Below, piece by piece: positions 1 through 64,000 of a stretch of 64,000 nt of DNA. Below the pieces are notes generated by a model. That model made no database searches and was not told the origin of the DNA. It worked only from the letters and a program-made list of their open reading frames with translations. This stretch comes from an uncultured bacterium (GTDB lineage: Bacteria > Patescibacteriota > Minisyncoccia > Phycocordibacterales > GWA1-40-21). Location of the stretch: assembly GCA_903822075.1 (NCBI GenBank), contig CAIJNK010000021.1:13112-77111 (forward strand), given 5' to 3'. Position 1 is the first letter of the stretch; every line of letters begins with the position of its first letter. Both the position numbers and the translations under genes were made by a program.

Positions 1-1
1 T

Positions 2-2887
2 TCAAACGACAAACTATATGGTTATGCCTGGGGGGAAAACATCGGCTGGATTTCTTTGACCTGTGAAAATGACCCTACAGCTAACTGCAGCGGAAACAGA
101 AATTATGGAGTCAGCCAGGATCCAAACAAAAAAGGAGCACTGACCGGCTACGCTTGGGGAGAAAATGTGGGCTGGATAGACTTTTCTCCAGATGGAGGCG
201 GAGTAAATATCAGTACTTCTACAAGTGGCACTAACACCTTGAGTGGCTTTGCTTGGGGAGAAAATATTGGTTGGATTTCTTTTTCTGGCACCGCACAGGA
301 CGCCAGCTCTTATGGTGTAAATACCACCTGGACATATCCTAGCTACACTCTTAGATACATCGCCGGCGCAAATGGTACGATTATCGGTTCCTCTACTCAG
401 GTGGTAAAAGTTGGCGATCACGGAACAACAGTTACCGCTTTGCCAAATTCTCATTATCACTTTATCAGTTGGAGTGATGGTGCCACCACAACCACCAGAA
501 CAGATCTGGCTGATTCTGGAAATGTTTCCCTTACGGCCAATTTTGCCATTAACACCTTCACTTTTAGATATACAGCCGGAGTCAACGGTACGATTACCGG
601 TTCCTCTACTCAGGTAGTAAATTTTGGAGCAAACGGAACAACGGTGACAGCCAACCCAAATTCAGATTACAATTTCACCAGTTGGAGTGATGGAATTTTG
701 ACAGCCAGCCGGAGTGACCTAAACGCCTCAAGCAGTCTTTCAGTCAGTGCTTCTTTTGTGGCAAATGGCAATACCGGTGGTACCGCAATACCAGATTGTC
801 TATATGATAATCCAATTTGGAGTGCTTGTAGTGTCACTGGTTCACAAAGTAGAACCCTCACAGCCACCAACCAAACCTGTACTGGTGATGTATCAAAAGT
901 TGAAACTCAAAATTGTACCCCAATTATTGAAATATCCATTAATCCATCGGCCACCACAACAATCTTCGTTGGTGATAAAGTTCAATTTACCGCCACGGTC
1001 ACCGGAACCACCACGAACCAAGTGACTTGGATTTTACCCGATGAAGCCTCTGGAAGTTTGGATAATAACGGCCTATATACAGCCCCACAAACTGGAGGGG
1101 TATTCCACATAATGGTTCGACCACAAGCAGATATTAGTAAGTCAGCTATCGCGCTCGTCGATGTCCGATTAAAACCAGTTTGTACTGATTATGTGTACTC
1201 TGATTGGTCAACTTGTATTAACAGTATACAAACACGAATAGCTTCTTCAGGCATCCCGGTATCCTGTTCTGGTGGGGTCGCTGAAGTCCTTTCAAAATCT
1301 TGTGTTATGGCCACTTCAACCGCTACCACTACCACCACCTGTACTGGGTATACTTATTCTGACTGGTCAACTTGCATAAATAGTACCCAAAGCCGGACTG
1401 TACTAACCAGTTTACCGGACAACAGCTGTGTCGGTGGAGAAAAACAAATCACAGAACAAGCTTGTATTGTTAAACCAGTGACTGTGGCGTCAGATATAAC
1501 CGTCTCCCCTTCAACCCTGAGCGCCAATGATTCCTTCACCGTTAGTTCAGACGGTTGGCAAGCAAATAGTAACGTAAAAGTTTCTTTGTATTCAAACCCC
1601 ATTGTTCTGGGTAATCTGACTGCCAATTCCAATGGTGAAGCAAATGGTTCGTTCGATATGCCAAAAAACCTTGAATCAGGCGAACACACCGTTCAATTAG
1701 AAGGTATCGGGCAAAACGGATTACCGAGAGTAATGACGACAAAAATTACTTTGACCGGGTCCGACACTGGACCAAACGGTCCGACAAATAGGAATGTAAC
1801 CAATAACCGTTCAGCTGGTGGAACCAGCGGCATACTGGCTATATTGAATATCGGTAATTTTGTCACCGATAACGTTGCTGTCCTTGGTACCACCACAGAA
1901 AGAATTGTCTTGGGTGCCCAAAAAGTTCTAGAGAGTAAGCCTGGAGATATTGCAGCTAAAACCATTACAACCGCCGGAGTGGTTGGTGGCGGAGTTGCTG
2001 CCTCATCGGTATTTATTCTAAACGGCACCACAGTACTAGATATACTTTTCTTCCCATTAAAACTTTGGGGATTACTACTATCGGCTCTTGGTTTAAGAAA
2101 GAGGAATCGCCCTTGGGGAACCGTCTACGATAGCGTAACCAAACAACCAATCGATCCAGCTTATGTAACTCTTAAAAAAATTGGATCGCAGGAGGAAACG
2201 ATGTCCATTACCGACCTCGATGGCCGCTATGGATTCTTGGTCTCTCCTGGAAAATATACCCTCACCGCCAACAAGACAAACTACACTTTCCCTTCGAAAA
2301 AACTACTCGGACGATCAGCTGACGCCTTGTATAACAACCTATATTTTGGTGAGGAATTAGAGGCTCCGGTGGCCGGCGCCGTAATCAGCAAAAATATTCC
2401 CCTTGACCCAGATAAATTTGACTGGAACGAATTCGTCAAAGGTCAAAAGAAAATGATGAAGTTCTATTCCCGCAGGGAAAAAATAATCAGGATCGCCACG
2501 AATTGGATCTTTAGAATCGGCTTTATTGTCTCGCTACTTTCCCTATTCCTGGTTACCGCCCCATACAACTTCATTATTTTTGGTCTGTATCTCCTACTCA
2601 CGATACTCCGCAAATTCGGTCTCAAACAAAAAGCCTTAGGTTATCTGACGGAAAAAGACGGCACCCCTCTCTCCTTTGCTGTTATTCGAATATTTTCTCC
2701 AGAATTAGATATTGAGATAACCAATAAAGTGGCAGATAAAATAGGCCGATACTATTGCCTCGTGCCCAAAGGTAAATATTTATTAAAAGTGGAAAAGAAG
2801 AACGATGATGAGAGTTATTCCGTCGTTTATACTTCCCCAATCATCGATGCCTCAAACGGAATAATAAATAGGAACTTTATAGTCTAA
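2..2887 (+). CDS. Large cell-surface protein, 5' end truncated by the window edge. Contains W-rich YG(Y/F)AWGENIGWI(S/D)F repeats, two Listeria-Bacteroides (Flg_new)-type ~45-aa repeats, Cys-rich ~40-aa modules and a C-terminal TM-rich region.
   Basis: ORF 56..2887 continues in frame to position 2 with no stop (SNDKLYGYAWGENIGWISL..). Four copies of the GxAWGENxGWI motif. Repeats TFTFRYTAGVNGTITGSSTQVV..SDYNFTSWSDG and YTLRYIAGANGTIIGSSTQVV..SHYHFISWSDG. Cys modules CxxYxYSDWSTC...C.GG x2. Hydrophobic C-terminal segments. Confidence 0.6.
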   Translation, partial: SNDKLYGYAWGENIGWISLTCENDPTANCSGNRNYGVSQDPNKKGALTGYAWGENVGWIDFSPDGGGVNISTSTSGTNTLSGFAWGENIGWISFSGTAQDASSYGVNTTWTYPSYTLRYIAGANGTIIGSSTQVVKVGDHGTTVTALPNSHYHFISWSDGATTTTRTDLADSGNVSLTANFAINTFTFRYTAGVNGTITGSSTQVVNFGANGTTVTANPNSDYNFTSWSDGILTASRSDLNASSSLSVSASFVANGNTGGTAIPDCLYDNPIWSACSVTGSQSRTLTATNQTCTGDVSKVETQNCTPIIEISINPSATTTIFVGDKVQFTATVTGTTTNQVTWILPDEASGSLDNNGLYTAPQTGGVFHIMVRPQADISKSAIALVDVRLKPVCTDYVYSDWSTCINSIQTRIASSGIPVSCSGGVAEVLSKSCVMATSTATTTTTCTGYTYSDWSTCINSTQSRTVLTSLPDNSCVGGEKQITEQACIVKPVTVASDITVSPSTLSANDSFTVSSDGWQANSNVKVSLYSNPIVLGNLTANSNGEANGSFDMPKNLESGEHTVQLEGIGQNGLPRVMTTKITLTGSDTGPNGPTNRNVTNNRSAGGTSGILAILNIGNFVTDNVAVLGTTTERIVLGAQKVLESKPGDIAAKTITTAGVVGGGVAASSVFILNGTTVLDILFFPLKLWGLLLSALGLRKRNRPWGTVYDSVTKQPIDPAYVTLKKIGSQEETMSITDLDGRYGFLVSPGKYTLTANKTNYTFPSKKLLGRSADALYNNLYFGEELEAPVAGAVISKNIPLDPDKFDWNEFVKGQKKMMKFYSRREKIIRIATNWIFRIGFIVSLLSLFLVTAPYNFIIFGLYLLLTILRKFGLKQKALGYLTEKDGTPLSFAVIRIFSPELDIEITNKVADKIGRYYCLVPKGKYLLKVEKKNDDESYSVVYTSPIIDASNGIINRNFIV

Positions 2888-2904
2888 GCTGAAAATAAAA
2901 ACAG

Positions 2905-2964
2905 GCGGAAGGTTCTCGTAACGATTAGTCTTCGTTAAGTGAAGAAACCTTCCGCTCTTTTTTA
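2905..2964. terminator. Bidirectional intrinsic terminator: 10-bp stem GCGGAAGGTT/AACCTTCCGC with a T-run on both sides.
   Basis: Perfect inverted repeat at 2905-2914 / 2946-2955 followed by TTTTTT. Lies between convergent genes. Confidence 0.55.
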
Positions 2965-2969
2965 TTCAA

Positions 2970-3374
2970 TTATTTCTTCCTGGCTCTAAGAATTCTTGAA
3001 GCCTCACCAATAATGCTATCTACAGTCATTGACGCTTTGATCAGAAAGCTGGTAGCACCCAAATCAAGTCCTCTCCGAATATCTTCCCTTTCACCTAAGT
3101 TAGAGAGAATAACCACGGGGATATCCTTGGTCTTATCATTTTTCTTCAGTCCGGCCAAAACGTCAAAACCGCTCATCCCGGGTAAAAGTAAGTCAAGAAA
3201 TATGAGATCCGGAATATCTGATTCGACAACAGCCTGGGCTAACTCACCACTCTCAACGTGATGAACGGCACAACCATCATCAATCAATTTCTTGGAAACC
3301 AAGCCACCAAGAAACTTGTCGTCCTCGACAATAACGATCTTTGTTCCGGGAGTAAATTTTTGTAAATTTTCCAT
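2970..3374 (-). CDS. Stand-alone response-regulator receiver (CheY-like) domain protein.
   Basis: KIVIVEDD...D(54-like) LIFLDLLLPGMSGFDVL...K motif set over 134 aa. No output domain. Confidence 0.75.
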   Translation of the reverse strand: MENLQKFTPGTKIVIVEDDKFLGGLVSKKLIDDGCAVHHVESGELAQAVVESDIPDLIFLDLLLPGMSGFDVLAGLKKNDKTKDIPVVILSNLGEREDIRRGLDLGATSFLIKASMTVDSIIGEASRILRARKK

Positions 3375-3417
3375 AGTTGTTTAATTATACACGTTTTGTA
3401 AAAACAAGGCAAATCAA

Positions 3418-3822
3418 CTAAAATGACAGATTGCTCATATCCAGATTGGCCGCGTTCAAGCTATCATTTACGCTTTTGATTAAGCCTTGAGTATAAGCGT
3501 AAGCGAGCCAGATTATAATGATGGTCGACAGAATCAACAGCGTCCAGGCCACCTCCCCGATTAATTTGGCTTTAGGGTCTTTAGACCGGAAATATTTCAA
3601 TCCTGGCCAGCGGGTAATAAAAAGAAAACAAATCAGTGGCAAGATAATACTGAATAAATATATTCCAAGTTGAGTACCCAAACCAGTGGCGAGCGGAGTA
3701 GAATTTATTTTGGCGCCACAATTTGGACAAAAGTAATATGTCGGCAGGATGGGCTGGTGACAGGTTTCGCATATTTTCTGTGTCAATTCGTTGATATTAT
3801 TTTCTGTAAGATTTGTTTCCAT
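3418..3822 (-). CDS. Zinc-ribbon membrane protein, hypothetical.
   Basis: N-terminal CETC...CPNC zinc ribbon followed by 3 predicted TM helices. TGCTAGAAT -10-like box 12 nt upstream. Confidence 0.5.
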   Translation of the reverse strand: METNLTENNINELTQKICETCHQPILPTYYFCPNCGAKINSTPLATGLGTQLGIYLFSIILPLICFLFITRWPGLKYFRSKDPKAKLIGEVAWTLLILSTIIIIWLAYAYTQGLIKSVNDSLNAANLDMSNLSF

Positions 3823-3910
3823 AATTCACCTACTATTCTAGCAAGAATAAATTTTATTAGCTATTCCACTCAATCCGCCTGTTATTAAAACGATTGTATT
3901 TTTTAATATT

Positions 3911-4348
3911 TTATTTATAAGCAAATGGTAGTAATTCACTCTGCGAAGTTATCATTATTCTTGATTTATCACTATTCGAACAGATGACAATCAAATCATG
4001 ACCGGAAATATTTACCACCTCCTGCAATACTTGCCGGCAATTACCGCAAGGCGTTACCGGATTTACTATTCCCCCTTCTTTTTTCCCAATAATAGCTATA
4101 GCTACCAAATCCCTCTTACCCAGACTGTTAGCGGTAATAACAGCTGCCCGTTCGGAACAAATACTCGAAGGCGAGGATGAATTTACATAACTGGCGCCAG
4201 TAACTACTTCACCCGAAACCGCCCGAACGGCCGCCGCCACTTTAATCTGACTATTATACGGATTGTACGAATTCCCTAAGGCTTTTTCCGCTGCGTCCAA
4301 TAAATCTTTATGTTCCGGCGATAATTGTAAATATGATGTTTCAGTCAT
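3911..4348 (-). CDS. cdd: Cytidine deaminase (homotetrameric Cdd type).
   Basis: CSERAA ... PCGNCRQVLQE zinc-binding signature (C..E / PCxxC), 145 aa. Confidence 0.8.
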   Translation of the reverse strand: MTETSYLQLSPEHKDLLDAAEKALGNSYNPYNSQIKVAAAVRAVSGEVVTGASYVNSSSPSSICSERAAVITANSLGKRDLVAIAIIGKKEGGIVNPVTPCGNCRQVLQEVVNISGHDLIVICSNSDKSRIMITSQSELLPFAYK

Positions 4349-4452
4349 TCTATTTTATGATTAATAATACCAACTAGATATAGTGGCCATTATACTTGAA
4401 ATAAAGTGATTTTTAAAGTATCCTACATGAAGCTAATGACTTTAGCTATATT

Positions 4453-4521
4453 GCGGGTTCGTCTAAAGGTAGGACACATCCCTCTGAAGGATGGTATTGG
4501 GGTTCGAGTCCCTGACCCGCA
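4453..4521 (+). tRNA. tRNA-Gln (anticodon CTG), no encoded CCA.
   Basis: Acceptor GCGGGTT/GACCCGC. Anticodon stem CATCC/GGATG with loop CTCTGAA. T-arm GGGGTTCGAGTCCC. Confidence 0.75.
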
Positions 4522-4577
4522 GCTTGTAAGGTTTTAAATTCGATGTTATATTTTTATATATCAAATAATTTAATTAT

Positions 4578-5126
4578 ATGTCAGTAAAAATTACATACTT
4601 TGTACATGGTACGACAACAGATAATGAAAAACATCTCTCATCTGGATGGAAAGATGTTGAACTTTCTGATCTTGGAGTAAGCCAATCGATTGCTTTAAAG
4701 GATCAAACTAAAGATAAAAAATTTGATGTTGTATTTTGTTCTGATTTGAAACGCGCTCAAGATTCAGCAAAAATTACCTGGGATGGAGTTTACCATATTA
4801 TTTCTGATGCAAGACTTCGCGAATGTAATTATGGAGATTTAAACGGAGCGTCGTCAGATATTGTTGAACCAATGCAGGAAGAAGAATGTATCACTAAACC
4901 ATTTCCAAATGGTGAGAGTTATGAGGATGTAAAAATTCGTGTTGCAGATTTTCTTCAATTTCTAAAAAATAACTACAATGGTAAAAATGTTGCTATTGTC
5001 GCACACAAGGCTCCTCAAATAGCGATTGAAGTATTGATTAATGGTAAGACATGGGAACAGGCTCTAGCAGAAGACTGGAGAAAGACTAAGTCGTGGAAAC
5101 CAGGCTGGGGATATGTACTAAACTAG
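4578..5126 (+). CDS. Histidine phosphatase superfamily (phosphoglycerate-mutase-like) protein.
   Basis: N-terminal [13 protein letters not shown] (RHG-like catalytic motif) and overall branch-1 histidine phosphatase layout, 182 aa. Confidence 0.55.
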
Positions 5127-5163
5127 TTCCAATTTTATTCCACACGGCTTCTGGTCGAGGAGG

Positions 5164-5172
5164 TGTTATAAT
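5164..5172 (+). promoter_or_regulatory. Extended -10 box TGTTATAAT 6 nt upstream of the GIY-YIG ATG (leaderless-type promoter).
   Basis: TGnTATAAT match. Spacing places the TSS at the start codon. No SD. Confidence 0.45.
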
Positions 5173-5178
5173 ATTCCC

Positions 5179-5421
5179 ATGTATTTTACCTACATCCTTG
5201 AATGTGCCGATAAAACTTATTATGTCGGATGTACAAATGATCTTGAAAAAAGACTGCGGCAACATAATGGTTCTAAATGCGGCGCACATTATACCAAAAT
5301 ACGCCGACCAGTTATTTTGAAATACCAGGAAGAATTTAAGACATTAGCTGAGGCAAGAAGAAGAGAAGCTGAGATAAAGAGCTGGAAAAGAGAAAGAAAG
5401 ATTAACTTATTTGAAAAATAA
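5179..5421 (+). CDS. GIY-YIG nuclease-domain protein (UPF0213/YhbQ-like), 80 aa.
   Basis: [25 protein letters not shown] matches GIY-YIG core. Confidence 0.8.
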
Positions 5422-5491
5422 CCGAGGTAGATATTCCCTGCTCCGCAGCACTTGAATTTTGCAAAAAATATTGTAGTATCATACCGTGTTT

Positions 5492-6382
5492 ATGACCAAT
5501 AATAACACTCGCATAATATCTTTACTCGAAGAGGAACTTATTAAGTGCCACGCACCGGTGACAGGCTATTGCGTTACAACGGCGATTGTTACAGAAAAAG
5601 ATACATACATTGAGCATAATCATGAAGACCAAGACTCAGTTGTCTTTGAACATGCAGAGATAAGGGTATTGGAGAAAATTTTAAAGAAAGAACAAAGCCC
5701 AATAATTAAAAGGGTCTACATGTTGGGTGGCGGGGCAATCAAAAAAATAAAACACTATACGCCATGCTACGCTTGCACCCATAAAATGGCTCCATACATC
5801 ACTTCCAATACAACAGTTACACTTTTACCATTACTAGCCACCACTGCGCTGGTAACGTTTAACTACAATGAACTCCTCTCAAGTTATTCGGATGTGCCTT
5901 ACTCAAAATTTAGTAACACAAGCAAACAAGGAATACAAAAAGAGTTACGTGATAAAACTATTTTGAAGGGTAAAGATATCGATTTTATTGCCGACCTAAT
6001 ATTACTTGGTTTAAGAGAAAAGTTTGAGTTTTATTTGACCGGCAGTTCAACCGGGAGGGGCGGGGTCAGCAGATTACTTATGGAAAAAACTAAAACCAGT
6101 TATGGTGACATTGATATTATTGTCGTTGTTGCGGCCGATTATTACAAGATGGCAATAGAAAATATTGAAAAAGTCATTACACTACATTATGGCGCACACC
6201 TTAAAGAAGAAAGGCTAGTTCCCTTACGTCATAATAAATTAGGAGTTGTCCTTGGGAAGGCATATTACAGATGTAGTAATTCAAACGAAAAAATGTTAGA
6301 TTTTACTTTCAGTACGGATTTTAAAGGCTCATTATCCTACCATGCCTATGAGTTGAAAAATTGGTTCCATCAGTTGTCATAA
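5492..6382 (+). CDS. Fusion protein: N-terminal CDA-fold (cytidine/nucleotide deaminase-like, HAE + PCxxC) domain plus C-terminal Pol-beta-type nucleotidyltransferase domain.
   Basis: FEHAEIRVLE ... TPCYACTHKM (H/C/C zinc ligands). TGSSTGRGGVSRLL..SYGDIDIIVVV (GS...DxD NTase motif). The ORF-track start 5486 is a GTG; the first ATG is at 5492. Confidence 0.55.
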   Translation: MTNNNTRIISLLEEELIKCHAPVTGYCVTTAIVTEKDTYIEHNHEDQDSVVFEHAEIRVLEKILKKEQSPIIKRVYMLGGGAIKKIKHYTPCYACTHKMAPYITSNTTVTLLPLLATTALVTFNYNELLSSYSDVPYSKFSNTSKQGIQKELRDKTILKGKDIDFIADLILLGLREKFEFYLTGSSTGRGGVSRLLMEKTKTSYGDIDIIVVVAADYYKMAIENIEKVITLHYGAHLKEERLVPLRHNKLGVVLGKAYYRCSNSNEKMLDFTFSTDFKGSLSYHAYELKNWFHQLS

Positions 6383-6418
6383 CACTTTCGGCCACACGTT
6401 ACAAAGTGGGTAAATTAT

Positions 6419-7069
6419 ATGATTAAAAATTTAAGAGAAAAGCTTACTAGAATCGCCGAGGAGAGACAAGTAAAAGATGACCCCTCGCACGATTTTCAAC
6501 ATGTGAGACGAGTTTTGAATTTGGCAGTCAAAATAGGCAAGAGCGTAAATGCCGATGAAGATATCGTCATTCCGGCGGCCTTGTTCCATGATACGATTGT
6601 CTATAAAAAGAATTCCCCAGAAAGTAAGAATGAGGCAAACGAAAGCGCTGAAGTCGCCTCCAGAATACTGAGTAGTATAGAAGGATATCCTAAAGAAAAA
6701 ATTGCTAAGGTTGAAATTTGTATCAAACAATGTTCTTTTTCTAAAGGAATCAAGCCGGATTTACTGGAGTCAAAAGTCCTTCAGGACGCTGACCGATTAG
6801 AAGCGACCGGAGTTATCTCAATCATGAGAACTTTTTCCTCGTGTGGACACATGAATAGGCCATTATATGATCCACTGGACCCTTTCTGTGAAAAAGGGAC
6901 GAAAGATTTTAGATCCGGTATTGACCTCTTCTACCAGAGACTATTAGTTGTGGAGAAAACAATGCATACCGAACTGGCAAAGAAAATGGCCGGAGCCAGA
7001 ACAGACTTTTTAGAGAAGTTTCTAAAACAATTAAAAAAAGAGCTTACGGAATCAGATGTTTTAAAATAA
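6419..7069 (+). CDS. HD-domain metal-dependent phosphohydrolase.
   Basis: SHDFQHVRRV ... ALFHD ... LQDADRLEATG (H..H / HD / D motif set), 216 aa. Confidence 0.75.
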   Translation: MIKNLREKLTRIAEERQVKDDPSHDFQHVRRVLNLAVKIGKSVNADEDIVIPAALFHDTIVYKKNSPESKNEANESAEVASRILSSIEGYPKEKIAKVEICIKQCSFSKGIKPDLLESKVLQDADRLEATGVISIMRTFSSCGHMNRPLYDPLDPFCEKGTKDFRSGIDLFYQRLLVVEKTMHTELAKKMAGARTDFLEKFLKQLKKELTESDVLK

Positions 7070-7070
7070 A

Positions 7071-7098
7071 ACCCCTGGCACATTACTGCACCAGGGGT
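7071..7098. terminator. Bidirectional terminator hairpin ACCCCTGG-loop-CCAGGGGT between convergent HD and dcd genes.
   Basis: 8-bp perfect stem directly after the HD stop codon. Confidence 0.5.
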
Positions 7099-7119
7099 AA
7101 CTAATCCGGAAAGAACTTC

Positions 7120-7764
7120 TCAGAGTTTGTCTCGGGAAAACTTCGGCAACATCATAAATGGTGACCAAGCCGCCATCATCTGCTCGGTATTATCAGTCGT
7201 CTGATATTGTCCACCGGCGGTGGAATAAGACTCGTCGAGCGGGTCAACCTGATAGAAGGCAATCTGGGCCACCCGCATCCCGACCACCAGAACCACTGAT
7301 GTATCTTTGAGATGATTACTCATCTCCATGGTCCAGCGGTTACAGAAACCTAGGTCTCCCCAACCGGCGCACTTACAAACAGTGATACCAATCCGACCCA
7401 TGGAACTTCTAGCCCTCATCTCCGTGGTCACGCAGTTCCGACCGCCAATAAACTCATCCGTGTGGGCAAGAATGGTTTCCCCCGGCCCGAGAACGATGAG
7501 CTGGTCTGTAGACAAAATATTCCGCAAGCTACCATTTTGTTTCATCCACTCATGAGCCCTAATTGCCTGTTGGGGTTCTCCCCAGTACTTCTTTACGTCA
7601 TCAGAGTCGAAGGGATTAAAAATCCTCCTAGAGGACACTCCACGAAACGGCTGTTCTTGGAAAAAGTTCGGCCCGAGTCTCACATCGTAGCTTGTGGTTT
7701 GAAGATTGCTATTGTTAAACGGAAAAATAAAGATATTCCCGTTTTCCAAATGATGATTAATCAT
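7120..7764 (-). CDS. dcd: dCTP deaminase family (dUTPase-fold) protein.
   Basis: MINHHLENGNIFI..YDVRLG and ARSSMGRIGITV..AGWGDLGF resemble Dcd GRSSLARLGL..DPGW. The ORF-track start 7866 is a TTG 34 codons upstream; the ATG at 7764 matches the Dcd N-terminus. Confidence 0.65.
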   Translation of the reverse strand: MINHHLENGNIFIFPFNNSNLQTTSYDVRLGPNFFQEQPFRGVSSRRIFNPFDSDDVKKYWGEPQQAIRAHEWMKQNGSLRNILSTDQLIVLGPGETILAHTDEFIGGRNCVTTEMRARSSMGRIGITVCKCAGWGDLGFCNRWTMEMSNHLKDTSVVLVVGMRVAQIAFYQVDPLDESYSTAGGQYQTTDNTEQMMAAWSPFMMLPKFSRDKL

Positions 7765-7908
7765 TCCCCGACTCAACAACGAACGTCCTGGCGCCTTCTG
7801 TCTTCTTTTCACAATGTATTTCCTTTCCTGTTTAAGCCTTCTAAAGCAAGGATACTTTAAAAGCAAACTTTTTTCAAGCCAACAACAAAACTTAGCTAGT
7901 TTATATCC

Positions 7909-8844
7909 CTATATCTTCAAATATCGCCTGACAGCCAGATAACTGGAGATAGCACCCAAAGCAATGCCGGAGCCAAAAGTAATCAGGAAAATCTGGCCGA
8001 AATTCTTCAGGTAGAAATCAAACAAATCCAGACCAACAAAGAAGTTCTTAGAGAGATTACCGATCCAGTACGTCAAACCGAGAAATACAGCCAACACTAA
8101 AGTTGCCGAAACGATCCCGTAAAGAATTCCCGAAACGACAAACGGTCCTTTTATGTAACGGCCGGAGGCTCCCACCAAACGCATAACAGATATTTCATCT
8201 TTGGAAATAAAGATGGCGAGTCTAATGGTATTGAAGGTGATGATAATGGAAATGATCAAGAAAAGAATGGCCACCCAAAAACCAACGGCATTCACAGCAT
8301 CCGTAATTTTAACCAGTTTTTCAATCACTGGTTTATTTTGACAATAATTGACTTTTTCAATGATGGAAAACTTACTTTCAAAAGCCGAACAATCCGAACC
8401 TTTTAAGTCAAAAAAGTTGGCAATACTTTCATACTGGGAAGGGTCTTTGGCTTTGATATCAAGACGGGCGCCAAAAGGATTACTCCCAAGCTCATTTAAG
8501 GCATCGAGAATCAAACCGTTGTCCTTCCATTTTTCCTGAAAGTCAGAAAGGACTTGCTCTTTGGGAACATATGTCACCTTCTCCACTTCCGGCAAGGCAT
8601 CGGTAGATTTCTTAAGGCTCAAAATATCCGACTCGGCTACATCCGTATTGAAATAAACTTTCACATCTACCTTGTTTTTTATTTCCTGCAGGGAATAGCT
8701 CAGAATGGCACTCATAAAAATGAGCGATGTAATCATAAAAAGCGTAATAAACATCACGACGAGCGAAGATAAGGAAACAAAACCATTACGCCAAAAATTG
8801 GTGAGACCCGCTTTAAAAACTCTTTTTATTTTCGTTAAAAACAT
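7909..8844 (-). CDS. ftsX: Cell-division ABC transporter permease FtsX.
   Basis: 311 aa. N-terminal TM, periplasmic domain and 3 C-terminal TM helices. Directly downstream of ftsE. Confidence 0.8.
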   Translation of the reverse strand: MFLTKIKRVFKAGLTNFWRNGFVSLSSLVVMFITLFMITSLIFMSAILSYSLQEIKNKVDVKVYFNTDVAESDILSLKKSTDALPEVEKVTYVPKEQVLSDFQEKWKDNGLILDALNELGSNPFGARLDIKAKDPSQYESIANFFDLKGSDCSAFESKFSIIEKVNYCQNKPVIEKLVKITDAVNAVGFWVAILFLIISIIITFNTIRLAIFISKDEISVMRLVGASGRYIKGPFVVSGILYGIVSATLVLAVFLGLTYWIGNLSKNFFVGLDLFDFYLKNFGQIFLITFGSGIALGAISSYLAVRRYLKI

Positions 8845-8852
8845 ATTTCGGT

Positions 8853-8861
8853 ATTATAGCA
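8853..8861 (-). promoter_or_regulatory. Extended -10 box TGCTATAAT (within ATGTGCTATAAT) 8 nt upstream of the ftsX ATG.
   Basis: Minus-strand reading GAAAGTATGTGCTATAATACCGAAATATG. Leaderless geometry. Confidence 0.45.
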
Positions 8862-9534
8862 CATACTTTCCATGCTTATCATCTCGGACGATCTTACCAT
8901 TTTGCATACTGATTACCCGCTTACCCAATGACTCCACTACCGTGCGGTTATGTGTCGTGATTATCACTGTGGTACCCAAGTCATTTATTTTTTTGAGAAT
9001 TTGGATAATTTCAAAGGTATTAGCCGGATCTAGATTACCGGTAGGTTCATCGGCAATAATCACATCCGGTTGATTCACAATGGCCCGGGCAATAGCCACC
9101 CGCTGCTTCTCTCCGCCAGAAAGTTCATTAGGAAAACTATATATCTTCTTACCAATGTCCACTAATTCCAAAACATGCGGAACGTCAGCTTCGATCTCCT
9201 CGTCTGTCCGGCCGGCGGCTTCCATCGCAAAAGCAATGTTTTCATATACAGTTTTGTTTGGAAGAAGTCGGAAGTCCTGAAAAACGGTACCGATCTTTCG
9301 GCGCAAAGCGGTGATTTCTTTGCCTTTTAATTTATGAACTTCTTTTGATTCATAAAAAATGGCACCCTTGCTGGGCTTTTCCTCGGCCAAAATCATCTTG
9401 ATCAAAGTAGTTTTACCGGCACCAGAATGCCCCACAATTGAAACAAACTCTTTGGGCTCGATGGTTAAAGTGACCTCATCAAGAGCCACGCAATCATCAG
9501 AGTATATTTTGGAAACTTTATCAAAATAAATCAT
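8854..9534 (-). CDS. ftsE: Cell-division ATP-binding protein FtsE.
   Basis: Walker A GHSGAGKTT, ABC signature LSGGEKQRVAIARA, Walker B IIADEPT. Start taken at MIYFDKVSKIY (9534); the longer ORF-track start 9675 would overlap prfB. Confidence 0.8.
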   Translation of the reverse strand: MIYFDKVSKIYSDDCVALDEVTLTIEPKEFVSIVGHSGAGKTTLIKMILAEEKPSKGAIFYESKEVHKLKGKEITALRRKIGTVFQDFRLLPNKTVYENIAFAMEAAGRTDEEIEADVPHVLELVDIGKKIYSFPNELSGGEKQRVAIARAIVNQPDVIIADEPTGNLDPANTFEIIQILKKINDLGTTVIITTHNRTVVESLGKRVISMQNGKIVRDDKHGKYVL

Positions 9535-9543
9535 TTCCCTGAC

Positions 9544-9552
9544 ATTATACCA
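9544..9552 (-). promoter_or_regulatory. Extended -10 box TGGTATAAT 9 nt upstream of the ftsE ATG, embedded in the last codons of prfB.
   Basis: Minus-strand reading TTTCTGGTATAATGTCAGGGAAATG. Confidence 0.4.
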
Positions 9553-10408
9553 GAAATCTTTCAATGTCACCATCCAGCACTTCATCCACCTTGGCGGTTT
9601 CCACTTCGGTGCGGTGATCCTTGACCATTTTATAAGGGTGTAATACATAAGAGCGGATTTGATTCCCCCACTCAATGGAAGTGGTTTTGGTCACGGACAA
9701 GCCTTTTTCCTTGGCCGCCTTTTCTTCCTCCCTTTTGGCAAATAACTTACCGGTTAAAATCTGCAGGGCTTTTTCTTTATTTTGCGGCTGGGAGCGCTCC
9801 GAAGTAGAGCGGACGGATATACCCGAAGGTAAATGAACAATCCGCACCGCTGTTTCTCTTTTGTTCACGTTTTGTCCGCCCGGACCGCCAGCTTTGGAAA
9901 TTTCAATCCTTAAATCACTTTCGGGGATGGAAAGCTCGGCGGATTTCTCAAATTTTGGCACAAATTCCACCAGGGAAAAAGAAGTTTGACGCAAGCTCTT
10001 GGCATTAAAAGGTGAGAGACGCACCAACCGATGAACGCCGGATTCGCTTTTCATTTTCCCGTAAACATTCTTACCAGACACTTCCAAAGTGATGTTTCGG
10101 TATCCCCCATGATCATTTTCATTTTCATCCAAGATCTTGTAGGACCAGTTTTGTTTGGCAAAAAATTTACAATACATTTGCAAAAGCATTTTGGAAAAAT
10201 CCTCCGCATCATCTCCGCCTGCCCCAGACAAGATGGTCAGAATCGCATCACCACTGTCATACTTTCCCACGCCGGCGATTTCCGCTTTTAATTCACTAAT
10301 TTCTTTTATAACAGCCTGGGCCCGATTTTTGTCAGCCCAAAAATCGGGCTTCATCATCTGCGCCTCCAAGTCCTCAAGTTTTTTAGTTTTATCCTGATTG
10401 TCAGCCAT
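9545..10408 (-). CDS. prfB: Peptide chain release factor 2, unusually short (287 aa). Lacks most of domain 1 and has no programmed frameshift site.
   Basis: SPF tripeptide (VRLSPFNAKS), GGQ motif (GGPGGQNVNK), RSYVLHPYKMVKDHRT. The ATG at 10408 abuts the tRNA-Thr gene. Confidence 0.85.
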   Translation of the reverse strand: MADNQDKTKKLEDLEAQMMKPDFWADKNRAQAVIKEISELKAEIAGVGKYDSGDAILTILSGAGGDDAEDFSKMLLQMYCKFFAKQNWSYKILDENENDHGGYRNITLEVSGKNVYGKMKSESGVHRLVRLSPFNAKSLRQTSFSLVEFVPKFEKSAELSIPESDLRIEISKAGGPGGQNVNKRETAVRIVHLPSGISVRSTSERSQPQNKEKALQILTGKLFAKREEEKAAKEKGLSVTKTTSIEWGNQIRSYVLHPYKMVKDHRTEVETAKVDEVLDGDIERFLV

Positions 10409-10412
10409 CCGG

Positions 10413-10485
10413 AGCCAAAGGTGAGGATTGAACTCACGACCCCCGCTTTACGAAAGCGGTGCTCTACCAACTGAGCTACTTTGGC
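10413..10485 (-). tRNA. tRNA-Thr (anticodon CGT).
   Basis: GCCAAAG..CTTTGGC acceptor. D-arm GCTCAGTTGGTAGAGC. Anticodon loop TTCGTAA. T-arm GTGAGTTCAATCCTCAC. Confidence 0.8.
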
Positions 10486-10629
10486 TTATTCAAGACCGGT
10501 ATTAGCCCTCACCTCAAAACTCGCCGTCGCTCGTTTTGGGCTGGGCACCGGCTCGCGGTTTTGATTGCTATCAAAACATCACTCCGCCGTTCAAACCCCG
10601 GACGCAAGCAAAACCATTTGCTTGCTTCT

Positions 10630-10705
10630 TGGAGCCAAGACCGGGGTTTGAACCCGGGACCTCGTCATTACCAATGACGTGCTCTACCAGCTGAGCTATC
10701 TTGGC
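10630..10705 (-). tRNA. tRNA-Thr (anticodon GGT), CCA encoded.
   Basis: GCCAAGA..TCTTGGC acceptor. Anticodon stem-loop CGTCA-TTGGTAA-TGACG. T-arm CCCGGGTTCAAACCCCGG. 3' TCCA. Confidence 0.8.
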
Positions 10706-10751
10706 TTATTAAATAAGCGCCATATAAAGATACCCTATTTCTTATTTTTTT

Positions 10752-11417
10752 TCAATCATTAAGCCCTGAAATCAACTTGTGGCCATAAAAGACAATTCTG
10801 TCTTTTATAAATAATTTTTCCAAAATATGGAATATGGTATAAGTAATAAAGAAGGCGCCCAGGACATCTATTGAATAATGCATATGTCCCAACAACACCA
10901 CAACAGCAAAAAAGACCGAGAAAGAAAGGAAAATGAACCGGAAGATTGGTTCCTTCCACCAGATCAAAGCCAAGAGAAAAGGGAGACCAGTATGACCGGA
11001 AAAGAATAAATCGCTGCCAAAGGATATCCGACTCACAATACTTTCAGGATCAATTGCAATCTGGGTTGGAAAAGGGGCAATGTGGGTCAAGGTTATAAAA
11101 ACAGACCGGATGAGATAAAATACGGCAATCCCCTTCAAAGTAAAAGGGATTTTTTTGGGATCCATAAAACAGGCCAGAATAATAAGAAAAAACATCACTA
11201 AAGTTCCATAAATAAACAAACTAGAAATGTTATAGGTTGGAATGTTACTCAAAACAAGATCCGTTACCGAGCTGCTGGCTTTCTCATTGGCATAATAACT
11301 GGCAAAATAATTAACAAAAAGACTGGCCCCTAAAAAGACCGTTGATGCCAAAAAAGACAAAACAAAACCCTTATCAGAGAAATATTCTTTTATTTTTTTT
11401 CGATAATTATCTTTCAT
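10752..11417 (-). CDS. PAP2-family membrane phosphatase (phosphatidic acid phosphatase type 2-like).
   Basis: 6 TM helices. SGHTGLPF (PSGH-like) and GHMHYSIDV (SRx5HxxxD-like) motifs. Start chosen at MKDNYRKK (11417); the ORF-track start 11450 directly abuts a hairpin. Confidence 0.5.
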   Translation of the reverse strand: MKDNYRKKIKEYFSDKGFVLSFLASTVFLGASLFVNYFASYYANEKASSSVTDLVLSNIPTYNISSLFIYGTLVMFFLIILACFMDPKKIPFTLKGIAVFYLIRSVFITLTHIAPFPTQIAIDPESIVSRISFGSDLFFSGHTGLPFLLALIWWKEPIFRFIFLSFSVFFAVVVLLGHMHYSIDVLGAFFITYTIFHILEKLFIKDRIVFYGHKLISGLND

Positions 11418-11904
11418 AATCCAGTGACTCCCGAATATTAACATGCCCATGCAAAAATCCCAAACACAAATGTGCTGGGATTTTCGTCGGATTCCAAAGG
11501 TCAGACCTAAGGAGAAACCGGCAGAGTGTTCACTAGAACCTGACCCTTATCAAGCAGTGAACTTGCCAAGTGAAAGAACTGGAGGAGGATATGCTCAAAT
11601 GCCTGAAAGATGTCTGGCATAAGAGACCTAAGGATCAAAATGGTAAGCCCCAGTCCCAAAGCTCCTAAAATTCTCATAATTTTAAAAGAAGGGGGCTTTT
11701 AAGGCGTCCGACAACGCCTTGGGCAACCAATGACCCAAATCCCCTCCCCATAGAAATTTCAATCACTTAAAATCTCCGAGGGGAGGGTCTCCTGACTCAG
11801 TTTTTCAAATAGCTTTTTTGCTCTCAAAACCTACCCAAAATATAGCATATATTTGACCATATTACAACTAGACACATAGCCATTATTACAGTCTAATTTC
11901 TTTG

Positions 11905-11976
11905 CGCGGGCGATGGGTGCTGACCCCACGGCCTCTCCCGTGACAGGGGAGTGCTCTACCGTTGAGCTACGCCCGC
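11905..11976 (-). tRNA. tRNA-Asp (anticodon GTC).
   Basis: Acceptor GCGGGCG/CGCCCGC. Anticodon stem-loop CTCCC-CTGTCAC-GGGAG. Atypical T-loop GTCAGCA. Confidence 0.7.
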
Positions 11977-12048
11977 GTTTTTTCAAATCTCTCAAAAAAG
12001 AGATTGCTACTATTATACATAAAATAACCCTTTAGACAAATCTATTTG

Positions 12049-12119
12049 TGCCGATGAATGGAATTGAACCATTTTTTGAGGCTTATGAGTCCCCCGTTCT
12101 ACCATTGAACTACATCGGC
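12049..12119 (-). tRNA. tRNA with CAT anticodon (Met, fMet or Ile-lysidine type).
   Basis: Acceptor GCCGATG/CATCGGC. D-arm GTTCAATGGTAGAAC. Anticodon loop CTCATAA. T-arm ATGGTTCAATTCCAT. Confidence 0.7.
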
Positions 12120-12196
12120 AAATATTAATCGTCAAAACAGCTTGCTTAATATAGCATTTTAAGCCCAAAAATCAATAGAAACACGACCTTAATTGT

Positions 12197-12265
12197 TGCG
12201 GGGGCCCGATTTGCACGGGCGTCTCAAGGTTATGAGCCTCGCGAATTACTGTTACTCTACCCCGC
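12197..12265 (-). tRNA. Second CAT-anticodon tRNA-like gene (short D-arm).
   Basis: GCGGGGT..CCCCGC acceptor. Anticodon stem-loop CGAGG-CTCATAA-CCTTG. T-arm GCCCG-TGCAAAT-CGGGC. Some helices are imperfect. Confidence 0.45.
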
Positions 12266-12354
12266 TAACGACTATAATACATCATTATGGTAAAAACGCA
12301 ACTTCCCTTTCCCCGCCTTTTCTAAGGAGGGGTGGCGTTCTGACGCCGGGGTGG

Positions 12355-12990
12355 TCAGATAAATTCAAACTCTCTGAATACCGCCTCGTAAAGGCCGATT
12401 ACTCTTTTGGCCTCTCGCTCATTGATCAGAAAGTCCGATCCTTCGTGGGCAATTTGATTTCTGATTTTATGAGCTTCCCAGGCGGCTTCAATATTAGTAA
12501 AATCAGATGGCTCTATAGATTTTAGTTTCTCACTGATGCTTTCCTGCAAATAGCCCATCTTCTCCAAAATATCCGCCAGCATAATATCACACTCCAGTAT
12601 AGCCAACTTCCAATCACTGGAGTTGGCGGAATTAATATGAGTCAAAACTTTTTGCCACTTTTCATTCACTACCGGTGCCATAGTTTTACTTTCCCTCACC
12701 ATTTTTTGCTCTGGCAAAACGAGTGCCTCGTGCATCTGCCGACGAATCCGCATCAAGTTGTTGGCTGACCAAACAATCACAAAAATCAAAAGAAGTGATA
12801 AAATAAAGGAAAAGGAAAAGAGCCGAAGCATAACTGTCACAGCATAATCCGGTAAAAGAAGCCAGAAATTATGCCAAGTGTCTGCCCAATTCTGCCCCGC
12901 AGTATTAGTATAGGCGGCCTTTATCAAAGCCGTAATTAATGAGACTAAATCATAGGAATGAAGAGCGTCTAGTGGTTGTGCTGGTTGCAT
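12355..12990 (-). CDS. Membrane-anchored hypothetical protein with a C-terminal Rx4H (HEPN-like) motif.
   Basis: One TM helix (FSFSFILSLLLIFVIVW). C-terminal AWEAHKIRNQIAHEGS. Confidence 0.4.
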   Translation of the reverse strand: MQPAQPLDALHSYDLVSLITALIKAAYTNTAGQNWADTWHNFWLLLPDYAVTVMLRLFSFSFILSLLLIFVIVWSANNLMRIRRQMHEALVLPEQKMVRESKTMAPVVNEKWQKVLTHINSANSSDWKLAILECDIMLADILEKMGYLQESISEKLKSIEPSDFTNIEAAWEAHKIRNQIAHEGSDFLINEREAKRVIGLYEAVFREFEFI

Positions 12991-13022
12991 ATCTAATAGT
13001 GATATTAATAACTACCAGCGTA

Positions 13023-14447
13023 TTATAACATATTTTCTATTTTCTTTGCCATCTCAAATAGTATTTTCTCATTGCCTGGCTTGGCCAGAAGCTGAAGCCC
13101 GAGTGGGAGTTTTTTACCATCTACTTCTTTATAACCAGAAGGGACCGACAAGGCAGGTAGACCAGCCAAGTTTGCTGGAACGGTAAATATGTCCTCCAGA
13201 TAAAGCTGCAACGGATCATTTATTTTCTCCCCTATTTTGAAGGCGGCATCGGGCGTCGTCGGCATAATTATGATATCCACTTCTTCAAAAGCCTTCCGAT
13301 AATCTTCCCGAATCAAATCTCTGACAATATTGGCCTTGTTATAATAAGCATCATAATAACCCGAAGATAATATATAAGTACCTAGAATAATGCGTCTCTT
13401 TACTTCCGCCCCAAAACCCGCCTGTCTGGATTTAAAATAGTCCTCTACCCCAGTTTGTCCATCAACATGAAGACCGTAACGAACACCGTCAAATCTAGTT
13501 AAATTGGAAGATTCTTCTGCAAAAACTAAGGTGTAATATGTGGCGAGAGAATATTTAAGATAAGGAAAATCAATTTCCGTTACTTCACAACCCAGACCTT
13601 TGATATTTTCTATCGCTTTATTAAAACTATCTATTACTTCCTTTTTTACACCCTTACTGGTAACAAAACCTTGAGGAATGGCAATCTTAGGTTTTGGATT
13701 TTGACTTTTAACCTCAAACCGCGTCACACTTGTGCTGTCCATCTCATCTTTTCCGACGATTACTTCAAAAACCACTTGTACATCATCAGCGGTTTTACCA
13801 ATAGCACCTATTTGATCAAATGAAGAAGCTGCGGCCATGAGTCCGTAGCGGGAAACTGCTCCATAACCCGGCTTAAGACCGACAACACCACAAAAACTTG
13901 ATGGCTGTCTGATTGACCCACCAGTGTCCGAGCCAAGAGCCACCAAAGCCATGTCAGCAGCCACAGCCGCTGCCGAACCACCCGAAGTTCCACCGGCCAC
14001 CCTCTCTAAATCATGCGGGTTATGGGTAACGCCAAAAGCCGAATTCTCTGTAGATCCGCCCATCGCAAACTCATCCATGTTGGTTCGACCCAGAAAAACC
14101 GCTCCAGCTTCCTTTAATTTCTTAATAACCGTGGCATCGTAAGTGGCGTGGTAATTTTCTAATATTTTTGAAGCGGAACTGGCAATACGGCCTTTAATCA
14201 AAATATTATCTTTCACCGCGACTGGTATACCGGTCAATAAAGTCACATTTTCTTTTCTAGCCACTCTGTCATCTGCCGCTTTTGCCTGTTCTAAAACGTC
14301 AGAAAAGATTTCCAGATAGGCGTGTATTTCTCCATCTTTCTTTTTGATATTTTCCAAATAGGCATTAGTTAAATCAACACAAGTATACTCCCCTTTCAAC
14401 AGAGCTTCATGAGCTTTTTTAATTGTCAGATCTTTTAGATTAATCAT
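13023..14447 (-). CDS. gatA: Glutamyl-tRNA(Gln) amidotransferase subunit A (amidase signature family).
   Basis: GGSSGGSAAAVAA amidase signature, 474 aa. Overlaps gatC by 4 nt. Confidence 0.9.
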   Translation of the reverse strand: MINLKDLTIKKAHEALLKGEYTCVDLTNAYLENIKKKDGEIHAYLEIFSDVLEQAKAADDRVARKENVTLLTGIPVAVKDNILIKGRIASSASKILENYHATYDATVIKKLKEAGAVFLGRTNMDEFAMGGSTENSAFGVTHNPHDLERVAGGTSGGSAAAVAADMALVALGSDTGGSIRQPSSFCGVVGLKPGYGAVSRYGLMAAASSFDQIGAIGKTADDVQVVFEVIVGKDEMDSTSVTRFEVKSQNPKPKIAIPQGFVTSKGVKKEVIDSFNKAIENIKGLGCEVTEIDFPYLKYSLATYYTLVFAEESSNLTRFDGVRYGLHVDGQTGVEDYFKSRQAGFGAEVKRRIILGTYILSSGYYDAYYNKANIVRDLIREDYRKAFEEVDIIIMPTTPDAAFKIGEKINDPLQLYLEDIFTVPANLAGLPALSVPSGYKEVDGKKLPLGLQLLAKPGNEKILFEMAKKIENML

Positions 14448-14725
14448 AATATTTTCTTTACCTTCAAATAATCCCTCTCTTTTCTTGGGAACTCATCTGT
14501 AACAACCTTAGTATTCAAACCGGGCTTATTTTTTACTTCATCAACCCTGAGCACATTTCTTAACTCACCGGCTTTCCTTTCCTCTCCAGTGGTAGTCGTT
14601 ACTTCCTTTATTTGATCCACGTAGCTTAAAATAGCACTTATATCCTTTAAATAAGCCTGTTTCTCTGCCTCGGTTAATTCAATCCTGGCCAATTGTGCCA
14701 ACTTTTCGACATCTTTTATTTCCAT
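14444..14725 (-). CDS. gatC: Glutamyl-tRNA(Gln) amidotransferase subunit C.
   Basis: 93 aa. LARIELTEAEKQAYLKDISAIL. Directly upstream of gatA. Confidence 0.8.
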   Translation of the reverse strand: MEIKDVEKLAQLARIELTEAEKQAYLKDISAILSYVDQIKEVTTTTGEERKAGELRNVLRVDEVKNKPGLNTKVVTDEFPRKERDYLKVKKIL

Positions 14726-14748
14726 ACCGAAAAGGATAACATAAATTC

Positions 14749-16755
14749 CTAAGAAATTAAACCCAGAAACTTTTTTTCATCCAGAATCTCTACCCCTATT
14801 TTTTTGGCTTTTTCGAGCTTTGATCCGGCGTTTTCACCGGCAACCAAATAGTTTGTTTTAACCGATACTGATTCAGAGACATCACCACCAAGGGCACGGA
14901 TTTTATCCTTAGCCTCATCACGTGACATTTTAGATAGTGTGCCGGTAATTACAAAAGTCTTGCTTGAAAACTTTTTACCATCACCCTGAGTAGAGACGGG
15001 AGATTTTTGTATCTCGACTTGTTTTAGCAGACTGTTTAATGTTTTCACATTATTCTTGTCGGTAAACCAATCTACCAGAGCTTGGGCGACGATCGGACCG
15101 ATTCCATCCAACACCTGTAATTCATCAAAGTTTGCGACCTGTAATTTTTCTATTGTTCCAAAATATTTAGCCAGATCGATAGCTGTTTCTTCACCAACTT
15201 GAGGAATGGACAATCCAACCAAAAATTTTGCTAAATTGATTTGCGTGGCCTTTTCCACCGAAACAAGTAAGTTATCGACGGATTTTTCAGCAAACCGTGG
15301 CAGGGCAAGCAAATCCCCACGTTTCAAAGTAAAAATGTCAGCAAAATCTGAAATCAGATTGTTATCCAACAGAACATCAATTATCTTTGGCCCGCAACCA
15401 TCCATATCAAAAGCTTTCTTGGAAACAAAATGATAAAACCTTCGGCGCTTCTGGGCAAAGGAGTCTTTACCGACGCAACGCCAAGCTGCCTGACCGGGTA
15501 CCCGCTCGATTCTCCCATCCCCTCCGCAATCCGGAACAATAGTTGGAAATTTATAAGGTTTTTCTTTTCCAGTTCTCAGATCTGTTAAAACTTGTACAAT
15601 ATCTGGGATCACATCCCCTGCTTTCTGCAAGATCACAGTATCTCCCACTCGTATATCCAATCTTTTTATCTCGTCCTCGTTATGTAAAGTAGCTCGAGAA
15701 ACTACTGAGCCGGCGACTCGTACCGGTGTGAGGTGAGCTACGGGTGTCAGTACACCGGTCCGCCCCACCTGAAGCACAATATCCTCCACCATGGTTGTTA
15801 CTTGTTCCGCCGGGAATTTATAGGCTACGCCCCAACGTGGTGTTTTACCGGTATAACCTAAAGTTTCTTGGATTTTTCGGGAATTGATCTTTATAACAAT
15901 TCCGTCAAGCCCGTACTCCAATTTGTCCTTTTTTCTTGTCCATTCTTCGTAAAATTTTTGCACCCCGTCCAAATCAGCAAAAACCTTAAAAAAAGGATTG
16001 GTTTTAAAACCTAGTTTCTTTAATAATTTAAGCTCCTCACTTTGTGTGTTCGGCATTTCCAGCCCATCCAGCTTATCGATATCATAAACAAAAGTGTCCA
16101 GGTTTCTTTTGGCCGTCACTTTGGGATCTAGCTGCCTGATGGACCCGGCGCCGGCATTTCTGGTATTTGCAAAGATTGGCTCACCAGTTTTTTTTCGTTC
16201 TTCATTTATCCTTTCTAATTCTTTCTTATTCATCCAGGCTTCCCCCACCACCACCGCACCCACTTTTTCTTGCAAGAAAAAAGGAATCGATTTTATAGTC
16301 TTTAGATTTTCTGTTACACTCTCTCCCACCTGGCCGTCCCCGCGCGTCGCCCCTTGTACAAATTCCCCGTTCATATAAGTCAGGATAACTTTCAAACCAT
16401 CTATTTTTAATTCGCAACAGAACTCCAGTTTTTCATTTTTTAGGCTTTGTTCTTTTTCCATCATACGCCTGATTTTCTCCTCCCACTTTTTTAACTCTTC
16501 AAAATCAAAGACGTCATCAAAAGACCACTGACGGATTTCGTGCTTTACTTTTTTAAACTCCTTCAAAGGCACACCGCCTATCCTTTGTGATGGACTCAAC
16601 GGAGAAATGAGCTCGGGGTGCTTAACCTCGATCTCCAGTAGTTCTCGCATCAGGGAATCATAGGCCTCATCCGTAATCTCCGGTTTATCCAACACATGGT
16701 AGAGATATTGATGGTGCTCTATGGCCTGTATCAATTTTTCATAACGCTCTTTCAT
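14749..16755 (-). CDS. ligA: NAD-dependent DNA ligase LigA.
   Basis: KIDG adenylation motif (ELKIDGLKV), OB, Zn finger, HhH and BRCT regions over 668 aa. Confidence 0.9.
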   Translation of the reverse strand: MKERYEKLIQAIEHHQYLYHVLDKPEITDEAYDSLMRELLEIEVKHPELISPLSPSQRIGGVPLKEFKKVKHEIRQWSFDDVFDFEELKKWEEKIRRMMEKEQSLKNEKLEFCCELKIDGLKVILTYMNGEFVQGATRGDGQVGESVTENLKTIKSIPFFLQEKVGAVVVGEAWMNKKELERINEERKKTGEPIFANTRNAGAGSIRQLDPKVTAKRNLDTFVYDIDKLDGLEMPNTQSEELKLLKKLGFKTNPFFKVFADLDGVQKFYEEWTRKKDKLEYGLDGIVIKINSRKIQETLGYTGKTPRWGVAYKFPAEQVTTMVEDIVLQVGRTGVLTPVAHLTPVRVAGSVVSRATLHNEDEIKRLDIRVGDTVILQKAGDVIPDIVQVLTDLRTGKEKPYKFPTIVPDCGGDGRIERVPGQAAWRCVGKDSFAQKRRRFYHFVSKKAFDMDGCGPKIIDVLLDNNLISDFADIFTLKRGDLLALPRFAEKSVDNLLVSVEKATQINLAKFLVGLSIPQVGEETAIDLAKYFGTIEKLQVANFDELQVLDGIGPIVAQALVDWFTDKNNVKTLNSLLKQVEIQKSPVSTQGDGKKFSSKTFVITGTLSKMSRDEAKDKIRALGGDVSESVSVKTNYLVAGENAGSKLEKAKKIGVEILDEKKFLGLIS

Positions 16756-16791
16756 TTTTTATCTTGCAACTCAATCAGTGTGTGATTCAAT

Positions 16792-17775
16792 CTATCTAAC
16801 ACATTTTGTTGTATAACTGTTTCCTTTAACTGCCCATTCGGTTATTTGATTTGTAAAATATCTAACATGGACATCGTAACCACAGTCATGACAATATGAC
16901 CAATCTCCGCTTTCCGATGTCCAAAAGCTTGTATCATGAAATCCCCACGGATTTCCCCAGGCATCCCACGTTAGCCCTCCAGCGATAGTTTCGTTTACCG
17001 TCGGGGTCCTCCAACCAATACTTGCGCAATAACTCTGTGCGTTATCCCAAGTTTGAATTGTTTCTTGGGCTTGAGTCTGCCAAACTATAGAACAACTTTG
17101 GGAATCCGTCATGGTTGCGTTTCCGGTACATGGCTGATTAGTAGCCGTCAGAGTTCTAGATTTTGTACCGGCAGGCATACAAATGCCCCAAGCAGGGTTA
17201 TCATAAACACAAGCTGGTCCAACGGGTGCCACATTAACACTTCCCTTTATCACCTGTTCGATCTTTCTTTCCACTCGGTCTCCACTATCTGAATCGTGAC
17301 CGACGGATGAAATAGTGGTCTTCAAATATTGGCTCTGCAAACCACGGTTAAATATTTCCTTGGTAAAGGTGACCTCAAAGTTCTGATCGCCAGCAGTAAT
17401 AAACATTTTGGGTATATCAACTTGGACCTTAGTAGAGACAAGTGGGGTAGCGCCGTCAAAGTTACCGGTCACCTGTATTGATCCAGAATTTCCACAATTA
17501 ATGGTCCCGGGGGTACTTACCGCCTTAAAAAAGGAAGATGGTATTTGTCCTCTTTTTTCATCCCAATACTTTATGCATTCCAAACCGCTATCAGCCGCGT
17601 AAAAAGCTTGGACCGAAAGCTGATTTGCCTTGGAGATAGCCATTTCTTTTAAGGTAATACTAAAAATAGAAAGCCCGATGGTCAATAGAAGGCTGGAAAC
17701 CAGAACGGAAAAAAGCAGAGCAAAACCTTGTTTGCGGAAGGAAACAAAAAACTTTTTTTGAAAATCTTTAATCAT
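16792..17775 (-). CDS. Pilus-associated secreted protein with a pseudopilin-like N-terminus and Cys-rich C-terminal modules (candidate minor pilin/tip adhesin).
   Basis: KQGFALLFSVLVSSLLL prepilin-like hydrophobic segment lacking Glu5. Shares a CxYDNPxWxxC..SRTLTATNQxCTG module with the giant surface protein. Start taken at MIKDF (17775) adjacent to the upstream pilin stop. Confidence 0.5.
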   Translation of the reverse strand: MIKDFQKKFFVSFRKQGFALLFSVLVSSLLLTIGLSIFSITLKEMAISKANQLSVQAFYAADSGLECIKYWDEKRGQIPSSFFKAVSTPGTINCGNSGSIQVTGNFDGATPLVSTKVQVDIPKMFITAGDQNFEVTFTKEIFNRGLQSQYLKTTISSVGHDSDSGDRVERKIEQVIKGSVNVAPVGPACVYDNPAWGICMPAGTKSRTLTATNQPCTGNATMTDSQSCSIVWQTQAQETIQTWDNAQSYCASIGWRTPTVNETIAGGLTWDAWGNPWGFHDTSFWTSESGDWSYCHDCGYDVHVRYFTNQITEWAVKGNSYTTKCVR

Positions 17776-17776
17776 T

Positions 17777-18346
17777 TTAAATTGGGTCCACCCGATAGGT
17801 GTCATAGATCAGATCCTTAACCGTTATTACATTTCCAGTCCCCCCCCAACTTACTTGGACGGTGATTAATGCTTCGTCCGCATTTGTCCCGTAGGGATTT
17901 TTTAAGATATTAACCTTCCGGACAAAATCAGTTGGTGTCCCGCCGGCGGCATAATCATATAAATAACTGCTGTTATCGACTGATAATGGAGTGGTTACGC
18001 CGGCATATATCGTGCCTCCATTTGGTGGATTAATTGTATCCACTCGGCACCAATTTGAATTTAAGCACTGATCGAGGCCATCAAGCCAACCGACACCATC
18101 ATCTGTTCTGGCGGCTATTACATTCACGTCTTTTTTATTCTTAATAAATTCTATGGCATCCTGTGCTAAATAAGAGGCGACCATCTGGCTCTTGGTATAA
18201 ACCGCCGAGGTAAGGCCTTTCTGGGCAATAGTAATTGGCGTGACAACGGCCACCATCAAAATAGATATGGCTACCAAAGCCTCGAGCAGGGTAAAGCCTT
18301 TTATAGATAATGACTGAGTATTTTTATTTCGTCTTAATTTAAGCAT
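17777..18346 (-). CDS. Type IV minor pilin-like protein.
   Basis: Class III signal IKGFTLLEALVAISIL (G-F-T-L-L-E), 189 aa. Confidence 0.75.
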   Translation of the reverse strand: MLKLRRNKNTQSLSIKGFTLLEALVAISILMVAVVTPITIAQKGLTSAVYTKSQMVASYLAQDAIEFIKNKKDVNVIAARTDDGVGWLDGLDQCLNSNWCRVDTINPPNGGTIYAGVTTPLSVDNSSYLYDYAAGGTPTDFVRKVNILKNPYGTNADEALITVQVSWGGTGNVITVKDLIYDTYRVDPI

Positions 18347-18350
18347 GATA

Positions 18351-18965
18351 TTATTGACGATATTCTCTTTGAGAAATACTGGTCTGCAGATTAAAATCAG
18401 TTTTAATTTTTTCCTTTACCCCCGCTTCACCTTGAATTGAGATAACCATCCGAGGCTGTTGCGCCAAACTGGTCACCCCAATGATATAAAACTTTGAGCT
18501 GGGGGCGATTACTACCTCGGCCGAAGTTATCGGATTAAAGGCTGAAGGATTTGAATATGAACAGGTAACCCCACCTACCTCCAGGCATAATTTTATCTTA
18601 TTCCCCTCGAATTTATAATAAGCATATTTTTTCAAACCAGTAGGATCTGAGACATCAACCGGATCAGCTCTCTGTGACCGGTATTTGATAATATTTCCAC
18701 CACCCGGGCAATCGGTACTCGTAGGTTCACCATTGTTTCCACAATTATAATCCGATCCCAATCTCATATCTTTGGAAATACCCTCAATGGCGAAACTGAG
18801 ATTATTAATAGCGGTCTTGATTGATCGGGCCTTACTATTGGCATCAATAACGTTCATCAGGGCCCCCATGGCGGCCGTCATCACAATAGTAAAAACTGCA
18901 GTTGCCACTAAGAGCTCAATTATCGTAAAACCTGATTTAGTCTTATTTTTGAAAAAATACTTCAT
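18351..18965 (-). CDS. Type IV pilin-like protein.
   Basis: KSGFTIIELLVATAVF prepilin N-terminus, 204 aa. Confidence 0.75.
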   Translation of the reverse strand: MKYFFKNKTKSGFTIIELLVATAVFTIVMTAAMGALMNVIDANSKARSIKTAINNLSFAIEGISKDMRLGSDYNCGNNGEPTSTDCPGGGNIIKYRSQRADPVDVSDPTGLKKYAYYKFEGNKIKLCLEVGGVTCSYSNPSAFNPITSAEVVIAPSSKFYIIGVTSLAQQPRMVISIQGEAGVKEKIKTDFNLQTSISQREYRQ

Positions 18966-18968
18966 GGT

Positions 18969-19649
18969 TTAATTCAAAATCTCGATCAGACCGTTAGACC
19001 TGACTCGCACCTTCCTGATATTACCATCGGGGTTACCCAAGATTATGGTTGCGATTCCGACGGAAGACACAGTAGTACTGTCATTAAACCTGATCTGGGC
19101 GTCCGGGTTTGGCCGCTTGAAAACAACATCTAAACTGCTCTTGCTGGTATCTGGACTAGTTGAACAAGCTTTCTGCGTAACGTCCAACTCTTCCTCGCAA
19201 ATCTGCTTGATGTAATTTCCCCTTTTAATACTATACCTGCTCACGCACCCTTTCTCAATCTGACAAATTGACGGATCAATGGTAGCTAGGGTGTTCTTAC
19301 CATAACGGCCGTCGTTACCTTCAGTACTGGAAGAATAAGTCAGGTCGGCAAAAAGAATGAACGACTTTGGAGAACTTGTGGCAAAGTGAACTCCATAAGG
19401 CACAAAGTTTCCGGTATCGCCGGAGGCCCCGGTATTAAACTCCTTGATGTTTATACCGTACATCTGAGCTTGCCTTACTGTCAAAGCTGTATCATATGCC
19501 AAATCGGTAAGTAGGATAGTACTGTTGAACTTTGACTGATTAAAAAGAACCACCCCAGTTAAGATGGTAAAAATCGAGAGGGTAACCAGAAGCTCAACCA
19601 AGGTAAAACCTATACTATTATTTTTGAAATTTCTTTTTACCTGAAGCAT
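18969..19649 (-). CDS. Type IV pilin-like protein.
   Basis: SIGFTLVELLVTLSIF prepilin N-terminus, 226 aa. Confidence 0.75.
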   Translation of the reverse strand: MLQVKRNFKNNSIGFTLVELLVTLSIFTILTGVVLFNQSKFNSTILLTDLAYDTALTVRQAQMYGINIKEFNTGASGDTGNFVPYGVHFATSSPKSFILFADLTYSSSTEGNDGRYGKNTLATIDPSICQIEKGCVSRYSIKRGNYIKQICEEELDVTQKACSTSPDTSKSSLDVVFKRPNPDAQIRFNDSTTVSSVGIATIILGNPDGNIRKVRVRSNGLIEILN

Positions 19650-19657
19650 ACGTAAAT

Positions 19658-19666
19658 ATTATAGCA
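19658..19666 (-). promoter_or_regulatory. Extended -10 box TGCTATAAT 8 nt upstream of the pilin ATG at 19649.
   Basis: Minus-strand reading TACATGCTATAATATTTACGTATG. Confidence 0.45.
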
Positions 19667-19677
19667 TGTATACCATT

Positions 19678-20511
19678 TTATTGTATCAAAAAACCAAGAT
19701 TTAAAACATCGATGTTAAAGAAAAAAACCAATAAGAAACCGAGAATAAGAAAGGGGGCAAAAGGCACTTCTGTCTGACCGTTTATTTTTAAACCGTGCCA
19801 ACTAAATTTGGATAAAACCATCAAAATAACGCCGTAGATTGCTCCGGTCCAAAAGGCTAAAATAACGGCCGACAAACCCATAATCGGTCCTAGGAACCAG
19901 CCGATACCCAACACCAGCTTAGGGTCACCTAGACCCATCCATCGGCCGCGAGAGACGAGCCAGATAAGAAAAAGAGGAAAAGCCAGCATTGGGCCGGCTG
20001 CCAGATACCAAATCAGATGGGTTTTGATTTCAGTGGGAACACCCGCCATTAAAAAGAAGTCCGCCATAATCTTGAATAGACCCAGAAGTCCAAGAGTAAT
20101 AACTAGACCGTCGGGGATGATTTTATGTTTGATATCATAAACCGCAATACAAACTAGAGTTGCCATAGCCACTAAATAGATGAGAATATACCAGGAATCG
20201 AAATACAAACCAATTAAACCCGAATATTTTAGAAAAACACCTACAAACAGAAGTCCGGTTATACTTTCAACTACCGGGTATTGCCAGGATATCTTACTCT
20301 GACAACCACGGCATTTACCCCGCTGCAAAATAAAACTCAAGACCGGAAATAGCTCCAGTGGCCCGAGCTTTTTGCCGCAAGAAAAACAGAACGACCGTCC
20401 TTTTGTGGCGGAGACGCCGGTGTTATAGCGTAAAACAAGAACATTCAGAAAACTGCCAATAATGGTGCCAAAAATAAAAACCAAGATGTAAAAAATTATT
20501 TCGGTAGTCAT
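19678..20511 (-). CDS. pilD: Prepilin peptidase (A24 family) PilD.
   Basis: N-terminal CFSCGKKL...CRGCQ zinc motif, polytopic membrane domain, 277 aa, inside the pilin cluster. Confidence 0.8.
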   Translation of the reverse strand: MTTEIIFYILVFIFGTIIGSFLNVLVLRYNTGVSATKGRSFCFSCGKKLGPLELFPVLSFILQRGKCRGCQSKISWQYPVVESITGLLFVGVFLKYSGLIGLYFDSWYILIYLVAMATLVCIAVYDIKHKIIPDGLVITLGLLGLFKIMADFFLMAGVPTEIKTHLIWYLAAGPMLAFPLFLIWLVSRGRWMGLGDPKLVLGIGWFLGPIMGLSAVILAFWTGAIYGVILMVLSKFSWHGLKINGQTEVPFAPFLILGFLLVFFFNIDVLNLGFLIQ

Positions 20512-20517
20512 GTTTAT

Positions 20518-21000
20518 CTATGGGTGAACGTTAAAGTTTTTTGTACCAGCTACAAGACCGGGGCCGGAATAACCAACATCGCAATAACTATAGCCATTAG
20601 AAATACTGCCTGGGGCTGAAGAGAAAGTATCGGCCGCATCAATTTGGGCGCTAGTTAATTCCAAAGTCGTCCCTAAGTGATAATAGACGCATTTAGGACT
20701 GCCAGCTCTTTTTAGAGGGATGTAAGTATACTGCGTGCCGTCTGGAGAAACTAAAGAATCGGCCGTTGTGTACTTAGGAACGAGTTCCTGGAGGGTCAAG
20801 GGGTACCCTTGAGTTGAAGTGGCTTGGCCACTGTAAAGTGACAAGCCAAGCTGGATATTGGTAATATCCGAAATTCTTTCCGTGTCGCGATTTTTCTTTC
20901 GAATATCATTCATCGAGGGTAAAATAAGGGTCGTTAAAATGGCAATGATAGCAATCACTATCAACACCTCCGCGATGGTAAAGCCAGACTTGATTTTCAT
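20518..21000 (-). CDS. Type IV pilin-like protein.
   Basis: KSGFTIAEVLIVIAII prepilin N-terminus, 160 aa. Confidence 0.75.
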   Translation of the reverse strand: MKIKSGFTIAEVLIVIAIIAILTTLILPSMNDIRKKNRDTERISDITNIQLGLSLYSGQATSTQGYPLTLQELVPKYTTADSLVSPDGTQYTYIPLKRAGSPKCVYYHLGTTLELTSAQIDAADTFSSAPGSISNGYSYCDVGYSGPGLVAGTKNFNVHP

Positions 21001-21006
21001 GGGTTC

Positions 21007-21015
21007 ATTATAGCA
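21007..21015 (-). promoter_or_regulatory. Extended -10 box TGCTATAAT 6 nt upstream of the pilin ATG at 21000.
   Basis: Minus-strand reading AATTGCTATAATGAACCCATG. Confidence 0.45.
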
Positions 21016-21039
21016 ATTAAACTTTAAAAAGAGAAATAG

Positions 21040-21483
21040 CTACTGACAAGAACCGTCGTTTCCGGCAATGCTGGAAGTAGAATTACCCTCAAAATCGATG
21101 CACCAACCCCCTCCTCCCTGGAGAGTAGCCGAAACAGCATAAGTACTAGTTCCGACCATACAGGTCGTGGTAGCGTTAAAACGTCCATTGAGCGCCGCCA
21201 ACTGGTTGATTATGTAGGTGTCAGACATCAGGCCTTCCGTGTTGGCGCAATTATCAACAATGGGGTCCCCGTCCACAAAGGAGGGGTAATAACCGTTGTT
21301 TTCATCACGATAAATCTGCGCCTGCGCTTGAATATTCTTTAACTCCCCCTTTATGGCCGCATCATTGCCTTTTATTCTGGCGGTATTCATACTAGCTAAG
21401 ACCACGGATGATAAAATACCAATGATGGCAATCACCACCAACAACTCGACCAATGTAAACCCGCTCCTTAACTTTGTAGACAT
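21040..21483 (-). CDS. Type IV pilin (major-pilin-like).
   Basis: RSGFTLVELLVVIAIIGILSSVVLASMNTARIKGNDAAIK, 147 aa. Confidence 0.8.
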   Translation of the reverse strand: MSTKLRSGFTLVELLVVIAIIGILSSVVLASMNTARIKGNDAAIKGELKNIQAQAQIYRDENNGYYPSFVDGDPIVDNCANTEGLMSDTYIINQLAALNGRFNATTTCMVGTSTYAVSATLQGGGGWCIDFEGNSTSSIAGNDGSCQ

Positions 21484-21516
21484 ATCTTGTTTTTACAAGT
21501 TAACATATATAAATAT

Positions 21517-21525
21517 ATTATAGCA
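21517..21525 (-). promoter_or_regulatory. ATGTGCTATAAT promoter box with ~33-nt leader upstream of pilin 21040..21483.
   Basis: Exact copy of the ATGTGCTATAAT motif. Confidence 0.45.
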
Positions 21526-21622
21526 CATTCATATTATGACACCAAAAAATTTAGCAACAAAATAGCCTGCTCAAGGCAGACTACTTTGCTTAAACCAAAA
21601 TTGGCTTAACTAAACCTCGACT

Positions 21623-22033
21623 TTAAATACAACCGGATGAGCCAATGTTTGATACGCTACCTGTTGTTGTCGAAACACCATTACCGTCAGTACAGAAGTA
21701 GTTGGCGCTGTTTGCAACAAGCTTTGAAGCAGCTGCCCAACCAGAAGAAGAAGCAGAAGTGGAAATGGATGTTCCACCGGAACTTATAATACCGTTCATT
21801 ATTCTAACAACTGTTGGATCAGCAAACATACCAACGTAGGTTGGGGTTGACTGGTTATCATAATACAAAGCAGCTTGAGCTTTGAGGCTTCCGAGCTGTG
21901 ACTTGATAGCTGCATCCTGACCCTTGGCTCTGGCGGTGTTCAATGATGCCAAGACAACTGACGAAAGAATACCGATAATTGCGATAACGACGAGAAGTTC
22001 TATAAGTGTAAAACCTCTATTTGATTTTGTCAT
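21623..22033 (-). CDS. Type IV pilin (PilA-like major pilin).
   Basis: NRGFTLIELLVVIAIIGILSSVVLASLNTARAKGQDAAIK, 136 aa. Confidence 0.8.
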   Translation of the reverse strand: MTKSNRGFTLIELLVVIAIIGILSSVVLASLNTARAKGQDAAIKSQLGSLKAQAALYYDNQSTPTYVGMFADPTVVRIMNGIISSGGTSISTSASSSGWAAASKLVANSANYFCTDGNGVSTTTGSVSNIGSSGCI

Positions 22034-22214
22034 AATTAATTTTTAAACTTTTTACTCTCCTAATTTTTATTTTATAAAAATTTAGATGAGTGAATTAAAA
22101 CCTTATAAATTCCAAATTATTTTTGACTCATTTTATCACTTTACGTAAGAGTGACAAGAAGAGATCGACCAAAAACTTTTTGGGAAGCTAAAATAAAATG
22201 ATTAGCCTACGTTT

Positions 22215-22223
22215 ATTATAGCA
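22215..22223 (-). promoter_or_regulatory. ATGTGCTATAAT promoter box ~185 nt upstream of pilin 21623..22033 (long 5' UTR).
   Basis: Exact motif. Weak TTGTTG -35 at 16-nt spacing. Confidence 0.4.
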
Positions 22224-22377
22224 CATAACGAATTGTCAACAACACAGGGGTGTGGAAAACTATCATCCTTCAGGGTTCAGGTTATTTTCCGTTACTGTTT
22301 ATGTCAAAATTTACTAATTTCGCAGTATAGTTCACGTCTAAATCTGCTGATTTCGACGTAAATTTTACGCTTAAAAT

Positions 22378-23583
22378 TTACATTGCGCCGGAAATATTGT
22401 AAATAGGGATAAGAACGGAAGCCAGAAGGAAGGCTACGCCAAAACCCAAAAAGACGATCATTACCGGCTCAATTAAAGCCACGAGTGTATCAATGGCAGT
22501 AATAACCTCTCGGCGATAGAACAAGGCCAGAGTTTTTAAAATATTCCCCAACTGGCCAGTTTCTTCTCCAATCTTGATCATGGCGACAAATATACCCGGT
22601 ATTTCACCAGACTTCATCATGGCATCAGAAATAGAGCTGCCGGATTTTACGTCCTCCATGGCTTGAAGCAAAACTTCCTCAAATATTTTATTATCCACCA
22701 CCTTGGAAGTCAGCTCCAGACCCCGGACAATTGGGATTCCGGACATAAGCATTACATTCATATTGTCGGCAATTCTCGAAAGATACAGTTTACGATATAG
22801 GATCTGCACTATTGGAGTAGATATTTTTAATTGGTCAAAGGCTCGGCCACCAGCTTCAGTACGAATATAGCGCCAAAGGAAAAAACCACCAACAATCACT
22901 AGGATAAGCAGGAAGATTCCATAATCAACAAAAAACTTTGAGAGATTGATAATTATTTGGGTATAAATCGGCAAGCCTTGCCCTGCATCAGTTAAAATAG
23001 CACCAATTTTAGGAATAACAACAGTCAACATCAAGACCATCACGACAATAAAAGTAAAAATAATGAAGGCCGGATAGAACAAAGCGCCCTTAACCTTGGA
23101 AGTTACCTCATGTGTTCGGTCCAAATAATCTGCCAAATAGAGCAAGGTTTGATCCAGTTTTCCTGATTCCTCGCCAGATTTAACCATATTGACGTAAAAA
23201 TCTGAGAATAAAACCGGGTGTTTAGCTAAGGCTTCCGAGATAGTGTTACCGGCTTGTAGGTCGGTGGCAATCTCATTAAGCTCTCTTCTCATTATAGGTT
23301 TTTCCGACTGACTAGCCAAAAGCTCAAACACTCTCAAGGCGGATACTTGGGCCTCAAAGAGAGTGGACATCTGTCTTGACAACACCACTAAATCTTTACT
23401 GGAGACTTTTTCAAAAAAGGAGATTCTTTTTTCAAAAAAAGATCCTTCCTCCAACGGATCAATACTGGAGAGGACCAAACCTCTCTTTTGCAAAGAATTT
23501 ATCGCGACTTCCAAACTGACGGCCTCAATGGTGCCTTCCTTCTGATTTGCCGATTGATCTATCGCCTTATATTTAAAAATCAT
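22378..23583 (-). CDS. pilC: Type IV pilus assembly platform protein PilC (GspF family).
   Basis: 401 aa, two GspF repeats with 3 TM segments, between pilT and the pilin genes. Confidence 0.85.
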   Translation of the reverse strand: MIFKYKAIDQSANQKEGTIEAVSLEVAINSLQKRGLVLSSIDPLEEGSFFEKRISFFEKVSSKDLVVLSRQMSTLFEAQVSALRVFELLASQSEKPIMRRELNEIATDLQAGNTISEALAKHPVLFSDFYVNMVKSGEESGKLDQTLLYLADYLDRTHEVTSKVKGALFYPAFIIFTFIVVMVLMLTVVIPKIGAILTDAGQGLPIYTQIIINLSKFFVDYGIFLLILVIVGGFFLWRYIRTEAGGRAFDQLKISTPIVQILYRKLYLSRIADNMNVMLMSGIPIVRGLELTSKVVDNKIFEEVLLQAMEDVKSGSSISDAMMKSGEIPGIFVAMIKIGEETGQLGNILKTLALFYRREVITAIDTLVALIEPVMIVFLGFGVAFLLASVLIPIYNISGAM

Positions 23584-23588
23584 GTTTT

Positions 23589-24650
23589 TTACAATAACCT
23601 TTCGAGACTCTTTGGATTGAAGGAAAAATGATAAGCGTTTTCAATGGTAATTTCACCTCTAGACACCAAATCGGCCAAACAACGGTTCATATCCACCATT
23701 CCCTCTTGCGAACTGGTCTCAATCACCGTATTTATTTCGTGCGTCCTCTTCTCTCTAATTAAATTTGAGACTGCACTGTTATTTATCAATAACTCATAGG
23801 CTGGGACAAGGCCACCCGATATTCTCGGGACCAGGCGTTGAGAAAAAATCCCATTCAAGCTGTTTGATAACTGATTACGAATCTGATCCTGTTGATTACC
23901 CGGAAAGGAATCGATGATTCTATCAATAGTCTGCGCGGCACTATTTGTATGAAGAGTAGAGAAAACTAAGTGCCCAGTCTCGCCAGCAGTAACGGCAGTG
24001 GAAATAGTTTCCAGCCCGCGCATTTCGCCAATCAAAACTACGTCCACGTCTTCTCGAAACATACTGCGTAAAGCGTTTGGAAAATCGACAGTGTCAATCC
24101 GTACTTCCCTCTGGTCAATCACCGATCGTTTCTGCTCATAAAGATATTCGATAGGATCTTCAATTGTTAAGATATGTTCGGCTCGGGTGGAATTAACATA
24201 ATCGATCATCGAAGCTAGAGTGGTACTCTTGCCGTGACCAACCGGACCGACAACGAGAAAAAAACCCTGCTGTTTTTCCGCAAAAGTCTTCAAGATGTCG
24301 GGTAGATTAAGTTCTTCAATTGTCCTTATCTTCTTTGGCACCAAGCGAAGAGCGATCGAAATAGCCCCCTGCTGAAAATAAGCGTTGCCTCGAAAACGAA
24401 AATCTTCAAAGCCGTAGGAGAAATCTATTTCTTTGGTGCTGTTAAAAATTTCCATGTTCTTTTCAGATAAAAGAAGATTCAAGAAGCCGGCCGTATCTTC
24501 TTTGGTCAAAACTGTGTGTTTAATCAAAGGCAAAAGCATACCGGATATTCTAATTGTCGGATGTCTTCCTTCTGACATATGAAGATCTGACGCTCCTTCA
24601 TTGACCACCGACCTCATCAGATCTTTTAAAACTGTGTTATAATCCGTCAT
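23589..24650 (-). CDS. pilT: Type IV pilus retraction ATPase PilT.
   Basis: Walker A GPVGHGKSTT, Asp box and His box of the PilT/GspE superfamily, 353 aa, no N-terminal GspE-N domain. Confidence 0.8.
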   Translation of the reverse strand: MTDYNTVLKDLMRSVVNEGASDLHMSEGRHPTIRISGMLLPLIKHTVLTKEDTAGFLNLLLSEKNMEIFNSTKEIDFSYGFEDFRFRGNAYFQQGAISIALRLVPKKIRTIEELNLPDILKTFAEKQQGFFLVVGPVGHGKSTTLASMIDYVNSTRAEHILTIEDPIEYLYEQKRSVIDQREVRIDTVDFPNALRSMFREDVDVVLIGEMRGLETISTAVTAGETGHLVFSTLHTNSAAQTIDRIIDSFPGNQQDQIRNQLSNSLNGIFSQRLVPRISGGLVPAYELLINNSAVSNLIREKRTHEINTVIETSSQEGMVDMNRCLADLVSRGEITIENAYHFSFNPKSLERLL

Positions 24651-24654
24651 ATTT

Positions 24655-25062
24655 TTATTGCTTAACCTCAGTCTTTTTTTGCAAATTATAAATCCTCTCT
24701 ACTTCTTCCACTACCTCAGAAGGAATAGTGGTGGCCTTGATTATATAACCGTTGATACCAAAGCTCTTAGCTTTTTCAATATCCGCCAATTGACCTTGGT
24801 TGGTCAGCATAATAATCATTGCATTCGGAACAAGGTTGTTCTTTTTAAGATTATCCAATATTTCAAAACCGTCCATTCCCGGCATAACAATATCCAGTAA
24901 GACTATATCCGGGGCATAACCTTCTTTGATCTTGCCTAAAGCTTCTTCACCAGATGAAGCAGAATTTACTTCAAAACCATTCTTGCTGAATTTTATAGAA
25001 TACATGTTCAACAGAAACTTATCGTCATCAATAATCAAAACTTTTGGTAATTTATTTTCCAT
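24655..25062 (-). CDS. Response-regulator receiver domain (PilH/CheY-like) inside the pilus operon.
   Basis: KVLIIDDD..DIVLLDIVMPGMDGFEIL..K, 135 aa, no output domain. Confidence 0.75.
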   Translation of the reverse strand: MENKLPKVLIIDDDKFLLNMYSIKFSKNGFEVNSASSGEEALGKIKEGYAPDIVLLDIVMPGMDGFEILDNLKKNNLVPNAMIIMLTNQGQLADIEKAKSFGINGYIIKATTIPSEVVEEVERIYNLQKKTEVKQ

Positions 25063-25101
25063 GGAAATATTATATCATAATAAAAAACTAATAAATACAA
25101 C

Positions 25102-26841
25102 CTAAACGTCTTCTTCCATCATACCCAAGGTGTCTATCTCGCCAAAAGGAACCTGTTTGTTTAACGCTTTGACAATAGCATCTTCTTTCATAACAAGCAT
25201 TCCTCGATTCCTGAGAGAATCATAAATACTCGTCTCAGTTGGATTTGTCAAAATAATCTTTTCAATTTCCTTGTTCATTTTAAAGGCCTCGAAGACAGCT
25301 ATACGGCCTTTGGTTCCGGTCGGACACTCCGGTGTTGATTCCGGCTCATAGACAAATTCAAATTTTGGTAGCTTGTTTTTATATTCTTCCGGTAGATCTC
25401 TGAATTGCTTATCAAACAAAGCCTTGATACTGCCCTCCACCGGTACCGGTTTCCCTGTGCCAGGATAAAGGGTTCGGATCAAACGTTGAGCCATAGTCAA
25501 AATAAGGGTCGGGGCAATCAAATAGGGATCCACCCCCATGTCAATAAGCCTTGGAATCACCCCCACGGCATTGTTAGTATGGATTGTTGCCAAAACCAAG
25601 TGACCGGTCAAAGCGGCTTGAATGGCCAATTGGGCTGTTTCCTTATCACGGATTTCTCCCACCATGATCACGTCTGGGTCCTGACGTAGGGTAGTTCTCA
25701 AACCGGTCGCAAATGTATAACCAATGTCGGGAAAAATCTGCGACTGAGAAACACCATCTATATTATATTCAATTGGGTCTTCCAAAGAGAGAACGTTCAG
25801 ACCCTCCTTATCTATTTCTTGAAGCATGGAATACATGGTGGTGGTTTTTCCGGAACCAGTCGGACCGGAAATCAGAATCATACCGTATGGTCGTTTAATG
25901 GCGTCACGAATATAGGCTAGGTTTGTATCCGACAGACCGATTTTATCCAAAGTCTGAATCCCTTTTTCTTGGTCCAAAATTCTCATCACGATTTTCTCGC
26001 CATAATAGGCGGGAAAAGTCGAGACACGAAAGTCAATTTTTCGACCGTCAATCTTAGCGGAAAAACGCCCGTCTTGCGGTTTTCTTTTTTCATCCAGCTT
26101 CATATTGGACAGGATTTTTATCCTAGCGATAACCGCCGAGTGTACGGCCACCGGTAAGAAGAGGCTGGTATTCAAGACCCCATCAACTCGGAATCTCACT
26201 CGAATTTTGTCTTTCATGTGTTCAATGTGGATATCTGAAGCTTCTCCTTCCGTCGCATAACGCAAGATAGTTGCAACAATTTTTGTTACCGGCGCATCCT
26301 CGACTATTTTTGTTTCCAGTGGATCCTCGTGAGAAGCATTCGAACTGATTTCTACGTTATCCACATCGTCCGATAACTCTGTCTCTAATTCGGTTAAAGC
26401 CTTAGTCACCTCGCCAGATAAACCCTTATAATCATCCATCACCTTTTCAAAGTCTGACATGGTAATCAAATAAAGCTTAAAGGGCATATTGATCTTGCTG
26501 GCAATAAAGTTCAGAGCATCCCGAGCGTCAATATTCTCGGGGTCAACAATACCCACTTCAAGTAAACCTTCTTTAATACCGATCGGGACAAAACTGTAAT
26601 GCATAGCGGAATCTTCTGAAATATTTTTCAGGATAGAAAAAGGTATCTGTTTACCTTCCAGATTTCTAGTGGGAATATTATAATACTCGCCTTTAGCATC
26701 CAAAATAGCGTCTTCATTGACTCCTCTTTTGATTAGAATTTGCTCCAAAGAAACTCCGGCGGACTCAGCCTCTGTTTTGATTCGGCCTACATCCCCTCGG
26801 TTAATTATCTCCTTTTGGGCTAATATGTCTAATATACTCAT
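25102..26841 (-). CDS. pilB: Type IV pilus assembly ATPase PilB (GspE family).
   Basis: N-terminal GspE-N domain, Walker A GPTGSGKTTT, 579 aa. Confidence 0.85.
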   Translation of the reverse strand: MSILDILAQKEIINRGDVGRIKTEAESAGVSLEQILIKRGVNEDAILDAKGEYYNIPTRNLEGKQIPFSILKNISEDSAMHYSFVPIGIKEGLLEVGIVDPENIDARDALNFIASKINMPFKLYLITMSDFEKVMDDYKGLSGEVTKALTELETELSDDVDNVEISSNASHEDPLETKIVEDAPVTKIVATILRYATEGEASDIHIEHMKDKIRVRFRVDGVLNTSLFLPVAVHSAVIARIKILSNMKLDEKRKPQDGRFSAKIDGRKIDFRVSTFPAYYGEKIVMRILDQEKGIQTLDKIGLSDTNLAYIRDAIKRPYGMILISGPTGSGKTTTMYSMLQEIDKEGLNVLSLEDPIEYNIDGVSQSQIFPDIGYTFATGLRTTLRQDPDVIMVGEIRDKETAQLAIQAALTGHLVLATIHTNNAVGVIPRLIDMGVDPYLIAPTLILTMAQRLIRTLYPGTGKPVPVEGSIKALFDKQFRDLPEEYKNKLPKFEFVYEPESTPECPTGTKGRIAVFEAFKMNKEIEKIILTNPTETSIYDSLRNRGMLVMKEDAIVKALNKQVPFGEIDTLGMMEEDV

Positions 26842-26858
26842 ATGAAATTTCTCAAAAA

Positions 26859-27212
26859 CTACTTAGCCTTGCTGGTGCTGGTACTTTTAGGAGCGACAAC
26901 GGCGGAATTTTCTATACCGATCGGTAGAAAAGGGTTCTTACGCCCGGCCACCTGAGTATCCAGACCTCGTTCAAAACTTTTAAGACTAACAAAAACTTTA
27001 TCCGAAAAGACCGAATCATCCAAAGTTACTGAGTTCAATTGATCTAACATTGCCAAAATAACTTGTCCATCGGCAAACTGAACGGGAGTGCCGGTATCGG
27101 CGACTAAGGCCACATCTACTGAATCTTTATTGGGAAAAAATATTTTATAGGCGACAAAAATAACGGCGATTATGACAATGGCGATTATTATTTGTTTGGT
27201 ATTTTTAGCCAT
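26859..27212 (-). CDS. Small membrane-anchored protein in the pilus operon (possibly PilP-like).
   Basis: Single N-terminal TM helix, 117 aa. Function assigned by position only. Confidence 0.35.
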   Translation of the reverse strand: MAKNTKQIIIAIVIIAVIFVAYKIFFPNKDSVDVALVADTGTPVQFADGQVILAMLDQLNSVTLDDSVFSDKVFVSLKSFERGLDTQVAGRKNPFLPIGIENSAVVAPKSTSTSKAK

Positions 27213-27224
27213 GATTTTAATAAT

Positions 27225-27788
27225 TTATTTTAACCAATAAGTTTTCAGACCGACGGAAAAATCATACAAACCGGTGTTATTCCCAGAAACCGACAGATCG
27301 GTAATTTCAACCAAACGTAAACTCTTCTCTAGATCTGCGAGAAAATCTTGAAACTTTTCATAAGTGGCACTGACTGAAAAAGAGATTCCGACCGTCCCAT
27401 ACTTACTGGTATCAGCACCTAATTTATTCGGGTCGATCTTGGCGTTAGTATCCAATCGCGCTCCCTTTAAAGTGAGATTATGCTGATTGGCAATATTCGT
27501 CATATCAATGATTAACTTGATATTATCAATATTATCGGGCAGGAGTTTGTTTAATCTTTCAAGATTATCTGAACTGAAAGAGTCTTTCTTGGTTTCTAGG
27601 GCCTGCTTTTTATCTTTGATTGCCCCGGTGTTATTCAGAGCTTTTTGATACTGTTCATCCTCTGTTTGTAAGTTTTTAATACTCGCAGCGCCGTAGCTAA
27701 CCGCGTCTCCACGATAAACAGGATCGGTATACATAAAAAATGTCCCGATAGAGATTATTATTAGAATGATTGGGGTTATGATATTCAT
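27225..27788 (-). CDS. pilO: PilO-like pilus assembly protein.
   Basis: N-terminal TM helix plus coiled-coil/periplasmic domain, 187 aa. Synteny pilM-pilN-pilO. Confidence 0.55.
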   Translation of the reverse strand: MNIITPIILIIISIGTFFMYTDPVYRGDAVSYGAASIKNLQTEDEQYQKALNNTGAIKDKKQALETKKDSFSSDNLERLNKLLPDNIDNIKLIIDMTNIANQHNLTLKGARLDTNAKIDPNKLGADTSKYGTVGISFSVSATYEKFQDFLADLEKSLRLVEITDLSVSGNNTGLYDFSVGLKTYWLK

Positions 27789-27799
27789 ATTTTTAATGA

Positions 27800-28450
27800 T
27801 TATAGCGTTGGAGTGGTGGTGGCTGTAGTGGTGGCCTCTGGAGCGCTAGGAAAATTTTGACCGTTGGCAACGCTTTCACCGTAAGTAACCAACTTGGAAT
27901 CGATTAGAGCGCTAAAATTAAAAGACACCGTGCCATCCGGATTAAGATTAAAATCAGACACCACCGGTTGTGAAATAAATCCACTTAAATCATCTTTACC
28001 GAAGGCATCGGACTGCCTGGACAAAGCGTCATAGTTCTTGGCAATGCCCGCTAAATCAATCTTGATATTATCGACGCCACCATAAGAAAATTTAAAACTT
28101 TTTAACTGAACGTTTTGGACTATTTTTTTCTGTAACAGGACAAAGACTGGAGTGACGGCTAAATGCTGACTTAACAGACTCTTTGTTTGCTCTATTCGGT
28201 CATTTAAGCGCAACAAAGGTTCAATAGTGGCCTCATCATAATTATCTTTTTCCGCCACCAGAGCCGCCTTGTCTTTATCTACTTGTGCAACCAAAGATGT
28301 ACGCCACAACCAAACAAAACCAGCTAGGGCTAGAGAAGTAATAAAAAGAATAATAGAAAGGAGTAAAAATAAGCTAATACTGGAACCTCCAATACGGCCG
28401 GCGGTTACCGGTTTTTTGGGTATAAAAGATGTTTGCATTTTTACTTCCAT
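27800..28450 (-). CDS. pilN: PilN-like pilus assembly protein.
   Basis: N-terminal TM helix, 216 aa, immediately downstream of pilM. Confidence 0.55.
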   Translation of the reverse strand: MEVKMQTSFIPKKPVTAGRIGGSSISLFLLLSIILFITSLALAGFVWLWRTSLVAQVDKDKAALVAEKDNYDEATIEPLLRLNDRIEQTKSLLSQHLAVTPVFVLLQKKIVQNVQLKSFKFSYGGVDNIKIDLAGIAKNYDALSRQSDAFGKDDLSGFISQPVVSDFNLNPDGTVSFNFSALIDSKLVTYGESVANGQNFPSAPEATTTATTTPTL

Positions 28451-28501
28451 ATTCTTGCACTATTATAATACTAATCAAAAATAAAAGCTATCAACAACAA
28501 G

Positions 28502-29626
28502 TTATCCCATGTCCTGCAGACGTCTGAGGGCCAGACCAATGGCCACAGCAAAGGATGGCCCGGCCTGCTTCAAGACATTTTCAAGAAAAGCGGGATACTC
28601 GAGCTTCGAAAACGGATCGGCCAAGGCAACTGGCACACTGAAGCTGGCTTCAGCCTTTTCTCGGAGACCCTTGAGCAATACCCCGCCACCGGTCAGGAAT
28701 ATTTTGCTGATGTTTCGCCCAGTCTTCTTTTGGTAATTCAGGAGAACCCGGCTTATTTCAGAAAAAATATAATCCAAAGTCAGTGAAGTAATCTCGTTAA
28801 TATCCATCGATTCATTTTCTTTTTTCAAAAGTCCTCTTTCTCTTTTTATTTTTTCCGCCTCCTCCACTTTAATACCCAAAGATTTGGAAATAGCCAGAGT
28901 AATATCTTGCGAACCGCGACTAATCATATGCGAGGTGCGCAAGATCCCTTTTTCAATGATGTAAACTTTGGTCGAACCAGAACCAAAGTCAATTATCATC
29001 TGCGGTGCCGTACCCGGCTCCAAGACCGAACGCATGGAACTAAATATTTCTATCTCAGAAAATTGAGTATCAAGTTTGGCAATTTGCGTAATTTCTTTAT
29101 TCTTGGCCATCGCATCATTATGAATGACCACGAGAAGAACGTCGATTGTTTTGTCATCCGGTTTCTCCTCGCTATTTTGATATTCAGAAACAATATTTTC
29201 GTTTCTTGGAATAACCAAGTAATCCAGACTAACTTCGGAAATAGGCACCGGAATATATTTTCTGGCCTCGAGCGGAATCATCTGGGCGAGCTGCTTGGGG
29301 TCCGTTTTGGGCAACTTAATAAAGGAGACCAAACTTGACCCCATGGGAATGGAGATTCCACATTTATTAGTGGTAACATTTGATTCACGCAAAACATCCA
29401 CCACCGCTTGAGCGGTTTGTTCGGTCGTTAGGTTAGTAGCCCGACCAATTTCTACGCCGGCATAAGGACCAAGGGACAATTCGCCGTAGGTTTCAAGTAT
29501 AGCCCTTCCTTTCCTCCTTTTTAACTGGACAACCTTGATGGAAGACGGGCCAATATCAATACCCAGGACACTTTTATTGTTGTCGCTTTGAAAAGCGCTT
29601 TTGAAAAAATTAACTATATCAATCAT
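28502..29626 (-). CDS. pilM: Type IV pilus assembly protein PilM (actin-like ATPase fold).
   Basis: GIDIGPSSIKVVQL phosphate-1 motif. FtsA/PilM-like layout, 374 aa. Confidence 0.75.
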   Translation of the reverse strand: MIDIVNFFKSAFQSDNNKSVLGIDIGPSSIKVVQLKRRKGRAILETYGELSLGPYAGVEIGRATNLTTEQTAQAVVDVLRESNVTTNKCGISIPMGSSLVSFIKLPKTDPKQLAQMIPLEARKYIPVPISEVSLDYLVIPRNENIVSEYQNSEEKPDDKTIDVLLVVIHNDAMAKNKEITQIAKLDTQFSEIEIFSSMRSVLEPGTAPQMIIDFGSGSTKVYIIEKGILRTSHMISRGSQDITLAISKSLGIKVEEAEKIKRERGLLKKENESMDINEITSLTLDYIFSEISRVLLNYQKKTGRNISKIFLTGGGVLLKGLREKAEASFSVPVALADPFSKLEYPAFLENVLKQAGPSFAVAIGLALRRLQDMG

Positions 29627-29668
29627 GTTTGTATACTATTTACGCATTGTATTATATCATACCTAGAA

Positions 29669-30391
29669 ATGAATAACAGAACCATAGCCCGGCTCAAAGA
29701 ATTAACAAATTGGGTAATGGACGGGCTGGCCGATATCCTTCTCCCTAAAGAAAGAAAGGTTCGGTTTTTGGAAACGCTTGGGCCTGATGGTCTCTTCACC
29801 AAGATCCCCCGGTCAGAAAACTTCGATTTTGATACGGACAAGATAAAAGCGATCTTTAATTATAAGACCGTTCTTTGCCGGCAGGCCATTTGGGAGATAA
29901 AATACCGGGCCAACGCCAAACTGATCAGTGATTTCAGCCGACTTTTATATGAGTTCATTTTGGAAGAACTCGGTGATTTGGAAACTTTCAACAATTTTAC
30001 AAATATAATTTTAATCCCCATTCCCTCTTCCAAAGAACGGCAACGGGAGAAGGGTTTTAATCAGTGCGTTCTCATAACTCGCGAACTTCTCAAAATTGAC
30101 CGAGAGAGGAATAGCCATATTTTTACTTTAAGCGAAAATTTTCTTGTCAAAGAAAAGGACACTGCCCACCAGGCCAGAGTCAGTAATCGCCGATTGCGTT
30201 TGAAAAATTTGATAAATACTTTTAGCGTTAATAACACTGGCCTGACCGACTTCGGAAAACTCTCGGAATACTCCTTCATTATCATAGATGATGTCATCAC
30301 CACCGGTGCCACCATGACGGAAGCCTTTCGCACCCTCAAATCTGCCGGCGTCTCTCTTTCAAAAATCCGCGGCTTCGCTCTGGCGCATTAA
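29669..30391 (+). CDS. comF: ComF family phosphoribosyltransferase-domain competence protein.
   Basis: IIIDDVITTGATMTEA PRTase motif. Start taken at MNNRTIARL (29669) to avoid overlap with pilM. No N-terminal zinc finger. Confidence 0.6.
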   Translation: MNNRTIARLKELTNWVMDGLADILLPKERKVRFLETLGPDGLFTKIPRSENFDFDTDKIKAIFNYKTVLCRQAIWEIKYRANAKLISDFSRLLYEFILEELGDLETFNNFTNIILIPIPSSKERQREKGFNQCVLITRELLKIDRERNSHIFTLSENFLVKEKDTAHQARVSNRRLRLKNLINTFSVNNTGLTDFGKLSEYSFIIIDDVITTGATMTEAFRTLKSAGVSLSKIRGFALAH

Positions 30392-30399
30392 AAGACTTG

Positions 30400-30408
30400 T
30401 GCTATTAT
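30400..30408 (+). promoter_or_regulatory. Extended -10-like box TGCTATTAT 6 nt upstream of the ATG at 30415.
   Basis: ATGTGCTATTATCTAGATATG. The upstream ATG of the ORF track (30397) is part of this motif. Confidence 0.45.
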
Positions 30409-30414
30409 CTAGAT

Positions 30415-31731
30415 ATGAAATTTATTCTCGGGAAAAATAAACCGTGGATTTTTATTGGAGTCATTAGTGTTATCCCCCTACTGATTTGGTTGTTTATGCT
30501 GCCCGTGAATAACCGTTTTAGTAACTCCTTTGAGACAATGACGAGTTTGGGCCAAATTTCCGCTCTATTAGGCTTTTCCTTGATGGCGGTGAATATTATT
30601 CTGACCGCCCGTTTTCATTTCTTAGACCGAATCTTCTACGGACTAAATCATGTTTATGTAAAACATCATCTGATCGGCTCGGTCGCCCTTATTCTGCTCT
30701 TGTTTCATCCGCTGATTTTAGCTGTCCGCTATCTGGCTATTTCCACGCAAGCGGCAGCTCTGTTCTTATTACCCAACCTAAATTCATGGCCGCAAACTCT
30801 TGGTACCATTTCTCTCTTGATCATGATGGTCCTCCTTTTTTTCACTTTTTATCTAGCTTGGCAATATCACATTTGGAAATTTTTCCACCGGTTTCTTACC
30901 CTGGCTTTTCTTATTGGCTTTTTCCATGTTGCCTTTATCACAAGTGACGTTTCGGCTAATCTATTTCTACGCTCATACCTATTAAGCTTGGGTGCTTTGG
31001 CCCTCATTGCCTATGGTTACCGTTTGCTCGTGGAGTTTGGCCAATATGGCAAGTTTGGCTACGTCGTGTCCAAAATTCGAAAGATTAATTCGGACGTTTT
31101 GGAATTTAGCTTGGAACCAGTGGGCCAACCGATCAAATACCTGCCCGGTCAATTTACCTTTCTCTCCGTGGAGCAGGAAAATTTCAGCCGGGAAGAACAC
31201 CCCTTCTCTTTTGTTTCTGTGCCGGCCGATCGGGAAATTAAATTTACAATAAAAGCCTTGGGTGAACACACTCGTCTTCTGGCCAATTTGAAGCTCGGCT
31301 CTTTTATTTTTGCGGAAGGACCATATGGCTCTTTTGGTCAACCAGAACATAGTGGTTTACCGGCGAAGAAAGAGATTTGGATTGCCGGCGGAATCGGCAT
31401 AACTCCTTTTGTCAGTCTGGCACATGATATGGAGAAAAGCGGCCGCCGGGCAGATCTGTACCTATCCTTCCGTTCGCCGGAAGAAGATATTTATGTTGAT
31501 GACCTGAAAGACCTGGCCTTAAAGAATCCGGGATTAAAAGTGTTCGTTCACTACAGCCGTAATGAAGGTTACCTGACAGCCGATAAAGTGGAAAGGCTAA
31601 GCGGGCCGCTAAGCGGTTTACCCATTCATATTTGCGGACCAATCCCGTTAATGCAATCTTTAAGAAAACAGTTTATAATTAAAGGCGTAAACAATAATAA
31701 TATTCACTCGGAAGAATTTGATTTTAAATAA
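30415..31731 (+). CDS. Ferric-reductase/NADPH-oxidase-like flavocytochrome (ferric reductase TM domain + FAD-binding + NAD-binding).
   Basis: 6 TM helices with conserved His pairs. EHPFSF FAD-binding motif (HPF[ST]). C-terminal GGIGITPF NAD(P)-binding motif. Confidence 0.7.
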   Translation: MKFILGKNKPWIFIGVISVIPLLIWLFMLPVNNRFSNSFETMTSLGQISALLGFSLMAVNIILTARFHFLDRIFYGLNHVYVKHHLIGSVALILLLFHPLILAVRYLAISTQAAALFLLPNLNSWPQTLGTISLLIMMVLLFFTFYLAWQYHIWKFFHRFLTLAFLIGFFHVAFITSDVSANLFLRSYLLSLGALALIAYGYRLLVEFGQYGKFGYVVSKIRKINSDVLEFSLEPVGQPIKYLPGQFTFLSVEQENFSREEHPFSFVSVPADREIKFTIKALGEHTRLLANLKLGSFIFAEGPYGSFGQPEHSGLPAKKEIWIAGGIGITPFVSLAHDMEKSGRRADLYLSFRSPEEDIYVDDLKDLALKNPGLKVFVHYSRNEGYLTADKVERLSGPLSGLPIHICGPIPLMQSLRKQFIIKGVNNNNIHSEEFDFK

Positions 31732-31738
31732 ATTAACC

Positions 31739-32368
31739 ATGAAAAATTACATCACTATTTCCTTATTTATTTTTTGGGCTGTCGTCGTTGCTATTCTGAC
31801 GGCCGGTTTGGTTTTTTATAACAACAATAATACTCCACTGCCGATTACGGCTAATTCGGGAACAAACTCCACCACCACAAATACTATTGCCAGCACGCCA
31901 GTCGGCTCGAACACCATTAGCGGTTCCAAAGCAAATAAAACAAGCGCACCAAGAGTTACTTCCCCGGCCAATATCAATACCGCCCAGACACCGGTAATCA
32001 CTCCTGCGCCAGCTCCAACCAATAATTCCGTCGTCCTGAGTGCTGCTGAAGTGGCCAAACATAATACGGCCAGTGACTGTTGGATGATTTTGAGCGGAAA
32101 AGTTTACAATTTTACCTCCTTCATCCCTAGCCATCCCGGCGGTTCGTCCATGGTTCCCTACTGCGGACGAGACGGCACCAGTTCCTTCGTGAGCGGTCCG
32201 CCCCACCGGCATTCATCTTTTGCCGACAGCCTGCTTCCGAACTACTATATCGGTGACTTGAATCAAGCGGTGTCTGCCAATCAGACACCGCTTTTGTCTC
32301 CCCCAAACACTTCACCTGCCTTACCGGCCAATCTTCAAAACGGTGATAATGAGGGCAATGATGATTAA
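31739..32368 (+). CDS. Membrane-anchored cytochrome b5-like heme-binding domain protein with Thr/Ser/Pro-rich linker.
   Basis: N-terminal TM anchor, low-complexity T/S/P linker, WMILSGKVYNFTSFIPSHPGG (cyt b5 HPGG motif). The ORF-track start 31718 is a TTG; the ATG is at 31739. Confidence 0.65.
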   Translation: MKNYITISLFIFWAVVVAILTAGLVFYNNNNTPLPITANSGTNSTTTNTIASTPVGSNTISGSKANKTSAPRVTSPANINTAQTPVITPAPAPTNNSVVLSAAEVAKHNTASDCWMILSGKVYNFTSFIPSHPGGSSMVPYCGRDGTSSFVSGPPHRHSSFADSLLPNYYIGDLNQAVSANQTPLLSPPNTSPALPANLQNGDNEGNDD

Positions 32369-32373
32369 ATAAT

Positions 32374-32991
32374 ATGAAACTTTTTCTAACATCCATCGGC
32401 CTGCCCAATAAAAAAATAAGAGAAGCTTTTTTAGCTATCCTACCCAAAGAGCCAAAACTTTGCTCCGTCCTGCTTATCGCTTATATCCGCACCAAAGAAG
32501 AAGAAAAATTTCTGATTTTCCTGAAAAAAGAAATGACCAAAGTTGGCATAACGGACATTTATTTTTTTAACCTTAAGAAAGAAATTTTTGCTGAAACCAC
32601 AGAAAGCAAAAAAACTTATGACATCATTTACATGTCCGGTGGCAGTACTTTTGAAATGCTGGAACGGATCCGCCAAACCAAAGTTGATTCATTCATCAAG
32701 AAATATTCCGCTAGGAAAAACGCCATCTACTTTGCTTTAAGCGCCGGCAGTATCATCGCCGGGCCAAACATTGAAACCGCCGGCTGGGGCAGTGAAGCGG
32801 ATGATAACCCACTCAATTTAAAAAACCTGACCGGTCTCAAACTCACCAACCTTGCCATATTCCCCCATTTCAAAAAGAGGCTTGAAAAAGAAGTGACCGC
32901 CTTTCAAAATAAAGTCACCTATCCTATTATCCCCCTCACCGACAAACAAGCAGTACTCATAGAAGATAAAAAATATAAGGTAATTGGATAA
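32374..32991 (+). CDS. Peptidase S51 family (dipeptidase E/cyanophycinase-like).
   Basis: YMSGGSTFEML (GGNTF-like) and ALSAGSII motifs, 205 aa. Confidence 0.6.
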   Translation: MKLFLTSIGLPNKKIREAFLAILPKEPKLCSVLLIAYIRTKEEEKFLIFLKKEMTKVGITDIYFFNLKKEIFAETTESKKTYDIIYMSGGSTFEMLERIRQTKVDSFIKKYSARKNAIYFALSAGSIIAGPNIETAGWGSEADDNPLNLKNLTGLKLTNLAIFPHFKKRLEKEVTAFQNKVTYPIIPLTDKQAVLIEDKKYKVIG

Positions 32992-32993
32992 AA

Positions 32994-33392
32994 TTATCTA
33001 TTCAAATAAGTAATCGTCAGCTGTAAAACAGTGGCAAAAGATACCCAAGCTAAATATGGGATTTGGATATAAGTCACCCAGTGAGCATAAGGATAAATAG
33101 CAATCGTGAGCCAGATAAGAGTACTGAGGACCAGGAGGATATCCACGGCCGACAGGAAATTATTCTTCAGGCCAAATTGAAAATAAGTAAAAGAAAAATT
33201 AAAGACTAGATTTAAAATAAAAGGCAGAATGACAATAAACGGAATCTTTTTGGTCAAAAACAAATAACCAACGTAACCGTAGGAAATGGCAATCAAGACA
33301 TATAAAAAAGTCCAGACCGGACCAAAGAGCCAGGAGGGTGGTGACCAGGTAGGTTTAATCAGTTGCGAATACCAGTTATAAGCTTTGTTCAT
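32994..33392 (-). CDS. TspO/MBR (tryptophan-rich sensory protein) family membrane protein.
   Basis: NWYSQLIKPTWSPPSWLFGPVWTFLY N-terminal signature, 4-5 TM helices. Confidence 0.6.
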   Translation of the reverse strand: MNKAYNWYSQLIKPTWSPPSWLFGPVWTFLYVLIAISYGYVGYLFLTKKIPFIVILPFILNLVFNFSFTYFQFGLKNNFLSAVDILLVLSTLIWLTIAIYPYAHWVTYIQIPYLAWVSFATVLQLTITYLNR

Positions 33393-33407
33393 AACTGGTA
33401 TTATACC

Positions 33408-33926
33408 CTATTTCAACAATCTCGGGAATAAGTTTTGCACTTTTTCCACTTTGGTTTGAATAACATTTTGGCTGTAGACGTTGTCGGAATTGTGATGATA
33501 ATAATTCAAATGTTCCTTTTCCGCCCGATAGAAACGGTCAATCAATTTCACTTTCGTGACAATCGGCTCACCGGCATCCAGCAAATGTTTGAGATGCTTC
33601 TCAACAATTTCTTTTTGTTTCTTGTCCGAATACAAGATAATGGAACGATACTGTGTGCCGATGTCATCACCTTGACGATTCAATGTCGTGGCATCATGAC
33701 TGGCAAAAAAGACCGCAAGCAAATCCTCCAATTTAATTTGCTCCGGATCATAATCCACTCTGACCACTTCCGCATGACCGGTCTCCCCCGTCTGCACCTG
33801 CTCATAAGTGGGAAATTTCTTGTCTCCACCGGCATAACCTGGCATCACGGCGGACACACCCCTCAAGAGTTTAAACACTGCCTCGGTACACCAGAAACAA
33901 CCGCCGCCAAAATAAATAGTTTCCAT
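33408..33926 (-). CDS. msrA: Peptide methionine-S-sulfoxide reductase MsrA.
   Basis: GGGCFWCTE active-site motif, 172 aa. Confidence 0.85.
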   Translation of the reverse strand: METIYFGGGCFWCTEAVFKLLRGVSAVMPGYAGGDKKFPTYEQVQTGETGHAEVVRVDYDPEQIKLEDLLAVFFASHDATTLNRQGDDIGTQYRSIILYSDKKQKEIVEKHLKHLLDAGEPIVTKVKLIDRFYRAEKEHLNYYHHNSDNVYSQNVIQTKVEKVQNLFPRLLK

Positions 33927-34027
33927 TTTATTTTATTAGATTATTAAAAAATAATGTTAATAAAAACATTTTTCGTTGCTTTCAATGTCCATATTACGTC
34001 CAATTAGGTTAAAAGATTATGAAAAAA

Positions 34028-35902
34028 CTATTTTTTCTTCACATAAAGTGAGAAAATACGAACAGAGTTTCCTAGAGGTAGAAAGTCAGTCAAGAAATTA
34101 TACAGAGCGGCGCTCGTCGGCACCAAAACACCGGCAAAAACCAAGGCTAAACCAACCACATTGCTTATCCCCCAAATCAAAAAATCCTGATTGGCAATCT
34201 TCATGGTGTACTTGGAAACCCGTATCAGTCTGGCAATCTGAGAGAAATCGTCTTTCATTAAAACGATGTCGGATGATTCAATGGCCACATCCATTCCGAT
34301 ACTCCCCATGGAAATCCCCACGTCCGCGAGTGACAGGGCCGCCGCGTCGTTAACGCCATCCCCCACCATGGCCACCTTATATTTAGAGTTAAGTTCTTTT
34401 TTAATATAGGCCAGTTTTTGTTCCGGCAAAAGATTGGGGTAAAAATGCGTGACCCCTAACTTGTCTGCCAGTCTCTTGGCCACCCGCTCGTTGTCCCCAG
34501 TGAGCATGATTATTTTTTCCACCCCCAGCATTTTAAGTTCGGCAATATTTTTAGCCAATTGCGGTTTCACCTCATCGGACAAAACAAAGAAACCCTGAAT
34601 GCGTCCCTCGGCGCCTATCACCGTGACATTGAAGCCTTGTTCTTCCTCAGTCAGAATTTTTTTATGCAAGTCCGGAGCGACGGCAAAGCCAAACTCTTCC
34701 GCAAAGGATGGCCGACCCAGCAAGACCTTTTGCTTGCCGATCTCCGCGGTCACCCCTTTGCCCGGAATCTCCCGTGTTGTCTTTACTTCTTCGTCTACCG
34801 CCTGATGCTTGCCGTCCAGATATTCCAAAATAGCTTTTGAGATCGGATGGTCAGACTGTTCGGTAATAGTTTTAGCCAAACTGGCCAGATCCGCACAACT
34901 ATTTCCGGCACACTCAAACTTTTCTACTTTTAGCCGGCCTTTGGTAAGAGTGCCGGTCTTGTCCACAAACATAACCTTGACCTGACCCAAGGCTTCCAAA
35001 TAACTGGCTCCTTTAATGATAGCGCCGTTTTTGGCACAGTAGCTCACGGCCGTGAGGAAAGCCAAAGGCACGGCCACGGCCACGTCATCCGCACAGACCA
35101 CCAGCATGATAGCCAGAATCATTTTTAAGTTATAGCCCAGAAAAAGCAAAATAATCGCCCCGGCAAAAACCACAATCAAATAAATGGAAGCAAACTTTTC
35201 GGCTGTCGTATGAATGTCCGGCTTTTCCAATTGTGCTCCTTCCACCAGTTTGATGATTTTTTCCAAAGTTGTTTCCGTGCCCACTTTTTCGGCTCGAATA
35301 GTCAAGTGACCACTTTCAACCAAAGTGGAGCTCCAGGCTTTGTCCCCCTTCTTTTTGGCCACCGGCAGGGATTCACCGGTCAAAGATGACTCGTTCACAT
35401 CCGCCTCACCGGACACCACCTCACCGTCCACTGGCACGCGTTCACCCAGATCTACCAACACAAAATCCCCAATCATCACTTCGCTCGGCGAAACTTCTTT
35501 CACCGTTCCGCCCCGCTCCACTTTGATCTTGGTGGGTTTCAGCTTGAGCAGGCCGTCAATATTCTTGCGCGCCCGCGCCTCGTTATAAGACATGAAGATG
35601 CGGGCGGAAGCGAGCATCAAGTTTATAAACACCGCGGACAGCCACTCATGGGCCAGCAAGGAAAAAATCAACGCCACACTGGCCAAAAGATCCACGGAAA
35701 TGCGCCGCGTCTGCAAAGATTTGAAAGCGCTGTACAAGACCGGTAAAGTGCCGAGGATAGCGGTTAACAGGAGAAAATAATTACCGCCTTTTCCCGCGAG
35801 GGACTGTGGGTCCAGATTTAAAACGGAAATGAAAATAGCACCGAGTAACAAAATCACTAGCCCGACATCAAACTTGCTGACATAATCAAACGCTCGCTTC
35901 AT
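34028..35902 (-). CDS. P1B-like (heavy-metal-type) P-type ATPase lacking an N-terminal HMA domain and with CAD in place of the CPC motif.
   Basis: DKTGTLT phosphorylation motif, GDGVNDAAAL, TGES actuator motif. TM6 region VVCADDVAVAVP aligns to the CPC position. Confidence 0.75.
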   Translation of the reverse strand: MKRAFDYVSKFDVGLVILLLGAIFISVLNLDPQSLAGKGGNYFLLLTAILGTLPVLYSAFKSLQTRRISVDLLASVALIFSLLAHEWLSAVFINLMLASARIFMSYNEARARKNIDGLLKLKPTKIKVERGGTVKEVSPSEVMIGDFVLVDLGERVPVDGEVVSGEADVNESSLTGESLPVAKKKGDKAWSSTLVESGHLTIRAEKVGTETTLEKIIKLVEGAQLEKPDIHTTAEKFASIYLIVVFAGAIILLFLGYNLKMILAIMLVVCADDVAVAVPLAFLTAVSYCAKNGAIIKGASYLEALGQVKVMFVDKTGTLTKGRLKVEKFECAGNSCADLASLAKTITEQSDHPISKAILEYLDGKHQAVDEEVKTTREIPGKGVTAEIGKQKVLLGRPSFAEEFGFAVAPDLHKKILTEEEQGFNVTVIGAEGRIQGFFVLSDEVKPQLAKNIAELKMLGVEKIIMLTGDNERVAKRLADKLGVTHFYPNLLPEQKLAYIKKELNSKYKVAMVGDGVNDAAALSLADVGISMGSIGMDVAIESSDIVLMKDDFSQIARLIRVSKYTMKIANQDFLIWGISNVVGLALVFAGVLVPTSAALYNFLTDFLPLGNSVRIFSLYVKKK

Positions 35903-35941
35903 ATAAAGACTATTTTACCTTATTTATCAGGCAAAACACAA

Positions 35942-36493
35942 TCAAGCGAGCCTTAAACTCTTTCTTATTTCCCGGTAATTTGGAATGGTTTGCCCCACTA
36001 AATACCAAAAATTATTGGAATGATTAAACTCTTGCAAATGGCATAATTCATGAACCACAATATAATCCCGGATTTCCTCTGGCAAAAAAACCAGCTTATA
36101 ATTAAAATTTAAGTTGCCCTGTTTGGAGCAACTTCCCCATCGGCTCCGCTGATTCCGAATGCTTACCCGATTAAATTTGAGACCGTAGTATTGGTTAAAA
36201 TAGTTCAACTGTTCCAAGACCAGCGCCAAGGCCCGATCCTTATTTTCCCGGTAATCCTTCTTAGAACTTTTTGGCACAAACCGCAAGGGCGAGCTTAAAA
36301 ATTTCTGCACCCGAGGGATAATCCACTCTTTTTTCTCCTGGACAAACTTATCCAGGATTTTCAAATCAAAAAACCTTGGCACGGTGGCCACCACCCGCCC
36401 ATCCCGGTGAATAGTTACCCGCAGGCGCCTGGCCCGGGCGCTTCTTTTCACTTCATATTCAATGTCCTCAAACTTCTCCATCCGTGAAATCAT
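35942..36493 (-). CDS. YgjP-like M48/DUF45 metallohydrolase.
   Basis: VVHELCHLQEFNHSNNFW (HExxH...NHS..FW), 183 aa. Confidence 0.7.
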   Translation of the reverse strand: MISRMEKFEDIEYEVKRSARARRLRVTIHRDGRVVATVPRFFDLKILDKFVQEKKEWIIPRVQKFLSSPLRFVPKSSKKDYRENKDRALALVLEQLNYFNQYYGLKFNRVSIRNQRSRWGSCSKQGNLNFNYKLVFLPEEIRDYIVVHELCHLQEFNHSNNFWYLVGQTIPNYREIRKSLRLA

Positions 36494-36618
36494 TTACTGC
36501 TATGCGCCAAAATAAAATTCACCAGATTATCCACCCAGTATTTTTGCGTACAAAGCAAAATAATGCCAACGATTATTAAAACTAAAAGAATGAGCCGAAT
36601 CACGTTTATTGTTTTCAT
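36490..36618 (-). CDS. Possible 42-aa small hydrophobic protein translationally coupled (ATGA overlap) to the YgjP-like gene.
   Basis: MKTINVIRLILLVLIIVGIILLCTQKYWVDNLVNFILAHSSK. The stop overlaps the downstream ATG. Confidence 0.3.
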   Translation of the reverse strand: MKTINVIRLILLVLIIVGIILLCTQKYWVDNLVNFILAHSSK

Positions 36619-36729
36619 GGTTATATTTTACCTTATTTTAAAATTATTTGCTCGGATAACTTGTTCATTTACCATTAAAAAAAGGGCCAGCAAGCTGACC
36701 CCCCCCTTCGCTTCGAACTCGTCCCCTCC

Positions 36730-37404
36730 TTATTTCTTCGATCCGAGAATCCTCAAGATCGAAATGAAGAGATTGATGATGTCCAGGTAAAGCGAAACCG
36801 AGACGTCCACCGCATTGTCCGCCGTCTGTCCGATGTTATTGGCTCGATACATGTCATAACCAATATAGAGTGAGAAGATCAGCGCCGAAGCATAATCAAT
36901 CCACCCAAAATCGAACTGTGGCACAAAGCACTGCACCAGCCGAACCGTCACCAAGCCAAGAAGAGCAACGAACAACGCCCCGCCCATTTTCGCGAACACG
37001 CTTGGGAACATAGTTCCAGCCGCCCCCATAACACCCGTAACCAGCAGGGTTATCATTGCCGCGTCTCTCACTACATTTGGCGAATAGACATTGGCAATCG
37101 GCGCCAAGAGAAAGCCAAACGGGGCCACCACCATGTTGTACCCGATAAAGGAAATGAAAGCGTTGTCTGACTTGGCCGAGATCAGCACTCCGATGACTGG
37201 TATCACGAGGCCGATCCCCAAGAGCATCCAGATATTTGTCTTCAAATCCATTTTCGCGAAATGGTTTGCCAGGATGACCGTAAGACCAAGGCCCCAGCAA
37301 AGACAAACGCCAATCAGGAAGTAGAACGAACTGGCCGAAATGGTATTCCGCCCCCTTCGCTCAAAGACACCGGTATCCAACATCGAACGGCTATCGTCAC
37401 TCAT
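36730..37404 (-). CDS. Bax inhibitor-1/YccA family membrane protein.
   Basis: 7 TM helices. C-terminal SLYLDIINLFISILRILG signature. Confidence 0.75.
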   Translation of the reverse strand: MSDDSRSMLDTGVFERRGRNTISASSFYFLIGVCLCWGLGLTVILANHFAKMDLKTNIWMLLGIGLVIPVIGVLISAKSDNAFISFIGYNMVVAPFGFLLAPIANVYSPNVVRDAAMITLLVTGVMGAAGTMFPSVFAKMGGALFVALLGLVTVRLVQCFVPQFDFGWIDYASALIFSLYIGYDMYRANNIGQTADNAVDVSVSLYLDIINLFISILRILGSKK

Positions 37405-37591
37405 GCTATCACCCTTCTTTCTTCCTAGAGTTTGCTAGGCCATTTACCAACTATTAAGGTACACCCGCCAAGTAGTGTACACCTTTTTACTGTTTTGTCA
37501 AGAAAAACAGGTAATGTGCATACATACGCACTTGACTATGTTTTACTCTCTGTTACCATAAAAAATAGAGTGTAAATTGAAAGGGGTATGC

Positions 37592-38056
37592 ATGAGAAAA
37601 AACCTGTTTGTAAAAGTGTCTGGTGATCTGTACCAAAAACCAAGCTTCATTAAATACCTGAGAACTGTCACACGTAAATACTTCACTGTCGTTTGCGTTG
37701 GTGGCGGAACTCAGATCAACGAGGCAATAGCTGAGAAAGGCATCGAACCTGGACCGCACGGACCAATGGGCCGTGAGCTGCCAAGTTTCGAACTTCGGCA
37801 AGTAGCGAGAGATGTGTTGGAGAGAAATCAAACTGAACTTCAAAACACCCTCGCCAGCCTTGAGATTAACGCGGTGGTGATCATCCCCGTTCTGGATCTC
37901 GGCTCGGTATTGTGCCATGTGAACGGCGACGAAATGGTCAAGACCGCCTACATCGGCTTTGATCGTCTGGTTGTCATCACGACAAAGGACCGGCTGGAAA
38001 AGAAGGCTCTGGAATTTCGGGGCTTGGACAAGGTTAAGGTGATAGGTTTGAAATGA
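37592..38056 (+). CDS. Short amino-acid-kinase-fold-like protein (truncated AAK-like).
   Basis: LFVKVSGDL and VVCVGGGTQINEA resemble AAK N-terminal lobe motifs. Only ~154 aa. SD AGGGG 5 nt before ATG. The ORF-track start 37577 is a TTG. Confidence 0.35.
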   Translation: MRKNLFVKVSGDLYQKPSFIKYLRTVTRKYFTVVCVGGGTQINEAIAEKGIEPGPHGPMGRELPSFELRQVARDVLERNQTELQNTLASLEINAVVIIPVLDLGSVLCHVNGDEMVKTAYIGFDRLVVITTKDRLEKKALEFRGLDKVKVIGLK

Positions 38057-38445
38057 AAATCAAGAAGATTCCGCGTTGGGCAAATATTGTGTTTTTCAAA
38101 GGACCGAAAGGTTTTGCTTTGGGTGACACGGTCTATTTGTCCGACCACTATCACAACCAGTTCATAGCTAGCAAGCCTTCACTTGAAACGGAGGCCCTGA
38201 TTGCTCACGAGTCAGAACATTTGGAAAGGCTCCGGAAGTTTGGGCGGTTCAGTCTCGTCAAATACTTTCTGAGTCGAAACTTCCGATTACAGGAGGAAAT
38301 TGCCGCTACCAAAGCAGAGATGGCTGTACTCAAAAAAGGCGGGCAAGTTTTTGATTATGTTGGACGAGCCAGTAGCTGGTCTTCAATCAACTATCTCTTC
38401 ATGGTCAGCTATGAAGAGGCGTATCGGATTCTTGTCGGCCTCTAG
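38053..38445 (+). CDS. Hypothetical protein with an HExxH motif (HESEH), possible small metallopeptidase-like protein.
   Basis: ATGA start/stop overlap with the upstream gene. AHESEHLERL. Confidence 0.35.
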   Translation: MKIKKIPRWANIVFFKGPKGFALGDTVYLSDHYHNQFIASKPSLETEALIAHESEHLERLRKFGRFSLVKYFLSRNFRLQEEIAATKAEMAVLKKGGQVFDYVGRASSWSSINYLFMVSYEEAYRILVGL

Positions 38446-38475
38446 ACCCCACTTCGGTGGGGTTTATTTATTTTT
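38446..38475 (+). terminator. Intrinsic terminator: 7-bp GC stem with TTCG tetraloop and T-run.
   Basis: ACCCCAC-TTCG-GTGGGGT followed by TTATTTATTTTT. Confidence 0.65.
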
Positions 38476-38490
38476 ATAATTCATCCTCTA

Positions 38491-39195
38491 TTATTCAATC
38501 TTGTCTGACTTCTGAAGATTATGCTTTGCGCATAATAGTTTTACGTTATTTGCAGACAAACTTGTACCACCCTTAGAAAAAGGTAAGTCATGATCAAAAT
38601 GTAAATTATTTGAGTCGCCGCATAAGACACACTTACCCTGATCTCTTTTCCAAACTTCTCTCTTGACCAATGAAGGAATGAGCCTTGTGTGTTCAACTTG
38701 AATATTGGTAGAACGATTTTCTTTTCTATCTGATAGTTTTAGAATATACCTAAATACATTTCTTTTACCGTCATTAACAACCTTGAAATTTACCAGGTCA
38801 AAATAACCTTTCAAGGACCACACTCCGGGAAGAACTTTTTCATATACTTTTACCAATTCAGGCACACCACCATTTTTCACAAACTCCGCAGCAGACTTAA
38901 TAAACAAACCATTTTGGGTTAATCTACCACTTGGCAGTTTATCTGGTTGATCTTCATTCTTAGGATTATGCTCGTACGATTTTTTTAAAACATCATGTCC
39001 TTCATACTCAATTGTTATACCGTCATCATAGACTTTATCAGAATATGGCGCATTCGATCTTTGAGACATCAATATGACTGAATAAGCAGGATTCATCCTA
39101 AAGTTCATCCCTCTTTGCATCGTTTGAGAGTTTTCGGCATCACACATCTCCCTATAACTTAAAATATCGTCCTGAATTTTTAAAAGATTATTCAT
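38491..39195 (-). CDS. SRA(YDG)-HNH endonuclease, putative modification-dependent (type IV) restriction enzyme.
   Basis: N-terminal VYDDGITIEYEG .. FRYILKL resembles the SRA/YDG fold. C-terminal CVLCG..HFDHDLPFSKGG..NNVKLLCAKHN is an HNH motif. Confidence 0.55.
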   Translation of the reverse strand: MNNLLKIQDDILSYREMCDAENSQTMQRGMNFRMNPAYSVILMSQRSNAPYSDKVYDDGITIEYEGHDVLKKSYEHNPKNEDQPDKLPSGRLTQNGLFIKSAAEFVKNGGVPELVKVYEKVLPGVWSLKGYFDLVNFKVVNDGKRNVFRYILKLSDRKENRSTNIQVEHTRLIPSLVKREVWKRDQGKCVLCGDSNNLHFDHDLPFSKGGTSLSANNVKLLCAKHNLQKSDKIE

Positions 39196-39201
39196 CCAAT
39201 T

Positions 39202-41214
39202 TTATTCAATAATTCTCTCCACAACCCCCTGCACGATGCCCTGTATTGTGTCTCCTTCGTTCATAATGATATCTTTGTGATCTGAATTAAACGAACGTGG
39301 CTTAAGAGTAATTCCTTCTTTTGTCCTTAAATATTCCTTAATTGTCACATTCCCATCAACTAGAGCGACAACTCTATCACCATCATGTGCTGTCTCCTTT
39401 TTCCAGCACAAGACTAGGTCACCTTCTTTTATTCCAGCTTTATTCATTGAATCGCCTCTTGCTCTTACAATAAAATAATTCAAATCCCTCCTAATTATTT
39501 TCTTTGGTACCAAAATCTCTTCCTCAATATCCTCTTGCACATCAGTCGGCGAACCACACTGAATTGAGCCCAGTAATGGCACACGAATCATAACCCCAGT
39601 ATATGGTGATATTATTTTTTGTCTTTTACTTATAACTGATTTTGTATCCCGCTGCAAGTTACTTTTAAAATATTTTCTAAGTTTTTCATCTACAACATAA
39701 ATATATGTACCTCTTATTCCCCTAGTCAATAAAGTCTTATAAATATTAATAATATATCTTTTTAATTCTTCTGGGTCAGTTATACCCCGCCAACCATTCG
39801 CGTCCATATAATTATCAGCATTGATAACTAACTTATTTTCTTTTTCATTGTAGGAAAGTTCCGGTCCTATAATCACGCCTACATAGTTTAAGTCGTAACC
39901 TTGAACAGTATGAATACAACCCACTTCATTGACTGCATTTTTTGAATTAACCCAGTCCTGATTTGTCTCATTCCAGGTCATTTTTAGACCATCAATTTCT
40001 ATATCATGGATATTAGGATTTCTCCTGCTTCTCCATTCCCATGCATAACCCGCTACCATTCTGCATAATCCAAACTCTATATCTTTTTTCTTGATATCGG
40101 AAACCATTTTATGAATGTCATCATATAAATTCAAATCATAACCAGAAAATATAGTATTTTTTATCTCCTTTAGGTCAAACAAATTATCAACAAAGGAAAT
40201 GTACTCTTCGCCAGCAATAACCCTTTGTTGGTTGACTAAATCATATCGTATAGCATTTAAATCATTAAATTTTTTGAAATTTATGTCTGCCGGTCTGACA
40301 CTTTGATTTTTATCATAAAAAAATATCTGGTGCTTTGATGATTTTAATATCCAATCTAATTCAGTCCCTTCATTACCTAATGCGAATTTTCTATTTGTCT
40401 TATCGAATGACTGATAGTTAGTAATATTCCGCCTTTGTTTTAGACGGTGAGCTTCATCTACTATTAAAATATCATACCTTTTCTTAGTCACGTCATTTGG
40501 GCCAATCACCATTGAGGACTTCAAGTCCTTAACCTTTGAGAGCACTCGACGTATTGTTCGTCGTAACGAAGTCATAGGTACCACTAAACCCACCTCAAGA
40601 TTTTTAGTCTCATCTTTCTCTTTTAAAAATTTGACCAAATACACAGCAAGGATAGTTTTGCCTGTCCCAGGTTTTCCATTTATGATATAAGACCCTTCTT
40701 TATCTTTTAGTATATTCTGAAATATATCATCAGCTACAACCATTTGATCTTCCGTTAAGGATTTATAAGGTGAATATTTAAAAAGATCACTGTTTCTTAT
40801 CTGTACAAGATCTTTTTTTACCAACTCCTTCTTTTGCAAATCTTTCCAAATAATTTCAAATTTAGCTTTATACTTTTCCTTATCGTAATAATTATGATTC
40901 CTAAGACCGTCATTACCATTTTGTAAAACAAAAGATCCTTCAGCTGACATATACTGGATTAACCAAGATTCAATATCTAGCGTCGCAGATTTATTATATT
41001 CTTCATCTGTAATTACATGAATATTTTTTAGCCCTTTTCTGTCTGGATTATCCAAATGCTGTTTACTTCTGCTTATAAGGCTCGTGGTCTCACCAATATA
41101 GACCTCCCTGCCGTTTTCAAGCACGTAAACAACTGGCCAATTTTTACCAAATTCATACTGTTTAATTTTTTCAAAATCTACTCTATCAAATTTAAATGTT
41201 TTGATATCAGCCAT
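39202..41214 (-). CDS. GIY-YIG nuclease + DUF2075/Schlafen-like P-loop ATPase fused to a C-terminal LexA/UmuD-like S24 autopeptidase domain.
   Basis: VYVLENGREVYIGET..R..E (GIY-YIG). Walker A GKPGTGKT. YKTLLTRGIRGTYIYVVD (DUF2075 C-terminal signature). C-terminus VPLLGSIQCGSP..RGDSMNKAGIKEGD..VTIKEY aligns to the LexA/UmuD catalytic domain with a Cys-Gly cleavage site, Ser and Lys. Confidence 0.6.
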   Translation of the reverse strand: MADIKTFKFDRVDFEKIKQYEFGKNWPVVYVLENGREVYIGETTSLISRSKQHLDNPDRKGLKNIHVITDEEYNKSATLDIESWLIQYMSAEGSFVLQNGNDGLRNHNYYDKEKYKAKFEIIWKDLQKKELVKKDLVQIRNSDLFKYSPYKSLTEDQMVVADDIFQNILKDKEGSYIINGKPGTGKTILAVYLVKFLKEKDETKNLEVGLVVPMTSLRRTIRRVLSKVKDLKSSMVIGPNDVTKKRYDILIVDEAHRLKQRRNITNYQSFDKTNRKFALGNEGTELDWILKSSKHQIFFYDKNQSVRPADINFKKFNDLNAIRYDLVNQQRVIAGEEYISFVDNLFDLKEIKNTIFSGYDLNLYDDIHKMVSDIKKKDIEFGLCRMVAGYAWEWRSRRNPNIHDIEIDGLKMTWNETNQDWVNSKNAVNEVGCIHTVQGYDLNYVGVIIGPELSYNEKENKLVINADNYMDANGWRGITDPEELKRYIINIYKTLLTRGIRGTYIYVVDEKLRKYFKSNLQRDTKSVISKRQKIISPYTGVMIRVPLLGSIQCGSPTDVQEDIEEEILVPKKIIRRDLNYFIVRARGDSMNKAGIKEGDLVLCWKKETAHDGDRVVALVDGNVTIKEYLRTKEGITLKPRSFNSDHKDIIMNEGDTIQGIVQGVVERIIE

Positions 41215-41217
41215 TTT

Positions 41218-41565
41218 TTAAAGTTTATTATATTTCGTATGCTTTCCCTTAGCCTTTTCCACAGAATATTTTTCTTCATTTTTCTTCATTTTTTTCTCAA
41301 AAGATTTAATAACATCAATTTTCAAATCGTGACTCATTAATAATATCCAGTACAAAGTATCTGCAAGCTCCTCGCCGATTTCATCCTTATGTTCAATAAC
41401 ATATTTATCCATTTCTTCCTTATTCTTCCACTGAAAATGCTCCATCACCTCCCCAGCTTCCAAGACAAGGGAAATAGCTAAGTCTTTGGGATTATGAAAC
41501 TGCTGCCAATCGCGAGCGTCTCGAAAAGCCACAATTCTTTTGGTCAATTCTGCCAAAGTTTTCAT
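41218..41565 (-). CDS. MazG-like all-alpha NTP pyrophosphohydrolase domain protein.
   Basis: EAGEVMEHFQWK .. EELADTLYWILL MazG motifs. Start taken at MKTLAEL (41565). The ORF-track GTG start (41589) reads through the promoter box. Confidence 0.6.
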   Translation of the reverse strand: MKTLAELTKRIVAFRDARDWQQFHNPKDLAISLVLEAGEVMEHFQWKNKEEMDKYVIEHKDEIGEELADTLYWILLMSHDLKIDVIKSFEKKMKKNEEKYSVEKAKGKHTKYNKL

Positions 41566-41572
41566 AGAATAA

Positions 41573-41581
41573 ATGGTAGCA
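41573..41581 (-). promoter_or_regulatory. -10-like box TGCTACCAT (TGTGCTA-prefixed) 7 nt upstream of the MazG-like ATG.
   Basis: Minus-strand reading TTTTGTGCTACCATTTATTCTATG. Confidence 0.3.
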
Positions 41582-41644
41582 CAAAACACCCCTCAAAACC
41601 ACCGTTATTTGAGCCGTCTGAGCGAGTTGCGACTTATGTGCGGA

Positions 41645-41691
41645 GAATAAAAATAGGCGGAAGGTGGATTTTGAAATCCATACCTTCCGCC
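41645..41691 (-). terminator. Intrinsic terminator (minus strand): 10-bp stem GGCGGAAGGT/ACCTTCCGCC followed by a T-run. Marks the island / GC-block boundary.
   Basis: Perfect inverted repeat with an inner GGATTT/AAATCC stem. Minus strand continues TATTTTTATT. Confidence 0.6.
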
Positions 41692-41735
41692 CGCCTGATT
41701 ACCCCGCTCGCTCGATCACTACCCATCGTTCCTGA

Positions 41736-42518
41736 TTATTCCTTGTACAGGCGATGGTTGTAATATTCCAACCCGAAACGCCCGTCCTTACCCTTGGTGG
41801 GATCACCTTTGTAGGCCGTGACGCCGCAGTTGATGGGCTTGTCATGCTCATCAACTCCGATAAAATCATCCGCGTCCCACCGCTCCAGATTGGCCCTGAT
41901 GCCCAAGATGTTCAGATGATGCGTAACCGCCAGAATCCGTTGCTCGGCAAAATCCCGAACTACGGTGTTCATCCACGAACGATTCCGCTCCCGGACGTCC
42001 GGCACGCTTTCACCCTGCGGATACCGATACCAGTACCGGCCTTCAAGCTGGTACAGCTTGCCTTGCTCCGGGTGAATGGCGTGGAAAACGCGCCAATCAT
42101 TGTAAAGCAAAGCCAGACCATGTTCCTGTTCCCGAATTCGTTCGTCTTCAATCACCCGAACGTGCTCGAGCCCCGGCCAACCCCGAATCAAGCCGGCCAA
42201 AGTATTCCGCGTTCGCTCGTACGGCGACACGAAGATGATGTGCGGAAGAGCATCACCATACCGGTCCCAGAGTGCAGCGCCCACTTCCCTGGCTCGCTTA
42301 GCTTCCAGATCCCGCAACGGCGTTTTGGCATCACCCACGCCAAGTGCAAACTGAGCCTGGACCGCTTTAGCCAAAGCTTGCGTCGTTTCAGATTCCGGAT
42401 TCTGTTTGAACTCCGTGAGAAAAGTCTGATAAAGCTTACTTTTGGCTTTCAAGCTTTTCAAAACATTGTAGGCCGACACATCATGTCGGACCAAAAGCAT
42501 CAATTCCGGCCACTTCAT
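41736..42518 (-). CDS. Histidine phosphatase superfamily (phosphoglycerate mutase family) protein, GC-rich.
   Basis: LLVRHDVSAYN (RHG-like) and VTHHLNILG (second His) motifs. SD AGAGGGG. Confidence 0.6.
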   Translation of the reverse strand: MKWPELMLLVRHDVSAYNVLKSLKAKSKLYQTFLTEFKQNPESETTQALAKAVQAQFALGVGDAKTPLRDLEAKRAREVGAALWDRYGDALPHIIFVSPYERTRNTLAGLIRGWPGLEHVRVIEDERIREQEHGLALLYNDWRVFHAIHPEQGKLYQLEGRYWYRYPQGESVPDVRERNRSWMNTVVRDFAEQRILAVTHHLNILGIRANLERWDADDFIGVDEHDKPINCGVTAYKGDPTKGKDGRFGLEYYNHRLYKE

Positions 42519-42675
42519 GTTACCCCTCTTTTCTTTTTTGCATTTAAGCTGACGTTAAAGGACACTTGACACCTAAAATTATTATACATAAAAATACCTC
42601 TCTGTCAATGTTAGAAGTGTACTCCAACCACCCAATGACATATTCGAGTAATCTTCTATTTCAGCATCTGGGAAA

Positions 42676-43044
42676 TCAAGCTGGAATAAATTTAAGAGAG
42701 ACAGAATTTACGCAGTGACGAACGTTTTTAGGCGTCAATCTTTCATCTAAAAATACGTGGCCCAGATGGGCGCCACAATTCGCACAAGAAATCTCCGTTC
42801 TCAAGCCGTCGGCATCCGGAGTCTTTATTATTGCCCCCGGTATCTCGTCATCAAAACTGGGCCACCCACACTGCGCATCAAACTTATCTTTGGAACGGTA
42901 AAGCGGCGTCTCACATTGTCGACAAACATATACGCCCTCTTTATAAAAATCATCGTACTCGCCGGAAAAGGCAGCTTCGGTGCCCTTGTCAATAATTACC
43001 TTTTTCTCCACTGGCGTAAGTTTTTTCAACTTGATCTTTTTCAT
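42676..43044 (-). CDS. msrB: Peptide methionine-R-sulfoxide reductase MsrB (SelR).
   Basis: CRQCETPLY .. CGWPSF .. [12 protein letters not shown] (two CxxC pairs + catalytic region). ATG chosen at MKKIKL. Confidence 0.85.
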
Positions 43045-43214
43045 ACATGTAATCATACCGCTTTAGATTTAATTTGTCATGAATATTGTAGAAATTTTTA
43101 ATAAAGCAACCGGTGTCAGACTGAGCGATATGGATGATTTAATTAAAAAAGAAGCCCGCAACCGGTAAGGGTTGCGGGCACACGACTTTGAAATAACTCC
43201 TCGTTGAAAACAGA

Positions 43215-43739
43215 TCAGAGAATGAAGTTCAGGCCGCTCTTCCGATCAGTGGACTTCATCCAGGCGTCATAAGCACCAGCGATGCAGATATCCGCCACCA
43301 TGCCGGCGATCATCCGGTCGTGCCAAGAGTCCACACCGGAAAAGCCTACGGCCAGCCCTTTACGAAAGACTCCGCCCCAATACGCGGTGTCTCCGGGAAA
43401 CAGAAGATGCGGAAGAATATCCGACCCACCGTCATTGCGTTGGTGCCAAAGCTGTAAGGCTTTGCACCGCGCAATATCACGGAACGGATACTTCCACTTC
43501 GCCACGTCACCAACGCTTACTTCCAAAAGCGTAAACGGGCGAATCGCCAGATTCGGATAAATCTTGTCAACATCGGGTTCATCACCAACATCCATCTCTG
43601 GAGCAAGAATGACCAGGTGACCATCTGATCCATCGACTTTGATTGCAGAATATTCTCCCTGGAACACGAGCGAGAGAACGGCTGATGCTGCACTATTGGC
43701 AAGTGCCTGCGTCAAAAACTTTGGTTTTTCCCATGACAT
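43215..43739 (-). CDS. Hypothetical protein (GC-rich block).
   Basis: ORF with SD GGGAG 10 nt upstream of the ATG at 43739. No recognisable motif. Confidence 0.4.
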   Translation of the reverse strand: MSWEKPKFLTQALANSAASAVLSLVFQGEYSAIKVDGSDGHLVILAPEMDVGDEPDVDKIYPNLAIRPFTLLEVSVGDVAKWKYPFRDIARCKALQLWHQRNDGGSDILPHLLFPGDTAYWGGVFRKGLAVGFSGVDSWHDRMIAGMVADICIAGAYDAWMKSTDRKSGLNFIL

Positions 43740-43945
43740 ATTACCCATCTCCCTTCAATTTGTTGGAACTTCTTGAGTTGGTCCACCAGCTCTCATTACT
43801 CATATGATAACAAATAAAAACCACTGTGTCAAACAAACCAAGGGTGGTGTATCGAATAGAAAAAGTAAGTCAGTTTACAAAATTTAAAAACATGTTACTA
43901 TCTAACCAGGTTGCACTTTAACTTTTCTAAAGATCGGAGGATTTT

Positions 43946-45082
43946 ATGTTCAGCTATCCCCTTCTGCGGGAAGTCTTTGAGCTATATGCCGAGGCCGACC
44001 TGGACAATGTTTTGGTGTTGGCCGTTCAGCATTTACTGAATGATCAGCTCTGTGCTTTTGATCTTTTGCTGAAAGCGGGACTCCGGCCGGAGAACTGCCT
44101 CATCGTCGGCAAGAACTATTCGGCAAACGTTGACGTGGTCAAAGCCTTGCGTGAAAAGGGTTGCCTGGTGGCGCCCTTTAGCACGGACTTTGATCCGGAA
44201 CGAGGCTTTGATGGCTGGTTCGAGGAAAAGCTGACAGCTTTTCTCAGGCAGGAACTGGGCCAACGAAACTTGGGTAAATATCGCAAGATAATTATCCTTG
44301 ATGACGGAGGCTTCATGCATCTTGCCATAAACGAACTTTGCGGACATCTGCCAAATATTGTAGGGATCGAGCAAACGTCATCCGGATATCACAAAATCCG
44401 ACAGGCGAATATTCGATTTCCGACACTATCAGTGGCCAGGATATACCACAAACAAGTTTGCGAATCTCCGCTTATTGCCCAAAACGGCTATGAGCGGATT
44501 GCCGAGCATTTGCAGTCACGGAGTAAGTCCACCCCGAACATCTTGGTGTTTGGTTTGGGAGCGATTGGCCGGCAGATAGCCGGACGATTATTCCTAACAC
44601 ACGGACATCAGGGAATGGCCACCGACTGTGACCTTGGTGAGAGAGTACTGGTCCATGGAGTATCACAAATGCTGATAAGCCGCGGATTGATTATTCCTCT
44701 CTCCGAGGCAATGGGCCGGTTGGGACAGTTTGATGTCATAATTGGTACGACCGGTTCAACCGTTCTGACCGAGTGTGATGTCAATCGGCTTCACCCGCGA
44801 GTTTCCTTGATCAGTCTGTCTTCGTCGGATCGTGAATTTCCGGCAACTTTCTTCCGGAAGAAGACAAGTGAAATTCATGATAATTGCTGGAAGGACACAA
44901 GATGTCTGGTCAATGGCGGCTTCCCCATCACTTTTGATGGAACGGCGCAAGCGATGCCTCCAAATCAGATCGAGCTCACGGTCGCTATCATGTTTACCTG
45001 TCTCTTGAACGAGCTCGGCGAGGTGAAATATCCGCTCTCGATAATCGTTAACCGATTGTTTATGATGTGGAAGCCAGATTGA
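43946..45082 (+). CDS. S-adenosyl-L-homocysteine hydrolase (AhcY/SAHH)-like NAD-binding protein.
   Basis: IIILDDGG (SAHH xLDDGGD-like), GIEQTSSGYHKI (GISEETTTGV-like), Rossmann VFGLGAIGRQIA, VIIGTTGS (TTTGN-like). SD GGAGG. Confidence 0.45.
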   Translation: MFSYPLLREVFELYAEADLDNVLVLAVQHLLNDQLCAFDLLLKAGLRPENCLIVGKNYSANVDVVKALREKGCLVAPFSTDFDPERGFDGWFEEKLTAFLRQELGQRNLGKYRKIIILDDGGFMHLAINELCGHLPNIVGIEQTSSGYHKIRQANIRFPTLSVARIYHKQVCESPLIAQNGYERIAEHLQSRSKSTPNILVFGLGAIGRQIAGRLFLTHGHQGMATDCDLGERVLVHGVSQMLISRGLIIPLSEAMGRLGQFDVIIGTTGSTVLTECDVNRLHPRVSLISLSSSDREFPATFFRKKTSEIHDNCWKDTRCLVNGGFPITFDGTAQAMPPNQIELTVAIMFTCLLNELGEVKYPLSIIVNRLFMMWKPD

Positions 45083-45109
45083 GAAACTGGTAACATGGAT
45101 TGAACAGTT

Positions 45110-45143
45110 ACGGGTCGTCTTGCAGAAGATGACCCGTTTTTTA
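45110..45143 (+). terminator. Intrinsic terminator ACGGGTC-loop-GACCCGT followed by TTTTTT.
   Basis: 7-bp stem immediately after the stop codon at 45082. Confidence 0.6.
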
Positions 45144-45191
45144 TTGCCAAAAATATAACTTTCTAGTCACCTAATCACAGCAGACGTCTGC

Positions 45192-45220
45192 TTGACAAAA
45201 CACGTTAGATCAGCTATATT
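45192..45220 (+). promoter_or_regulatory. Sigma70-type promoter TTGACA-17 nt-TATATT.
   Basis: Consensus -35, 17-nt spacer, near-consensus -10. Followed by SD AGGA and the ATG at 45286. Confidence 0.55.
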
Positions 45221-45285
45221 CATTAACAGATTGTGAGTTTTGTTAGTGTTGATAACTGAAGAACAGTTAAAGAAAGGACGGGTGT

Positions 45286-46119
45286 ATGAGTACAGTTACA
45301 GCCAAGAGTATTGAACGTCTGGCCGTCGGCCAAGTTCTGAACAAAGGCATTGACGAGGTCAACCCCAATCTTCTCTTAGCTCTGCAGGAATTCCCTTGGG
45401 AAACCGATCATGATCCGGCTATCGATTCATTGCCGGAAGCGGAGTTGGATTTGGAACTCAACATCCGCTCCTGTCTGGGACGTATTGCCCACGCCGGAGC
45501 GTTTGTTGGCCTTCATTTCCCAATGACCGAGACCTGCTATGCTGAAGTCTTGGTGGATGCGCAAGCTCAGGCAACGCTCGCCAAGGTGCATCATGGCTCC
45601 CCGCGTGACTTGGATGATGTTAAAGAATTGCTTCAGGCGGTTCTGATATACGAGATGCCTCATGCGGTGTTGGTCCTGGACAAGGTTCAATTTGATCCGC
45701 TCTGGACCATCTCTCCGGTGGAAACCAATCACCCCAAGGTGAAAACCTACCCAATCTGGGAAGCAGTGGCCTCGGCAGTGATGGTCTCCAAGGCTTGGCT
45801 GGAGGAAGTTCCGGAAAGGAAGCTCATGCTTCTGGAGGAAGCGGAAAAACTTTGCCCCGGGACGGCGTTGGTAGTTGAGGACAAGATACAGACTCTGGTG
45901 GAGCTCGGACGAACCGAAGAGGTCATTCACCTATTGAAAGATCTTTTGGTCAAGAGACCGACGGCCAAGACGTTGTTTGATCTTTACACTCTAACCAGGG
46001 ACAAGGCGTACCAAGGAAGGCTGGACGAAGAGTACACGCGTCACATGTATTACGTGCTCCTGCAAGATAGGACGGAGCAATACGTAACCAAGTCATTAAG
46101 CGCCAAAAGCGGGAAATGA
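45286..46119 (+). CDS. Hypothetical protein (GC-rich block), 277 aa.
   Basis: Clean ORF with SD. No recognisable motif. Confidence 0.5.
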   Translation: MSTVTAKSIERLAVGQVLNKGIDEVNPNLLLALQEFPWETDHDPAIDSLPEAELDLELNIRSCLGRIAHAGAFVGLHFPMTETCYAEVLVDAQAQATLAKVHHGSPRDLDDVKELLQAVLIYEMPHAVLVLDKVQFDPLWTISPVETNHPKVKTYPIWEAVASAVMVSKAWLEEVPERKLMLLEEAEKLCPGTALVVEDKIQTLVELGRTEEVIHLLKDLLVKRPTAKTLFDLYTLTRDKAYQGRLDEEYTRHMYYVLLQDRTEQYVTKSLSAKSGK

Positions 46120-46123
46120 ACAT

Positions 46124-46166
46124 GGACGGGTTGGCACAAGCAAGTGCCCACCTGTCCTTTTTTTTA
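46124..46166 (+). terminator. Intrinsic terminator (imperfect long stem GGACgGGTtGGCAC/GTGCCcACCtGTCC followed by T8).
   Basis: Hairpin plus TTTTTTTT after the stop at 46119. A mirror terminator for the convergent gene follows. Confidence 0.55.
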
Positions 46167-46202
46167 TAAAAAAACCACAGGTAGCATTACGCCCACCTGT
46201 GG
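46166..46202 (-). terminator. Intrinsic terminator for the convergent minus-strand gene (stem CCACAGGT/ACCTGTGG, T-run on the minus strand).
   Basis: 8-bp perfect stem. Minus strand continues TTTTTTTATAAAAAAAA. Confidence 0.5.
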
Positions 46203-46230
46203 TTCAAGATGTAAAAAGACACATCATACG

Positions 46231-46581
46231 TCAGATTTCTCCTTTCGGCTCTCTTGGTTTTCGGGAAGCGCAATCAATGTCCGCTCCGCAGTTGGCGCAT
46301 TGCTCGTAGCCGTCTACGACAACGATACCGCCTTCGAACTCCAACTGTCCAAGAGTTTTCCCACACTTTCCTCCACAGTGCCAGGTGTCATCCGCCCGCT
46401 GTTCGGCTGTCCGAAAAACCGGTAATGGCCGCCTGACTAACTCCGTCGCTTTCGCCAGACGTTTGAGCAACTTCCTTAGCTGTTTTCTGTCTGGCAGATT
46501 AGCATTGGGCATAATCTGTAGCTTTTCACTTTTATCACCTCCTTTTAATGTTACAAAGACCTCAGGACCTGCGTTCAGCAT
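46231..46581 (-). CDS. Hypothetical Cys-rich (zinc-ribbon-like) protein.
   Basis: WHCGGKCG ... CANCGADIDC. Start set at the ATG at 46581, which is preceded by a TATTAT/TATAAA box 6-9 nt upstream. The ORF-track start is a TTG. Confidence 0.4.
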   Translation of the reverse strand: MLNAGPEVFVTLKGGDKSEKLQIMPNANLPDRKQLRKLLKRLAKATELVRRPLPVFRTAEQRADDTWHCGGKCGKTLGQLEFEGGIVVVDGYEQCANCGADIDCASRKPREPKGEI

Positions 46582-46647
46582 ACCAAATTTATAATATAAA
46601 AACCACCGCACAGGAACGGTGGTTTGGTTCGCGAGAAACAATACAGA

Positions 46648-46950
46648 TCAAGCCGACTTTTCTTTTCTCTTTCCTTTCTTCTTGGGAAAGTCCCAAGGGC
46701 GAATCTTCCCTTGACCTTCACGGTGCCAGACTTTGAAAGCCGCCGACATTTCCGCCTTGCTCTTAATCAAGCGACTCACAAAAGCATAATCCGTGCAACC
46801 CCACAAACGATGGGACTTGCCGTCTGAGCACCAGACGCCGTCAAGAATTTGCTCTTCGGAAAGAAACTGCTGATTTCTGGCCAAGATCTCATTTGTCCTG
46901 GCATCCAATGGTTCGATGTACCATTTCTGCAACGCATGCTTTCTCTTCAT
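46648..46950 (-). CDS. Hypothetical protein with a basic C-terminal tail.
   Basis: ATG at 46950 with SD AGGAAG. The ORF-track start 47013 is a TTG. Confidence 0.4.
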   Translation of the reverse strand: MKRKHALQKWYIEPLDARTNEILARNQQFLSEEQILDGVWCSDGKSHRLWGCTDYAFVSRLIKSKAEMSAAFKVWHREGQGKIRPWDFPKKKGKRKEKSA

Positions 46951-47018
46951 CTTCTCTTCCTTTCCATTTTCTATTTCTACTTGGATACTAACTCTTAGCA
47001 AAGCGGGAGTCAATGAGC

Positions 47019-48080
47019 TTACTCCAGGACCACTTTAGGGATATAACCTTTTCTCTTGAGAATAATCCAACCAATAATTATAAGAATGATTATAATTATT
47101 GTAGGGTGAATTGGCGAATAGATTTTGACCAATTCCCACATACTGACCCAGCTGACGTAAACGGACCCGCTTACTGTTTCTATATTATCGCCGAACAAAG
47201 TGTCCTGCTTGTTGGCATTGGCTAGATTATTATTTTCACCGGCAATAAGATTGTCTAAAGTTTTAGCTTGAACGGAATAGTTGTCATTTTCCAGGGATAA
47301 TTTTTCTCTCTGTGTTTCAGCCTGAGAAGCCAGGAAAGATTCCTCGTTTTTCAAAGTTGCTATTACAGTGGAACTGGTTGCCGTCTCCAGCTTGGCCTGA
47401 ACCGTGACCAGGGCAGACTGAATATTTTGCAATTCGCCATTAATCTGATTAACAGTCTTAGCATGGGCAACAATCAAGCTGGCTTTCTGCTTGTTCAGAT
47501 CAGCCAGGCTCGTAGTGGCCTGATTTTGCCATTGCTCAATCCCCTGCTTTTGTCCCAAAAGGTTTGTGGAGGAAATGGTTTCTGAATATAACTTCTCATG
47601 CGTCAGCTTCTCCATCTGATCCCTGAAAGCGTCAAACTTGCTCTTGGCTACAATAAAAGTAATCCGCCCACTTTCCTCTGAGGAATACAAGCTATCAACC
47701 CGACCATCGGCCCCTTTAATGATATTATTCACATTCGTGATGGTATCCTTTACCGCTCGGGATTTTATACTGGCGGAATAACTTACCTTTTGAAACTCCC
47801 GGGTATCCGTCACTGAAGGCTGCTGGTTACCACCATAATTATAATAATCCGGCATCATCTTATTGACCACACCTGACTCGGCGCTACCAGCACTTGGCGG
47901 CAATAAATTGGAGACATTTCCTGCTCTTGCACCACTCGAATAAAAAACTTGAGTTTGGAGAAAACAAAATATTCCCCACAAAGCCAGAACAACGACAATA
48001 GCTATAATGCTCGTTATAAATTTCCAGCGCTTAATCCTGATAATTTTCCCTGGATTCACGGCTACCTCATTTTCACTCAT
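47019..48080 (-). CDS. Membrane protein with N- and C-terminal TM helices and a long coiled-coil ectodomain (DUF4349-like architecture).
   Basis: TM at ~aa 25-45 and at the C-terminus (HPTIIIIILIIIGWIIL). Heptad-rich centre. Confidence 0.5.
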   Translation of the reverse strand: MSENEVAVNPGKIIRIKRWKFITSIIAIVVVLALWGIFCFLQTQVFYSSGARAGNVSNLLPPSAGSAESGVVNKMMPDYYNYGGNQQPSVTDTREFQKVSYSASIKSRAVKDTITNVNNIIKGADGRVDSLYSSEESGRITFIVAKSKFDAFRDQMEKLTHEKLYSETISSTNLLGQKQGIEQWQNQATTSLADLNKQKASLIVAHAKTVNQINGELQNIQSALVTVQAKLETATSSTVIATLKNEESFLASQAETQREKLSLENDNYSVQAKTLDNLIAGENNNLANANKQDTLFGDNIETVSGSVYVSWVSMWELVKIYSPIHPTIIIIILIIIGWIILKRKGYIPKVVLE

Positions 48081-48166
48081 AAAATTAGATTAATTAGCTG
48101 ATAAATATTGACATATCTTAACACAAAAAAGTTTAAGAAACACCAAACAGCACCGGTCATCAGTTT

Positions 48167-49543
48167 TTACTTATGCCTGATTATCTTCCTCAGCGTCACA
48201 AAGTCTATTTTTGGCAGGCTGTCATCCGTCTTGCAAATCTCCTCGTACTTATCAAAAAGTTCCAGAAAATCCAGACTTACCAAGACTTGTCTGATAGTTT
48301 TAAAACCAAAATTGCGCTGAATGGCTTGGAGTATTTCATAACCGACAACATAAAAGAACCCCATACACTCAAAACCTTCTTGGCCGATCTTTAATAAATC
48401 CTCCATTCCTTGAGTATTCAAGAAACGGTTAAACTTATCAAACGCTTCAGGAACATCATAGTCTAAACCCTTCTCCCGATACCACTCTTCCAGACTATCC
48501 CCGGACACAGCCACCGCAAAACCTTCATCTAAAGTTCCTGCCAATATTTCTGCCTTATTACTATCGTTGACCTCATAAAGAGACTGCGCTGTTTCTCCCG
48601 TCTTTTGATTCCTCAACCAAATATGAAAAACCTCATGGGTAACACCGCCAATCACAACATTAACGGCCAGCGGATCACGGGCCAGACGAGCCAGATCGAC
48701 TTCAATTTTATTTTTATCCAAACACCGAAAGTCGGATCTTCGGTTAAGGGTAAATAAAACTTCAAAATCCTCCGCGATAAAATCAGGCAGGAGGACGGAC
48801 AGCCTTCTCTCGACTTCCCTTTTTATCTCCCCATATTTTCCGGCCAGCTCTTGGGCAATTTCCAAAATATCCTCCTTGCTCTGGCCAAGTTTTTGCTCTT
48901 TCAACAACTTTCCAATTTCCGTCTCATCAATGAACTTAAAAACCATTTTATCCAGATTAACTTCCGCTCTCTCAATATTCAAGTTGCCCTCTTTAAATTC
49001 TCTAAATTTCACCTTGAGGGAATCAAAATCGCCTATTCCAAGATCCCAGGAATCCAAACCTTCACCAAAAACTACCCGGCCATCCGCTTCAATATCTGCT
49101 CCAATTATTCCCCTGGTTGGATCGGTAATAACCCACTGACTTCCGTCATATACTCCGGCGTAAACATGGCCACCAGGACTCACTGAGGAGTCCTCGGATT
49201 CTAACCAACTCCTTTCGATAGTTTCAATATATTTTGTCGGGATTCCACTCGCTCTGGCCAAAGTGATAAAAACTAAGGCGTCATCCGTGCAACCAGTTAC
49301 ATAGTTATCAGAAATTATTTCTTCGGCGGTCCTTCTTCTAAAAACCCTATCTTTAACTTCCCGATTATTACTTTTATTTTCAAGCTTTCTGACCAGGTTA
49401 AAAATCAGCATTATTTTTTCTTCCAATGTACCTTCAAACCTGGAGGTAATTTCTCGGATATTTGGCGTAATCTGAGTTTGCGGCCCAGATTGCAAATACA
49501 AAGGCGCCTGTTCTTTTCCAACTAATTGTTCGGTGGTTCCCAT
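48167..49543 (-). CDS. Transglutaminase-like cysteine-peptidase-domain protein fused to a C-terminal HExxH (putative metallopeptidase-like) domain.
   Basis: GCTDDALVFITLARASGIPTKYI (TGase Cys motif), GGHVYAGVY (His), ITDPT (Asp). C-terminal GGVTHEVFHIWL. Confidence 0.5.
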   Translation of the reverse strand: MGTTEQLVGKEQAPLYLQSGPQTQITPNIREITSRFEGTLEEKIMLIFNLVRKLENKSNNREVKDRVFRRRTAEEIISDNYVTGCTDDALVFITLARASGIPTKYIETIERSWLESEDSSVSPGGHVYAGVYDGSQWVITDPTRGIIGADIEADGRVVFGEGLDSWDLGIGDFDSLKVKFREFKEGNLNIERAEVNLDKMVFKFIDETEIGKLLKEQKLGQSKEDILEIAQELAGKYGEIKREVERRLSVLLPDFIAEDFEVLFTLNRRSDFRCLDKNKIEVDLARLARDPLAVNVVIGGVTHEVFHIWLRNQKTGETAQSLYEVNDSNKAEILAGTLDEGFAVAVSGDSLEEWYREKGLDYDVPEAFDKFNRFLNTQGMEDLLKIGQEGFECMGFFYVVGYEILQAIQRNFGFKTIRQVLVSLDFLELFDKYEEICKTDDSLPKIDFVTLRKIIRHK

Positions 49544-49666
49544 GCGTCAAATGGTATCACAAAATCCACGGAAAAAATATGACGAAATAAAAAGGGCCGT
49601 CTGCGGGATGATAACACCCGCAGCCGGCCTGATTCAAAACTCAACTTCACTAAACCCAAAAGCCAC

Positions 49667-50713
49667 TCACCAATTCAGATCCGGATCCGTCAGATCCAGA
49701 TTAGGATCAAGCAGGCGAACGAATGGCAGTTGCTCCGCCACCGATGTTTGATTGAAGTCGCTCCGATCGAAAATCGTTTTCCCCGACAGGAACAGAATAT
49801 CCTCATCATTCATCAAGGCTAAAAGCAGAGCGGGATTTACGCCAGAGATCTTCTTCTGCACAAACTCATAGACCCTGGCCATGACACCTTCAGCGCCTTC
49901 CGCGTTCACTCGCTCATAGAGTTTATACATCTCGGGCTTAACCTGTTGAAAGATCCGCGCCTCCGGTGAATTTTCGAAACAGACCCGGCCAGCCAAGATT
50001 GATTCCCGACAAATAGCCATAATCAGCCTGTTCACCCTCTCCCGTTGATAACGGCCCAGTTGGTTGATGAGCTCGGTCACGTTCCGTGTTTCATCTTCCG
50101 GCAACAGTCGCCGCTTTACCAAGTCGTTGTAATCGGAAGTAATAAAACCGATTTTATCGGCTATCATGGTCACGCTAGCTTCGGCACTCATCTGCCTAAC
50201 ACTGTTCATTTCACCATTACCACGCGAATGATAAAGAATACCCGAAAGTGTTTGGTGGGTAGCGTTCACCCCTTTGCCCAAGCGCTCAATCCTCTGTAAA
50301 CGAATGACACCAAACACTTCGTGCCGAAACTCTTTGCCCAGACAAGAGCTCAGAAATTTTTCCCCCACGTGCCCAAACGGTACATGACCACCATCATGCC
50401 CCATAGACATGGCCCTGACCAGGTCGACATTCAAACCCAGAATGTCCGCAATCATGGTGGCAATACTAACCACTTCCATCGTGTGACTGGCCCGGTTCCG
50501 GATCAAGCCATTCTGTGGTGAAGACACCACTTGAGTCTTGAACTGCAACTGGCGGGAGGCCTTTGACGGACCGATCTTGGTGTCCGCATCTTGCCGATAC
50601 GGCTGGTGATCACTGATCACCAGATCCTCATCCTCGACGTATCGCCGCCGCGCCTCACCGTCATCGGTTCTCAGGTGGGATAAGTTCCCCAGTTCTTCCA
50701 GCTCTATTCTCAT
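49667..50713 (-). CDS. dgt: dGTP triphosphohydrolase-like HD-domain protein.
   Basis: HTMEVVSIATMIA .. GHDGGHVPFGH (HD .. H.PFGH of the Dgt family). ATG at 50713 with SD. The ORF-track start is a TTG. GC-rich. Confidence 0.65.
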   Translation of the reverse strand: MRIELEELGNLSHLRTDDGEARRRYVEDEDLVISDHQPYRQDADTKIGPSKASRQLQFKTQVVSSPQNGLIRNRASHTMEVVSIATMIADILGLNVDLVRAMSMGHDGGHVPFGHVGEKFLSSCLGKEFRHEVFGVIRLQRIERLGKGVNATHQTLSGILYHSRGNGEMNSVRQMSAEASVTMIADKIGFITSDYNDLVKRRLLPEDETRNVTELINQLGRYQRERVNRLIMAICRESILAGRVCFENSPEARIFQQVKPEMYKLYERVNAEGAEGVMARVYEFVQKKISGVNPALLLALMNDEDILFLSGKTIFDRSDFNQTSVAEQLPFVRLLDPNLDLTDPDLNW

Positions 50714-50792
50714 TCTGCTTTCCCTTTCTTTTGATTTTACAAGTTTCTTATATCTCAATCCATCCTAGCACAAACCGGTCCAAAAACCAGCC

Positions 50793-52019
50793 CTATAAAA
50801 ATAATAAATTCCGGTCCAAATCATCAGTTTGCGTACCTTTTTCCTTATGTTTCAAAGCCTGATGGGTGGAGGCCAGATAGACCAACCGTTTACCAAATTT
50901 TTCTTCCAGCGAATCTATTTGTTTATGGACCAATTCAAACTTGTCCGCCTTGGCTTTCCCGCCAAACAAATCACCCTGAACCGCGTAGTTAGAAATGAGC
51001 TCCTGCAAAGTCACGCCGGTAGTTCGGTAAAGAATCCCACGCCGGTGCATCTCAGGAAATTTATTTTCCGCCAAAGCGGTGATGATTTCGGGAGCGTTGG
51101 TGGGCGAAGAAAGCTTTACGGCGCAAATGTAATATTTGAAATCCTGCGCTTTAAGAAAAAAGGAGACTTTTTTGGGTACCAAATCATAATGTCGAGCTTT
51201 AGCACAAGCCTCCTCGATATTTTTTGATAACTGAGACAGGAGAAAAGTCGGGTTATTTGTTAGCGGATGAAAAGTGCGCGTTTTCTGAATAGAAGAGTAG
51301 ACGGTTTTTGGCACCGGATCTATCTTGAATAAATATTCGCCCCGAAGCTCCCGCCAAAGCTCTTCGTAAGGCTTGGCTAAATTATTTTTGACCCAGGCCA
51401 GATCCTTATTTATAAAATCCCCGGCCAGCCGGATATTTCTTCTTTGCAAAAATTCCGCTGTTTTGGGACCAATACCCCAAACTTTTTCCACGGGGATTTT
51501 CCGTAAAAAATCCAGGGCTGTTTCTTTTTTAATTACGGTCAGACCGTTAGGTTTCACCCATTTTGAAGCCACTTTGGCTAAAACTTTGGTTGGCGCCAAA
51601 CCGATCGAAATGGAAAGATGAAGTTCTTCATTTATTTCTTTTTTGATCCTTTCCGCTATCTGTAAATATGAGAGTTTGAGCGGCCGGTCCAAGCCGGTAA
51701 GATCGGCAAAACATTCATCGATACTATACTCCTCCACTTCGTCCGCGTATCGGCGCACGATGTCAAACATCAAGGCGGAATAACGGGAGTAGGCAGCATA
51801 ATCACCAGGTAAGATTATCACTTGTGGAAAATCTTTTTGCACTCGAAAAATGGGCATGCCACGGACAATACCAATAGCTTTGGCTTCATAGGACAAGGCA
51901 GAAACTATTCCCCGTTCCTCGCCAGTCACCACGGGCCGGCCTTTGAGCTTGGGATTTTTAGCCGTTTCCACGCCCACAAAAAAAGCATCACCGTCCATGT
52001 GTAAAATAACTTTTTCCAT
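50793..52019 (-). CDS. dinB: DNA polymerase IV (Y-family, DinB).
   Basis: ILHMDGDAFFVGVE (matches IIHVDMDCFFAAVE), palm/fingers/little-finger layout, 408 aa. Confidence 0.85.
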   Translation of the reverse strand: MEKVILHMDGDAFFVGVETAKNPKLKGRPVVTGEERGIVSALSYEAKAIGIVRGMPIFRVQKDFPQVIILPGDYAAYSRYSALMFDIVRRYADEVEEYSIDECFADLTGLDRPLKLSYLQIAERIKKEINEELHLSISIGLAPTKVLAKVASKWVKPNGLTVIKKETALDFLRKIPVEKVWGIGPKTAEFLQRRNIRLAGDFINKDLAWVKNNLAKPYEELWRELRGEYLFKIDPVPKTVYSSIQKTRTFHPLTNNPTFLLSQLSKNIEEACAKARHYDLVPKKVSFFLKAQDFKYYICAVKLSSPTNAPEIITALAENKFPEMHRRGILYRTTGVTLQELISNYAVQGDLFGGKAKADKFELVHKQIDSLEEKFGKRLVYLASTHQALKHKEKGTQTDDLDRNLLFL

Positions 52020-52105
52020 GGAACCAGTATAACACAGAGTGAACGAACGTTCACCAACCCGTTATCTCAGATAGTGCTTGATCCAAATTCTTTTAAACTA
52101 GAAAA

Positions 52106-52924
52106 TTATAAGGTGGTTTGCGCACTTATTTCATTTGTCGTGGCATCATAATTAATCCTGACACTTTTCCCTACCGACGGGGGTGTGGTCATGGGCTCTC
52201 CTACTTTTTGTTCGGCAAAATTATAAACGGCCTGCCCGTCAAGAATCTCGAGTGTCTGCGGCGCGATCCGATCACCCAAAAACACAGTGTTGGTAGCCTT
52301 ATAACCGGTACCGGTATTTATCAACAATTCCGCGTAATAAAAAGTTCCGCTGCCACCGGGACTTTCTGTCAGCCAAACGGCTTTGTCCAAAAGACCATCG
52401 CTGTTCAAATCCCCCGCTACCGGCTCGCCAAACGTTTTGTAATCGGCAAACTGAACTGATTGAGCCATGCTATCAGCCAGATTATCAACATTAAACGTGG
52501 TGCGCTCGTTCTTACATTCGGTTTTCTGCGGATCATCATAATTATCACACTGAACCGCTCGGAGGGTAAAATTCAAAGTAATGACTTTATCATTTTTTAA
52601 AAAAGCATAAGCATAGGTTGTATAGATACTGCCCGCTGCCCCCTCAGAACTGACCGTCACACAATAGGCCTGTGAATTAATTATTCTTTTCGCGCAGTTA
52701 AGTGGACCGTCAGTCACAACCACCTGGGGTGGCCAAGTCACAGCGTGGATATATTTAGTGGCAAGTACGAGTGGGTAAACAAAAGTGACATTGGTCTCCG
52801 AGATTGGGTTGGGATTTGGTGTAACCAAGCTTGACACCTTATTCTGACTGTAGATAAAATAACCCGCTGCGCTTATTATGATAAGTAAAATCAAAGAGAA
52901 AATTATCTTATGTATTTTTGTCAT
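52106..52924 (-). CDS. Secreted hypothetical protein with an FG-GAP/VCBS-like Ca-binding repeat.
   Basis: Signal peptide/TM MTKIHKIIFSLILLIIISAAG. GDLNSDGLLD motif. Confidence 0.5.
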   Translation of the reverse strand: MTKIHKIIFSLILLIIISAAGYFIYSQNKVSSLVTPNPNPISETNVTFVYPLVLATKYIHAVTWPPQVVVTDGPLNCAKRIINSQAYCVTVSSEGAAGSIYTTYAYAFLKNDKVITLNFTLRAVQCDNYDDPQKTECKNERTTFNVDNLADSMAQSVQFADYKTFGEPVAGDLNSDGLLDKAVWLTESPGGSGTFYYAELLINTGTGYKATNTVFLGDRIAPQTLEILDGQAVYNFAEQKVGEPMTTPPSVGKSVRINYDATTNEISAQTTL

Positions 52925-53078
52925 GAGTATAGTATAACATTTAAATATTAATTCCGTCTTACAAAATAATTTGACAATTACCGATTATGAGAATAACCTT
53001 AAAAACAGAAGCTAAATAGCTAAAAAGAGCTGTTGGCAAAAACGGCCGGAAACGGCAAAACAAAAAGGAGAAGACGCG

Positions 53079-53858
53079 ATGAAGAGATACGGAAATGGCT
53101 CGGCAGTGGCAATGGCAATGCAGAATTTTATCGAGTTGAGCCGAAACCCCTACCCGGGCCGCGGAATTATCACGGGCGTAAGCAGCGATTCCGCTTACCT
53201 GGTCCAGGTCTACTGGATCGAGGGTCGAAGTGATAACAGCCGCAACCGCGTCTTCAGCATTGAAGGCGGCCGGGTGTTTACGGAAGCGGCCGATCCGGCA
53301 AAAGTGAAGGATGGCAGTCTGATCTTTTACAACGCCATGGACGAATACGACGGTAACTACGTGGTGAGTAACGGCGATCAGACCGACGACGTCATGAAGA
53401 TGCTGCGGCGATCAGCGGGTATCCGTTTGCACGATGCCCTGCTCGGACGATTTCATGAGCCGGACAAACCGAACTTTACGCCGCGGATCACCGGTCTGAG
53501 TCGGATCAACCCCGGTAAAGACATGAACGAGCTTTCCATTCTCCGGAAATCCGACCTGGCTGACTGCGAGCGAGCCTACATTGTCTATAACAGGACCACG
53601 GCGGGTTTCGGCTTCTGCGTTACGACTTACGATGGAGATGATGACCCTCTGCCGTCGTTTGAAGGTGGACCGTACCCACTGCCAATTTTAGGTAGTGTGA
53701 ACGACGTGGCTGAAACCTACTGGTCCATCCTCGACAAGATGAACCGAGTTGCCATCGCGGTGAAGTTTATCAGCATCTCCACCGGCGAGTCGAAGATTCG
53801 GGTAATCAATCAGAACACCAAGAAAGTCCCGCCGAATCCGCCGACCGCCCAAGTGTAA
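53079..53858 (+). CDS. PurO-like (archaeal-type IMP cyclohydrolase family) protein, GC-rich cassette.
   Basis: YWIEGRSDNSRNR and VVSNGDQTDDV resemble PurO YRVSSRSFPNR / VVSNGSHTDTI. SD AGGAG. Own terminator. Confidence 0.45.
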   Translation: MKRYGNGSAVAMAMQNFIELSRNPYPGRGIITGVSSDSAYLVQVYWIEGRSDNSRNRVFSIEGGRVFTEAADPAKVKDGSLIFYNAMDEYDGNYVVSNGDQTDDVMKMLRRSAGIRLHDALLGRFHEPDKPNFTPRITGLSRINPGKDMNELSILRKSDLADCERAYIVYNRTTAGFGFCVTTYDGDDDPLPSFEGGPYPLPILGSVNDVAETYWSILDKMNRVAIAVKFISISTGESKIRVINQNTKKVPPNPPTAQV

Positions 53859-53879
53859 GTACGGGCAAGCGCCAAGCTG

Positions 53880-53913
53880 CCGCCAGTTTACGAGTGACTG
53901 GCGGCTTTTTTTA
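53880..53913 (+). terminator. Intrinsic terminator GCCGCCAGT-loop-ACTGGCGGC followed by TTTTTTT.
   Basis: 9-bp perfect stem immediately after the PurO-like gene. Confidence 0.65.
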
Positions 53914-53944
53914 TTCAAGGTTTTATGCTAGATTTATATTTCAC

Positions 53945-54031
53945 GGAGACGTGTCAGAGTGGTCTAATGTGCCTCTTTGCTAAAGAGGTGGGGTTTAATC
54001 GCCCCCGCTGGTTCGAATCCAGCCGTCTCCG
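53945..54031 (+). tRNA. tRNA-Ser (anticodon GCT), long variable arm.
   Basis: Acceptor GGAGACG/CGTCTCC. Anticodon stem-loop CCTCT-TTGCTAA-AGAGG. Variable arm GTGGGGTTTAATCGCCCCCGC. T-arm TGGTTCGAATCCA. Confidence 0.8.
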
Positions 54032-54078
54032 CAGTTTTAAACCTATCCATGTTTTATTTAATATGTTAAAATTCTCTC

Positions 54079-55626
54079 GTGAGAAAGATTATTTTAATTT
54101 CGACATCATCTTTATTATTACTCCTAGGTGTTATATTTTTATGTTTTCATCTTTATGGAAACAATTCGTTTCCATTTAGTAATATTTTTAAAGCCGAACT
54201 GACTCCCCTAGCTCTAAACCAGCAAGATATTTCCAACTTAACAAAACCAGCAGTGGTAAGTATTTATAACCAAACTGTGGGAGACGTGACAATTCCATAC
54301 TTTGAATTCGATTGGGATAAACTGGATATAGTTTTTCCTCAAGATAAAAAGCCGACAGTAAAATCCATCAATGATTACGTGCGCGGTAGCGGCTTCATTA
54401 TCAGCGAAGACGGTTATATTTTGACAAACTCCCACGTCGTATCAGATCTAGCTTACCCCAGGACAATTGCCTATCAGCTGTTGGAGACGGCTTTCAAAAA
54501 AGCTTTTGACTCACCGGCAGTACTAAAACAGCTGGAAGTAAAATTAAAAGATATGAACGTAAAAAGCACTGACGCCGAACAATTCGGCGTTGATCTAGCG
54601 CTTAGGCTGGGAGAAAAGCTAATGTCAAAAATAACCGTTAATGTTTCGCAAAAAATAATTGTCCTTGATAATTCCTCCCCGAGCGACAAGCTCTCCGATG
54701 CTCTAGATCAGGGATACCCAGCAGAAATCACCTATGTAAATAATAATTATTTTAGCGACGAAAAAGATGTGGCCATAATCAAAATTCCCGCAACTAACCT
54801 GCCGACACTCAATATAAATGCAGATGGGGAGATAAACAACGGCCAAGAAATTTATATTTATGGCTATCCCTCATCTGGGCAATTTAACAAAGATGACATT
54901 AGCGAACCGACTTTTACTCCCGGAAGCGTCAGTGGACTCAAAGATAGCCGGGCAAAAAGTTTCAAAGTGATCCAAACCGATGCCAAAGTCTCCCCGGGTT
55001 CGAGCGGTGGCCCATTACTGAATACCAACGGTGCGGTAATAGGATTACTGACTTACGCTTCCAGTGCCGGCACATCTGGTGACGCCTTCGGTTTCGCCAT
55101 TCCAATATCAATTGCCAATGACATATTGAAAGAAAAAAATATCACCCTCAAGGATAGCGCATGGACAGAGCACTTTAAAAGCGGCCTGACTTACCTGCAA
55201 AATAATCGCTGTGAAAAAGCCATCAATGATTTTAAGATTAGCCGGGGGGTAGAAATTGATCCTTCAACCCAAGGAAACATTGATTCGTATATCAAAACCT
55301 GTACTGAGATAATTTCGTCAGGCAAATCGATAGATACGCCTTTCGACGAGATTAAAGTAAAACTAAACAAAATTGGCGGTTTATACCTATTGCTAGGAGG
55401 GTTAATTATCACGATCCTAGGCCTAGCCGTTTATATTATCCGGAAATTATTAAAAAAGATTGCCAGCTATGAACAGGTTGGGGGTCCAAGCCACCCGGTA
55501 AACCCCGACTTGTTAAACTATATCCAAACCGCCCGAAATTCTGGCTTATCCGATGAGCAAATAAACCTAAACTTAAAAGCAACTGGTTGGAGCCAGGAAG
55601 AAATAACATTAGGATTAAAAAGATAA
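54079..55626 (+). CDS. Membrane-anchored trypsin-like serine protease (S1C/HtrA-like) with a C-terminal TM segment and cytoplasmic tail.
   Basis: GSGFIISEDGYILTNSHVV (His), catalytic Asp region, SPGSSGGPLLN (Ser). N-terminal anchor. GTG start at 54079 preceded by TGTTAAAAT + 6 nt. Confidence 0.65.
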   Translation: MRKIILISTSSLLLLLGVIFLCFHLYGNNSFPFSNIFKAELTPLALNQQDISNLTKPAVVSIYNQTVGDVTIPYFEFDWDKLDIVFPQDKKPTVKSINDYVRGSGFIISEDGYILTNSHVVSDLAYPRTIAYQLLETAFKKAFDSPAVLKQLEVKLKDMNVKSTDAEQFGVDLALRLGEKLMSKITVNVSQKIIVLDNSSPSDKLSDALDQGYPAEITYVNNNYFSDEKDVAIIKIPATNLPTLNINADGEINNGQEIYIYGYPSSGQFNKDDISEPTFTPGSVSGLKDSRAKSFKVIQTDAKVSPGSSGGPLLNTNGAVIGLLTYASSAGTSGDAFGFAIPISIANDILKEKNITLKDSAWTEHFKSGLTYLQNNRCEKAINDFKISRGVEIDPSTQGNIDSYIKTCTEIISSGKSIDTPFDEIKVKLNKIGGLYLLLGGLIITILGLAVYIIRKLLKKIASYEQVGGPSHPVNPDLLNYIQTARNSGLSDEQINLNLKATGWSQEEITLGLKR

Positions 55627-55628
55627 AC

Positions 55629-56120
55629 CTACTCGTGTAGGCGTTCGGAGTTTTCTTTCTCCACTTTTTCATCACTATAAGAAATCTTCTTGAAACCTTT
55701 TTCCACATACCAAAGAATGGTGAAAATCAAAAGGGTCAGCAAAGCGGAAATGATGGCCAAATAATACAAGCCAAAACCAGCGGCCATACCAATACCGGCC
55801 GCTACCCACAAACCGGCCGCGGAGGTCAGGCCGGAAGTTCTCATGTCCGTATTGTTATGAAAAACCAACCCGGCACCGATAAAACCAATACCGGAGATAA
55901 TAGCCGGACCTAATACTATCGGGTTGAAGGCGACTGTACCGATTAATCTTTCACTAACCAATAACGAGACCAGGGCAAATAGGCTTGAGCCCATAGAAAC
56001 CAGAGCATAAGTTCGCATCCCCGCCGTCTTTCCCGCCAAAGTCCTCTCCACCCCCACCAACCCGCCGAGCAAAAGCGCGATTACCAACCTCATTAAAATA
56101 TCAATTGTTGTAAGTTCCAT
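55629..56120 (-). CDS. mgtC: MgtC/SapB family membrane protein.
   Basis: LMRLVIALLLGGLVGVERTLAGKTAGMRTYALV N-terminal MgtC signature, 163 aa. Confidence 0.7.
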   Translation of the reverse strand: MELTTIDILMRLVIALLLGGLVGVERTLAGKTAGMRTYALVSMGSSLFALVSLLVSERLIGTVAFNPIVLGPAIISGIGFIGAGLVFHNNTDMRTSGLTSAAGLWVAAGIGMAAGFGLYYLAIISALLTLLIFTILWYVEKGFKKISYSDEKVEKENSERLHE

Positions 56121-56157
56121 TTGTTTTTAAATTAATTAATAAAGTCTCCTTAAAATT

Positions 56158-56508
56158 TTAAACCCTTAAACTATTCATACATTTTTCAGCCAAAGCAGAA
56201 TAAAAAGCTGGTCTAGACCTCCAATCATTCTCGGAAGAATTAATTATCATATCTATAATATCAGAATCACTGTACCGGCTCACTAAATCATTCCTCATAG
56301 CTAATGTAGCATTCGATATTGGCCCGTTCAATCCATCAATATATGCTTTGATTTCAAATGCTGTAACCATTGCATCGAGTTTCAGTTTTGTTGGTTTTTC
56401 TATAGCTTTCTTCCCAAAATCGACTTGAATAGCTTGCGCTGCTTCTAGGTGTTCAGATGTCTTACCTTTAGGAATCCTATCTTTAGGAAATTGTAAAAAT
56501 TCATTCAT
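56158..56508 (-). CDS. Hypothetical protein, 116 aa.
   Basis: Clean ORF. No motif recognised. Confidence 0.4.
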   Translation of the reverse strand: MNEFLQFPKDRIPKGKTSEHLEAAQAIQVDFGKKAIEKPTKLKLDAMVTAFEIKAYIDGLNGPISNATLAMRNDLVSRYSDSDIIDMIINSSENDWRSRPAFYSALAEKCMNSLRV

Positions 56509-56565
56509 GCTTTTGTTTAATTATTAATAATTTCAATTATATCATATATTTGCTAAGATACGGTA

Positions 56566-58758
56566 ATGCAATTCACAGACTTGATAGAAAAACACTTTCG
56601 TCTGCAAGATAGCCAAAAAAAGGCCCTGAAAAAGATAGGTTTAAAGACCATTGAAGATTTGCTGTATCATTTCCCGACCCGTTACGGTGACACATCAGAA
56701 ATGAAAAATATAAGTAGTCTGATTGCTGGCGAAACAGCGGTAATTTTCGGCCGAATAAATGGACTCAAAACCGGCAAGGCTTTTATAAAAAGAACCCCCA
56801 TTTCCGAAGGCGTGATTGAAGATGAAACGGGAAAAATAAAATGCATCTGGTTTCACCAGCCTTATATTGCCAAGATGGTTCAAGATGGCGCACTTGTTCG
56901 AGTGGAAGGAAAAGTTTCTGACCGCAAAGGCGTGTTGGGCATGATGAACCCCAAAATTGAAGTGGTTGGCAAACTACCCACCGGCGTGGGCGACTCTTTA
57001 TTCGGTGAGGAAGGCGAAGCGCATTCCCTTTACCCCGTTTATCCGGAAAGCCAGGGTATCACCTCCAACTGGTTTTATCACGCCGTCCAAAAAATCCTAG
57101 GCAGCGGGATTTTGGATAATTTGTTGGATTCCATTCCTGATTATATTTTAAAAACCTACAACCTCCCCTCTTTAACGACGGCCTTGGTTTGGATTCACGC
57201 CCCGCTTAAAAAAGAACATGCCGTCTCCGCCCGCAAGCGGTTTGCCTTCGAGGAAGTTTTTTATATTCAACTGCAAAAAAAGAAAGATCGATTACTTTGG
57301 CAGAAAGAACCAGCTTTTGTGATTGAAAAAACACCGGCGGAAATTGAACAGTTTGTAAAAAGATTTCCTTTCACTGCCACTGAAGCCCAGAAAAAAGCGA
57401 TTGAGGCTATTATGACGGACTTCCGAAGTGGACACGCCATGTCTCGCCTGCTTGAAGGTGATGTGGGTTCGGGTAAAACAGCCGTGGCTGCTTCCACTGC
57501 CTATTCTATAATTACTTCTCATCCGAAAGGCCAGGATTTTGGAAACCTGCAGGTGACCTATATGGCGCCGACGGAAATTTTGGCCAAACAACATTTTGAA
57601 AGTTTCATCCAGTATTTTACTTATTTAAATATAAATATCGGTTTGATTACCGGTAAAGAATGCCGAAAGTTCCCATCCAAAACCAATCCGAAAGAGTGGA
57701 CGCATATTTCTAAGCCGCAACTTTTAAAATGGGTGGAAAATGGCGAAATTCCGATTCTTATCGGCACGCATGCCCTCATTCAGAAAAATGTAAAATTCAA
57801 ACATTTAGCTTATGTGATTATTGACGAACAACACCGCTTCGGAACGGCGCAAAGGCAAAAGCTAGCCCAAAAACCAACCGATCTTAAAAAAACAGATAAA
57901 CCAAATATTAATCCTCATCTCTTGAGCATGACCGCCACACCCATTCCCCGCACTTTAGCTCTGACAATTTATGGAGACTTAGATTTAACTTTGCTTGACC
58001 AGATGCCTACGGGCCGAAAACCGATTATCACGGAAATTGTATTACCAGGTGAGCGAGAAAATACTTACACCAAAATAAAAAAAGAACTTATTGCCGGGCG
58101 ACAGCTATATGTCATCTGCCCGCGCATAGATGAGCCGGACCCCACCAAGGAAATGGCGGTCATTGCCAAAAGTGTGACCGAGGAAGCCGAGCGTTTGGAA
58201 CGTGATGTGTTTCCAGAATATAAAGATAAAATTGGCATTCTGCACAGTAAAATGTTACCGGCAGACAAGGAGTATGTCATGCAAGAATTCAAGGATGGAA
58301 AAATAAAAATCCTCGTCGCCACCTCGGTAGTGGAAGTGGGTGTGAACGTGCCAAACGCCACCGTGATTATCATTGAAGGCGCCGAACGTTTCGGCCTCGC
58401 TCAGCTGCATCAGCTTCGCGGCCGAGTTATCCGTAGTAACGACCAAGCTTACTGTTATATTTTTGCCGATTCCAAAACCCAGAAAACCGTTGACCGCTTG
58501 AAAGCTTTCAAAAATTCCTCAAATGGTTTTGAACTGGCTGAATTTGATTTGAAACTTCGAGGCCCGGGTGAACTGTCAGGCAATAGACAGTGGGGCATCT
58601 CCGACATCGGTATGGAAGCCCTCCGCAACCTCAAGATGGTGGAAGCGGCTCGCACCGAAGCCGAATATCTCCTCACCCAAGATGAAACTCTCTCTTCCTT
58701 CCCTCTTCTCATCACAAAACTCACCCACCGCAAGGAGGATGAGATTCATTTTGAGTAA
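56566..58758 (+). CDS. recG: ATP-dependent DNA helicase RecG.
   Basis: Wedge domain, Walker A DVGSGKTAVAA, DEQHRFG (DExH), helicase C motifs, 730 aa. TGCTAAGAT box 6 nt before the ATG. Confidence 0.9.
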   Translation: MQFTDLIEKHFRLQDSQKKALKKIGLKTIEDLLYHFPTRYGDTSEMKNISSLIAGETAVIFGRINGLKTGKAFIKRTPISEGVIEDETGKIKCIWFHQPYIAKMVQDGALVRVEGKVSDRKGVLGMMNPKIEVVGKLPTGVGDSLFGEEGEAHSLYPVYPESQGITSNWFYHAVQKILGSGILDNLLDSIPDYILKTYNLPSLTTALVWIHAPLKKEHAVSARKRFAFEEVFYIQLQKKKDRLLWQKEPAFVIEKTPAEIEQFVKRFPFTATEAQKKAIEAIMTDFRSGHAMSRLLEGDVGSGKTAVAASTAYSIITSHPKGQDFGNLQVTYMAPTEILAKQHFESFIQYFTYLNINIGLITGKECRKFPSKTNPKEWTHISKPQLLKWVENGEIPILIGTHALIQKNVKFKHLAYVIIDEQHRFGTAQRQKLAQKPTDLKKTDKPNINPHLLSMTATPIPRTLALTIYGDLDLTLLDQMPTGRKPIITEIVLPGERENTYTKIKKELIAGRQLYVICPRIDEPDPTKEMAVIAKSVTEEAERLERDVFPEYKDKIGILHSKMLPADKEYVMQEFKDGKIKILVATSVVEVGVNVPNATVIIIEGAERFGLAQLHQLRGRVIRSNDQAYCYIFADSKTQKTVDRLKAFKNSSNGFELAEFDLKLRGPGELSGNRQWGISDIGMEALRNLKMVEAARTEAEYLLTQDETLSSFPLLITKLTHRKEDEIHFE

Positions 58759-58761
58759 GAT

Positions 58762-59100
58762 CTAACCAAATCTAAACAAGAGTATCAAAGCGATAATTCC
58801 ATTTATGATACCGACGGTCTCGATCAGACTTATCTTCTCCTTGAAAAAAAGAACACTTATGAACGACAAAAATAATATGCAACCCACACCATAAAATACC
58901 CCAAGGGTAGATAATTTCATATGACGCATGACAAAAAACCAACCGATACCGGTGATTCCATACAAGAGGGAGCCGAGCAGCAACAATCTCCACCCGGAAA
59001 ATGAACTTGCCAGAGAAGAGGTTTTTATCAAGCTATCACCGATTACGGTAATGATGATCATTACAAAACCGATTACGTAAGGCATTATAGTATTAAGCAT
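58762..59100 (-). CDS. Small 4-TM DMT/SMR-like transporter subunit (paired).
   Basis: 112 aa, 4 TM helices. Tandem with a second ~107-aa 4-TM gene, as in paired SMR (ArnE/ArnF- or YkkCD-like). Confidence 0.5.
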   Translation of the reverse strand: MLNTIMPYVIGFVMIIITVIGDSLIKTSSLASSFSGWRLLLLGSLLYGITGIGWFFVMRHMKLSTLGVFYGVGCILFLSFISVLFFKEKISLIETVGIINGIIALILLFRFG

Positions 59101-59125
59101 TTTTATTATATTTAATTGATTAAAT

Positions 59126-59449
59126 TTACCTGATAAGATACAACGACACCACCGCCAAAACGATACCGATTATTTGCTTTACGGAAAGCGGTTCGTGGAA
59201 ATAAAAATAAGTAAAAATACTTAAAATAAGAGTATTAAGCAAGATTTGAGTAATACCGGCCACCACAATATTTACATCAAACTTGTAGCTCTCCACCAGA
59301 AGCAAGGAGCCGATTAAATAGGCAATGACACCAAATAAATAGAGCAAAGAGTAACCCATCCCTTTAGTGGCCCAGGACTTAAAAATCAAATCACCAACCG
59401 TGATAACCATACCGCTGATAAATAATATGACGAAAGGAAAATAATTCAT
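59126..59449 (-). CDS. Small 4-TM DMT/SMR-like transporter subunit (paired).
   Basis: 107 aa, 4 TM helices. Confidence 0.5.
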   Translation of the reverse strand: MNYFPFVILFISGMVITVGDLIFKSWATKGMGYSLLYLFGVIAYLIGSLLLVESYKFDVNIVVAGITQILLNTLILSIFTYFYFHEPLSVKQIIGIVLAVVSLYLIR

Positions 59450-59477
59450 TAATCCGAATATTTTAGCATTTATTATG

Positions 59478-59550
59478 TGCGCGTGCTAGGACTCGAACCT
59501 AGGACCACCGAGGTATAAGCTCGGCGCTCTACCAACTGAGCTACACGCGC
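59478..59550 (-). tRNA. tRNA-Ile with anticodon TAT (UAU), AUA-reading minor isoleucine tRNA.
   Basis: Acceptor GCGCGTG/CACGCGC. D-arm GCTCAGTTGGTAGAGC. Anticodon stem-loop CCGAG-CTTATAC-CTCGG. T-arm CTAGGTTCGAGTCCTAG. Confidence 0.7.
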
Positions 59551-59666
59551 ATCTGTCTACATGCGTTATCCACCAAAACGGCATACACTCACATATCCAA
59601 AACAAATACTAACTTAAAAAACCACTTTCCGCAATCATGAGAAAATGGTTTTTTACGATTAACTTT

Positions 59667-61643
59667 CTACCCCTGATGTTCGATATCTTGTTTCTTTTTG
59701 GGGATGATGCCGTGAGCGATGATTATTTTTTCATATTCTTCGCGCTCGATGGTTTCGATTTCCATCAATCGGGCGGCGATGGCATCCAAAGCTTTGCGGT
59801 GAGTTTTAATAATTTCTTCCGCCTTGGTGCGGGAATTGGTCATAATTTCAGACACTTCCGAATCAATCAAGGCGCTGACTTTCTCCGAATATTCTTTGCT
59901 GTCACTCACGCCGCGGCTGCCAAACAAAGTGGCTCCGCCAGTACCTTCCAAAGCCAGGGCGCCAATCTTGTCCGACATACCATATTTGGTCACCATTTCT
60001 CGGGCCAAAGCCGTTGAGACCTGCAAATCGTTTGACGGACCGGTAGTCACATCATCCATAATCATTTTTTCCGTCACATAACCGGCAAGCGCCACCGTGA
60101 TGTCATCCAGGAATTCTTTCTTGCTCTGCATTTTGCGGTCCTCCAAAGGCAACTTCAAAGTATAGCCGGCGGCGCGCCCGCGGGAAATAATGGAAATCTT
60201 GTGTACCGGATCCGCATAAGGCAAGACCGAAGCCACCACGGCGTGACCGGCCTCATGATAAGCGGTTAGTTCTTTTTCTTTCTTGGACAACAAGTGTGAT
60301 TTTCTTTCCGGTCCGAGCATTACTTTTTCAATCGAGCGGATCAAATCAAACTGTGCCACTTTGGTTCGATTTTCACGGGCGGCCAAAATAGCAGCTTCAT
60401 TCATCAAGGAATACAAATCGGCGCCGGAAAAACCGGGAGTTCGCTCCGCAATCACTTTCAAATTCACATCTTCAGCAAACGGTTTTTCTTTGGCATGAAC
60501 AAAAAGAATAGCTTCGCGGTCAGAGCGGTCTGGTAAATCAATCACCACTCGCCGATCAAAACGGCCTGGCCGAAGCAAAGCCGGATCAAGCACGTCTGGC
60601 CGGTTCGTGGCCGCCATCACAATCACTTTTTCATTGGGTTCAAAACCATCCATCTCCACCAAAATCTGGTTCAGGGTTTGCTCACGTTCGTCATTCCCCC
60701 CACCCATACCCGCGCCACGCACTCGCCCCACAGCATCGATTTCATCCACAAAAATAATGGCCGGGGCCATATCCTTGGCCATCTTAAATAAATCACGCAC
60801 ACGAGAAGCACCAACACCCACAAACATTTCCACAAATTCCGAACCAGAAATGGAGAAGAAAGCCACCCCCGCTTCCCCAGCCACCGCTCGAGCCAGCAAA
60901 GTTTTTCCGGTTCCCGGCGCCCCCATCAGTAATATTCCTTTGGGAATTCGCGCCCCGATTTCCAAAAACTTTTTCGGATTTTTCAAAAAGTCCACCACCT
61001 CAGACAGTTCTTCCTTGGCTTCCTTGGCGCCCGCCACATCCTTGAAAGTAATTTTCTGCGTTTTGTCATTGGGCAAGCTCATACGCGCCTTGCTTTGGCC
61101 AAAAGTGAAAGCCTGCATACCAGCACCTTTTACCTGCCTGGTCAAAAACCAAATGAAGAAACCGATAAAAATAAGTGGAATCAAGAACGGACCCAGAAGT
61201 AAAAACCAGTAAATCAAACCACTCTCACTTTGGATATTTATTTTTACCGTTTCCAACTTTGAAGAGTTCACGCCATAATTAAATAAAGTTTGACTCAAGG
61301 CAGTGCCGTCTTCCTTTTGTGATTTCTTGATTACCTCGGCTGTGCTGGAACCAACCTTCTTATAAGTAACGCTTAAATCATTACCTGAAACGTCTATCTG
61401 CTGGACCAGACCAGCGGAAACATCAGAAGCCAACTGCGAGACTGGAATAGTTTCAGAACTATTGTTCCCACTGTTAATGATAGAGTATAGGGAAACAACA
61501 ATCAGTAAAATAAGAATGATATTTATTATATTGGAAAAAAGTGAATTCCGGCCAAAAAATCCTGGTATCATCCCTCCGCCCTTTTTACCGCCTCCAGCCT
61601 TTTTTGGAGCCATTCCGGGCCCTTTTTTATTTAATAGTTGCAT
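59667..61643 (-). CDS. ftsH: ATP-dependent zinc metalloprotease FtsH.
   Basis: Walker [15 protein letters not shown] region, HEAGHAVV zinc motif. Start at 61643. The ORF-track start 61661 (MCYYLHM) lies inside the promoter box. Confidence 0.9.
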
Positions 61644-61649
61644 ATGAAG

Positions 61650-61658
61650 ATAATAACA
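61650..61658 (-). promoter_or_regulatory. Extended -10 box TGTTATTAT (within AATGTGTTATTAT) 6 nt upstream of the ftsH ATG.
   Basis: Minus-strand reading AATGTGTTATTATCTTCATATG. Confidence 0.45.
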
Positions 61659-61734
61659 CATTTATTAAATAGTTCAACTACTGACTGATATAAATGAGGA
61701 ACACCACCTCTGCCCTTCTTTTATTATTTTTTTC

Positions 61735-61743
61735 TGTTATCAT
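61735..61743 (+). promoter_or_regulatory. Extended -10-like box TGTTATCAT 7 nt upstream of the smpB ATG.
   Basis: TTTCTGTTATCATACTTCTCATG. Confidence 0.4.
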
Positions 61744-61750
61744 ACTTCTC

Positions 61751-62200
61751 ATGGCTGAAAGTCTAATCCAAAATAAAAAAGTGTTTTTCAATTATGAAAT
61801 CACGGAAAAGTTTACCGCCGGGATCGAGCTTTTGGGTTTTGAAGTGAAAAGCGTCCGAGAAAAGAAAGGCCAGCTGGAAAGTGCTTATATCACTATTCGT
61901 GGCGGCGAAGCGTATCTTATTGGCTCCAATATTCCCGCCTATCAGCCCAAAAATGCCCCCGTGGATTTTGATCCGCTTCGAAACAGGAAGCTTCTGTTGA
62001 CCAAAAAAGAGATTAAACATCTGGCGGATATTGAAGGCAAGAAAGGCTTGACAATAGTGGCTATAGCAATGTATAATGGTGGTAGAAAGCTCAAGCTGGA
62101 AATAGGTATTGCCAAAGGTAAAAAGAGCTTTGATAAAAGAGAGACCATAAAGAAGAGAGAGACAGATAGAGAAATTCGCAGAACCTTGAAAAACGAATAG
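61751..62200 (+). CDS. smpB: SsrA-binding protein SmpB.
   Basis: NKKVFFNYEI..GIELLGFEVKS..NRKLLL SmpB signature. Start at MAESLIQ (61751). Immediately upstream of tmRNA. Confidence 0.85.
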   Translation: MAESLIQNKKVFFNYEITEKFTAGIELLGFEVKSVREKKGQLESAYITIRGGEAYLIGSNIPAYQPKNAPVDFDPLRNRKLLLTKKEIKHLADIEGKKGLTIVAIAMYNGGRKLKLEIGIAKGKKSFDKRETIKKRETDREIRRTLKNE

Positions 62201-62204
62201 TAAT

Positions 62205-62628
62205 GGGGATGATCGGCCTAGACATCTGATCTGTCCTTGATTGCGCAAAGTGGTGCATTATTATACACACCTAAAATGTTAATAAACAAACAACTGCTAA
62301 TAGCATTGTTTCAAGAGTAAAGTCTGTTGTGTCCCCATATTTTGCGGCCAACTCCTTTGCTTTCGCTTACGTAGCTTAATCTTACGATTAACGCCTAAGC
62401 GGCATCCATCTTGTCCATATCTAATAAACAAGCGTGGGTGACATAAAATTAGATTATATTGCCAGAATGTCTCGACTGGTGATGAAATAAGGGGCTAGGT
62501 TAATAATCATTTTGTTAATTCTAAAATTATTAACTCAACTCTGCTTCACGGCAGAAATAAATTGACTAAACTTTGTAGAAGCAATTAGGATACTCTTATG
62601 CACGCGGGTTCGATTCCCGCCATCTCCA
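62205..62628 (+). ncRNA. ssrA: tmRNA (ssrA), ~424 nt. Candidate tag reading frame GCG GCC AAC TCC TTT GCT TTC GCT TAC GTA GCT TAA (..ANSFAFAYVA*).
   Basis: 5' GGGGATGATCGGCC pairs with 3' CATCTCC. 3' tRNA-like end GCACGCGGGTTCGATTCCCGCCATCTCCA matches the tmRNA T-arm/acceptor consensus. Directly downstream of smpB. Confidence 0.75.
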
Positions 62629-62740
62629 CATTTCAAAAATCCGCTCGCCTTCCCAGGTGGGCGATTTTTGTTACCTAAAAATAGTTGATTTTATCTTAAA
62701 AATATATAGACTGTATTCAGACAACAAAGGAGGCATCGAT

Positions 62741-62893
62741 ATGAGTACATCACGGGGAAACGAAAAGCGTCGACGAACCGGAAAAGGAAATTGGGTATCA
62801 CGAAATGTAGCCGAAACGGCCAGAAACAAAAAGTCGGCCCTTTCACTTGCCACAAATCAAACGTTCGTCAGACGAGGTTTGAGGAGGTCGTGA
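62741..62893 (+). CDS. Small very basic 50-aa protein (hypothetical).
   Basis: Strong SD AAAGGAGG 7 nt upstream of the ATG. MSTSRGNEKRRRTGKGNWVSRNVAETARNKK... Followed by a terminator. Confidence 0.4.
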   Translation: MSTSRGNEKRRRTGKGNWVSRNVAETARNKKSALSLATNQTFVRRGLRRS

Positions 62894-62912
62894 ATCCAAT
62901 CCAAAATCAGGC

Positions 62913-62960
62913 AACCCACCGACCGAAGGCCCCACGTCTTCCATTGGTGGGTTCTTTTTT
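62913..62960 (+). terminator. Intrinsic terminator: 8-bp stem AACCCACC/GGTGGGTT with a large loop and T-run.
   Basis: Inverted repeat followed by TTCTTTTTT. Confidence 0.45.
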
Positions 62961-63213
62961 ATATATTAATTCGGTCATCTTCATTCTTAATCTATCCTCT
63001 TAACATTCTTCACTTGATTTTAACCCCCAACAAAGTAGAATACAGTGATTATGGCTGAAAAACCTGAAGGACAAAAAGACAATAACCCAAAAAACTCAAG
63101 TAAAAATTGAGTTTTTTGCTAATCTAAATGTGCTTGACTTTTAACATAAGGCATGCTATTCTTTGAGGTAGACAAGAAGCTGATAAAGATCAGTAAACAA
63201 ACGGAAGGATTTT

Positions 63214-63495
63214 ATGGCCAATACGAGCAAAAAAGCGAAAGATTACGTTCATGAAATGTCCGAAGTCGATCGACATGCCTTCAATGGGCGTCGTCACAGT
63301 TTTCTCAGCTTGATATTTGCAGGAGTAAATGAGGATTCGGTTCTGAGCGGCCTGCAACAAAACCTGTGCAACAAGCGCATCAGCGGAGTCAATATCGCAA
63401 CTGGCTCGGAGGAATACCTGGCCGAAGTGGCGATGAGTATCGCCGGCTTCATGAACACCTGTCACGAGACGAGAGAAACGGGGAGACATGTATGA
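63214..63495 (+). CDS. Hypothetical protein, GC-richer. First gene of an overlapping pair.
   Basis: SD GGAAGGA. Candidate TTGACT-17-TATTCT promoter ~60 nt upstream. Stop overlaps the next start (ATGA). Confidence 0.45.
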   Translation: MANTSKKAKDYVHEMSEVDRHAFNGRRHSFLSLIFAGVNEDSVLSGLQQNLCNKRISGVNIATGSEEYLAEVAMSIAGFMNTCHETRETGRHV

Positions 63496-63758
63496 CTTAC
63501 GAACAGCAACTCAAAGTACTTATCGTTGCGGCGCGCAGTTCGGGGCTGTCAGTGAAGGCTATCGCTTTCATTCAGAAAGCCGGGGGAAAAGTTCAAGCTG
63601 CCAATAGTCAGACGACCGACGCAACCATGGACGACCTCACAGAGAAAGTCTATCGCGAAATCAACAACGATGATGAGGAGAAAGAATCACTTCATCGTCG
63701 GGATCCTGGAGAAAGTAATTGGGGTGATGAGGCCTCGCTATTCATCCAGACTTACTGA
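63492..63758 (+). CDS. Hypothetical acidic protein. Second gene of the overlapping pair.
   Basis: ATG at 63492 overlaps the upstream TGA (translational coupling). The ORF-track start 63366 is upstream in the same frame but overlaps the previous gene. Confidence 0.4.
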   Translation: MTYEQQLKVLIVAARSSGLSVKAIAFIQKAGGKVQAANSQTTDATMDDLTEKVYREINNDDEEKESLHRRDPGESNWGDEASLFIQTY

Positions 63759-63889
63759 TCAAAGGTCTCAAAGATAGTCGGAGTGACCACAAGCAACTGC
63801 GCTTGTGGTCTTTTATTTCCAAGAACTTGACTTTTAATAACAGTAGGGTCATTATATTTCCAGAAAAGGAATTCAGAAGGAGGTCTTTA

Positions 63890-64000
63890 ATGACACAAGA
63901 CACGGAAGAACCAAAAACAGATGATCCGATAAAATTCATCGAGGAAGTGTGCGAATTACGAAGTAATGCCCGGTGGCTAGCCACGCTCGTGGCTATCTTC
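63890..64000 (+). CDS. Hypothetical protein, 3' end beyond the window.
   Basis: Strong SD GAAGGAGG 7 nt before the ATG. Open to the window end (MTQDTEEPKTDDPIKFIEEVCELRSNARWLATLVAIF). Confidence 0.4.
   Translation, partial: MTQDTEEPKTDDPIKFIEEVCELRSNARWLATLVAIF

What the first reader, a model, noticed from the sequence alone, without database searches (positions are those of the whole stretch)
781..17775. Shared ~40-aa Cys-rich module between the giant surface protein and a pilus-operon protein with a pseudopilin N-terminus
The surface protein has CLYDNPIWSACSVTGSQSRTLTATNQTCTGDVSKVETQNC at ~781-900. The 16792..17775 protein has CVYDNPAWGICMPAGTKSRTLTATNQPCTGNATMTDSQSC. The match is near-identical in spacing and in many residues although the genes are 16 kb apart.

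The second protein starts with a prepilin-like hydrophobic segment but lacks Glu5. It sits at the distal end of a seven-pilin gene cluster. That fits a pilus tip adhesin re-using a binding module also displayed on the cell-surface giant protein, for example for host or partner-cell attachment.
Basis: seen in the sequence. Interest (0 to 1): 0.55.

Follow-up and report, generated by a model that had tools for sequence, protein, structure and literature searches.

The report
Pilus-tip pilin with grafted adhesion modules
A minor pilus protein of an ultrasmall (Patescibacteria/CPR) bacterium carries a C-terminal add-on not seen in any relative examined, a small thrombospondin-repeat-like cysteine module plus a probable lectin-like head; the same module type sits on a nearby cell-surface protein, so this is a new example of the known "modular pilin" way of building pilus adhesins.

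Summary
The shared module is real. It is 22/40 identical Cys-to-Cys (BLASTP E=2e-13; z=15.9 with the cysteines held fixed). It is one member of a large bacterial domain family (910 clusters), a 4-Cys domain whose model and weak sequence hits point to the thrombospondin type-1 repeat / midkine-pleiotrophin fold.

The "giant" surface protein is only 1041 aa. It has three copies of the module.

The pilus protein is the last gene of a complete type IV pilus operon. Its N-terminal half has a pilin fold and the mature N-terminus FALLF, with no Glu5, as in K/PilX-type tip subunits.

All 135 relatives examined (143-203 aa) end right after the pilin core. The ~150-aa extension (linker, TSR-like module, ~100-aa Trp-rich Lcl_C/DUF1566-like domain) was therefore seen only here. 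It recurs in at least three independent assemblies.

TSR-like modules sit on other pilin-like proteins elsewhere (L044, P0157).

Best reading: a modular tip pilin adhesin. The terminal lectin-like domain is the likelier binding head, and the Cys module a stalk or co-adhesin.

This is a new variant of a known kind.

The parts
2..2887 (+). Surface protein, C-terminal 961 of 1041 aa (the 5' end lies 240 nt outside the window). It has GYAWGENIGWI repeats, two InlB B-repeat (Flg_new_2) domains, three TSR-like modules interleaved with Ig-like domains, and then TM segments with CarboxypepD_reg domains.
   Evidence: Translation; Pfam; 100% identity to the 1041-aa P0023
791..922 (+). TSR-like 4-Cys module A of the surface protein (Cys-to-Cys 797-916). 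This is the copy that matches the pilus protein, of the subtype YDNPxW...SRTLTATNQxCTG.
1175..1309 (+). TSR-like module B of the surface protein (canonical subtype YxYSDWSTC..QTR)
   Evidence: HMM; alignment
1334..1471 (+). TSR-like module C of the surface protein
   Evidence: HMM; alignment
16792..17775 (-). PilX/K-type modular minor pilin gene (327 aa from the ATG at 17775). Public gene calls use the upstream ATG at 17805, giving 337 aa and a 29-nt overlap with the preceding pilin gene.
17248..17775 (-). Pilin module (aa 1-176). It has the leader ..RKQG, the mature N-terminus FALLFSVLVSSLLLTIGLSIF (Phe at position 5, no Glu5), a long alpha1 helix and a beta-sheet. It ends at GDRVERKIEQVIKG, where every homolog examined stops.
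17086..17217 (-). TSR-like 4-Cys module grafted after a short linker (SVNVAPVG). Cys-to-Cys coordinates are 17092-17211.
16795..17091 (-). C-terminal ~99-aa Trp-rich, acidic, 4-Cys domain with the motif TWDNAQSYCASIGWRTPTVNE. It is tentatively Lcl_C/DUF1566-like (C-type-lectin-like) and is the proposed binding head.
   Evidence: Pfam Lcl_C E=0.006 across profile positions 10-117 of 117; SUMF2 motif match E=0.52; composition. The fold is not confirmed.
17777..19649 (-). Three canonical minor pilins with GFxxxE N-termini (17777-18346, 18351-18965, 18969-19649). They have weak GspI/PilV-, GspJ- and GspH-like N-terminal matches.
   Evidence: Pfam N_methyl; NCBIfam
19678..20511 (-). Prepilin peptidase PilD (A24_N_bact + Peptidase_A24)
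20518..22033 (-). Three small major-type pilins (20518-21000, 21040-21483, 21623-22033)
22378..29626 (-). T4P machinery: PilC (T2SSF), PilT-like ATPase, response regulator, PilB (MshEN+T2SSE), a 117-aa ORF, PilO, a PilN-position ORF and PilM
   Evidence: Pfam; synteny with L001

Best explanation
The 16792-17775 gene encodes the K/PilX-type (Glu5-less) minor pilin of a Patescibacteria type IV pilus. By analogy with GspK, and with S. sanguinis PilA, the Glu5-less pilin modelled to be added first there, it would be the first subunit incorporated and would sit at the pilus tip. In this lineage alone it has acquired a ~150-aa C-terminal graft. The graft consists of a short linker, one disulfide-stapled thrombospondin-repeat/midkine-like 4-Cys module, and a ~100-aa Trp-rich domain that is probably C-type-lectin-like (Lcl_C/DUF1566-like). 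The protein is therefore a modular pilin that displays an adhesive head at the pilus tip, most likely for a glycan or protein ligand on a host or partner cell. PilT-driven retraction would then pull the cells together. The Cys module most likely serves as a rigid stalk or accessory adhesive unit. It comes from a large pool of such modules used in bacterial surface proteins. Its closest relative among the 588 module copies taken from the 150 best-scoring proteins is copy A of the 1041-aa membrane-anchored surface protein 16 kb away, which points to old domain shuffling within a shared subtype. What is shown: the homology of the modules, the pilin fold, the lack of Glu5, the operon position, the uniqueness and reality of the graft, and the TSR-like fold prediction. 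What is inferred: tip location, adhesion, the lectin fold, and the ligand class.
Confidence: 0.6

Rival explanations
1. The 40-aa Cys module is itself the ligand-binding unit, and the pilus tip and the surface protein bind the same host ligand through it. This would give two-step attachment: long-range capture by the pilus, then close docking by the surface protein.
For: The pilus copy and surface copy A form a distinct subtype (YDNPxW..SRTLTAxNQxCTG). Among 588 family copies from the 150 best-scoring proteins, this subtype was found otherwise only in P0035 and P0110. The pilus copy's best match is the copy in its own genome (53% identity, 60.8 bits). The peptide RTLTATNQ is conserved despite saturated synonymous change, which implies purifying selection. 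Eukaryotic TSRs (TRAP, thrombospondin) and midkine are themselves binding domains (established knowledge).
Against: The family typically forms tandem arrays of up to 14 copies interleaved with Ig-like domains, as stalks do. Surface copy A is closer to P0035 and P0110 copies (60-62% identity) than to the pilus copy, so there is no specific co-evolution of the two genes. A separate terminal domain is present in the pilus protein. The two genes are not co-operonic.
Confidence: 0.2
2. The extension is not an adhesin. It has a structural or assembly role, such as capping or stabilising the minor-pilin priming complex, or it is a neutral lineage-specific accretion.
For: Relatives function without it. 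One assembly variant (L082) has a frameshifting 179-bp deletion in the pilin core, which hints that the gene may be dispensable or variable. No functional data exist.
Against: The ORF is intact and identical in several assemblies. The cysteines and fold-defining residues are conserved. Analogous grafts on CPR and streptococcal pilins are adhesive (PMC11623550, PMC8179133, PMC9934059). The Trp-rich composition, with 9 W in 99 aa, is typical of carbohydrate-binding surfaces (general knowledge).
Confidence: 0.12
3. The pilus is a DNA-uptake (competence) pilus and the grafted modules capture DNA at the tip, as ComZ does in Thermus.
Against: The extension is acidic: net charge -5 and pI 4.86, with the module itself neutral. 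That is unfavourable for DNA binding. In TM7x, mutants of the thin-pilus (T4P-2) genes, including pilX2, showed no competence defect (PMC11623550).
Confidence: 0.06

Closest known systems
Modular type IV pilins PilB (vWA) and PilC (lectin) of Streptococcus sanguinis (PMC8179133, PMC9934059)
   Same: A small N-terminal pilin module is joined by a short linker to a non-T4P functional module. The protein is encoded among the minor pilins and is predicted to be tip-located and adhesive.
   Different: The carrier here is the Glu5-less K/PilX-type subunit, not a canonical Glu5 pilin. The grafted domains are a TSR/midkine-like module plus a putative Lcl_C-like domain, not vWA or ConA-like lectin. No biochemical data exist.
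PilX1 and PilX2 of Nanosynbacter lyticus TM7x, Saccharibacteria (PMC11623550)
   Same: These are Patescibacteria minor pilins with non-canonical signal peptides and large C-terminal lectin-like accessory domains. They are proposed tip adhesins, and PilX2 is required for efficient host binding.
   Different: The accessory domains differ (beta-jelly-roll and RCC1 beta-propeller there). The phylum-level lineage differs (relatives here are Paceibacterota/Parcubacteria MAGs). Here the orthologous family normally lacks any accessory domain.
GspK / PilX / 'K' subunit of the HIJK minor-pilin tip complex (PMC9934059)
   Same: It lacks Glu5. It is the last gene of a four-gene minor-pilin set whose other members weakly resemble GspH, GspJ and GspI. 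It is expected to cap the filament.
Thrombospondin type-1 repeat superfamily, especially the midkine/pleiotrophin C-domain (PF01091) and TSRs of properdin, BAI1 and TRAP
   Same: The predicted fold has an irregular first strand carrying an aromatic residue (Y, W) and a conserved Arg, followed by two regular beta-strands. The four Cys are spaced 10, 17 and 12 residues apart, comparable to the midkine C-domain. The structural and sequence hit lists are dominated by this superfamily.
   Different: The family is bacterial. It has 4 Cys rather than the 6 of classical TSRs. It lacks the WxxW motif. It is below the Pfam thresholds for the window copies. It is not basic.
Legionella collagen-like protein C-terminal domain (Lcl_C / DUF1566, PF07603; PMC11162425)
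   Same: Both are surface-displayed terminal domains on a stalk. There is a weak full-length profile match, and the W...R...E core motif is shared.
   Different: The score is far below the Pfam cut-off. The domain here is acidic and has 4 Cys, whereas Lcl-CTD lacks disulfides and is basic. The fold is unverified and trimerisation is unknown.

Membership tests
Type IV pilin (class III signal peptide, IPR012902/N_methyl) | Leader ending in Gly followed by a ~20-residue hydrophobic alpha1N segment | tested here: met
   ..FRKQG|FALLFSVLVSSLLLTIGLSIF. GFALLFSVL is invariant in the 13 aligned homologs.
Type IV pilin (class III signal peptide, IPR012902/N_methyl) | Glu at mature position 5, and a match to the N_methyl/TIGR02532 models | tested here: not met
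   Position 5 is Phe. There was no N_methyl or TIGR02532 hit, whereas all six neighbouring pilins hit TIGR02532 and the three scanned against Pfam hit N_methyl.
Type IV pilin (class III signal peptide, IPR012902/N_methyl) | Pilin fold: a long N-terminal helix packed on an antiparallel beta-sheet | tested here: met
Type IV pilin (class III signal peptide, IPR012902/N_methyl) | Cleavage and N-methylation by the prepilin peptidase, and incorporation into the filament | not testable with these tools
   PilD is encoded four genes upstream. Processing would need experiment.
K-type tip minor pilin (GspK/PilX; Pfam PilX_N PF14341, COG4726) | Lacks Glu5 and is encoded with H-, I- and J-like minor pilins | tested here: met
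   It has Phe5. It is preceded by three GFxxxE minor pilins with weak GspH (E=9e-4), GspJ (E=1.7e-5) and GspI (E=2e-5) N-terminal matches, all below the curated cut-offs.
K-type tip minor pilin (GspK/PilX; Pfam PilX_N PF14341, COG4726) | Match to PilX_N above the gathering threshold | tested here: not met
   13.1 bits against a cut-off of 25.5, although the alignment spans profile positions 2-51 of 51. Five of 13 homologs match weakly. JGI names seven homologs PilX.
K-type tip minor pilin (GspK/PilX; Pfam PilX_N PF14341, COG4726) | GspK alpha-domain inserted in the beta-sheet | tested here: not met
Modular pilin (sensu Raynaud et al. 2021, PMC8179133) | [quoted passage not shown] | tested here: met
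   The core ends at residue 176, where all 135 relatives examined end. It is followed by a linker, a TSR-like module that also occurs in hundreds of non-pilin surface proteins, and a further domain.
Modular pilin (sensu Raynaud et al. 2021, PMC8179133) | The grafted module directly mediates a pilus function such as adhesion | not testable with these tools
   This needs binding assays or mutants.
Thrombospondin type-1 repeat / PTN-MK C-domain superfamily | Match to TSP_1 (PF00090) or PTN_MK_C (PF01091) above the gathering threshold | tested here: not met
   For the window copies, PTN_MK_C scores 16.2 bits against 25.3 and TSP_1 scores 13.0 against 21.6. Two multi-copy family members exceed the PTN_MK_C whole-protein cut-off (46.2 and 29.9 bits).
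Thrombospondin type-1 repeat / PTN-MK C-domain superfamily | Three-stranded elongated TSR fold | tested here: inconclusive
Thrombospondin type-1 repeat / PTN-MK C-domain superfamily | Six Cys (three disulfides) and the WxxW/RxR layers of classical TSRs | tested here: not met
   There are four invariant Cys, one conserved W plus Y, and one conserved R. This resembles the 4-Cys midkine C-domain rather than classical TSRs (my knowledge of midkine).
Lcl_C / DUF1566 (PF07603), C-type-lectin-like fold | Profile match above the gathering threshold | tested here: not met
   17.3 bits against a cut-off of 34.9, E=0.006, aligned to profile positions 10-117 of 117.
Lcl_C / DUF1566 (PF07603), C-type-lectin-like fold | C-type-lectin-like fold | tested here: inconclusive
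   The AF2 region is of low confidence. The best PDB sequence hit is the SUMF2 (FGE-sulfatase family) motif [21 protein letters not shown], E=0.52. hhalign against Fib_succ_major matched only 14 columns.
Diversity-generating retroelement target (CLec variable protein) | A template repeat matching the 3' end of the gene, and a nearby reverse transcriptase | tested here: not met
   No repeat of 16792-17110 longer than 18 nt occurs anywhere in the 64-kb window.

The most novel reading that the evidence does not exclude
A large, apparently undescribed prokaryotic branch of the thrombospondin-repeat/midkine fold exists (at least 910 clusters at 50% identity). In Patescibacteria it is recurrently grafted onto type IV minor pilins as a host-recognition element. 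In this organism the same rare subtype on the pilus tip and on a membrane-anchored surface protein would bind one host ligand, giving a two-stage capture-then-dock attachment mechanism.
Probability: 0.15. Interest if true: 0.7.

Novelty: new variant of a known kind. Interest (0 to 1): 0.45.

Why it matters
How ultrasmall episymbiotic Patescibacteria recognise their hosts is largely unknown, and type IV pili are the best experimentally supported attachment device. This locus gives a clean natural experiment. An otherwise invariant ~180-aa tip pilin family has, in one lineage, gained a defined 150-aa module pair. That pair is an obvious candidate for a lineage-specific host-specificity determinant and a tractable fragment for expression and glycan or cell-binding assays.

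Separately, the 4-Cys module defines a big bacterial domain family. It has a TSR/midkine-like fold and no Pfam model of its own. This bears on the supposed animal origin of that fold and would improve annotation of many CPR surface proteins.

Tried and rejected
- **Recent intragenomic duplication or gene conversion of the module:** rejected. The DNA is only 61% identical and synonymous sites are saturated. Surface copy A is closer to copies in other organisms than to the pilus copy.
- **Assembly chimera creating the fusion:** rejected. The same junction occurs at 100% and 99.96% identity in other ENA assemblies, and a 337-aa product was called in a third.
- **Diversity-generating retroelement acting on the lectin-like C-terminus:** no template repeat in the window.
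- **Relatives of the 149-aa extension:** the word-index search found only the protein itself. phmmer against all fetched loci and representatives found nothing.
- **hhalign of the C-terminal domain against a Fib_succ_major profile:** only a 14-column motif matched. BLASTP against P0157 found nothing.
- **GTDB scan with exact peptides of the window protein:** no relative. The profile-derived patterns then found 14 loci.
- **PDB sequence search with the whole protein:** no hit.
- **P0042 (PilX-like N-terminus plus five modules):** it is not in a pilus operon, so it is not used as support.
- **afdb50 fold library:** unavailable.
- **"Giant protein" claim:** rejected.
Full report
**1. The observation**

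The + strand ORF that runs off the 5' end of the window (bases 2-2887) contains CLYDNPIWSACSVTGSQSRTLTATNQTCTGDVSKVETQNC at 797-916. The - strand ORF 16792-17775 contains CVYDNPAWGICMPAGTKSRTLTATNQPCTGNATMTDSQSC at 17092-17211.
- BLASTP aligns 47 residues at 49% identity, E=2e-13. Cys-to-Cys identity is 22/40.
- When the second sequence is shuffled with its four cysteines fixed in place, the observed Smith-Waterman score of 140 lies 15.9 s.d. above the mean. None of 20000 shuffles reached it. The match is therefore not an effect of composition or Cys spacing.
- At the DNA level the two copies are only 61% identical. Third codon positions differ in every codon across the shared peptide RTLTATNQ. 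The copies are old and under purifying selection, not a recent duplication.

**2. Corrections to the description**

- The "giant" surface protein is P0023, 1041 aa, 100% identical to all 961 residues encoded in the window. Only 80 N-terminal residues, which include a signal/anchor segment, lie outside.
- Its architecture is as follows:
  - GYAWGENIGWI-type repeats;
  - two InlB B-repeat (Flg_new_2) domains;
  - module A, an Ig-like domain, then modules B and C;
  - another beta-rich region;
  - hydrophobic segments with CarboxypepD_reg domains.
- The protein thus has three copies of the module. B and C resemble each other (score 118), and A resembles the pilus copy (score 140) more than it does B or C (44-53).
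- A six-frame HMM scan found no further copies in the window.
- The 16 kb between the two genes holds housekeeping genes: a response regulator, deaminases, FtsEX, tRNAs, gatCA and ligA. There is no operonic link.

**3. What the module is**

A profile of the four window copies, searched against 1.84 billion representative proteins, found 910 proteins at E<=1e-3 and 342 at E<=1e-10. Arrays reach 14 copies.
- The 588 full-length copies from the best 150 proteins give the consensus xCTSFTYSxWGxCxxxGTQTRTVxSSxPxGCTGGxPxLSQSC. It has four invariant Cys, with Y, W, R and P present in 97-98% of copies.
- No Pfam model reaches its threshold on single copies. However, 12 of 51 copies hit PTN_MK_C weakly and 6 of 51 hit TSP_1. 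Two multi-copy proteins exceed the PTN_MK_C whole-protein cut-off. The best PDB sequence hits are midkine and pleiotrophin.
- An AF2 model built with a 51-sequence alignment is confident (pLDDT 90).
- Foldseek independently puts midkine-a and midkine-b (TMq 0.69-0.73), Unc5A, Plasmodium TRAP and pleiotrophin on top.
- Each score is modest, as expected for 44 residues, but three methods converge. I call the module a bacterial TSR/midkine-like 4-Cys domain. It resembles that superfamily but does not formally pass its Pfam membership tests.
- Carrier proteins are mostly secreted or anchored surface proteins with varied partners, including cohesin, cytochrome-c-like motifs and LamG-like N-termini.

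The pilus copy and surface copy A share an unusual subtype (YDNPxW ... RTLTAxNQxCTG). It lacks the near-invariant Pro and was otherwise seen only in P0035 and P0110. The pilus copy's best match among the 588 copies is surface copy A of its own genome.

**4. What the pilus protein is**

The - strand from 29626 down to 16792 is a complete type IV pilus operon. In order it encodes:
- PilM, a PilN-position ORF, PilO and a 117-aa ORF;
- PilB, a response regulator, a PilT-like ATPase and PilC;
- three small major-type pilins;
- the prepilin peptidase PilD;
- three canonical GFxxxE minor pilins with weak GspH-, GspJ- and GspI-like N-terminal matches;
- the gene in question.

The N-terminus of the gene's product reads ..FRKQG|FALLFSVLVSSLLLTIGLSIF, with Gly at -1 and Phe rather than Glu at +5.

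Pfam PilX_N aligns end to end but scores below threshold. JGI names seven homologs PilX.

The literature states that the K subunit of the HIJK minor-pilin complex lacks Glu5 and caps the filament. The reason given is that no subunit above it needs charge neutralisation (PMC9934059). From these points I infer a tip position.

**5. The graft**

A single-sequence search found 17 homologs of 179-195 aa that cover only the first half of the query. In the alignment they all stop at GDRVERAIxxxY, which corresponds to residue 176.
- A profile search found 461 family members. The 120 listed are 143-203 aa.
- In fourteen loci from GTDB species representatives and in L001, the ORF ends 2-6 residues after that motif. 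The GTDB loci are Paceibacterota/Parcubacteria MAGs, some labelled Saccharibacteria.
- L001 is syntenic gene for gene. There the 182-aa protein is followed immediately by ligA.
- The window protein instead continues for ~150 aa: the linker SVNVAPVG, the TSR-like module, and a 99-aa domain.
- The extension has no detectable relatives by word-indexed search apart from itself.
- The fusion is not an assembly artefact. Contigs from other ENA assemblies are 100% and 99.96% identical across the junction, and another sample has the same 337-aa gene call.

**6. The terminal domain**

Residues 229-327 are acidic (pI 4.8), contain 9 Trp and 4 Cys, and carry the motif TWDNAQSYCASIGWRTPTVNE.
- Pfam Lcl_C (DUF1566) aligns over profile positions 10-117 of 117, but at only 17.3 bits (E=0.006, cut-off 34.9).
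- The best PDB sequence hit is the equivalent motif of SUMF2, an FGE-sulfatase family protein (E=0.52).
- In my knowledge of Pfam clans, both belong to the C-type-lectin-like fold group.
- The Lcl C-terminal domain is a carbohydrate-binding adhesin head (PMC11162425).
- The AF2 model of this region is unreliable, and hhalign against a Fib_succ_major profile matched only the motif.
- The lectin-like assignment is therefore a lead, not a result.

**7. The same theme elsewhere**

- L044 has a syntenic operon (..pilC, three major-type pilins, pilD, minor pilins, ligA). The first minor pilin after pilD, with the canonical N-terminus KRGFSIMELLVV, carries two TSR-like modules and a Cys-rich tail.
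- P0157 combines a PilX_N-like N-terminus (E=0.002), a Fib_succ_major domain (E=1e-6) and three TSR-like modules; both Pfam scores are below their cut-offs.
- In L020 a canonical pilin next to pilC carries Fib_succ_major.
- In cultivated Saccharibacteria, PilX1 and PilX2 have non-canonical signal peptides and lectin-like C-terminal domains. PilX2 is needed for efficient host binding (PMC11623550).
- Modular pilins as a class were defined in S. sanguinis and shown to be widespread, including in CPR (PMC8179133).

**8. Mechanism proposed**

- Shown: module homology and family; the TSR-like fold prediction; pilin fold, lack of Glu5 and operon position; a lineage-specific and real graft.
- Inferred:
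  - PilD cleaves after Gly17.
  - The protein primes assembly with the three other minor pilins and ends up at the tip.
  - The disulfide-stapled module holds out the Trp-rich head, which binds a glycan or protein on a partner cell.
  - PilT retraction draws the cells together.
- The acidic charge argues against DNA or other polyanions as the ligand.
- Whether the Cys module itself binds anything, and whether the pilus and the surface protein share a ligand, remains open.

**9. Verdict**

This is a new variant of the known modular-pilin/PilX-adhesin kind, built from a domain family that appears not to be catalogued. Interest is moderate.

Noticed in passing
window 17354-17532 (compared with L082, ENA ERZ18625277 scaffold_47979): One assembly of the same population lacks 179 bp inside the pilin core of the PilX-like gene. 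Ten unrelated bases replace them, which shifts the frame and splits the gene into 104-aa and 177-aa calls. This could be a real strain variant or pseudogene, or an assembly error.
   Followed up: partly
window 29588-30391 (+): A gene with a weak, sub-threshold match to the phosphoribosyltransferase domain, possibly ComF-like, lies divergently next to pilM. This hints that the pilus may also serve DNA uptake.
   Followed up: partly
window 24655-25062 (-) and 2970-3374 (-): Two stand-alone response-regulator receiver proteins are present. One is embedded between pilB and pilT and is conserved in the syntenic L001. The other lies just downstream of the surface-protein gene. No cognate kinase was seen nearby.
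   Followed up: no
window 30397-32368 (+): A NOX/ferric-reductase-like membrane flavoprotein (Ferric_reduct + FAD_binding_8 + NAD_binding_1) is followed by a secreted or anchored cytochrome b5-domain protein. This is an unusual redox pair for a reduced CPR genome. One TSR-module protein elsewhere (P0031) also has a Cyt-b5 domain.
   Followed up: partly
window 38491-41214 (-): A low-GC stretch (0.37) encodes a Schlafen-group-3/DUF2075-type helicase fused to a LexA-like S24 peptidase domain (670 aa). Next to it is a protein with a weak, sub-threshold HNH-endonuclease match (234 aa). This looks like a defence or mobile island.
   Followed up: partly
window 3911-4348 (-), 5486-6382 (+), 7120-7866 (-): Three nucleotide-deaminase-type genes cluster together with an HD-domain protein and a histidine phosphatase. 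They are a cytidine/dCMP deaminase, a protein with a weak APOBEC-like deaminase match, and a dCTP deaminase-like protein. Together they may form a nucleotide-salvage block.
   Followed up: no
window 62205-62631 (+); tRNAs at 4452, 10413, 10633, 11905, 12049, 12196, 53945, 59478: A tmRNA gene and eight tRNA genes are present, five of them clustered at 10.4-12.3 kb between the RF/FtsEX genes and gatA.
   Followed up: no
L044 9087-9962 (+): In the related operon of L044, the last minor pilin before ligA (291 aa) has its own Cys-rich C-terminal extension (..CTDGRQNGTETGKDCGGSCPTAC..). It differs from the TSR-like module. A similar motif (CSDGIQNGDELGVDCSGSCPLC) precedes the modules in P0042.
   Followed up: no

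Follow-up and report, generated by a model that had tools for sequence, protein, structure and literature searches.

Approximately one third of the genes in the 64,000-nucleotide stretch of DNA analysed here (the window) carry a -10 box abutting the start codon (22 of 69 curated genes; 11 sites listed in an earlier sequence-only reading and 11 further ones). The joint reading, which we consider probable, is that sigma-70 extended -10 promoters abut the starts of these genes and yield leaderless mRNAs, translated independently of Shine-Dalgarno (SD) sequences. The leaderless interpretation is supported by window statistics, a negative control, the layout at orthologues in 80 genomes and promoter-specific features. 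Motif, spacing, conservation and promoter-like behaviour are observed directly; exactly where transcription starts is inferred from the canonical -10-to-start distance, and how ribosomes load is likewise inferred. The window (42% GC) originates from an ultrasmall bacterium of the Parcubacteria/Paceibacteria lineage (CPR), near Ca. Taylorbacteria. Gene identities are confirmed by Pfam matches. The leaderless layout is a known gene arrangement that is common to related genomes and confuses gene callers.

Spacings are counted from the final base of each -10 hexamer up to the start codon. TGTGCTATAAT occurs three times in the window (8853, 21517 and 22215; all on the minus strand and each after an A) compared with 0.02 expected copies, and TGNTATAAT (TGnTATAAT) occurs 14 times compared with 2.52 ± 1.46 expected; the highest count among 100 shuffles was 7. 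The distance from TG.TA...T to a long-ORF start in the window is 6 nt in 10 cases and 7 nt in 8 cases, with ~1–2 cases at other distances. Across 80 Parcubacteria genomes (1.24 Mb), the distance has a sharp peak at 6 nt: 300 TG.TA.AAT sites include 51 located 6 nt before a long-ORF start, 16 at 7 nt, 11 at 8 nt and 7 at 9 nt; permuted motifs in the same 1.24 Mb test gave flat profiles with no peak. A -10 box lies 5–9 nt before the start of 30/74 window genes (41%) and 7/56 matched internal codons (12.5%), a comparison that controls for, but does not remove, the bias introduced by start-codon choices partly guided by box presence. TG-extended boxes precede 17/74 genes (23%) and 0/56 matched internal codons (0%). 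The original observation is confirmed and was understated.

At related loci, a box is present in 39% of cases versus 8.6% in the control, and a box with TG in 16% versus 0.4%. The spacing mode is exactly 6 nt (247/520 boxes), and ATG is the start codon in 189 of 208 TG-extended cases. A 100-kb control from the SD-using Lachnospira eligens (37–39% GC) exhibits an SD peak, and 0/48 of its TG.TA.AAT sites lie 6–9 nt before a long-ORF start. A functionless by-product of AT-rich intergenic composition and flexible start choice would draw on the facts that DNA of 42% GC contains many TAnnnT matches of 4/6 or better and that 9–12% of matched control codons also score. However, shuffles and permuted motifs produce no peak, the AT-rich Firmicute control lacks one, TG-extended boxes number 208 compared with 4 in the control, and the layout is kept at orthologues across the 80 genomes, which together make such an origin exceedingly improbable. 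The base at -1 is uninformative, with a pyrimidine in 72% of leaderless-type genes and 67% of other genes.

The sequence-only reading had attributed an extended -10 box ending 6–9 nt before the start to 12 genes, and 11 of these carry one. On the plus strand, the GIY-YIG gene (5164..5181) has TGTTATAAT 6 nt before ATG 5179, with the Pfam GIY-YIG model beginning at residue 1; the NOX-like ferric-reductase gene (30398..30417) has TGTGCTATTAT 6 nt before ATG 30415; the HtrA-like protease gene (54064..54081), present in public data in a 515-aa form, has TGTTAAAAT 6 nt before GTG 54079; recG (56551..56568) has TGCTAAGAT 6 nt before ATG 56566; and smpB (61735..61753) has TGTTATCAT 7 nt before ATG 61751. 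On the minus strand, ftsX (8842..8863, Pfam FtsX) has TGTGCTATAAT 8 nt before ATG 8844, with the ftsE stop codon TAA lying within TATAAT, and ftsE (9532..9552, Pfam ABC_tran) has TGGTATAAT 9 nt before ATG 9534, with the stop codon of an RF2-like gene within TATAAT. TGCTATAAT precedes both a pilin-like gene (19647..19666, Pfam N_methyl; 8 nt, ATG 19649) and a pilin gene (20998..21015, Pfam N_methyl from residue 1; 6 nt, ATG 21000). The MazG-like gene (41563..41583) has TGTGCTACCAT 7 nt before ATG 41565, and ftsH (61641..61660) has TGTGTTATTAT 6 nt before ATG 61643. The twelfth site (46579..46599, minus strand) is a weak candidate, with TATTAT 9 nt before ATG 46581, no TG, and a position directly after a terminator hairpin (46625-46600).

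The 11 further sites are of the same kind. Those on the minus strand precede a response regulator (3372..3392, Pfam Response_reg; GTGTATAAT, 9 nt, ATG 3374), gatC (14723..14741, Pfam GatC; TGTTATCCT, 7 nt, ATG 14725), a second response regulator (25060..25077, Pfam Response_reg; TGATATAAT, 6 nt, ATG 25062), TspO (33390..33408; GGGTATAAT, 7 nt, ATG 33392), a P-type ATPase (35900..35920; AGGTAAAAT, 9 nt, ATG 35902), MsrB (43042..43060; GGTATGAT, 7 nt, ATG 43044), a transglutaminase-like gene (49541..49561; TGTGATACCAT, 7 nt, ATG 49543), DinB/Pol IV (52017..52036; TGTGTTATACT, 6 nt, ATG 52019) and a 272-aa gene (52922..52939; TGTTATACT, 6 nt, ATG 52924). Those on the plus strand precede a deaminase-like gene (5474..5494; TAGTATCAT, 9 nt, ATG 5492) and a phosphoribosyltransferase-like gene (29652..29671; TATCAT, 8 nt, ATG 29669). 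In relatives, genes similar to the 3374 response regulator have a -10 box at 6–9 nt in 6/9 loci, and those similar to the phosphoribosyltransferase-like gene in 4/4. Approximately 9–12% of box matches are expected by chance and some weak sites may be false, a caveat that concerns sites lacking TG, for example 5492, 29669, 35902, 43044 and 46581.

Several properties support the view that the boxes behave as housekeeping sigma-70 promoters of extended -10 type (TRTGnTAnnnT), accompanied by no more than a weak -35 element. The logo comprises T-17 (0.49), R-16 (0.67), T-15 (0.55) and G-14 (0.54) followed by TAnnnT, with a weak TTG at -35..-33. The motif is also located upstream of tRNA genes, with a peak 8–12 nt before the mature 5' end; for example, the extended -10 TGCTAGATT lies 10 nt before tRNA-Ser (53945; 53926..53954, plus strand), where it serves a non-coding gene. 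It also occurs 31–181 nt before some ORFs. On the minus strand, TGTTATAAT places the same promoter 31 nt before ATG 12990 (12988..13030). The two long-leader pilin copies had been identified correctly: TGTGCTATAAT at 21517 lies 33 nt before ATG 21483 (21481..21527, minus strand), which gives the promoter a leader, and the copy at 22215 lies 181 nt before ATG 22033 (22031..22225, minus strand), where the leader is long and structured. Alternatively, the box might act in translation: mRNAs with leaders, or polycistronic ones, would carry it as an AT-rich element that binds ribosomes or enhances translation without SD pairing, as in Bacteroidetes-type 'group B' genomes. SD sequences are almost unused in the genome, the upstream regions of other genes are A-rich, and some boxes lie partly within the end of the gene before them, an arrangement that would also suit translational coupling. 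However, TG at -15/-14, TR at -17/-16 and the weak TTG of the -35 region correspond to RNA-polymerase contacts, and the occurrences before tRNA genes and at 31–181 nt from ORFs do not fit an element of this type. Moreover, box frequency is only 20% at genes <10 nt downstream of a same-strand gene compared with 39–53% in the remaining gene classes, and such depletion at tightly coupled internal genes is the opposite of ribosome-binding-site behaviour. We regard this alternative as improbable.

RNA polymerase usually initiates 7 nt past the -10 hexamer, so that a spacing of 6–9 nt would place transcription initiation on the A/G that opens the start codon or 1–2 nt ahead of it; at 6 nt, the canonical start coincides with the A of ATG. 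In the proposed mechanism, boxed genes would mostly be first in their transcription units, with the hexamer 6–9 nt (mode 6) from the start; the transcript would be leaderless and ribosomes would load on the 5'-terminal AUG without SD pairing. Fitting into a very compact genome, these promoters often lie within the final codons of the gene before them and in some cases share its TAA stop. The remaining genes would be translated via A-rich leaders devoid of SD sequences or by coupling to the upstream gene, and SD motifs are confined to a minority of GC-richer genes. For spacings of 8–9 nt (ftsX, ftsE, pilin-like, P-ATPase and two others), a leader of 1–3 nt is as likely as none.

The layout is kept at orthologues although the flanking sequences diverge. 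A TAnnnT box is positioned 5–10 nt before the start in 69/80 ftsH orthologues; smpB orthologues have a box in 57/70 cases, 47 of them with TG; and recG orthologues have a -10 box at 5–9 nt in 40/54, including 26 at 6 nt. The proposed starts coincide with the beginnings of Pfam models and with the N-termini of orthologues. Public calls on identical DNA disagree and err in both directions; the sequence-only reading had attributed such artefacts to ORF callers, and they prove wider than claimed. Translation reproduces the stated pseudo-N-termini MCYYLDM, MCYYLHM and MFCATIYSM. The first arises in the NOX-like gene from an in-frame TTG (30397), the public form being the short one of 438 aa, and the last in the MazG-like gene from an in-frame GTG (41589), with 115-aa and 123-aa forms both called publicly. 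Public calls extend FtsE through the box from 226 to 239 or 243 aa, SmpB is given as 149 or 168 aa, and MsrB is called in assemblies as 126 aa, where an ATG within the box yields the extension MITCM. Public FtsH calls are of 664 aa (MCYYLHM, ATG 61661) or, on an 85.9-kb NCBI contig, of 648 aa from 61613. The latter call would suit a reading in which genuine promoters initiate transcription a few nucleotides further upstream, or translation truly begins at a later codon, so that leaders would be short instead of absent; spacings of 8–11 nt also exist, and in tRNA genes 1–5 nt separate the mature 5' end from the predicted start of transcription. Nonetheless, we consider short leaders unlikely, because the spacing mode at related loci is exactly 6 nt, the alignment with FtsH orthologues begins at the first residue of the 61643 form (most proteins in the 90% cluster have 657–660 aa), and the GIY-YIG, SmpB and N_methyl models start at residues 1–6 of the proposed proteins.

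SD-like tetramers (GGAG/GAGG/AGGA at -18..-3) were found in 0/30 leaderless-type genes, in agreement with the earlier claim that box-bearing genes have no SD. Operon-internal genes carry one in 13/180 cases (7%) versus 9% at random positions; SD motifs of native genes are at background level, and the upstream regions of non-leaderless genes are A-rich. SD-like motifs accompany higher gene GC (mean 0.50 versus 0.41, p = 3e-7). This clustering in GC-rich genes stands, whereas the foreign origin that had been deduced from it was not demonstrated: there were no phage or family matches, and the genomic context was the same in every assembly found. Canonical examples on the plus strand are GGAGG 5 nt before ATG 43946 (43936..43948; gene GC 0.50), AGGAG 8 nt before ATG 53079 of an IMP-cyclohydrolase-like gene (53066..53081; GC 0.55) and AGGAGG 7 nt before ATG 62741 of a 50-aa ORF (62728..62743). 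Roughly half of the 16S rRNAs of Parcubacteria are reported to lack the anti-SD motif, and what replaces SD is not stated in that study (Tsurumaki et al. 2022, PMC9297842). That Parcubacteria subgroup belongs to the same lineage, and its predicted SD-independent initiation matches the lack of SD in the window, which contains no 16S rRNA.

Judged from its sequence, the layout in the window is the GeneMarkS-2 'group C' architecture, for which a Pribnow box 6–8 nt from gene starts is the signature of bacterial leaderless transcription and which includes Mycobacterium tuberculosis, other Actinobacteria and Deinococcus (PMC6028130). We found no description of this architecture for the lineage of the window in the literature. 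Shared features are the Pribnow box 6–8 nt before the start of operon-first genes, the proportion of affected transcription units (~25–50%), the marked bias towards ATG/GTG as the 5'-terminal codon and the mis-calling of starts by conventional gene finders. However, group C genomes are mostly high-GC, with experimentally mapped transcription starts and a clear SD at their remaining genes, whereas here GC is 42%, the -10 boxes are TG-extended, the starts are predicted from sequence, and SD-like motifs are no commoner than background at native or operon-internal genes. The Bacteroidetes-type 'group B' likewise makes little use of SD, and the upstream regions of non-leaderless genes are A-rich, but group B genomes have a single motif ahead of every gene, operon-internal ones included, whereas the -10 box here is depleted at tightly coupled internal genes and shows the features of a promoter. 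Extended -10 promoters of Firmicute type (TRTGnTATAAT, the '-16 region') have the same logo of T-17, R-16, T-15, G-14, n and TATAAT, yet in the Firmicute control no box out of 48 falls 6–9 nt before a start and genes have SD-bearing leaders. Mollicutes promoters are dominated by the -10 box, which also mainly defines the promoters here. Mycoplasma/Mollicutes, with reduced genomes and genetic code 4, have been assigned to group C (bioRxiv 10.1101/2022.07.25.500264). Although they belong to an unrelated phylum and use a different genetic code, they share small, low-GC, host-dependent genomes and a predicted 30–60% of genes with leaderless transcripts.

The window is compact, with a GC content of ~42%, and carries genes for a type IV pilus, ftsEX, gatCA, ligA, recG, ftsH and smpB together with tmRNA and eight tRNAs. 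It contains three copies of TGTGCTATAAT, against 0.02 expected, and 14 copies of TGNTATAAT, against 2.5 ± 1.5 expected. A sequence-only reading had assigned boxes of this kind to 12 genes, and an extended −10-like box ending 6–9 nt before the start codon is present at 11 of these: GIY-YIG, ftsX, ftsE, two pilin genes, NOX-like, MazG-like, HtrA-like (GTG start), recG, ftsH and smpB. The twelfth site, at 46581, is weak, comprising only a TATTAT at 9 nt that lacks the TG and is crammed behind a terminator hairpin. The GGAGGTGA located ahead of a GTG at ~46528 was rejected; this GTG is not in the reading frame of the 46231–46581 gene and opens a short ORF only. About ten further sites had been overlooked, with starts at 3374, 5492, 14725, 25062, 29669, 33392, 35902, 43044, 49543, 52019 and 52924. 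Leaderless-type genes, in which the −10 box directly abuts the start codon and the mRNA is predicted to start at the AUG, account for 22 of the 69 genes in the curated window table. The accompanying claim that such genes lack a Shine-Dalgarno (SD) sequence holds as well, with an SD-like tetramer at positions −18 to −3 in 0/30 automatically called leaderless-type genes.

Identical boxes also occur 31–181 nt ahead of some ORFs, namely 12990 and the pilins at 21483 and 22033, the latter two corresponding to the long-leader copies previously noted upstream of pilin genes. The long leader of the pilin with ATG at 22033 follows a ATGTGCTATAAT promoter (22031–22225, minus strand). A 178-nt portion of this leader (22031–22208) folds far better than shuffled sequences (−36 kcal/mol, z = −4.1), and no family match for it was found in Rfam. 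It may be a regulatory leader.

Enrichment of the box at gene starts was measured by a motif-first test, independent of the choice of start codon, in which the motif is found and then the next codon that opens an ORF ≥80 codons long. In the window, TG.TA...T precedes such a start by 6 nt in ten cases and by 7 nt in eight, with ~1–2 cases at other distances. The 1.24 Mb of DNA from 80 related genomes, spanning the ftsH region of Parcubacteria, yielded 51 cases at 6 nt, 16 at 7 nt, 11 at 8 nt and seven at 9 nt for TG.TA.AAT (n = 300). Composition-matched permuted motifs gave a flat profile with no peak in the same test, and the peak is seen at start codons near the 5′ ends of ORFs and not at internal ones. 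A TAnnnT box (at least 4/6 matches) at 5–9 nt precedes 41% of window genes versus 12.5% of matched internal candidate codons, the corresponding values for the related loci being 39% and 8.6%. When the TG extension is included, the respective counts are 17/74 genes versus 0/56 internal codons in the window and 208/1318 versus 4/944 in the related loci. An AT-rich, SD-using Firmicute, Lachnospira eligens, served as a control; in 100 kb of its DNA none of 48 TG.TA.AAT boxes lies at 6–9 nt, and GGAGG/AGGAG give the expected SD peak.

The layout is conserved at orthologous genes, being kept at ftsH in 69/80 genomes, at smpB in 57/70 (47 with the TG, 37 at exactly 6 nt) and at recG in 40/54 (26 at 6 nt), although the flanking sequence is not retained. 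FtsH orthologues match the 61643 form of the protein from its first residue on, and the Pfam models GIY-YIG, SmpB and pilin N-methyl begin at residues 1–6 of the proposed products, both of which support the proposed start codons. The closest FtsH relatives, at 65–76% amino acid identity, are found only in Parcubacteria/Paceibacteria metagenome-assembled genomes (Taylorbacteria, Nomurabacteria, Adlerbacteria, Zambryskiibacteria and Yonathbacteria), and the 90%-identity cluster includes FtsH of Ca. Taylorbacteria bacterium RIFOXYD2_FULL_36_9. These relationships place the organism within the CPR, close to Ca. Taylorbacteria.

A conserved motif at this distance from the start codon could serve transcription or translation, and four observations favour a promoter over a translation signal. 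An alignment of 550 sites, chosen on TAnnnT alone, reveals T at −17 (0.49), R at −16 (0.67), T at −15 (0.55) and G at −14 (0.54). This TRTGn signature of extended −10 promoters is recognised by sigma-70/sigma-A and is not known to act in translation. The same 550 sites exhibit a weak TTG at −35 to −33 (0.49/0.45/0.29). The promoters appear to have weak −35 elements; a scan with the two-hexamer (−35/−10) consensus identified 44 sites, hardly more than the 32 ± 6.5 in shuffles, and recovered only the ftsH promoter. The box also follows operon structure. Where the preceding same-strand gene ends <10 nt away, its frequency is 20%, near the 9–12% background; it rises to 53% at gaps of 10–39 nt and is 39–48% for wider gaps and divergent genes. 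The box is thus found mostly at the first genes of operons and is depleted at operon-internal genes. GeneMarkS-2 tells promoters from ribosome-binding sites by this first-gene versus operon-internal distribution (PMC6028130). In its group B genomes, the Bacteroidetes-like class with non-SD ribosome-binding sites, one motif precedes all genes including the operon-internal ones, at which the −10 box is depleted here.

The same box is located upstream of tRNA genes: tRNA-Ser (TGCTAGATT, 10 nt), tRNA-Met (TGCTATATT, 28 nt) and tRNA-Asp (ATGTATAAT, 35 nt). A second tRNA-Met (12195–12285, minus strand) is preceded by a TATTAT that ends 7 nt from its mature 5′ end. In a set of 118 tRNA genes the −10 box most often lies 8–12 nt upstream of this end, and the tRNA 5′ leaders of this lineage would therefore be only ~0–5 nt long. 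The fourth observation is the placement of identical boxes 31–181 nt ahead of some ORFs. A pyrimidine at −1, considered as a separate indicator of where transcription begins, was discarded because it does not discriminate leaderless-type genes from the others (72% versus 67%, p = 0.12).

The −10 hexamer of sigma-70 promoters spans positions −12 to −7, leaving six bases between the hexamer and +1, so a gap of 6 nt between the last base of the box and the start codon would place +1 on the A of the ATG (the G of the GTG at htrA). Judged by this canonical spacing, transcription probably starts on the start codon itself. Gaps of 7–9 nt would mean either a longer discriminator and an unchanged start or a leader of 1–3 nt. 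Ribosomes would then load directly on the 5′-terminal AUG, with no SD pairing, a mode of loading leaderless mRNAs that is established in Actinobacteria, Deinococcus and archaea. The prevalence of ATG, the start codon at 189 of 208 TG-extended sites from the related loci, is in line with a requirement for a 5′-terminal AUG. Frequently the promoters lie within the final stretch of the gene upstream. Of the individual stop-to-box arrangements the most common, found in 12/129 same-strand cases, has the upstream TAA stop codon as positions 3–5 of TATAAT; the window examples are ftsE–ftsX (8853–8858) and RF2–ftsE (9544–9549), both on the minus strand.

Distance histograms from SD motifs to ORFs were swamped by codon periodicity within genes, and gene-level counts against a random background were used instead. 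In the Parcubacteria loci, SD-like tetramers precede 7% of operon-internal genes (13/180) versus 9% of random positions. Upstream of the non-leaderless genes the sequence is simply A-rich (A = 0.38–0.48 at −3 to −8). No 16S rRNA 3′ end was found in the window or in the 80 related loci. A CCUCCU anti-SD has been reported as detectable in just 48% of Parcubacteria 16S rRNAs, with bS21 often missing (PMC9297842). The background-level SD usage observed here fits this reported loss of the anti-SD and bS21.

SD-like upstream sites in the window are confined to 12 GC-richer genes. They average 0.50 in GC and 0.56 in GC3, whereas the remaining genes average 0.41 and 0.43 (p = 3e-7). This SD-like class takes in loose matches, and G-rich motifs are somewhat likelier in GC-richer DNA. 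Canonical SD 5–6-mers occur only at GC-richer genes, with GGAGG before 43946, AGGAG before 53079 and AGGAGG before 62741. The association of SD with higher GC is real, and the atypical composition agrees with the proposal that the GC-rich SD-bearing genes are foreign. Mobility genes, convincing phage or plasmid kin and a variable gene context, which would speak for it further, were not observed. Most of these genes have no match in Pfam, NCBIfam or PHROG, no viral relatives of them were found, and their similarity to plasmid genes is scattered and reaches 26–42% identity only. The gene neighbourhood does not vary among the assemblies found; the 43946 gene, for instance, has the same neighbours in 7/7 contigs that carry it. 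A foreign origin of these genes is possible.

The leaderless-rich group C signature of GeneMarkS-2 has been described in Actinobacteria, Deinococcus-Thermus and some Mollicutes (PMC6028130; bioRxiv 10.1101/2022.07.25.500264). The Parcubacteria studied here share with it the spacing of the Pribnow box, which lies ~6–10 nt upstream of starts in group C and peaks at 6 nt in the window and the 80 related genomes, and the restriction to first genes. However, the second model of group C, SD ribosome-binding sites at the non-leaderless genes, is nearly absent here, and because SD usage at these remaining genes is near background the lineage differs from classical group C. It differs further in its TG-extended, low-GC promoter and in its phylogenetic position. 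The only feature shared with group B is the generic A-richness upstream of genes. A search, of limited reach, of the literature on leaderless or SD initiation combined with CPR, Patescibacteria, Parcubacteria or Minisyncoccota returned no description of this layout.

Parcubacteria make up a very large, uncultivated share of bacterial diversity and have reduced ribosomes. About half of them lack an anti-SD according to a survey that left open how their translation initiates (PMC9297842). The conserved leaderless layout at ~30–40% of genes, together with background SD usage, constitutes a concrete, testable hypothesis of initiation. Somewhat short of probable, in our estimate, is the broader reading that the Paceibacteria/Parcubacteria are a large lineage in which SD-led initiation has been essentially abandoned. 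Most transcription units would then be leaderless, with extended −10 promoters squeezed into the 3′ end of the gene before them and sometimes sharing its TAA stop, and the remaining genes would be translated via A-rich non-SD leaders or translational coupling. If true, this abandonment would correspond functionally to the anti-SD and bS21 loss reported for the group, and the SD-bearing GC-richer genes would mark recent imports unable to use their own SD. The layout offers a candidate translation mechanism for anti-SD-less Parcubacteria and exposes systematic start-codon errors in CPR genomes. The consensus TRTGnTATAAT, 6 nt, ATG is directly usable in expression constructs for emerging CPR genetics.

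The start-codon errors are evident in public annotations, since the window DNA is also present in several ENA metagenome assemblies and one 85.9-kb NCBI contig. ENA assemblies with this organism include ERZ27313079, ERZ27313102, ERZ18625109 and ERZ18625277. The sequence-only reading had described promoter-derived pseudo-N-termini in the NOX-like, FtsH and MazG-like proteins, and all three translate exactly as described. As it also anticipated, ORF callers err at these genes; public calls on identical DNA disagree on the starts, in both directions. FtsH starts at 61661 (MCYYLHM, 664 aa) in two ENA assemblies and at 61613 on the NCBI contig, where the 648-aa product is ten residues short. The FtsE calls, of 239 or 243 aa where 226 aa is expected, include the translated promoter of the gene itself (…FWYNVREM…), and MsrB, called as 126 aa, gains MITCM from an ATG within its own −10 box. 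Start variants also exist for MazG (115/123 aa), SmpB (149/168 aa), the release factor (270/287 aa) and a phosphoribosyltransferase-like protein (224/240 aa). CPR gene starts are thus inconsistently annotated, with residues that stem from promoters, for example MCYYLHM and MITCM, added to proteins, and start errors in such genomes affect protein families, signal-peptide predictions and structure predictions. In one public assembly (locus L083) the 80-aa GIY-YIG gene (5179–5421, plus strand) is uncalled, and the gap between its neighbours equals that in the assembly where it is called.

The RF2-like gene has no −10 box upstream. Its likely ATG, at 10408, lies just 4 nt past the discriminator base of tRNA-Thr(CGT) (10406–10485, minus strand), and tRNA 3′ processing could therefore yield a nearly leaderless mRNA. 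A GGAGG before the ATG at 10357 was considered as an SD of the release factor and rejected; it falls within conserved N-terminal coding sequence (LEDLEAQMM), which makes 10408 the likelier start.

The 3′ part of smpB holds a perfect TTGACA-18-TATAAT (62048–62077, plus strand). It lies 127 nt ahead of the start of the tmRNA gene (62205) and may represent a dedicated promoter for tmRNA. The tmRNA (62205–62629, plus strand) has a long predicted tag peptide, ANSIVSRVKSVVSPYFAANSFAFAYVA. A tRNA-Ile with anticodon TAT (UAU) adjoins ftsH (59477–59550, minus strand). ARAGORN identified 71 tRNA-Ile genes in the window and the 80 Parcubacteria ftsH loci, all with the TAT anticodon, and the linkage to ftsH thus looks conserved. 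AUA is usually read by a lysidine-modified CAU tRNA; the present genes suggest that it is decoded by a UAU tRNA instead. Finally, the segment 38491–41214 is a low-GC block (0.32–0.35) with genes of 670 aa and 234 aa, and in other assemblies of this organism contigs break off at the equivalent of ~41.1 kb and ~50 kb of the window, which may mark strain-variable borders.

Follow-up and report, generated by a model that had tools for sequence, protein, structure and literature searches.

A conserved gene pair of a NOX-like flavocytochrome and a cytochrome b5 in a Patescibacteriota genome: a candidate route for electron export

Known NOX-type and cytochrome b5 systems of prokaryotes

SpNOX, the NADPH oxidase of Streptococcus pneumoniae (PDB 8qq7, 8qt6), is the closest solved relative of the flavocytochrome analyzed here. 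Its outer haem is solvent-exposed and the O2-reducing centre of the eukaryotic enzymes is absent (PMC11564096, PMC11031084). Its direct reduction of cytochrome c runs at 124.7 per min, compared with 48 per min for O2 and 3.6 per min for Fe3+, and its authors stated that the physiological acceptor may be other than O2 (PMC11564096, PMC11031084, PMC5676040). The exposed outer haem, the missing O2 centre and the fast reduction of cytochrome c make a haem protein plausible as acceptor, and the groups that worked on the SpNOX structure regard both the physiological role and the acceptor of bacterial NOX homologues as unsettled (PMC11564096, PMC11031084, PMC5676040). Among prokaryotic FRD systems, a physiological acceptor is at present established only for MsrQ-MsrP of E. 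coli, in which a two-haem FRD protein of the membrane, its outer haem exposed, hands electrons over to a distinct redox partner outside the cytoplasm. The electrons reach MsrQ from the quinone pool (PMC11564096) or from a separate flavin reductase, Fre (PMC11031084).

Cytochrome b558 of Ectothiorhodospira vacuolata (1cxy), the only characterised bacterial cytochrome b5, is an exported protein with a signal peptide and a disulfide, and no function has been assigned to it (PMC8877833). A co-location of the two protein families has already been reported for CPR bacteria: PF01794 and PF00173 lie close together in 185 of the 1427 pFre-bearing CPR genomes, which led to speculation on a membrane complex of pFre and b5, and the co-location was not seen outside CPR (bioRxiv 10.1101/2021.11.17.468889). 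The focus of that preprint was the rarer cytb5MY operon, with a Tyr-ligated MAPR-like b5, CBLA and CBLB, and a two-component system (bioRxiv 10.1101/2021.11.17.468889).

In this study, we analyzed a stretch of 64,000 nucleotides from an uncultured bacterium (the window), in which a NOX-like gene (gene 1) is followed 7 nt downstream by a cytochrome b5 gene (gene 2), well within the 10 kb or less that defines the CPR co-location. The features of the cytb5MY operon are absent from this locus, where a single classical bis-His b5 stands beside the NOX gene. SpNOX and gene 1 are alike in having a single chain, six TM helices, two bis-His haems, FAD and NAD(P)H domains and short outer loops, in lacking regulatory domains and the eukaryotic O2-site His, and in a conserved C-terminal aromatic residue (F435 in gene 1, F397 in SpNOX). 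In contrast, SpNOX belongs to another clade of the NOX tree, with loci that carry no b5 gene, and its TM3-TM4 outer loop is shorter than the conserved loop of gene 1. MsrQ differs in that it has no fused FNR domain, whereas that of gene 1 is fused, and in that its acceptor is a molybdoenzyme and not a cytochrome b5. Gene 1 thus falls outside the MsrPQ system, and the ORFs scanned, which covered about 14-45 kb of the window, included neither an MsrP-like gene nor a molybdoenzyme. Compared with b558, which is soluble and periplasmic after cleavage of its signal peptide, the window b5 has the same two Cys positions and is likewise of the exported type, but retains its anchor and is extended by a long stalk and an acidic tail. 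Functional analogues with a tethered redox domain on a flexible linker are Ndh2-EetAB-PplA of Listeria and cellobiose dehydrogenase; in the flavin-based extracellular electron transfer of Listeria, cytoplasmic NADH electrons pass to a surface-tethered redox protein and on to external acceptors. Neither is known to share sequence kinship with the window pair, and they rely on quinones and flavins or on another cytochrome fold.

The two proteins and their predicted sidedness

The mechanical ORF of gene 1 spans 30397-31731 from a TTG start, and the ATG at 30415 is the start backed by homologues and database entries (P0121). The following features were identified:

30415..31731, + strand: NOX-like flavocytochrome b gene, 438 aa plus stop; six-TM FRD domain, then an FNR-type FAD/NAD(P)H dehydrogenase domain
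30439..31041, + strand: transmembrane haem domain; helices 9-28, 38-64, 84-109, 125-147, 151-174 and 183-209 (DSSP on the AF2 model)
30664..30708, + strand: TM3 haem ligands, His84 (30664-30666, inner haem) and His98 (30706-30708, outer haem), with 13 residues between them
30709..30786, + strand: outer C-loop between TM3 and TM4, about residues 99-124, with P99, Y106, S110, A114, F117 and P120
30886..30927, + strand: TM5 haem ligands, His158 (30886-30888, inner haem) and His171 (30925-30927, outer haem), with 12 residues between them
31198..31212, + strand: FAD-binding motif HPFSF, residues 262-266
31387..31410, + strand: NAD(P)H-binding motif GGIGITPF, residues 325-332

Three Pfam domains exceeded their cutoffs in the gene 1 protein: Ferric_reduct (PF01794; 34.4 bits, cutoff 28), FAD_binding_8 (PF08022; 41.4 bits, cutoff 22) and NAD_binding_1 (PF00175; 31.7 bits, cutoff 22). 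The protein matched the sequence of SpNOX 8qt6 with E = 1e-42, and its AlphaFold (AF2) model (pLDDT 84, six long helices) superposed on SpNOX with TM-scores of 0.75/0.82 and 26% identity in the structural alignment. Gene 1 is an SpNOX-type flavocytochrome, with database and structure matches that are strong beyond chance. The initial annotation, which had read it as a six-TM ferric reductase with FAD (HPFSF) and NAD(P)H (GGIGITPF) modules in the NOX/FRE architecture, was borne out by Pfam, the SpNOX match and the AF2 model alike.

Prokaryotic NOX proteins have been defined by TM count, spacing of the haem His, and FAD and NAD(P)H motifs (Hajjar et al., 2017; PMC5676040). First, the model has six TM helices, where 3-7 are allowed and six expected. 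Second, H84/H98 and H158/H171 align with H69/H83 and H129/H142 of SpNOX, whose roles as haem ligands are known (PMC11564096); the spacing fits the prokaryotic pattern, and all four His of TM3 and TM5, the loss of which would have spoken against the bis-haem reading, were invariant across 20 homologues. Third, GIGITP within GGIGITPF fits the NAD(P)H-motif pattern. The strict FAD pattern H[PSA]F[TS][LIMV] was not matched because HPFSF has F at its fifth position, whereas FAD_binding_8 scored well above its cutoff; this position is I, V, M or F in gene 1 homologues.

In eukaryotic NOX/DUOX enzymes, the O2-reducing centre at the outer haem comprises a His at +4 from the outer-haem TM3 His, which is His119 in NOX2, and an Arg on TM2. 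In gene 1, position +4 from the outer-haem His98 is occupied by Leu102, with no variation across 20 homologues. Sequence inspection revealed no Arg or Lys in the outer half of TM2. Counting from His98, gene 1 appears to lack the eukaryotic O2-reducing centre. The outer C-loop was kept in b5-linked NOX and gapped in b5-less NOX (21 vs 42 proteins), with gaps also in the SpNOX alignment; it was the sole outer-face NOX feature that stood out in this comparison, which is confounded with phylogeny. Lying beside the outer haem, this loop may be a candidate docking surface for the b5.

The b5 gene had been placed in overlap with the stop of gene 1, which is the case only for its mechanical ORF (31718-32368, TTG start). 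The ATG at 31739 is the start in all 20 aligned homologues (MKN/MKK...), and database entry P0001 is the 209-aa form; thus, the overlap depends on an unsupported start codon, and the homologue-backed ATG follows 7 nt after the gene 1 stop (TAA, 31729-31731). The features of this region are:

31732..31738, + strand: spacer from the NOX stop to the b5 start, 7 nt
31739..32368, + strand: gene for a predicted membrane-tethered, exported cytochrome b5, 209 aa plus stop; Pfam PF00173, E = 3e-19
31745..31825, + strand: signal-anchor helix, residues 3-29, preceded by Lys2; AF2 pLDDT about 90
31826..32026, + strand: disordered Ser/Thr/Pro/Asn-rich stalk, residues 30-96; pLDDT <50, 65% S+T+P+N
32027..32278, + strand: cytochrome b5 haem domain, residues 97-180; b5 fold in the model
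32132-32134 and 32210-32212, + strand: b5 haem ligands His132 (HPGG; invariant) and His158 (nearly invariant)
32078-32080 and 32162-32164, + strand: Cys114 and Cys142, predicted disulfide
32279..32365, + strand: disordered C-terminal tail, ending in the acidic cluster GDNEGNDD

The proposed order of a TM anchor, a Thr/Ser/Pro-rich stalk and an HPGG b5 domain was in agreement with the model, the composition and Pfam. The best sequence match of the b5 domain was cytochrome b558 1cxy (E = 2e-15), which was also the best fold match (TMt 0.84; 1cxy and eukaryotic b5 ranged from 0.74 to 0.84), and Cys114 and Cys142 are invariant and aligned with both Cys of 1cxy. With PF00173 and HPGG, the domain has the predicted features of a classical bis-His cytochrome b5, and the gene 2 product appears to be an exported bacterial b5 of the b558 type with a putative disulfide. 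In homologues of about 300 aa, a second b5 domain fills the stalk region. CPR and DPANN homologues repeatedly carry the acidic tail, which is absent from the proteobacterial and most of the Saccharibacteria ones.

The b5 N-terminus consists of MK and a hydrophobic helix of 23 residues (Kyte-Doolittle hydropathy 2.63), with F10 and F12 invariant and W13, A14, G23 and L24 nearly so. N-terminal window hydropathy was at least 1.6 in 96 of the 97 scorable homologous b5 ORFs, and proteobacterial homologues have signal-peptide-like N-termini. Across homologues, K/R were more numerous on the N side of the anchor in 43 cases, equal in 34 and fewer in 20, which suggested a modest positive-inside signal. 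The b5 domain is predicted to lie outside the cytoplasm because of the signal-anchor, the hydrophobic N-termini and the Cys pair shared with periplasmic b558; a cytoplasmic b5 without NOX linkage in other genomes, which would have contradicted the initial annotation, was thus not what we found. By homology to SpNOX, the FNR domain of gene 1 would be cytoplasmic, and the haem ligated by His98/His171 would sit at the outer face.

Linkage of the two genes and their neighbourhood

The NOX gene lay directly upstream in 60 of the 69 informative metagenomic loci carrying this b5 (87%). The median gap was 3 nt, and 32 of 84 pairs had the 4-nt ATGA overlap. Pairwise identities of NOX and b5 were correlated (r = 0.81 for 64 pairs; reached in none of 2000 permutations). 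Starting from NOX, a b5 gene was directly downstream in 22 of 80 genome loci; these loci were concentrated in the nearest relatives and within a single clade of the NOX tree, in which some NOX genes had no b5 within 4 kb. On these grounds, NOX and b5 are a conserved two-gene module that is tightly and translationally coupled, and the pairing in most related genomes makes the tethered b5 a good candidate for the natural acceptor of bacterial NOX-like enzymes.

Genes flanking the pair varied from locus to locus. All-against-all ORF clustering of 34 loci revealed no conserved third gene, only NOX and b5 being common; ABC transporters, DUF4352 proteins and extra b5-like genes occurred in small subsets of these loci, and five loci (L040, L043, L045, L058 and L065) had several b5-like genes per operon. 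No terminator- or promoter-like site was found in the 7-nt spacer, and one weak promoter-like match (31672-31701, +) preceded the b5 start by about 35 nt. Since promoter and terminator matches around the pair were no more numerous than in shuffled sequence, these scans are uninformative on co-transcription either way.

No NOX-b5 fusion (PF01794 plus PF00173) was detected in the top 120 matches of a chimeric query against 5.8 billion proteins, or among the best 150 representatives at 50% identity in a HMMER scan of 1.84 billion; the only two long proteins among these 150 (P0255 and P0388) had N-terminal extensions of about 150 aa without a b5 domain. The customary support of a physical partnership by a natural fusion is thus missing.

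All closest named homologues of both genes were from Patescibacteria. The pair had been called unusual for a reduced bacterium, which should be revised: both genes are widespread in Patescibacteria, and their co-location is known from 185 CPR genomes. The pilus-bearing character noted for this bacterium was confirmed by a type IV pilus cluster in the window. The pair was also present in records titled Pacearchaeota, Woesearchaeota, Cellvibrionaceae, Porticoccaceae and Marinimicrobium, and in a betaproteobacterium, and the NOX-adjacent b5 of the proteobacterial loci was 51-52% identical to b558. The window is one more ordinary example of a co-location already reported for CPR and is of limited value by itself; what is new here is the occurrence of the pair in records titled DPANN archaea and Proteobacteria, and the link between b558 and the NOX-paired b5 family.

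Upstream of the pair lies a ComF-like phosphoribosyltransferase gene and downstream an S51 peptidase gene. An oxidative-stress or redox neighbourhood had also been proposed, based on the following genes, all of which are present:

32994-33392, - strand: TspO
33408-33926, - strand: msrA
34028-35902, - strand: P-type ATPase
42676-43056, - strand: msrB (SelR), 10 kb from the pair

Both MsrA and MsrB of the window are of the cytoplasmic type, and the MsrA N-terminus (METIYFGGGCFWC) has no export signal. The proposal held for the presence of msrA, TspO and the P-type ATPase, msrB being distant, and failed for conservation with the pair; we rejected these genes as its functional context, given this lack of conservation, the distance of msrB and the MsrA without export signal.

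Electron route, alternatives and biological meaning

A two-component trans-membrane electron conduit, as suggested in the initial annotation, is the best-supported reading of the pair. We consider it probable, with moderate confidence, that the two genes form a dedicated electron-export operon, in which electrons pass from NAD(P)H through FAD and two haems to the tethered outer b5 and on to a further acceptor. NAD(P)H would dock at the cytoplasmic C-terminal domain of gene 1 and give a hydride to FAD, from which single electrons would move to the inner haem b (His84/His158) and then to the outer haem b (His98/His171). The signal-anchor helix and the flexible stalk of about 70 residues would keep the b5 at the outer membrane face, where its haem domain could dock on the exposed NOX outer haem, accept an electron and hand it on. 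We infer that this NOX-to-b5 transfer is direct, from haem to haem. As to the physiological role, re-oxidation of NAD(P)H without a respiratory chain, with electrons dumped on external acceptors, would rank first, reduction of external Fe(III) for uptake second, and protection from O2 or peroxide at the cell surface third. Given its lack of regulatory domains, the system should be constitutive, and energy conservation would not be expected, since membrane potential drives the electron export instead of being built.

The second of these roles leads to an alternative that is a specific version of the same model with the acceptor named, and to which we give only a small chance: an assimilatory ferric reductase whose terminal component is the b5, which may bind Fe(III) through its acidic tail and would release Fe(II) for uptake as eukaryotic FRE enzymes do. 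The FRD/FNR architecture is indeed common to the yeast FRE enzymes (by Pfam names), acidic C-termini are a recurrent trait of CPR and DPANN b5 partners, and a b5 potential near 0 mV could reduce many Fe(III) chelates. However, the tail is absent from the proteobacterial and most Saccharibacteria proteins, no iron transporter was conserved beside the pair in the 34 loci, the P-type ATPase of the window is not conserved with it, and SpNOX reduces Fe(III) directly only at a low rate, considered to be without physiological relevance (PMC11564096).

It is rather unlikely that gene 1 is a true NADPH oxidase making superoxide or H2O2 from O2, with the b5 as an accessory off the main path, such as a scavenger or modulator. 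Deliberate production of ROS would be hard to rationalise in CPR bacteria, which are mostly fermentative anaerobes. SpNOX, with an identical architecture and likewise no regulatory domains, takes up O2 and has been presented as a bona fide NOX (PMC5676040), but its clade has no b5 gene and is separate from the b5-linked one. The eukaryotic O2-centre residues are missing in SpNOX, and Leu102 replaces the +4 His here. In addition, cytochrome c beats O2 as a direct acceptor of SpNOX, and the earlier superoxide quantification has been questioned (PMC11564096). The 87% linkage and the translational coupling also speak for the b5 as an integral part of the function.

A role of the b5 mainly in capturing haem and delivering it to the two-haem NOX of a haem-auxotrophic symbiont, instead of carrying electrons, is quite improbable. 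The pair needs three haems, and CPR and DPANN are generally not known to make haem; the b5 is predicted to lie outside the cell on a long tether, MAPR-type b5 relatives handle haem, the gene for tetrapyrrole-binding TspO is nearby in the window, and MacB-type ABC transporters (broadly the kind of haem exporters) lie upstream of the pair in three loci (L018, L033 and L010). However, neither TspO nor the ABC genes are conserved with the pair, and the b5 is of the classical bis-His type with both ligands and HPGG conserved, not the Tyr-ligated MAPR type. Proteobacteria synthesise their own haem, and yet a b5 51-52% identical to b558 stands beside NOX in them. The b558 protein was reportedly purified as a haem protein. 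It is termed a cytochrome in the title of its PDB entry and in a genomic review (PMC8877833). Tandem b5 domains also resemble a relay. Finally, an adjacency of unrelated redox genes without functional meaning has next to no chance of being correct: the missing fusion is all that could be cited and nothing specific favors it, against a NOX gene directly upstream in 60 of 69 b5 loci despite differing flanks, ATGA overlaps in 32 of 84 pairs, correlated divergence (r = 0.81) and occurrence in CPR, DPANN and Proteobacteria by record titles.

Returning to the electron-export operon, a broader and clearly more tentative possibility is that an exported b558-type b5 is the physiological acceptor of a whole clade of prokaryotic NOX homologues, both proteins making up a chain for electron export powered by NAD(P)H, with the tethered form as a short protein wire through the CPR/DPANN envelope. 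In wall-bearing, non-respiring CPR and DPANN, the tethered, often tandem and acidic-tailed b5 would carry fermentative electrons to an acceptor of the host or the environment. The near-obligate, translationally coupled pairing joins the question of the NOX acceptor and that of the b558 function into a single one, namely whether NOX reduces its cognate b5. If so, the b5 would be the first natural partner for a bacterial NOX, and the orphan cytochrome b558 of purple bacteria would gain a function. For CPR and DPANN without respiratory chains, an electron outlet from NAD(P)H to the surface would fill a gap in redox balance and might bear on their dependence on hosts.

Gene models and cofactor sites

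Two ORFs were found in the interval of interest, both on the same strand, and comparison with homologues gave the following gene models:

30415-31731, +, gene 1, NOX-type flavocytochrome (NOX), 438 aa (ATG supported by the database protein P0121 and homologues; mechanical ORF from TTG 30397)
31739 (start), +, gene 2, predicted exported and tethered cytochrome b5 (b5), 209 aa (ATG supported by the database protein P0001; mechanical ORF from TTG 31718)

The equivalent of ATG 31739 was the start in all 20 aligned b5 homologues (MKN/MKK...). Since this shared ATG lies 7 nt past the TAA of gene 1, the overlap of gene 2 with the gene 1 stop, described in the initial annotation, was an artefact of the longest-ORF rule.

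In gene 1, the Pfam domains Ferric_reduct, FAD_binding_8 and NAD_binding_1 all scored over their curated thresholds, and sequence search revealed the Streptococcus pneumoniae NADPH oxidase (SpNOX) as the best solved relative (E = 1e-42, residues 53-424). With 20 homologues as input, AlphaFold gave a model (pLDDT 84) in which an FNR-type domain follows six long helices; its top PDB match was again SpNOX (TM-score 0.75/0.82). The four haem-ligand histidines expected of this architecture were all present, being invariant across 20 homologues that were 41-76% identical to the window NOX: H84/H98 (13 residues between) aligned with SpNOX H69/H83, and H158/H171 (12 residues between) with H129/H142. 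Loss of these histidine pairs, which would have spoken against the initial annotation, was therefore not observed. By homology, the inner haem is assigned to H84/H158 and the outer haem to H98/H171. GGIGITPF conformed to the NAD(P)H pattern given in the literature; in HPFSF the fifth position did not fit the strict FAD pattern, a departure that may be trivial. The position +4 from the outer-haem His98 was an invariant Leu in the 20 homologues; in eukaryotic NOX2 this position holds the O2-site His, and SpNOX likewise lacks the eukaryotic O2-reducing centre. Two NOX homologues from outside the window (database proteins P0255 and P0388) had N-terminal extensions of ~150 aa without a Pfam match, one Pro/Thr/Ser-rich and the other soluble-looking.

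In gene 2, Pfam Cyt-b5 was matched at E = 3e-19. The gene 2 model consisted of a helix (3-29), a disordered linker (30 to ~95; 65% Ser+Thr+Pro+Asn), a confident b5 fold (97-180) and a disordered tail. Both axial ligands were found, namely His132 (in HPGG), which was invariant, and the nearly invariant His158. The top match, by sequence (40% identity) and by fold, was Ectothiorhodospira vacuolata cytochrome b558 (PDB 1cxy). C114 and C142, the sole cysteines of the window b5, were invariant in the family and aligned with the two cysteines of b558. According to a review of Ectothiorhodospiraceae genomes (PMC8877833), b558 carries a signal peptide and contains a cysteine disulfide; it is probably a periplasmic protein, of unknown function. 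N-terminal window hydropathy reached at least 1.6 in 96 of 97 scorable homologous b5 ORFs, and proteobacterial N-termini resembled cleavable signal peptides ending ..LA|xE. These hydrophobic or signal-like N-termini, together with the Cys pair shared with exported b558, place the b5 domain outside the cytoplasmic membrane, a prediction that is well supported but not proven, because the positive-inside count among homologues was only moderately one-sided. The extracytoplasmic location proposed initially therefore agreed with predicted topology, and cytoplasmic placement was not predicted.

Conservation and distribution of the NOX-b5 pair

Two independent scans agreed that the pairing is real. 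First, searching a species-level genome collection with the NOX protein gave 80 loci; in 22 of these, NOX was directly followed by a strong same-strand b5 ORF, and 9 more had a weaker b5-like neighbour. Second, the b5 protein retrieved 80 metagenome loci, 69 of them with sufficient upstream sequence; NOX lay immediately upstream in 60 of these judgeable loci (59 were called automatically; the other was L115, whose stop-to-stop ORFs overlap). Thus, the link proposed for the window also exists elsewhere. Spacing from NOX stop to b5 start was tight, with a median of 3 nt and at most 20 nt in 74 of 84 adjacent pairs, and 32 pairs overlapped by 4 nt (ATGA), as is typical for translationally coupled genes. 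The genes flanking the pair varied, and when all ORFs neighbouring the pair at 34 loci were clustered, no common gene emerged besides NOX and b5.

In a neighbour-joining tree of NOX loci, b5-linked loci were concentrated among the closest relatives and formed essentially one clade. The SpNOX, alphaproteobacterial and Chloroflexota clades, as well as most of those of the Actinomycetota, were separate from it and all lacked a b5 gene. It is possible that NOX is a true ROS-making oxidase to which b5 is an accessory; however, this would fit poorly with both the separation from SpNOX and the tight coupling of the two genes.

The nearest named homologues came from many lineages of Patescibacteria (CPR), and the pair also occurred in records titled Pacearchaeota and Woesearchaeota. 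One such locus, L010, encoded a translation factor that combines an IF-2 domain with EF-Tu domain 4; this combination is typical of archaeal aIF5B and fits an archaeal contig. The pair was further present in records titled Cellvibrionaceae, Porticoccaceae and Marinimicrobium, and in a betaproteobacterium. At proteobacterial loci, b5 was small, had a signal peptide (signal-peptide-like N-termini in the NOX-adjacent ORFs of L046, L050, L055, L073 and L083) and was 51-52% identical to b558. Therefore, b558, the sole characterised bacterial b5, belongs to the NOX-linked family, and this sequence relationship suggests that it has a NOX-like partner. Many b5 homologues were ~300 aa long with two tandem b5 domains behind the same anchor; the window b5 has one domain. 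An ORF at another locus (L163, 2025-4007) contained three, and no NOX gene was present in the stretch examined. Haem scavenging by b5 would be attractive for haem auxotrophs, but it fits poorly with ligands of the classical bis-His type, with b5 domains in tandem and with the existence of proteobacterial members.

Pairwise identities of NOX and b5 were correlated (r = 0.81, 64 pairs; none of 2000 permutations as high), showing that the two are inherited as a unit, although such a correlation alone does not prove physical contact. Adjacency by chance is excluded for practical purposes.

The initial annotation considered the pair unusual in a reduced genome. It is not, since co-location in CPR had been reported in a 2021 preprint on MAPR origin (bioRxiv 10.1101/2021.11.17.468889), and the window has its ordinary, simplest form. 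According to that preprint, a putative ferric reductase (PF01794) occurs in 1427 of 7645 CPR genomes, 185 of which have a PF00173 gene within 10 kb; co-location was not observed outside CPR, its function was unknown and a membrane complex was considered possible. Its focus was a rarer operon, which differs from the window pair and is absent from the window; this operon combines a two-component system with a Tyr-ligated b5 and two b5-like proteins of atypical form. Five loci (L040, 2605-5182; L043, L045, L058 and L065) belonged to a separate NOX clade with two or three divergent b5-like genes (Pfam Cyt-b5 E-values 1e-7 to 1e-12), and probably carry this cytb5MY/CBLA/CBLB operon. We found no other report of NOX-b5 pairing in the literature searched. 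Relative to that literature, the strict NOX-then-b5 order with coupled spacing, the occurrence outside CPR and the link to b558 all appear to be new.

Surroundings of the pair and the rest of the window

The following features lie around the pair and elsewhere in the window:

29588-30391, +, ComF-like phosphoribosyltransferase-domain ORF (Pfam scores under curated cutoff)
32374-32991, +, S51-family peptidase gene, beginning 6 nt past the b5 stop
32994-33392, -, TspO/MBR (tetrapyrrole-binding family) gene, converging on the S51 peptidase gene
38491-39195, 39202-41214 and 41218-41589, all -, genes of the 38000-42000 stretch
62205-62631, +, tmRNA gene
4452, 10413, 10633, 11905, 12049, 12196, 53945 and 59478, eight tRNA genes (five clustered at 10.4-12.3 kb, minus strand)

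The ComF-like ORF ends 24 nt ahead of the NOX start and sits between NOX and the divergent pilus cluster, which was confirmed (PilB, PilT-like ATPase, PilC, PilM, PilO and a pilin). The S51 peptidase gene may be co-transcribed with the pair in this genome; neither it nor TspO accompanied the pair in the 34-locus clustering. As for the redox neighbourhood suggested earlier, msrA, TspO and the P-type ATPase are indeed nearby, and msrB exists but is 10 kb off; conservation with the pair did not hold across the 34 loci. Thus, neither these genes nor the pilus cluster provide functional context. Some Saccharibacteria and Pacearchaeota loci had MacB-type ABC genes (ABC_tran plus MacB_PCD/FtsX) directly upstream of the pair (L018, 1760-3774; L033, 942-3853; L010, 874-3840); these are of the same broad type as the haem-efflux system HrtAB, and a link to haem handling is putative.

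A possible defence or mobile island, the 38000-42000 stretch had a low G+C content of 0.37-0.38 (versus ~0.42 elsewhere). Its products include a helicase of the Schlafen group 3 type, to which an S24 (LexA-like) peptidase domain is fused, together with a MazG-like pyrophosphohydrolase; an HNH-like ORF is also present.

Proposed electron transfer and possible roles

Our results established the cofactor-binding architecture of NOX and b5 and their operon linkage. Homology to SpNOX structures predicts a cytoplasmic NAD(P)H/FAD domain and an outward-facing second haem, and b5 is predicted to be exported and tethered. Electrons would then pass straight from the outer haem to b5. Such direct transfer is reasonable, because SpNOX has an unusually exposed outer haem and reduces cytochrome c directly (124.7 per min), more quickly than O2 (48 per min) or Fe(III) (3.6 per min; PMC11564096), and because the groups that characterised SpNOX and solved its structure state that the physiological acceptors may be others, perhaps partners in the periplasm. 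The step would also be downhill, given that NOX haems lie at about -225 to -265 mV and b5 proteins at ~0 mV. The b5 anchor helix was strongly conserved within the window's subfamily, and b5-linked NOX proteins shared a longer, conserved TM3-TM4 outer loop; both features could reflect a stable complex, and both are confounded with relatedness.

Electron export of this type would dissipate membrane potential rather than build it, for which reason the role that we favour is redox balancing, with the pair as an NAD(P)H outlet in a cell that does not respire; iron reduction and surface O2/peroxide defence rank next. At one locus on a contig titled Woesearchaeota (L037, 1616-2194), a rubrerythrin gene lay directly downstream of the pair on the same strand, which hints at a link to oxidative stress there.

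The two-gene NOX-b5 module is real and well conserved, and its presence in this type of genome is not surprising; modules of this kind are known but uncharacterised. Its moderate interest lies in giving bacterial NOX homologues, and likewise the orphan bacterial cytochrome b5, a concrete candidate partner that can be tested.
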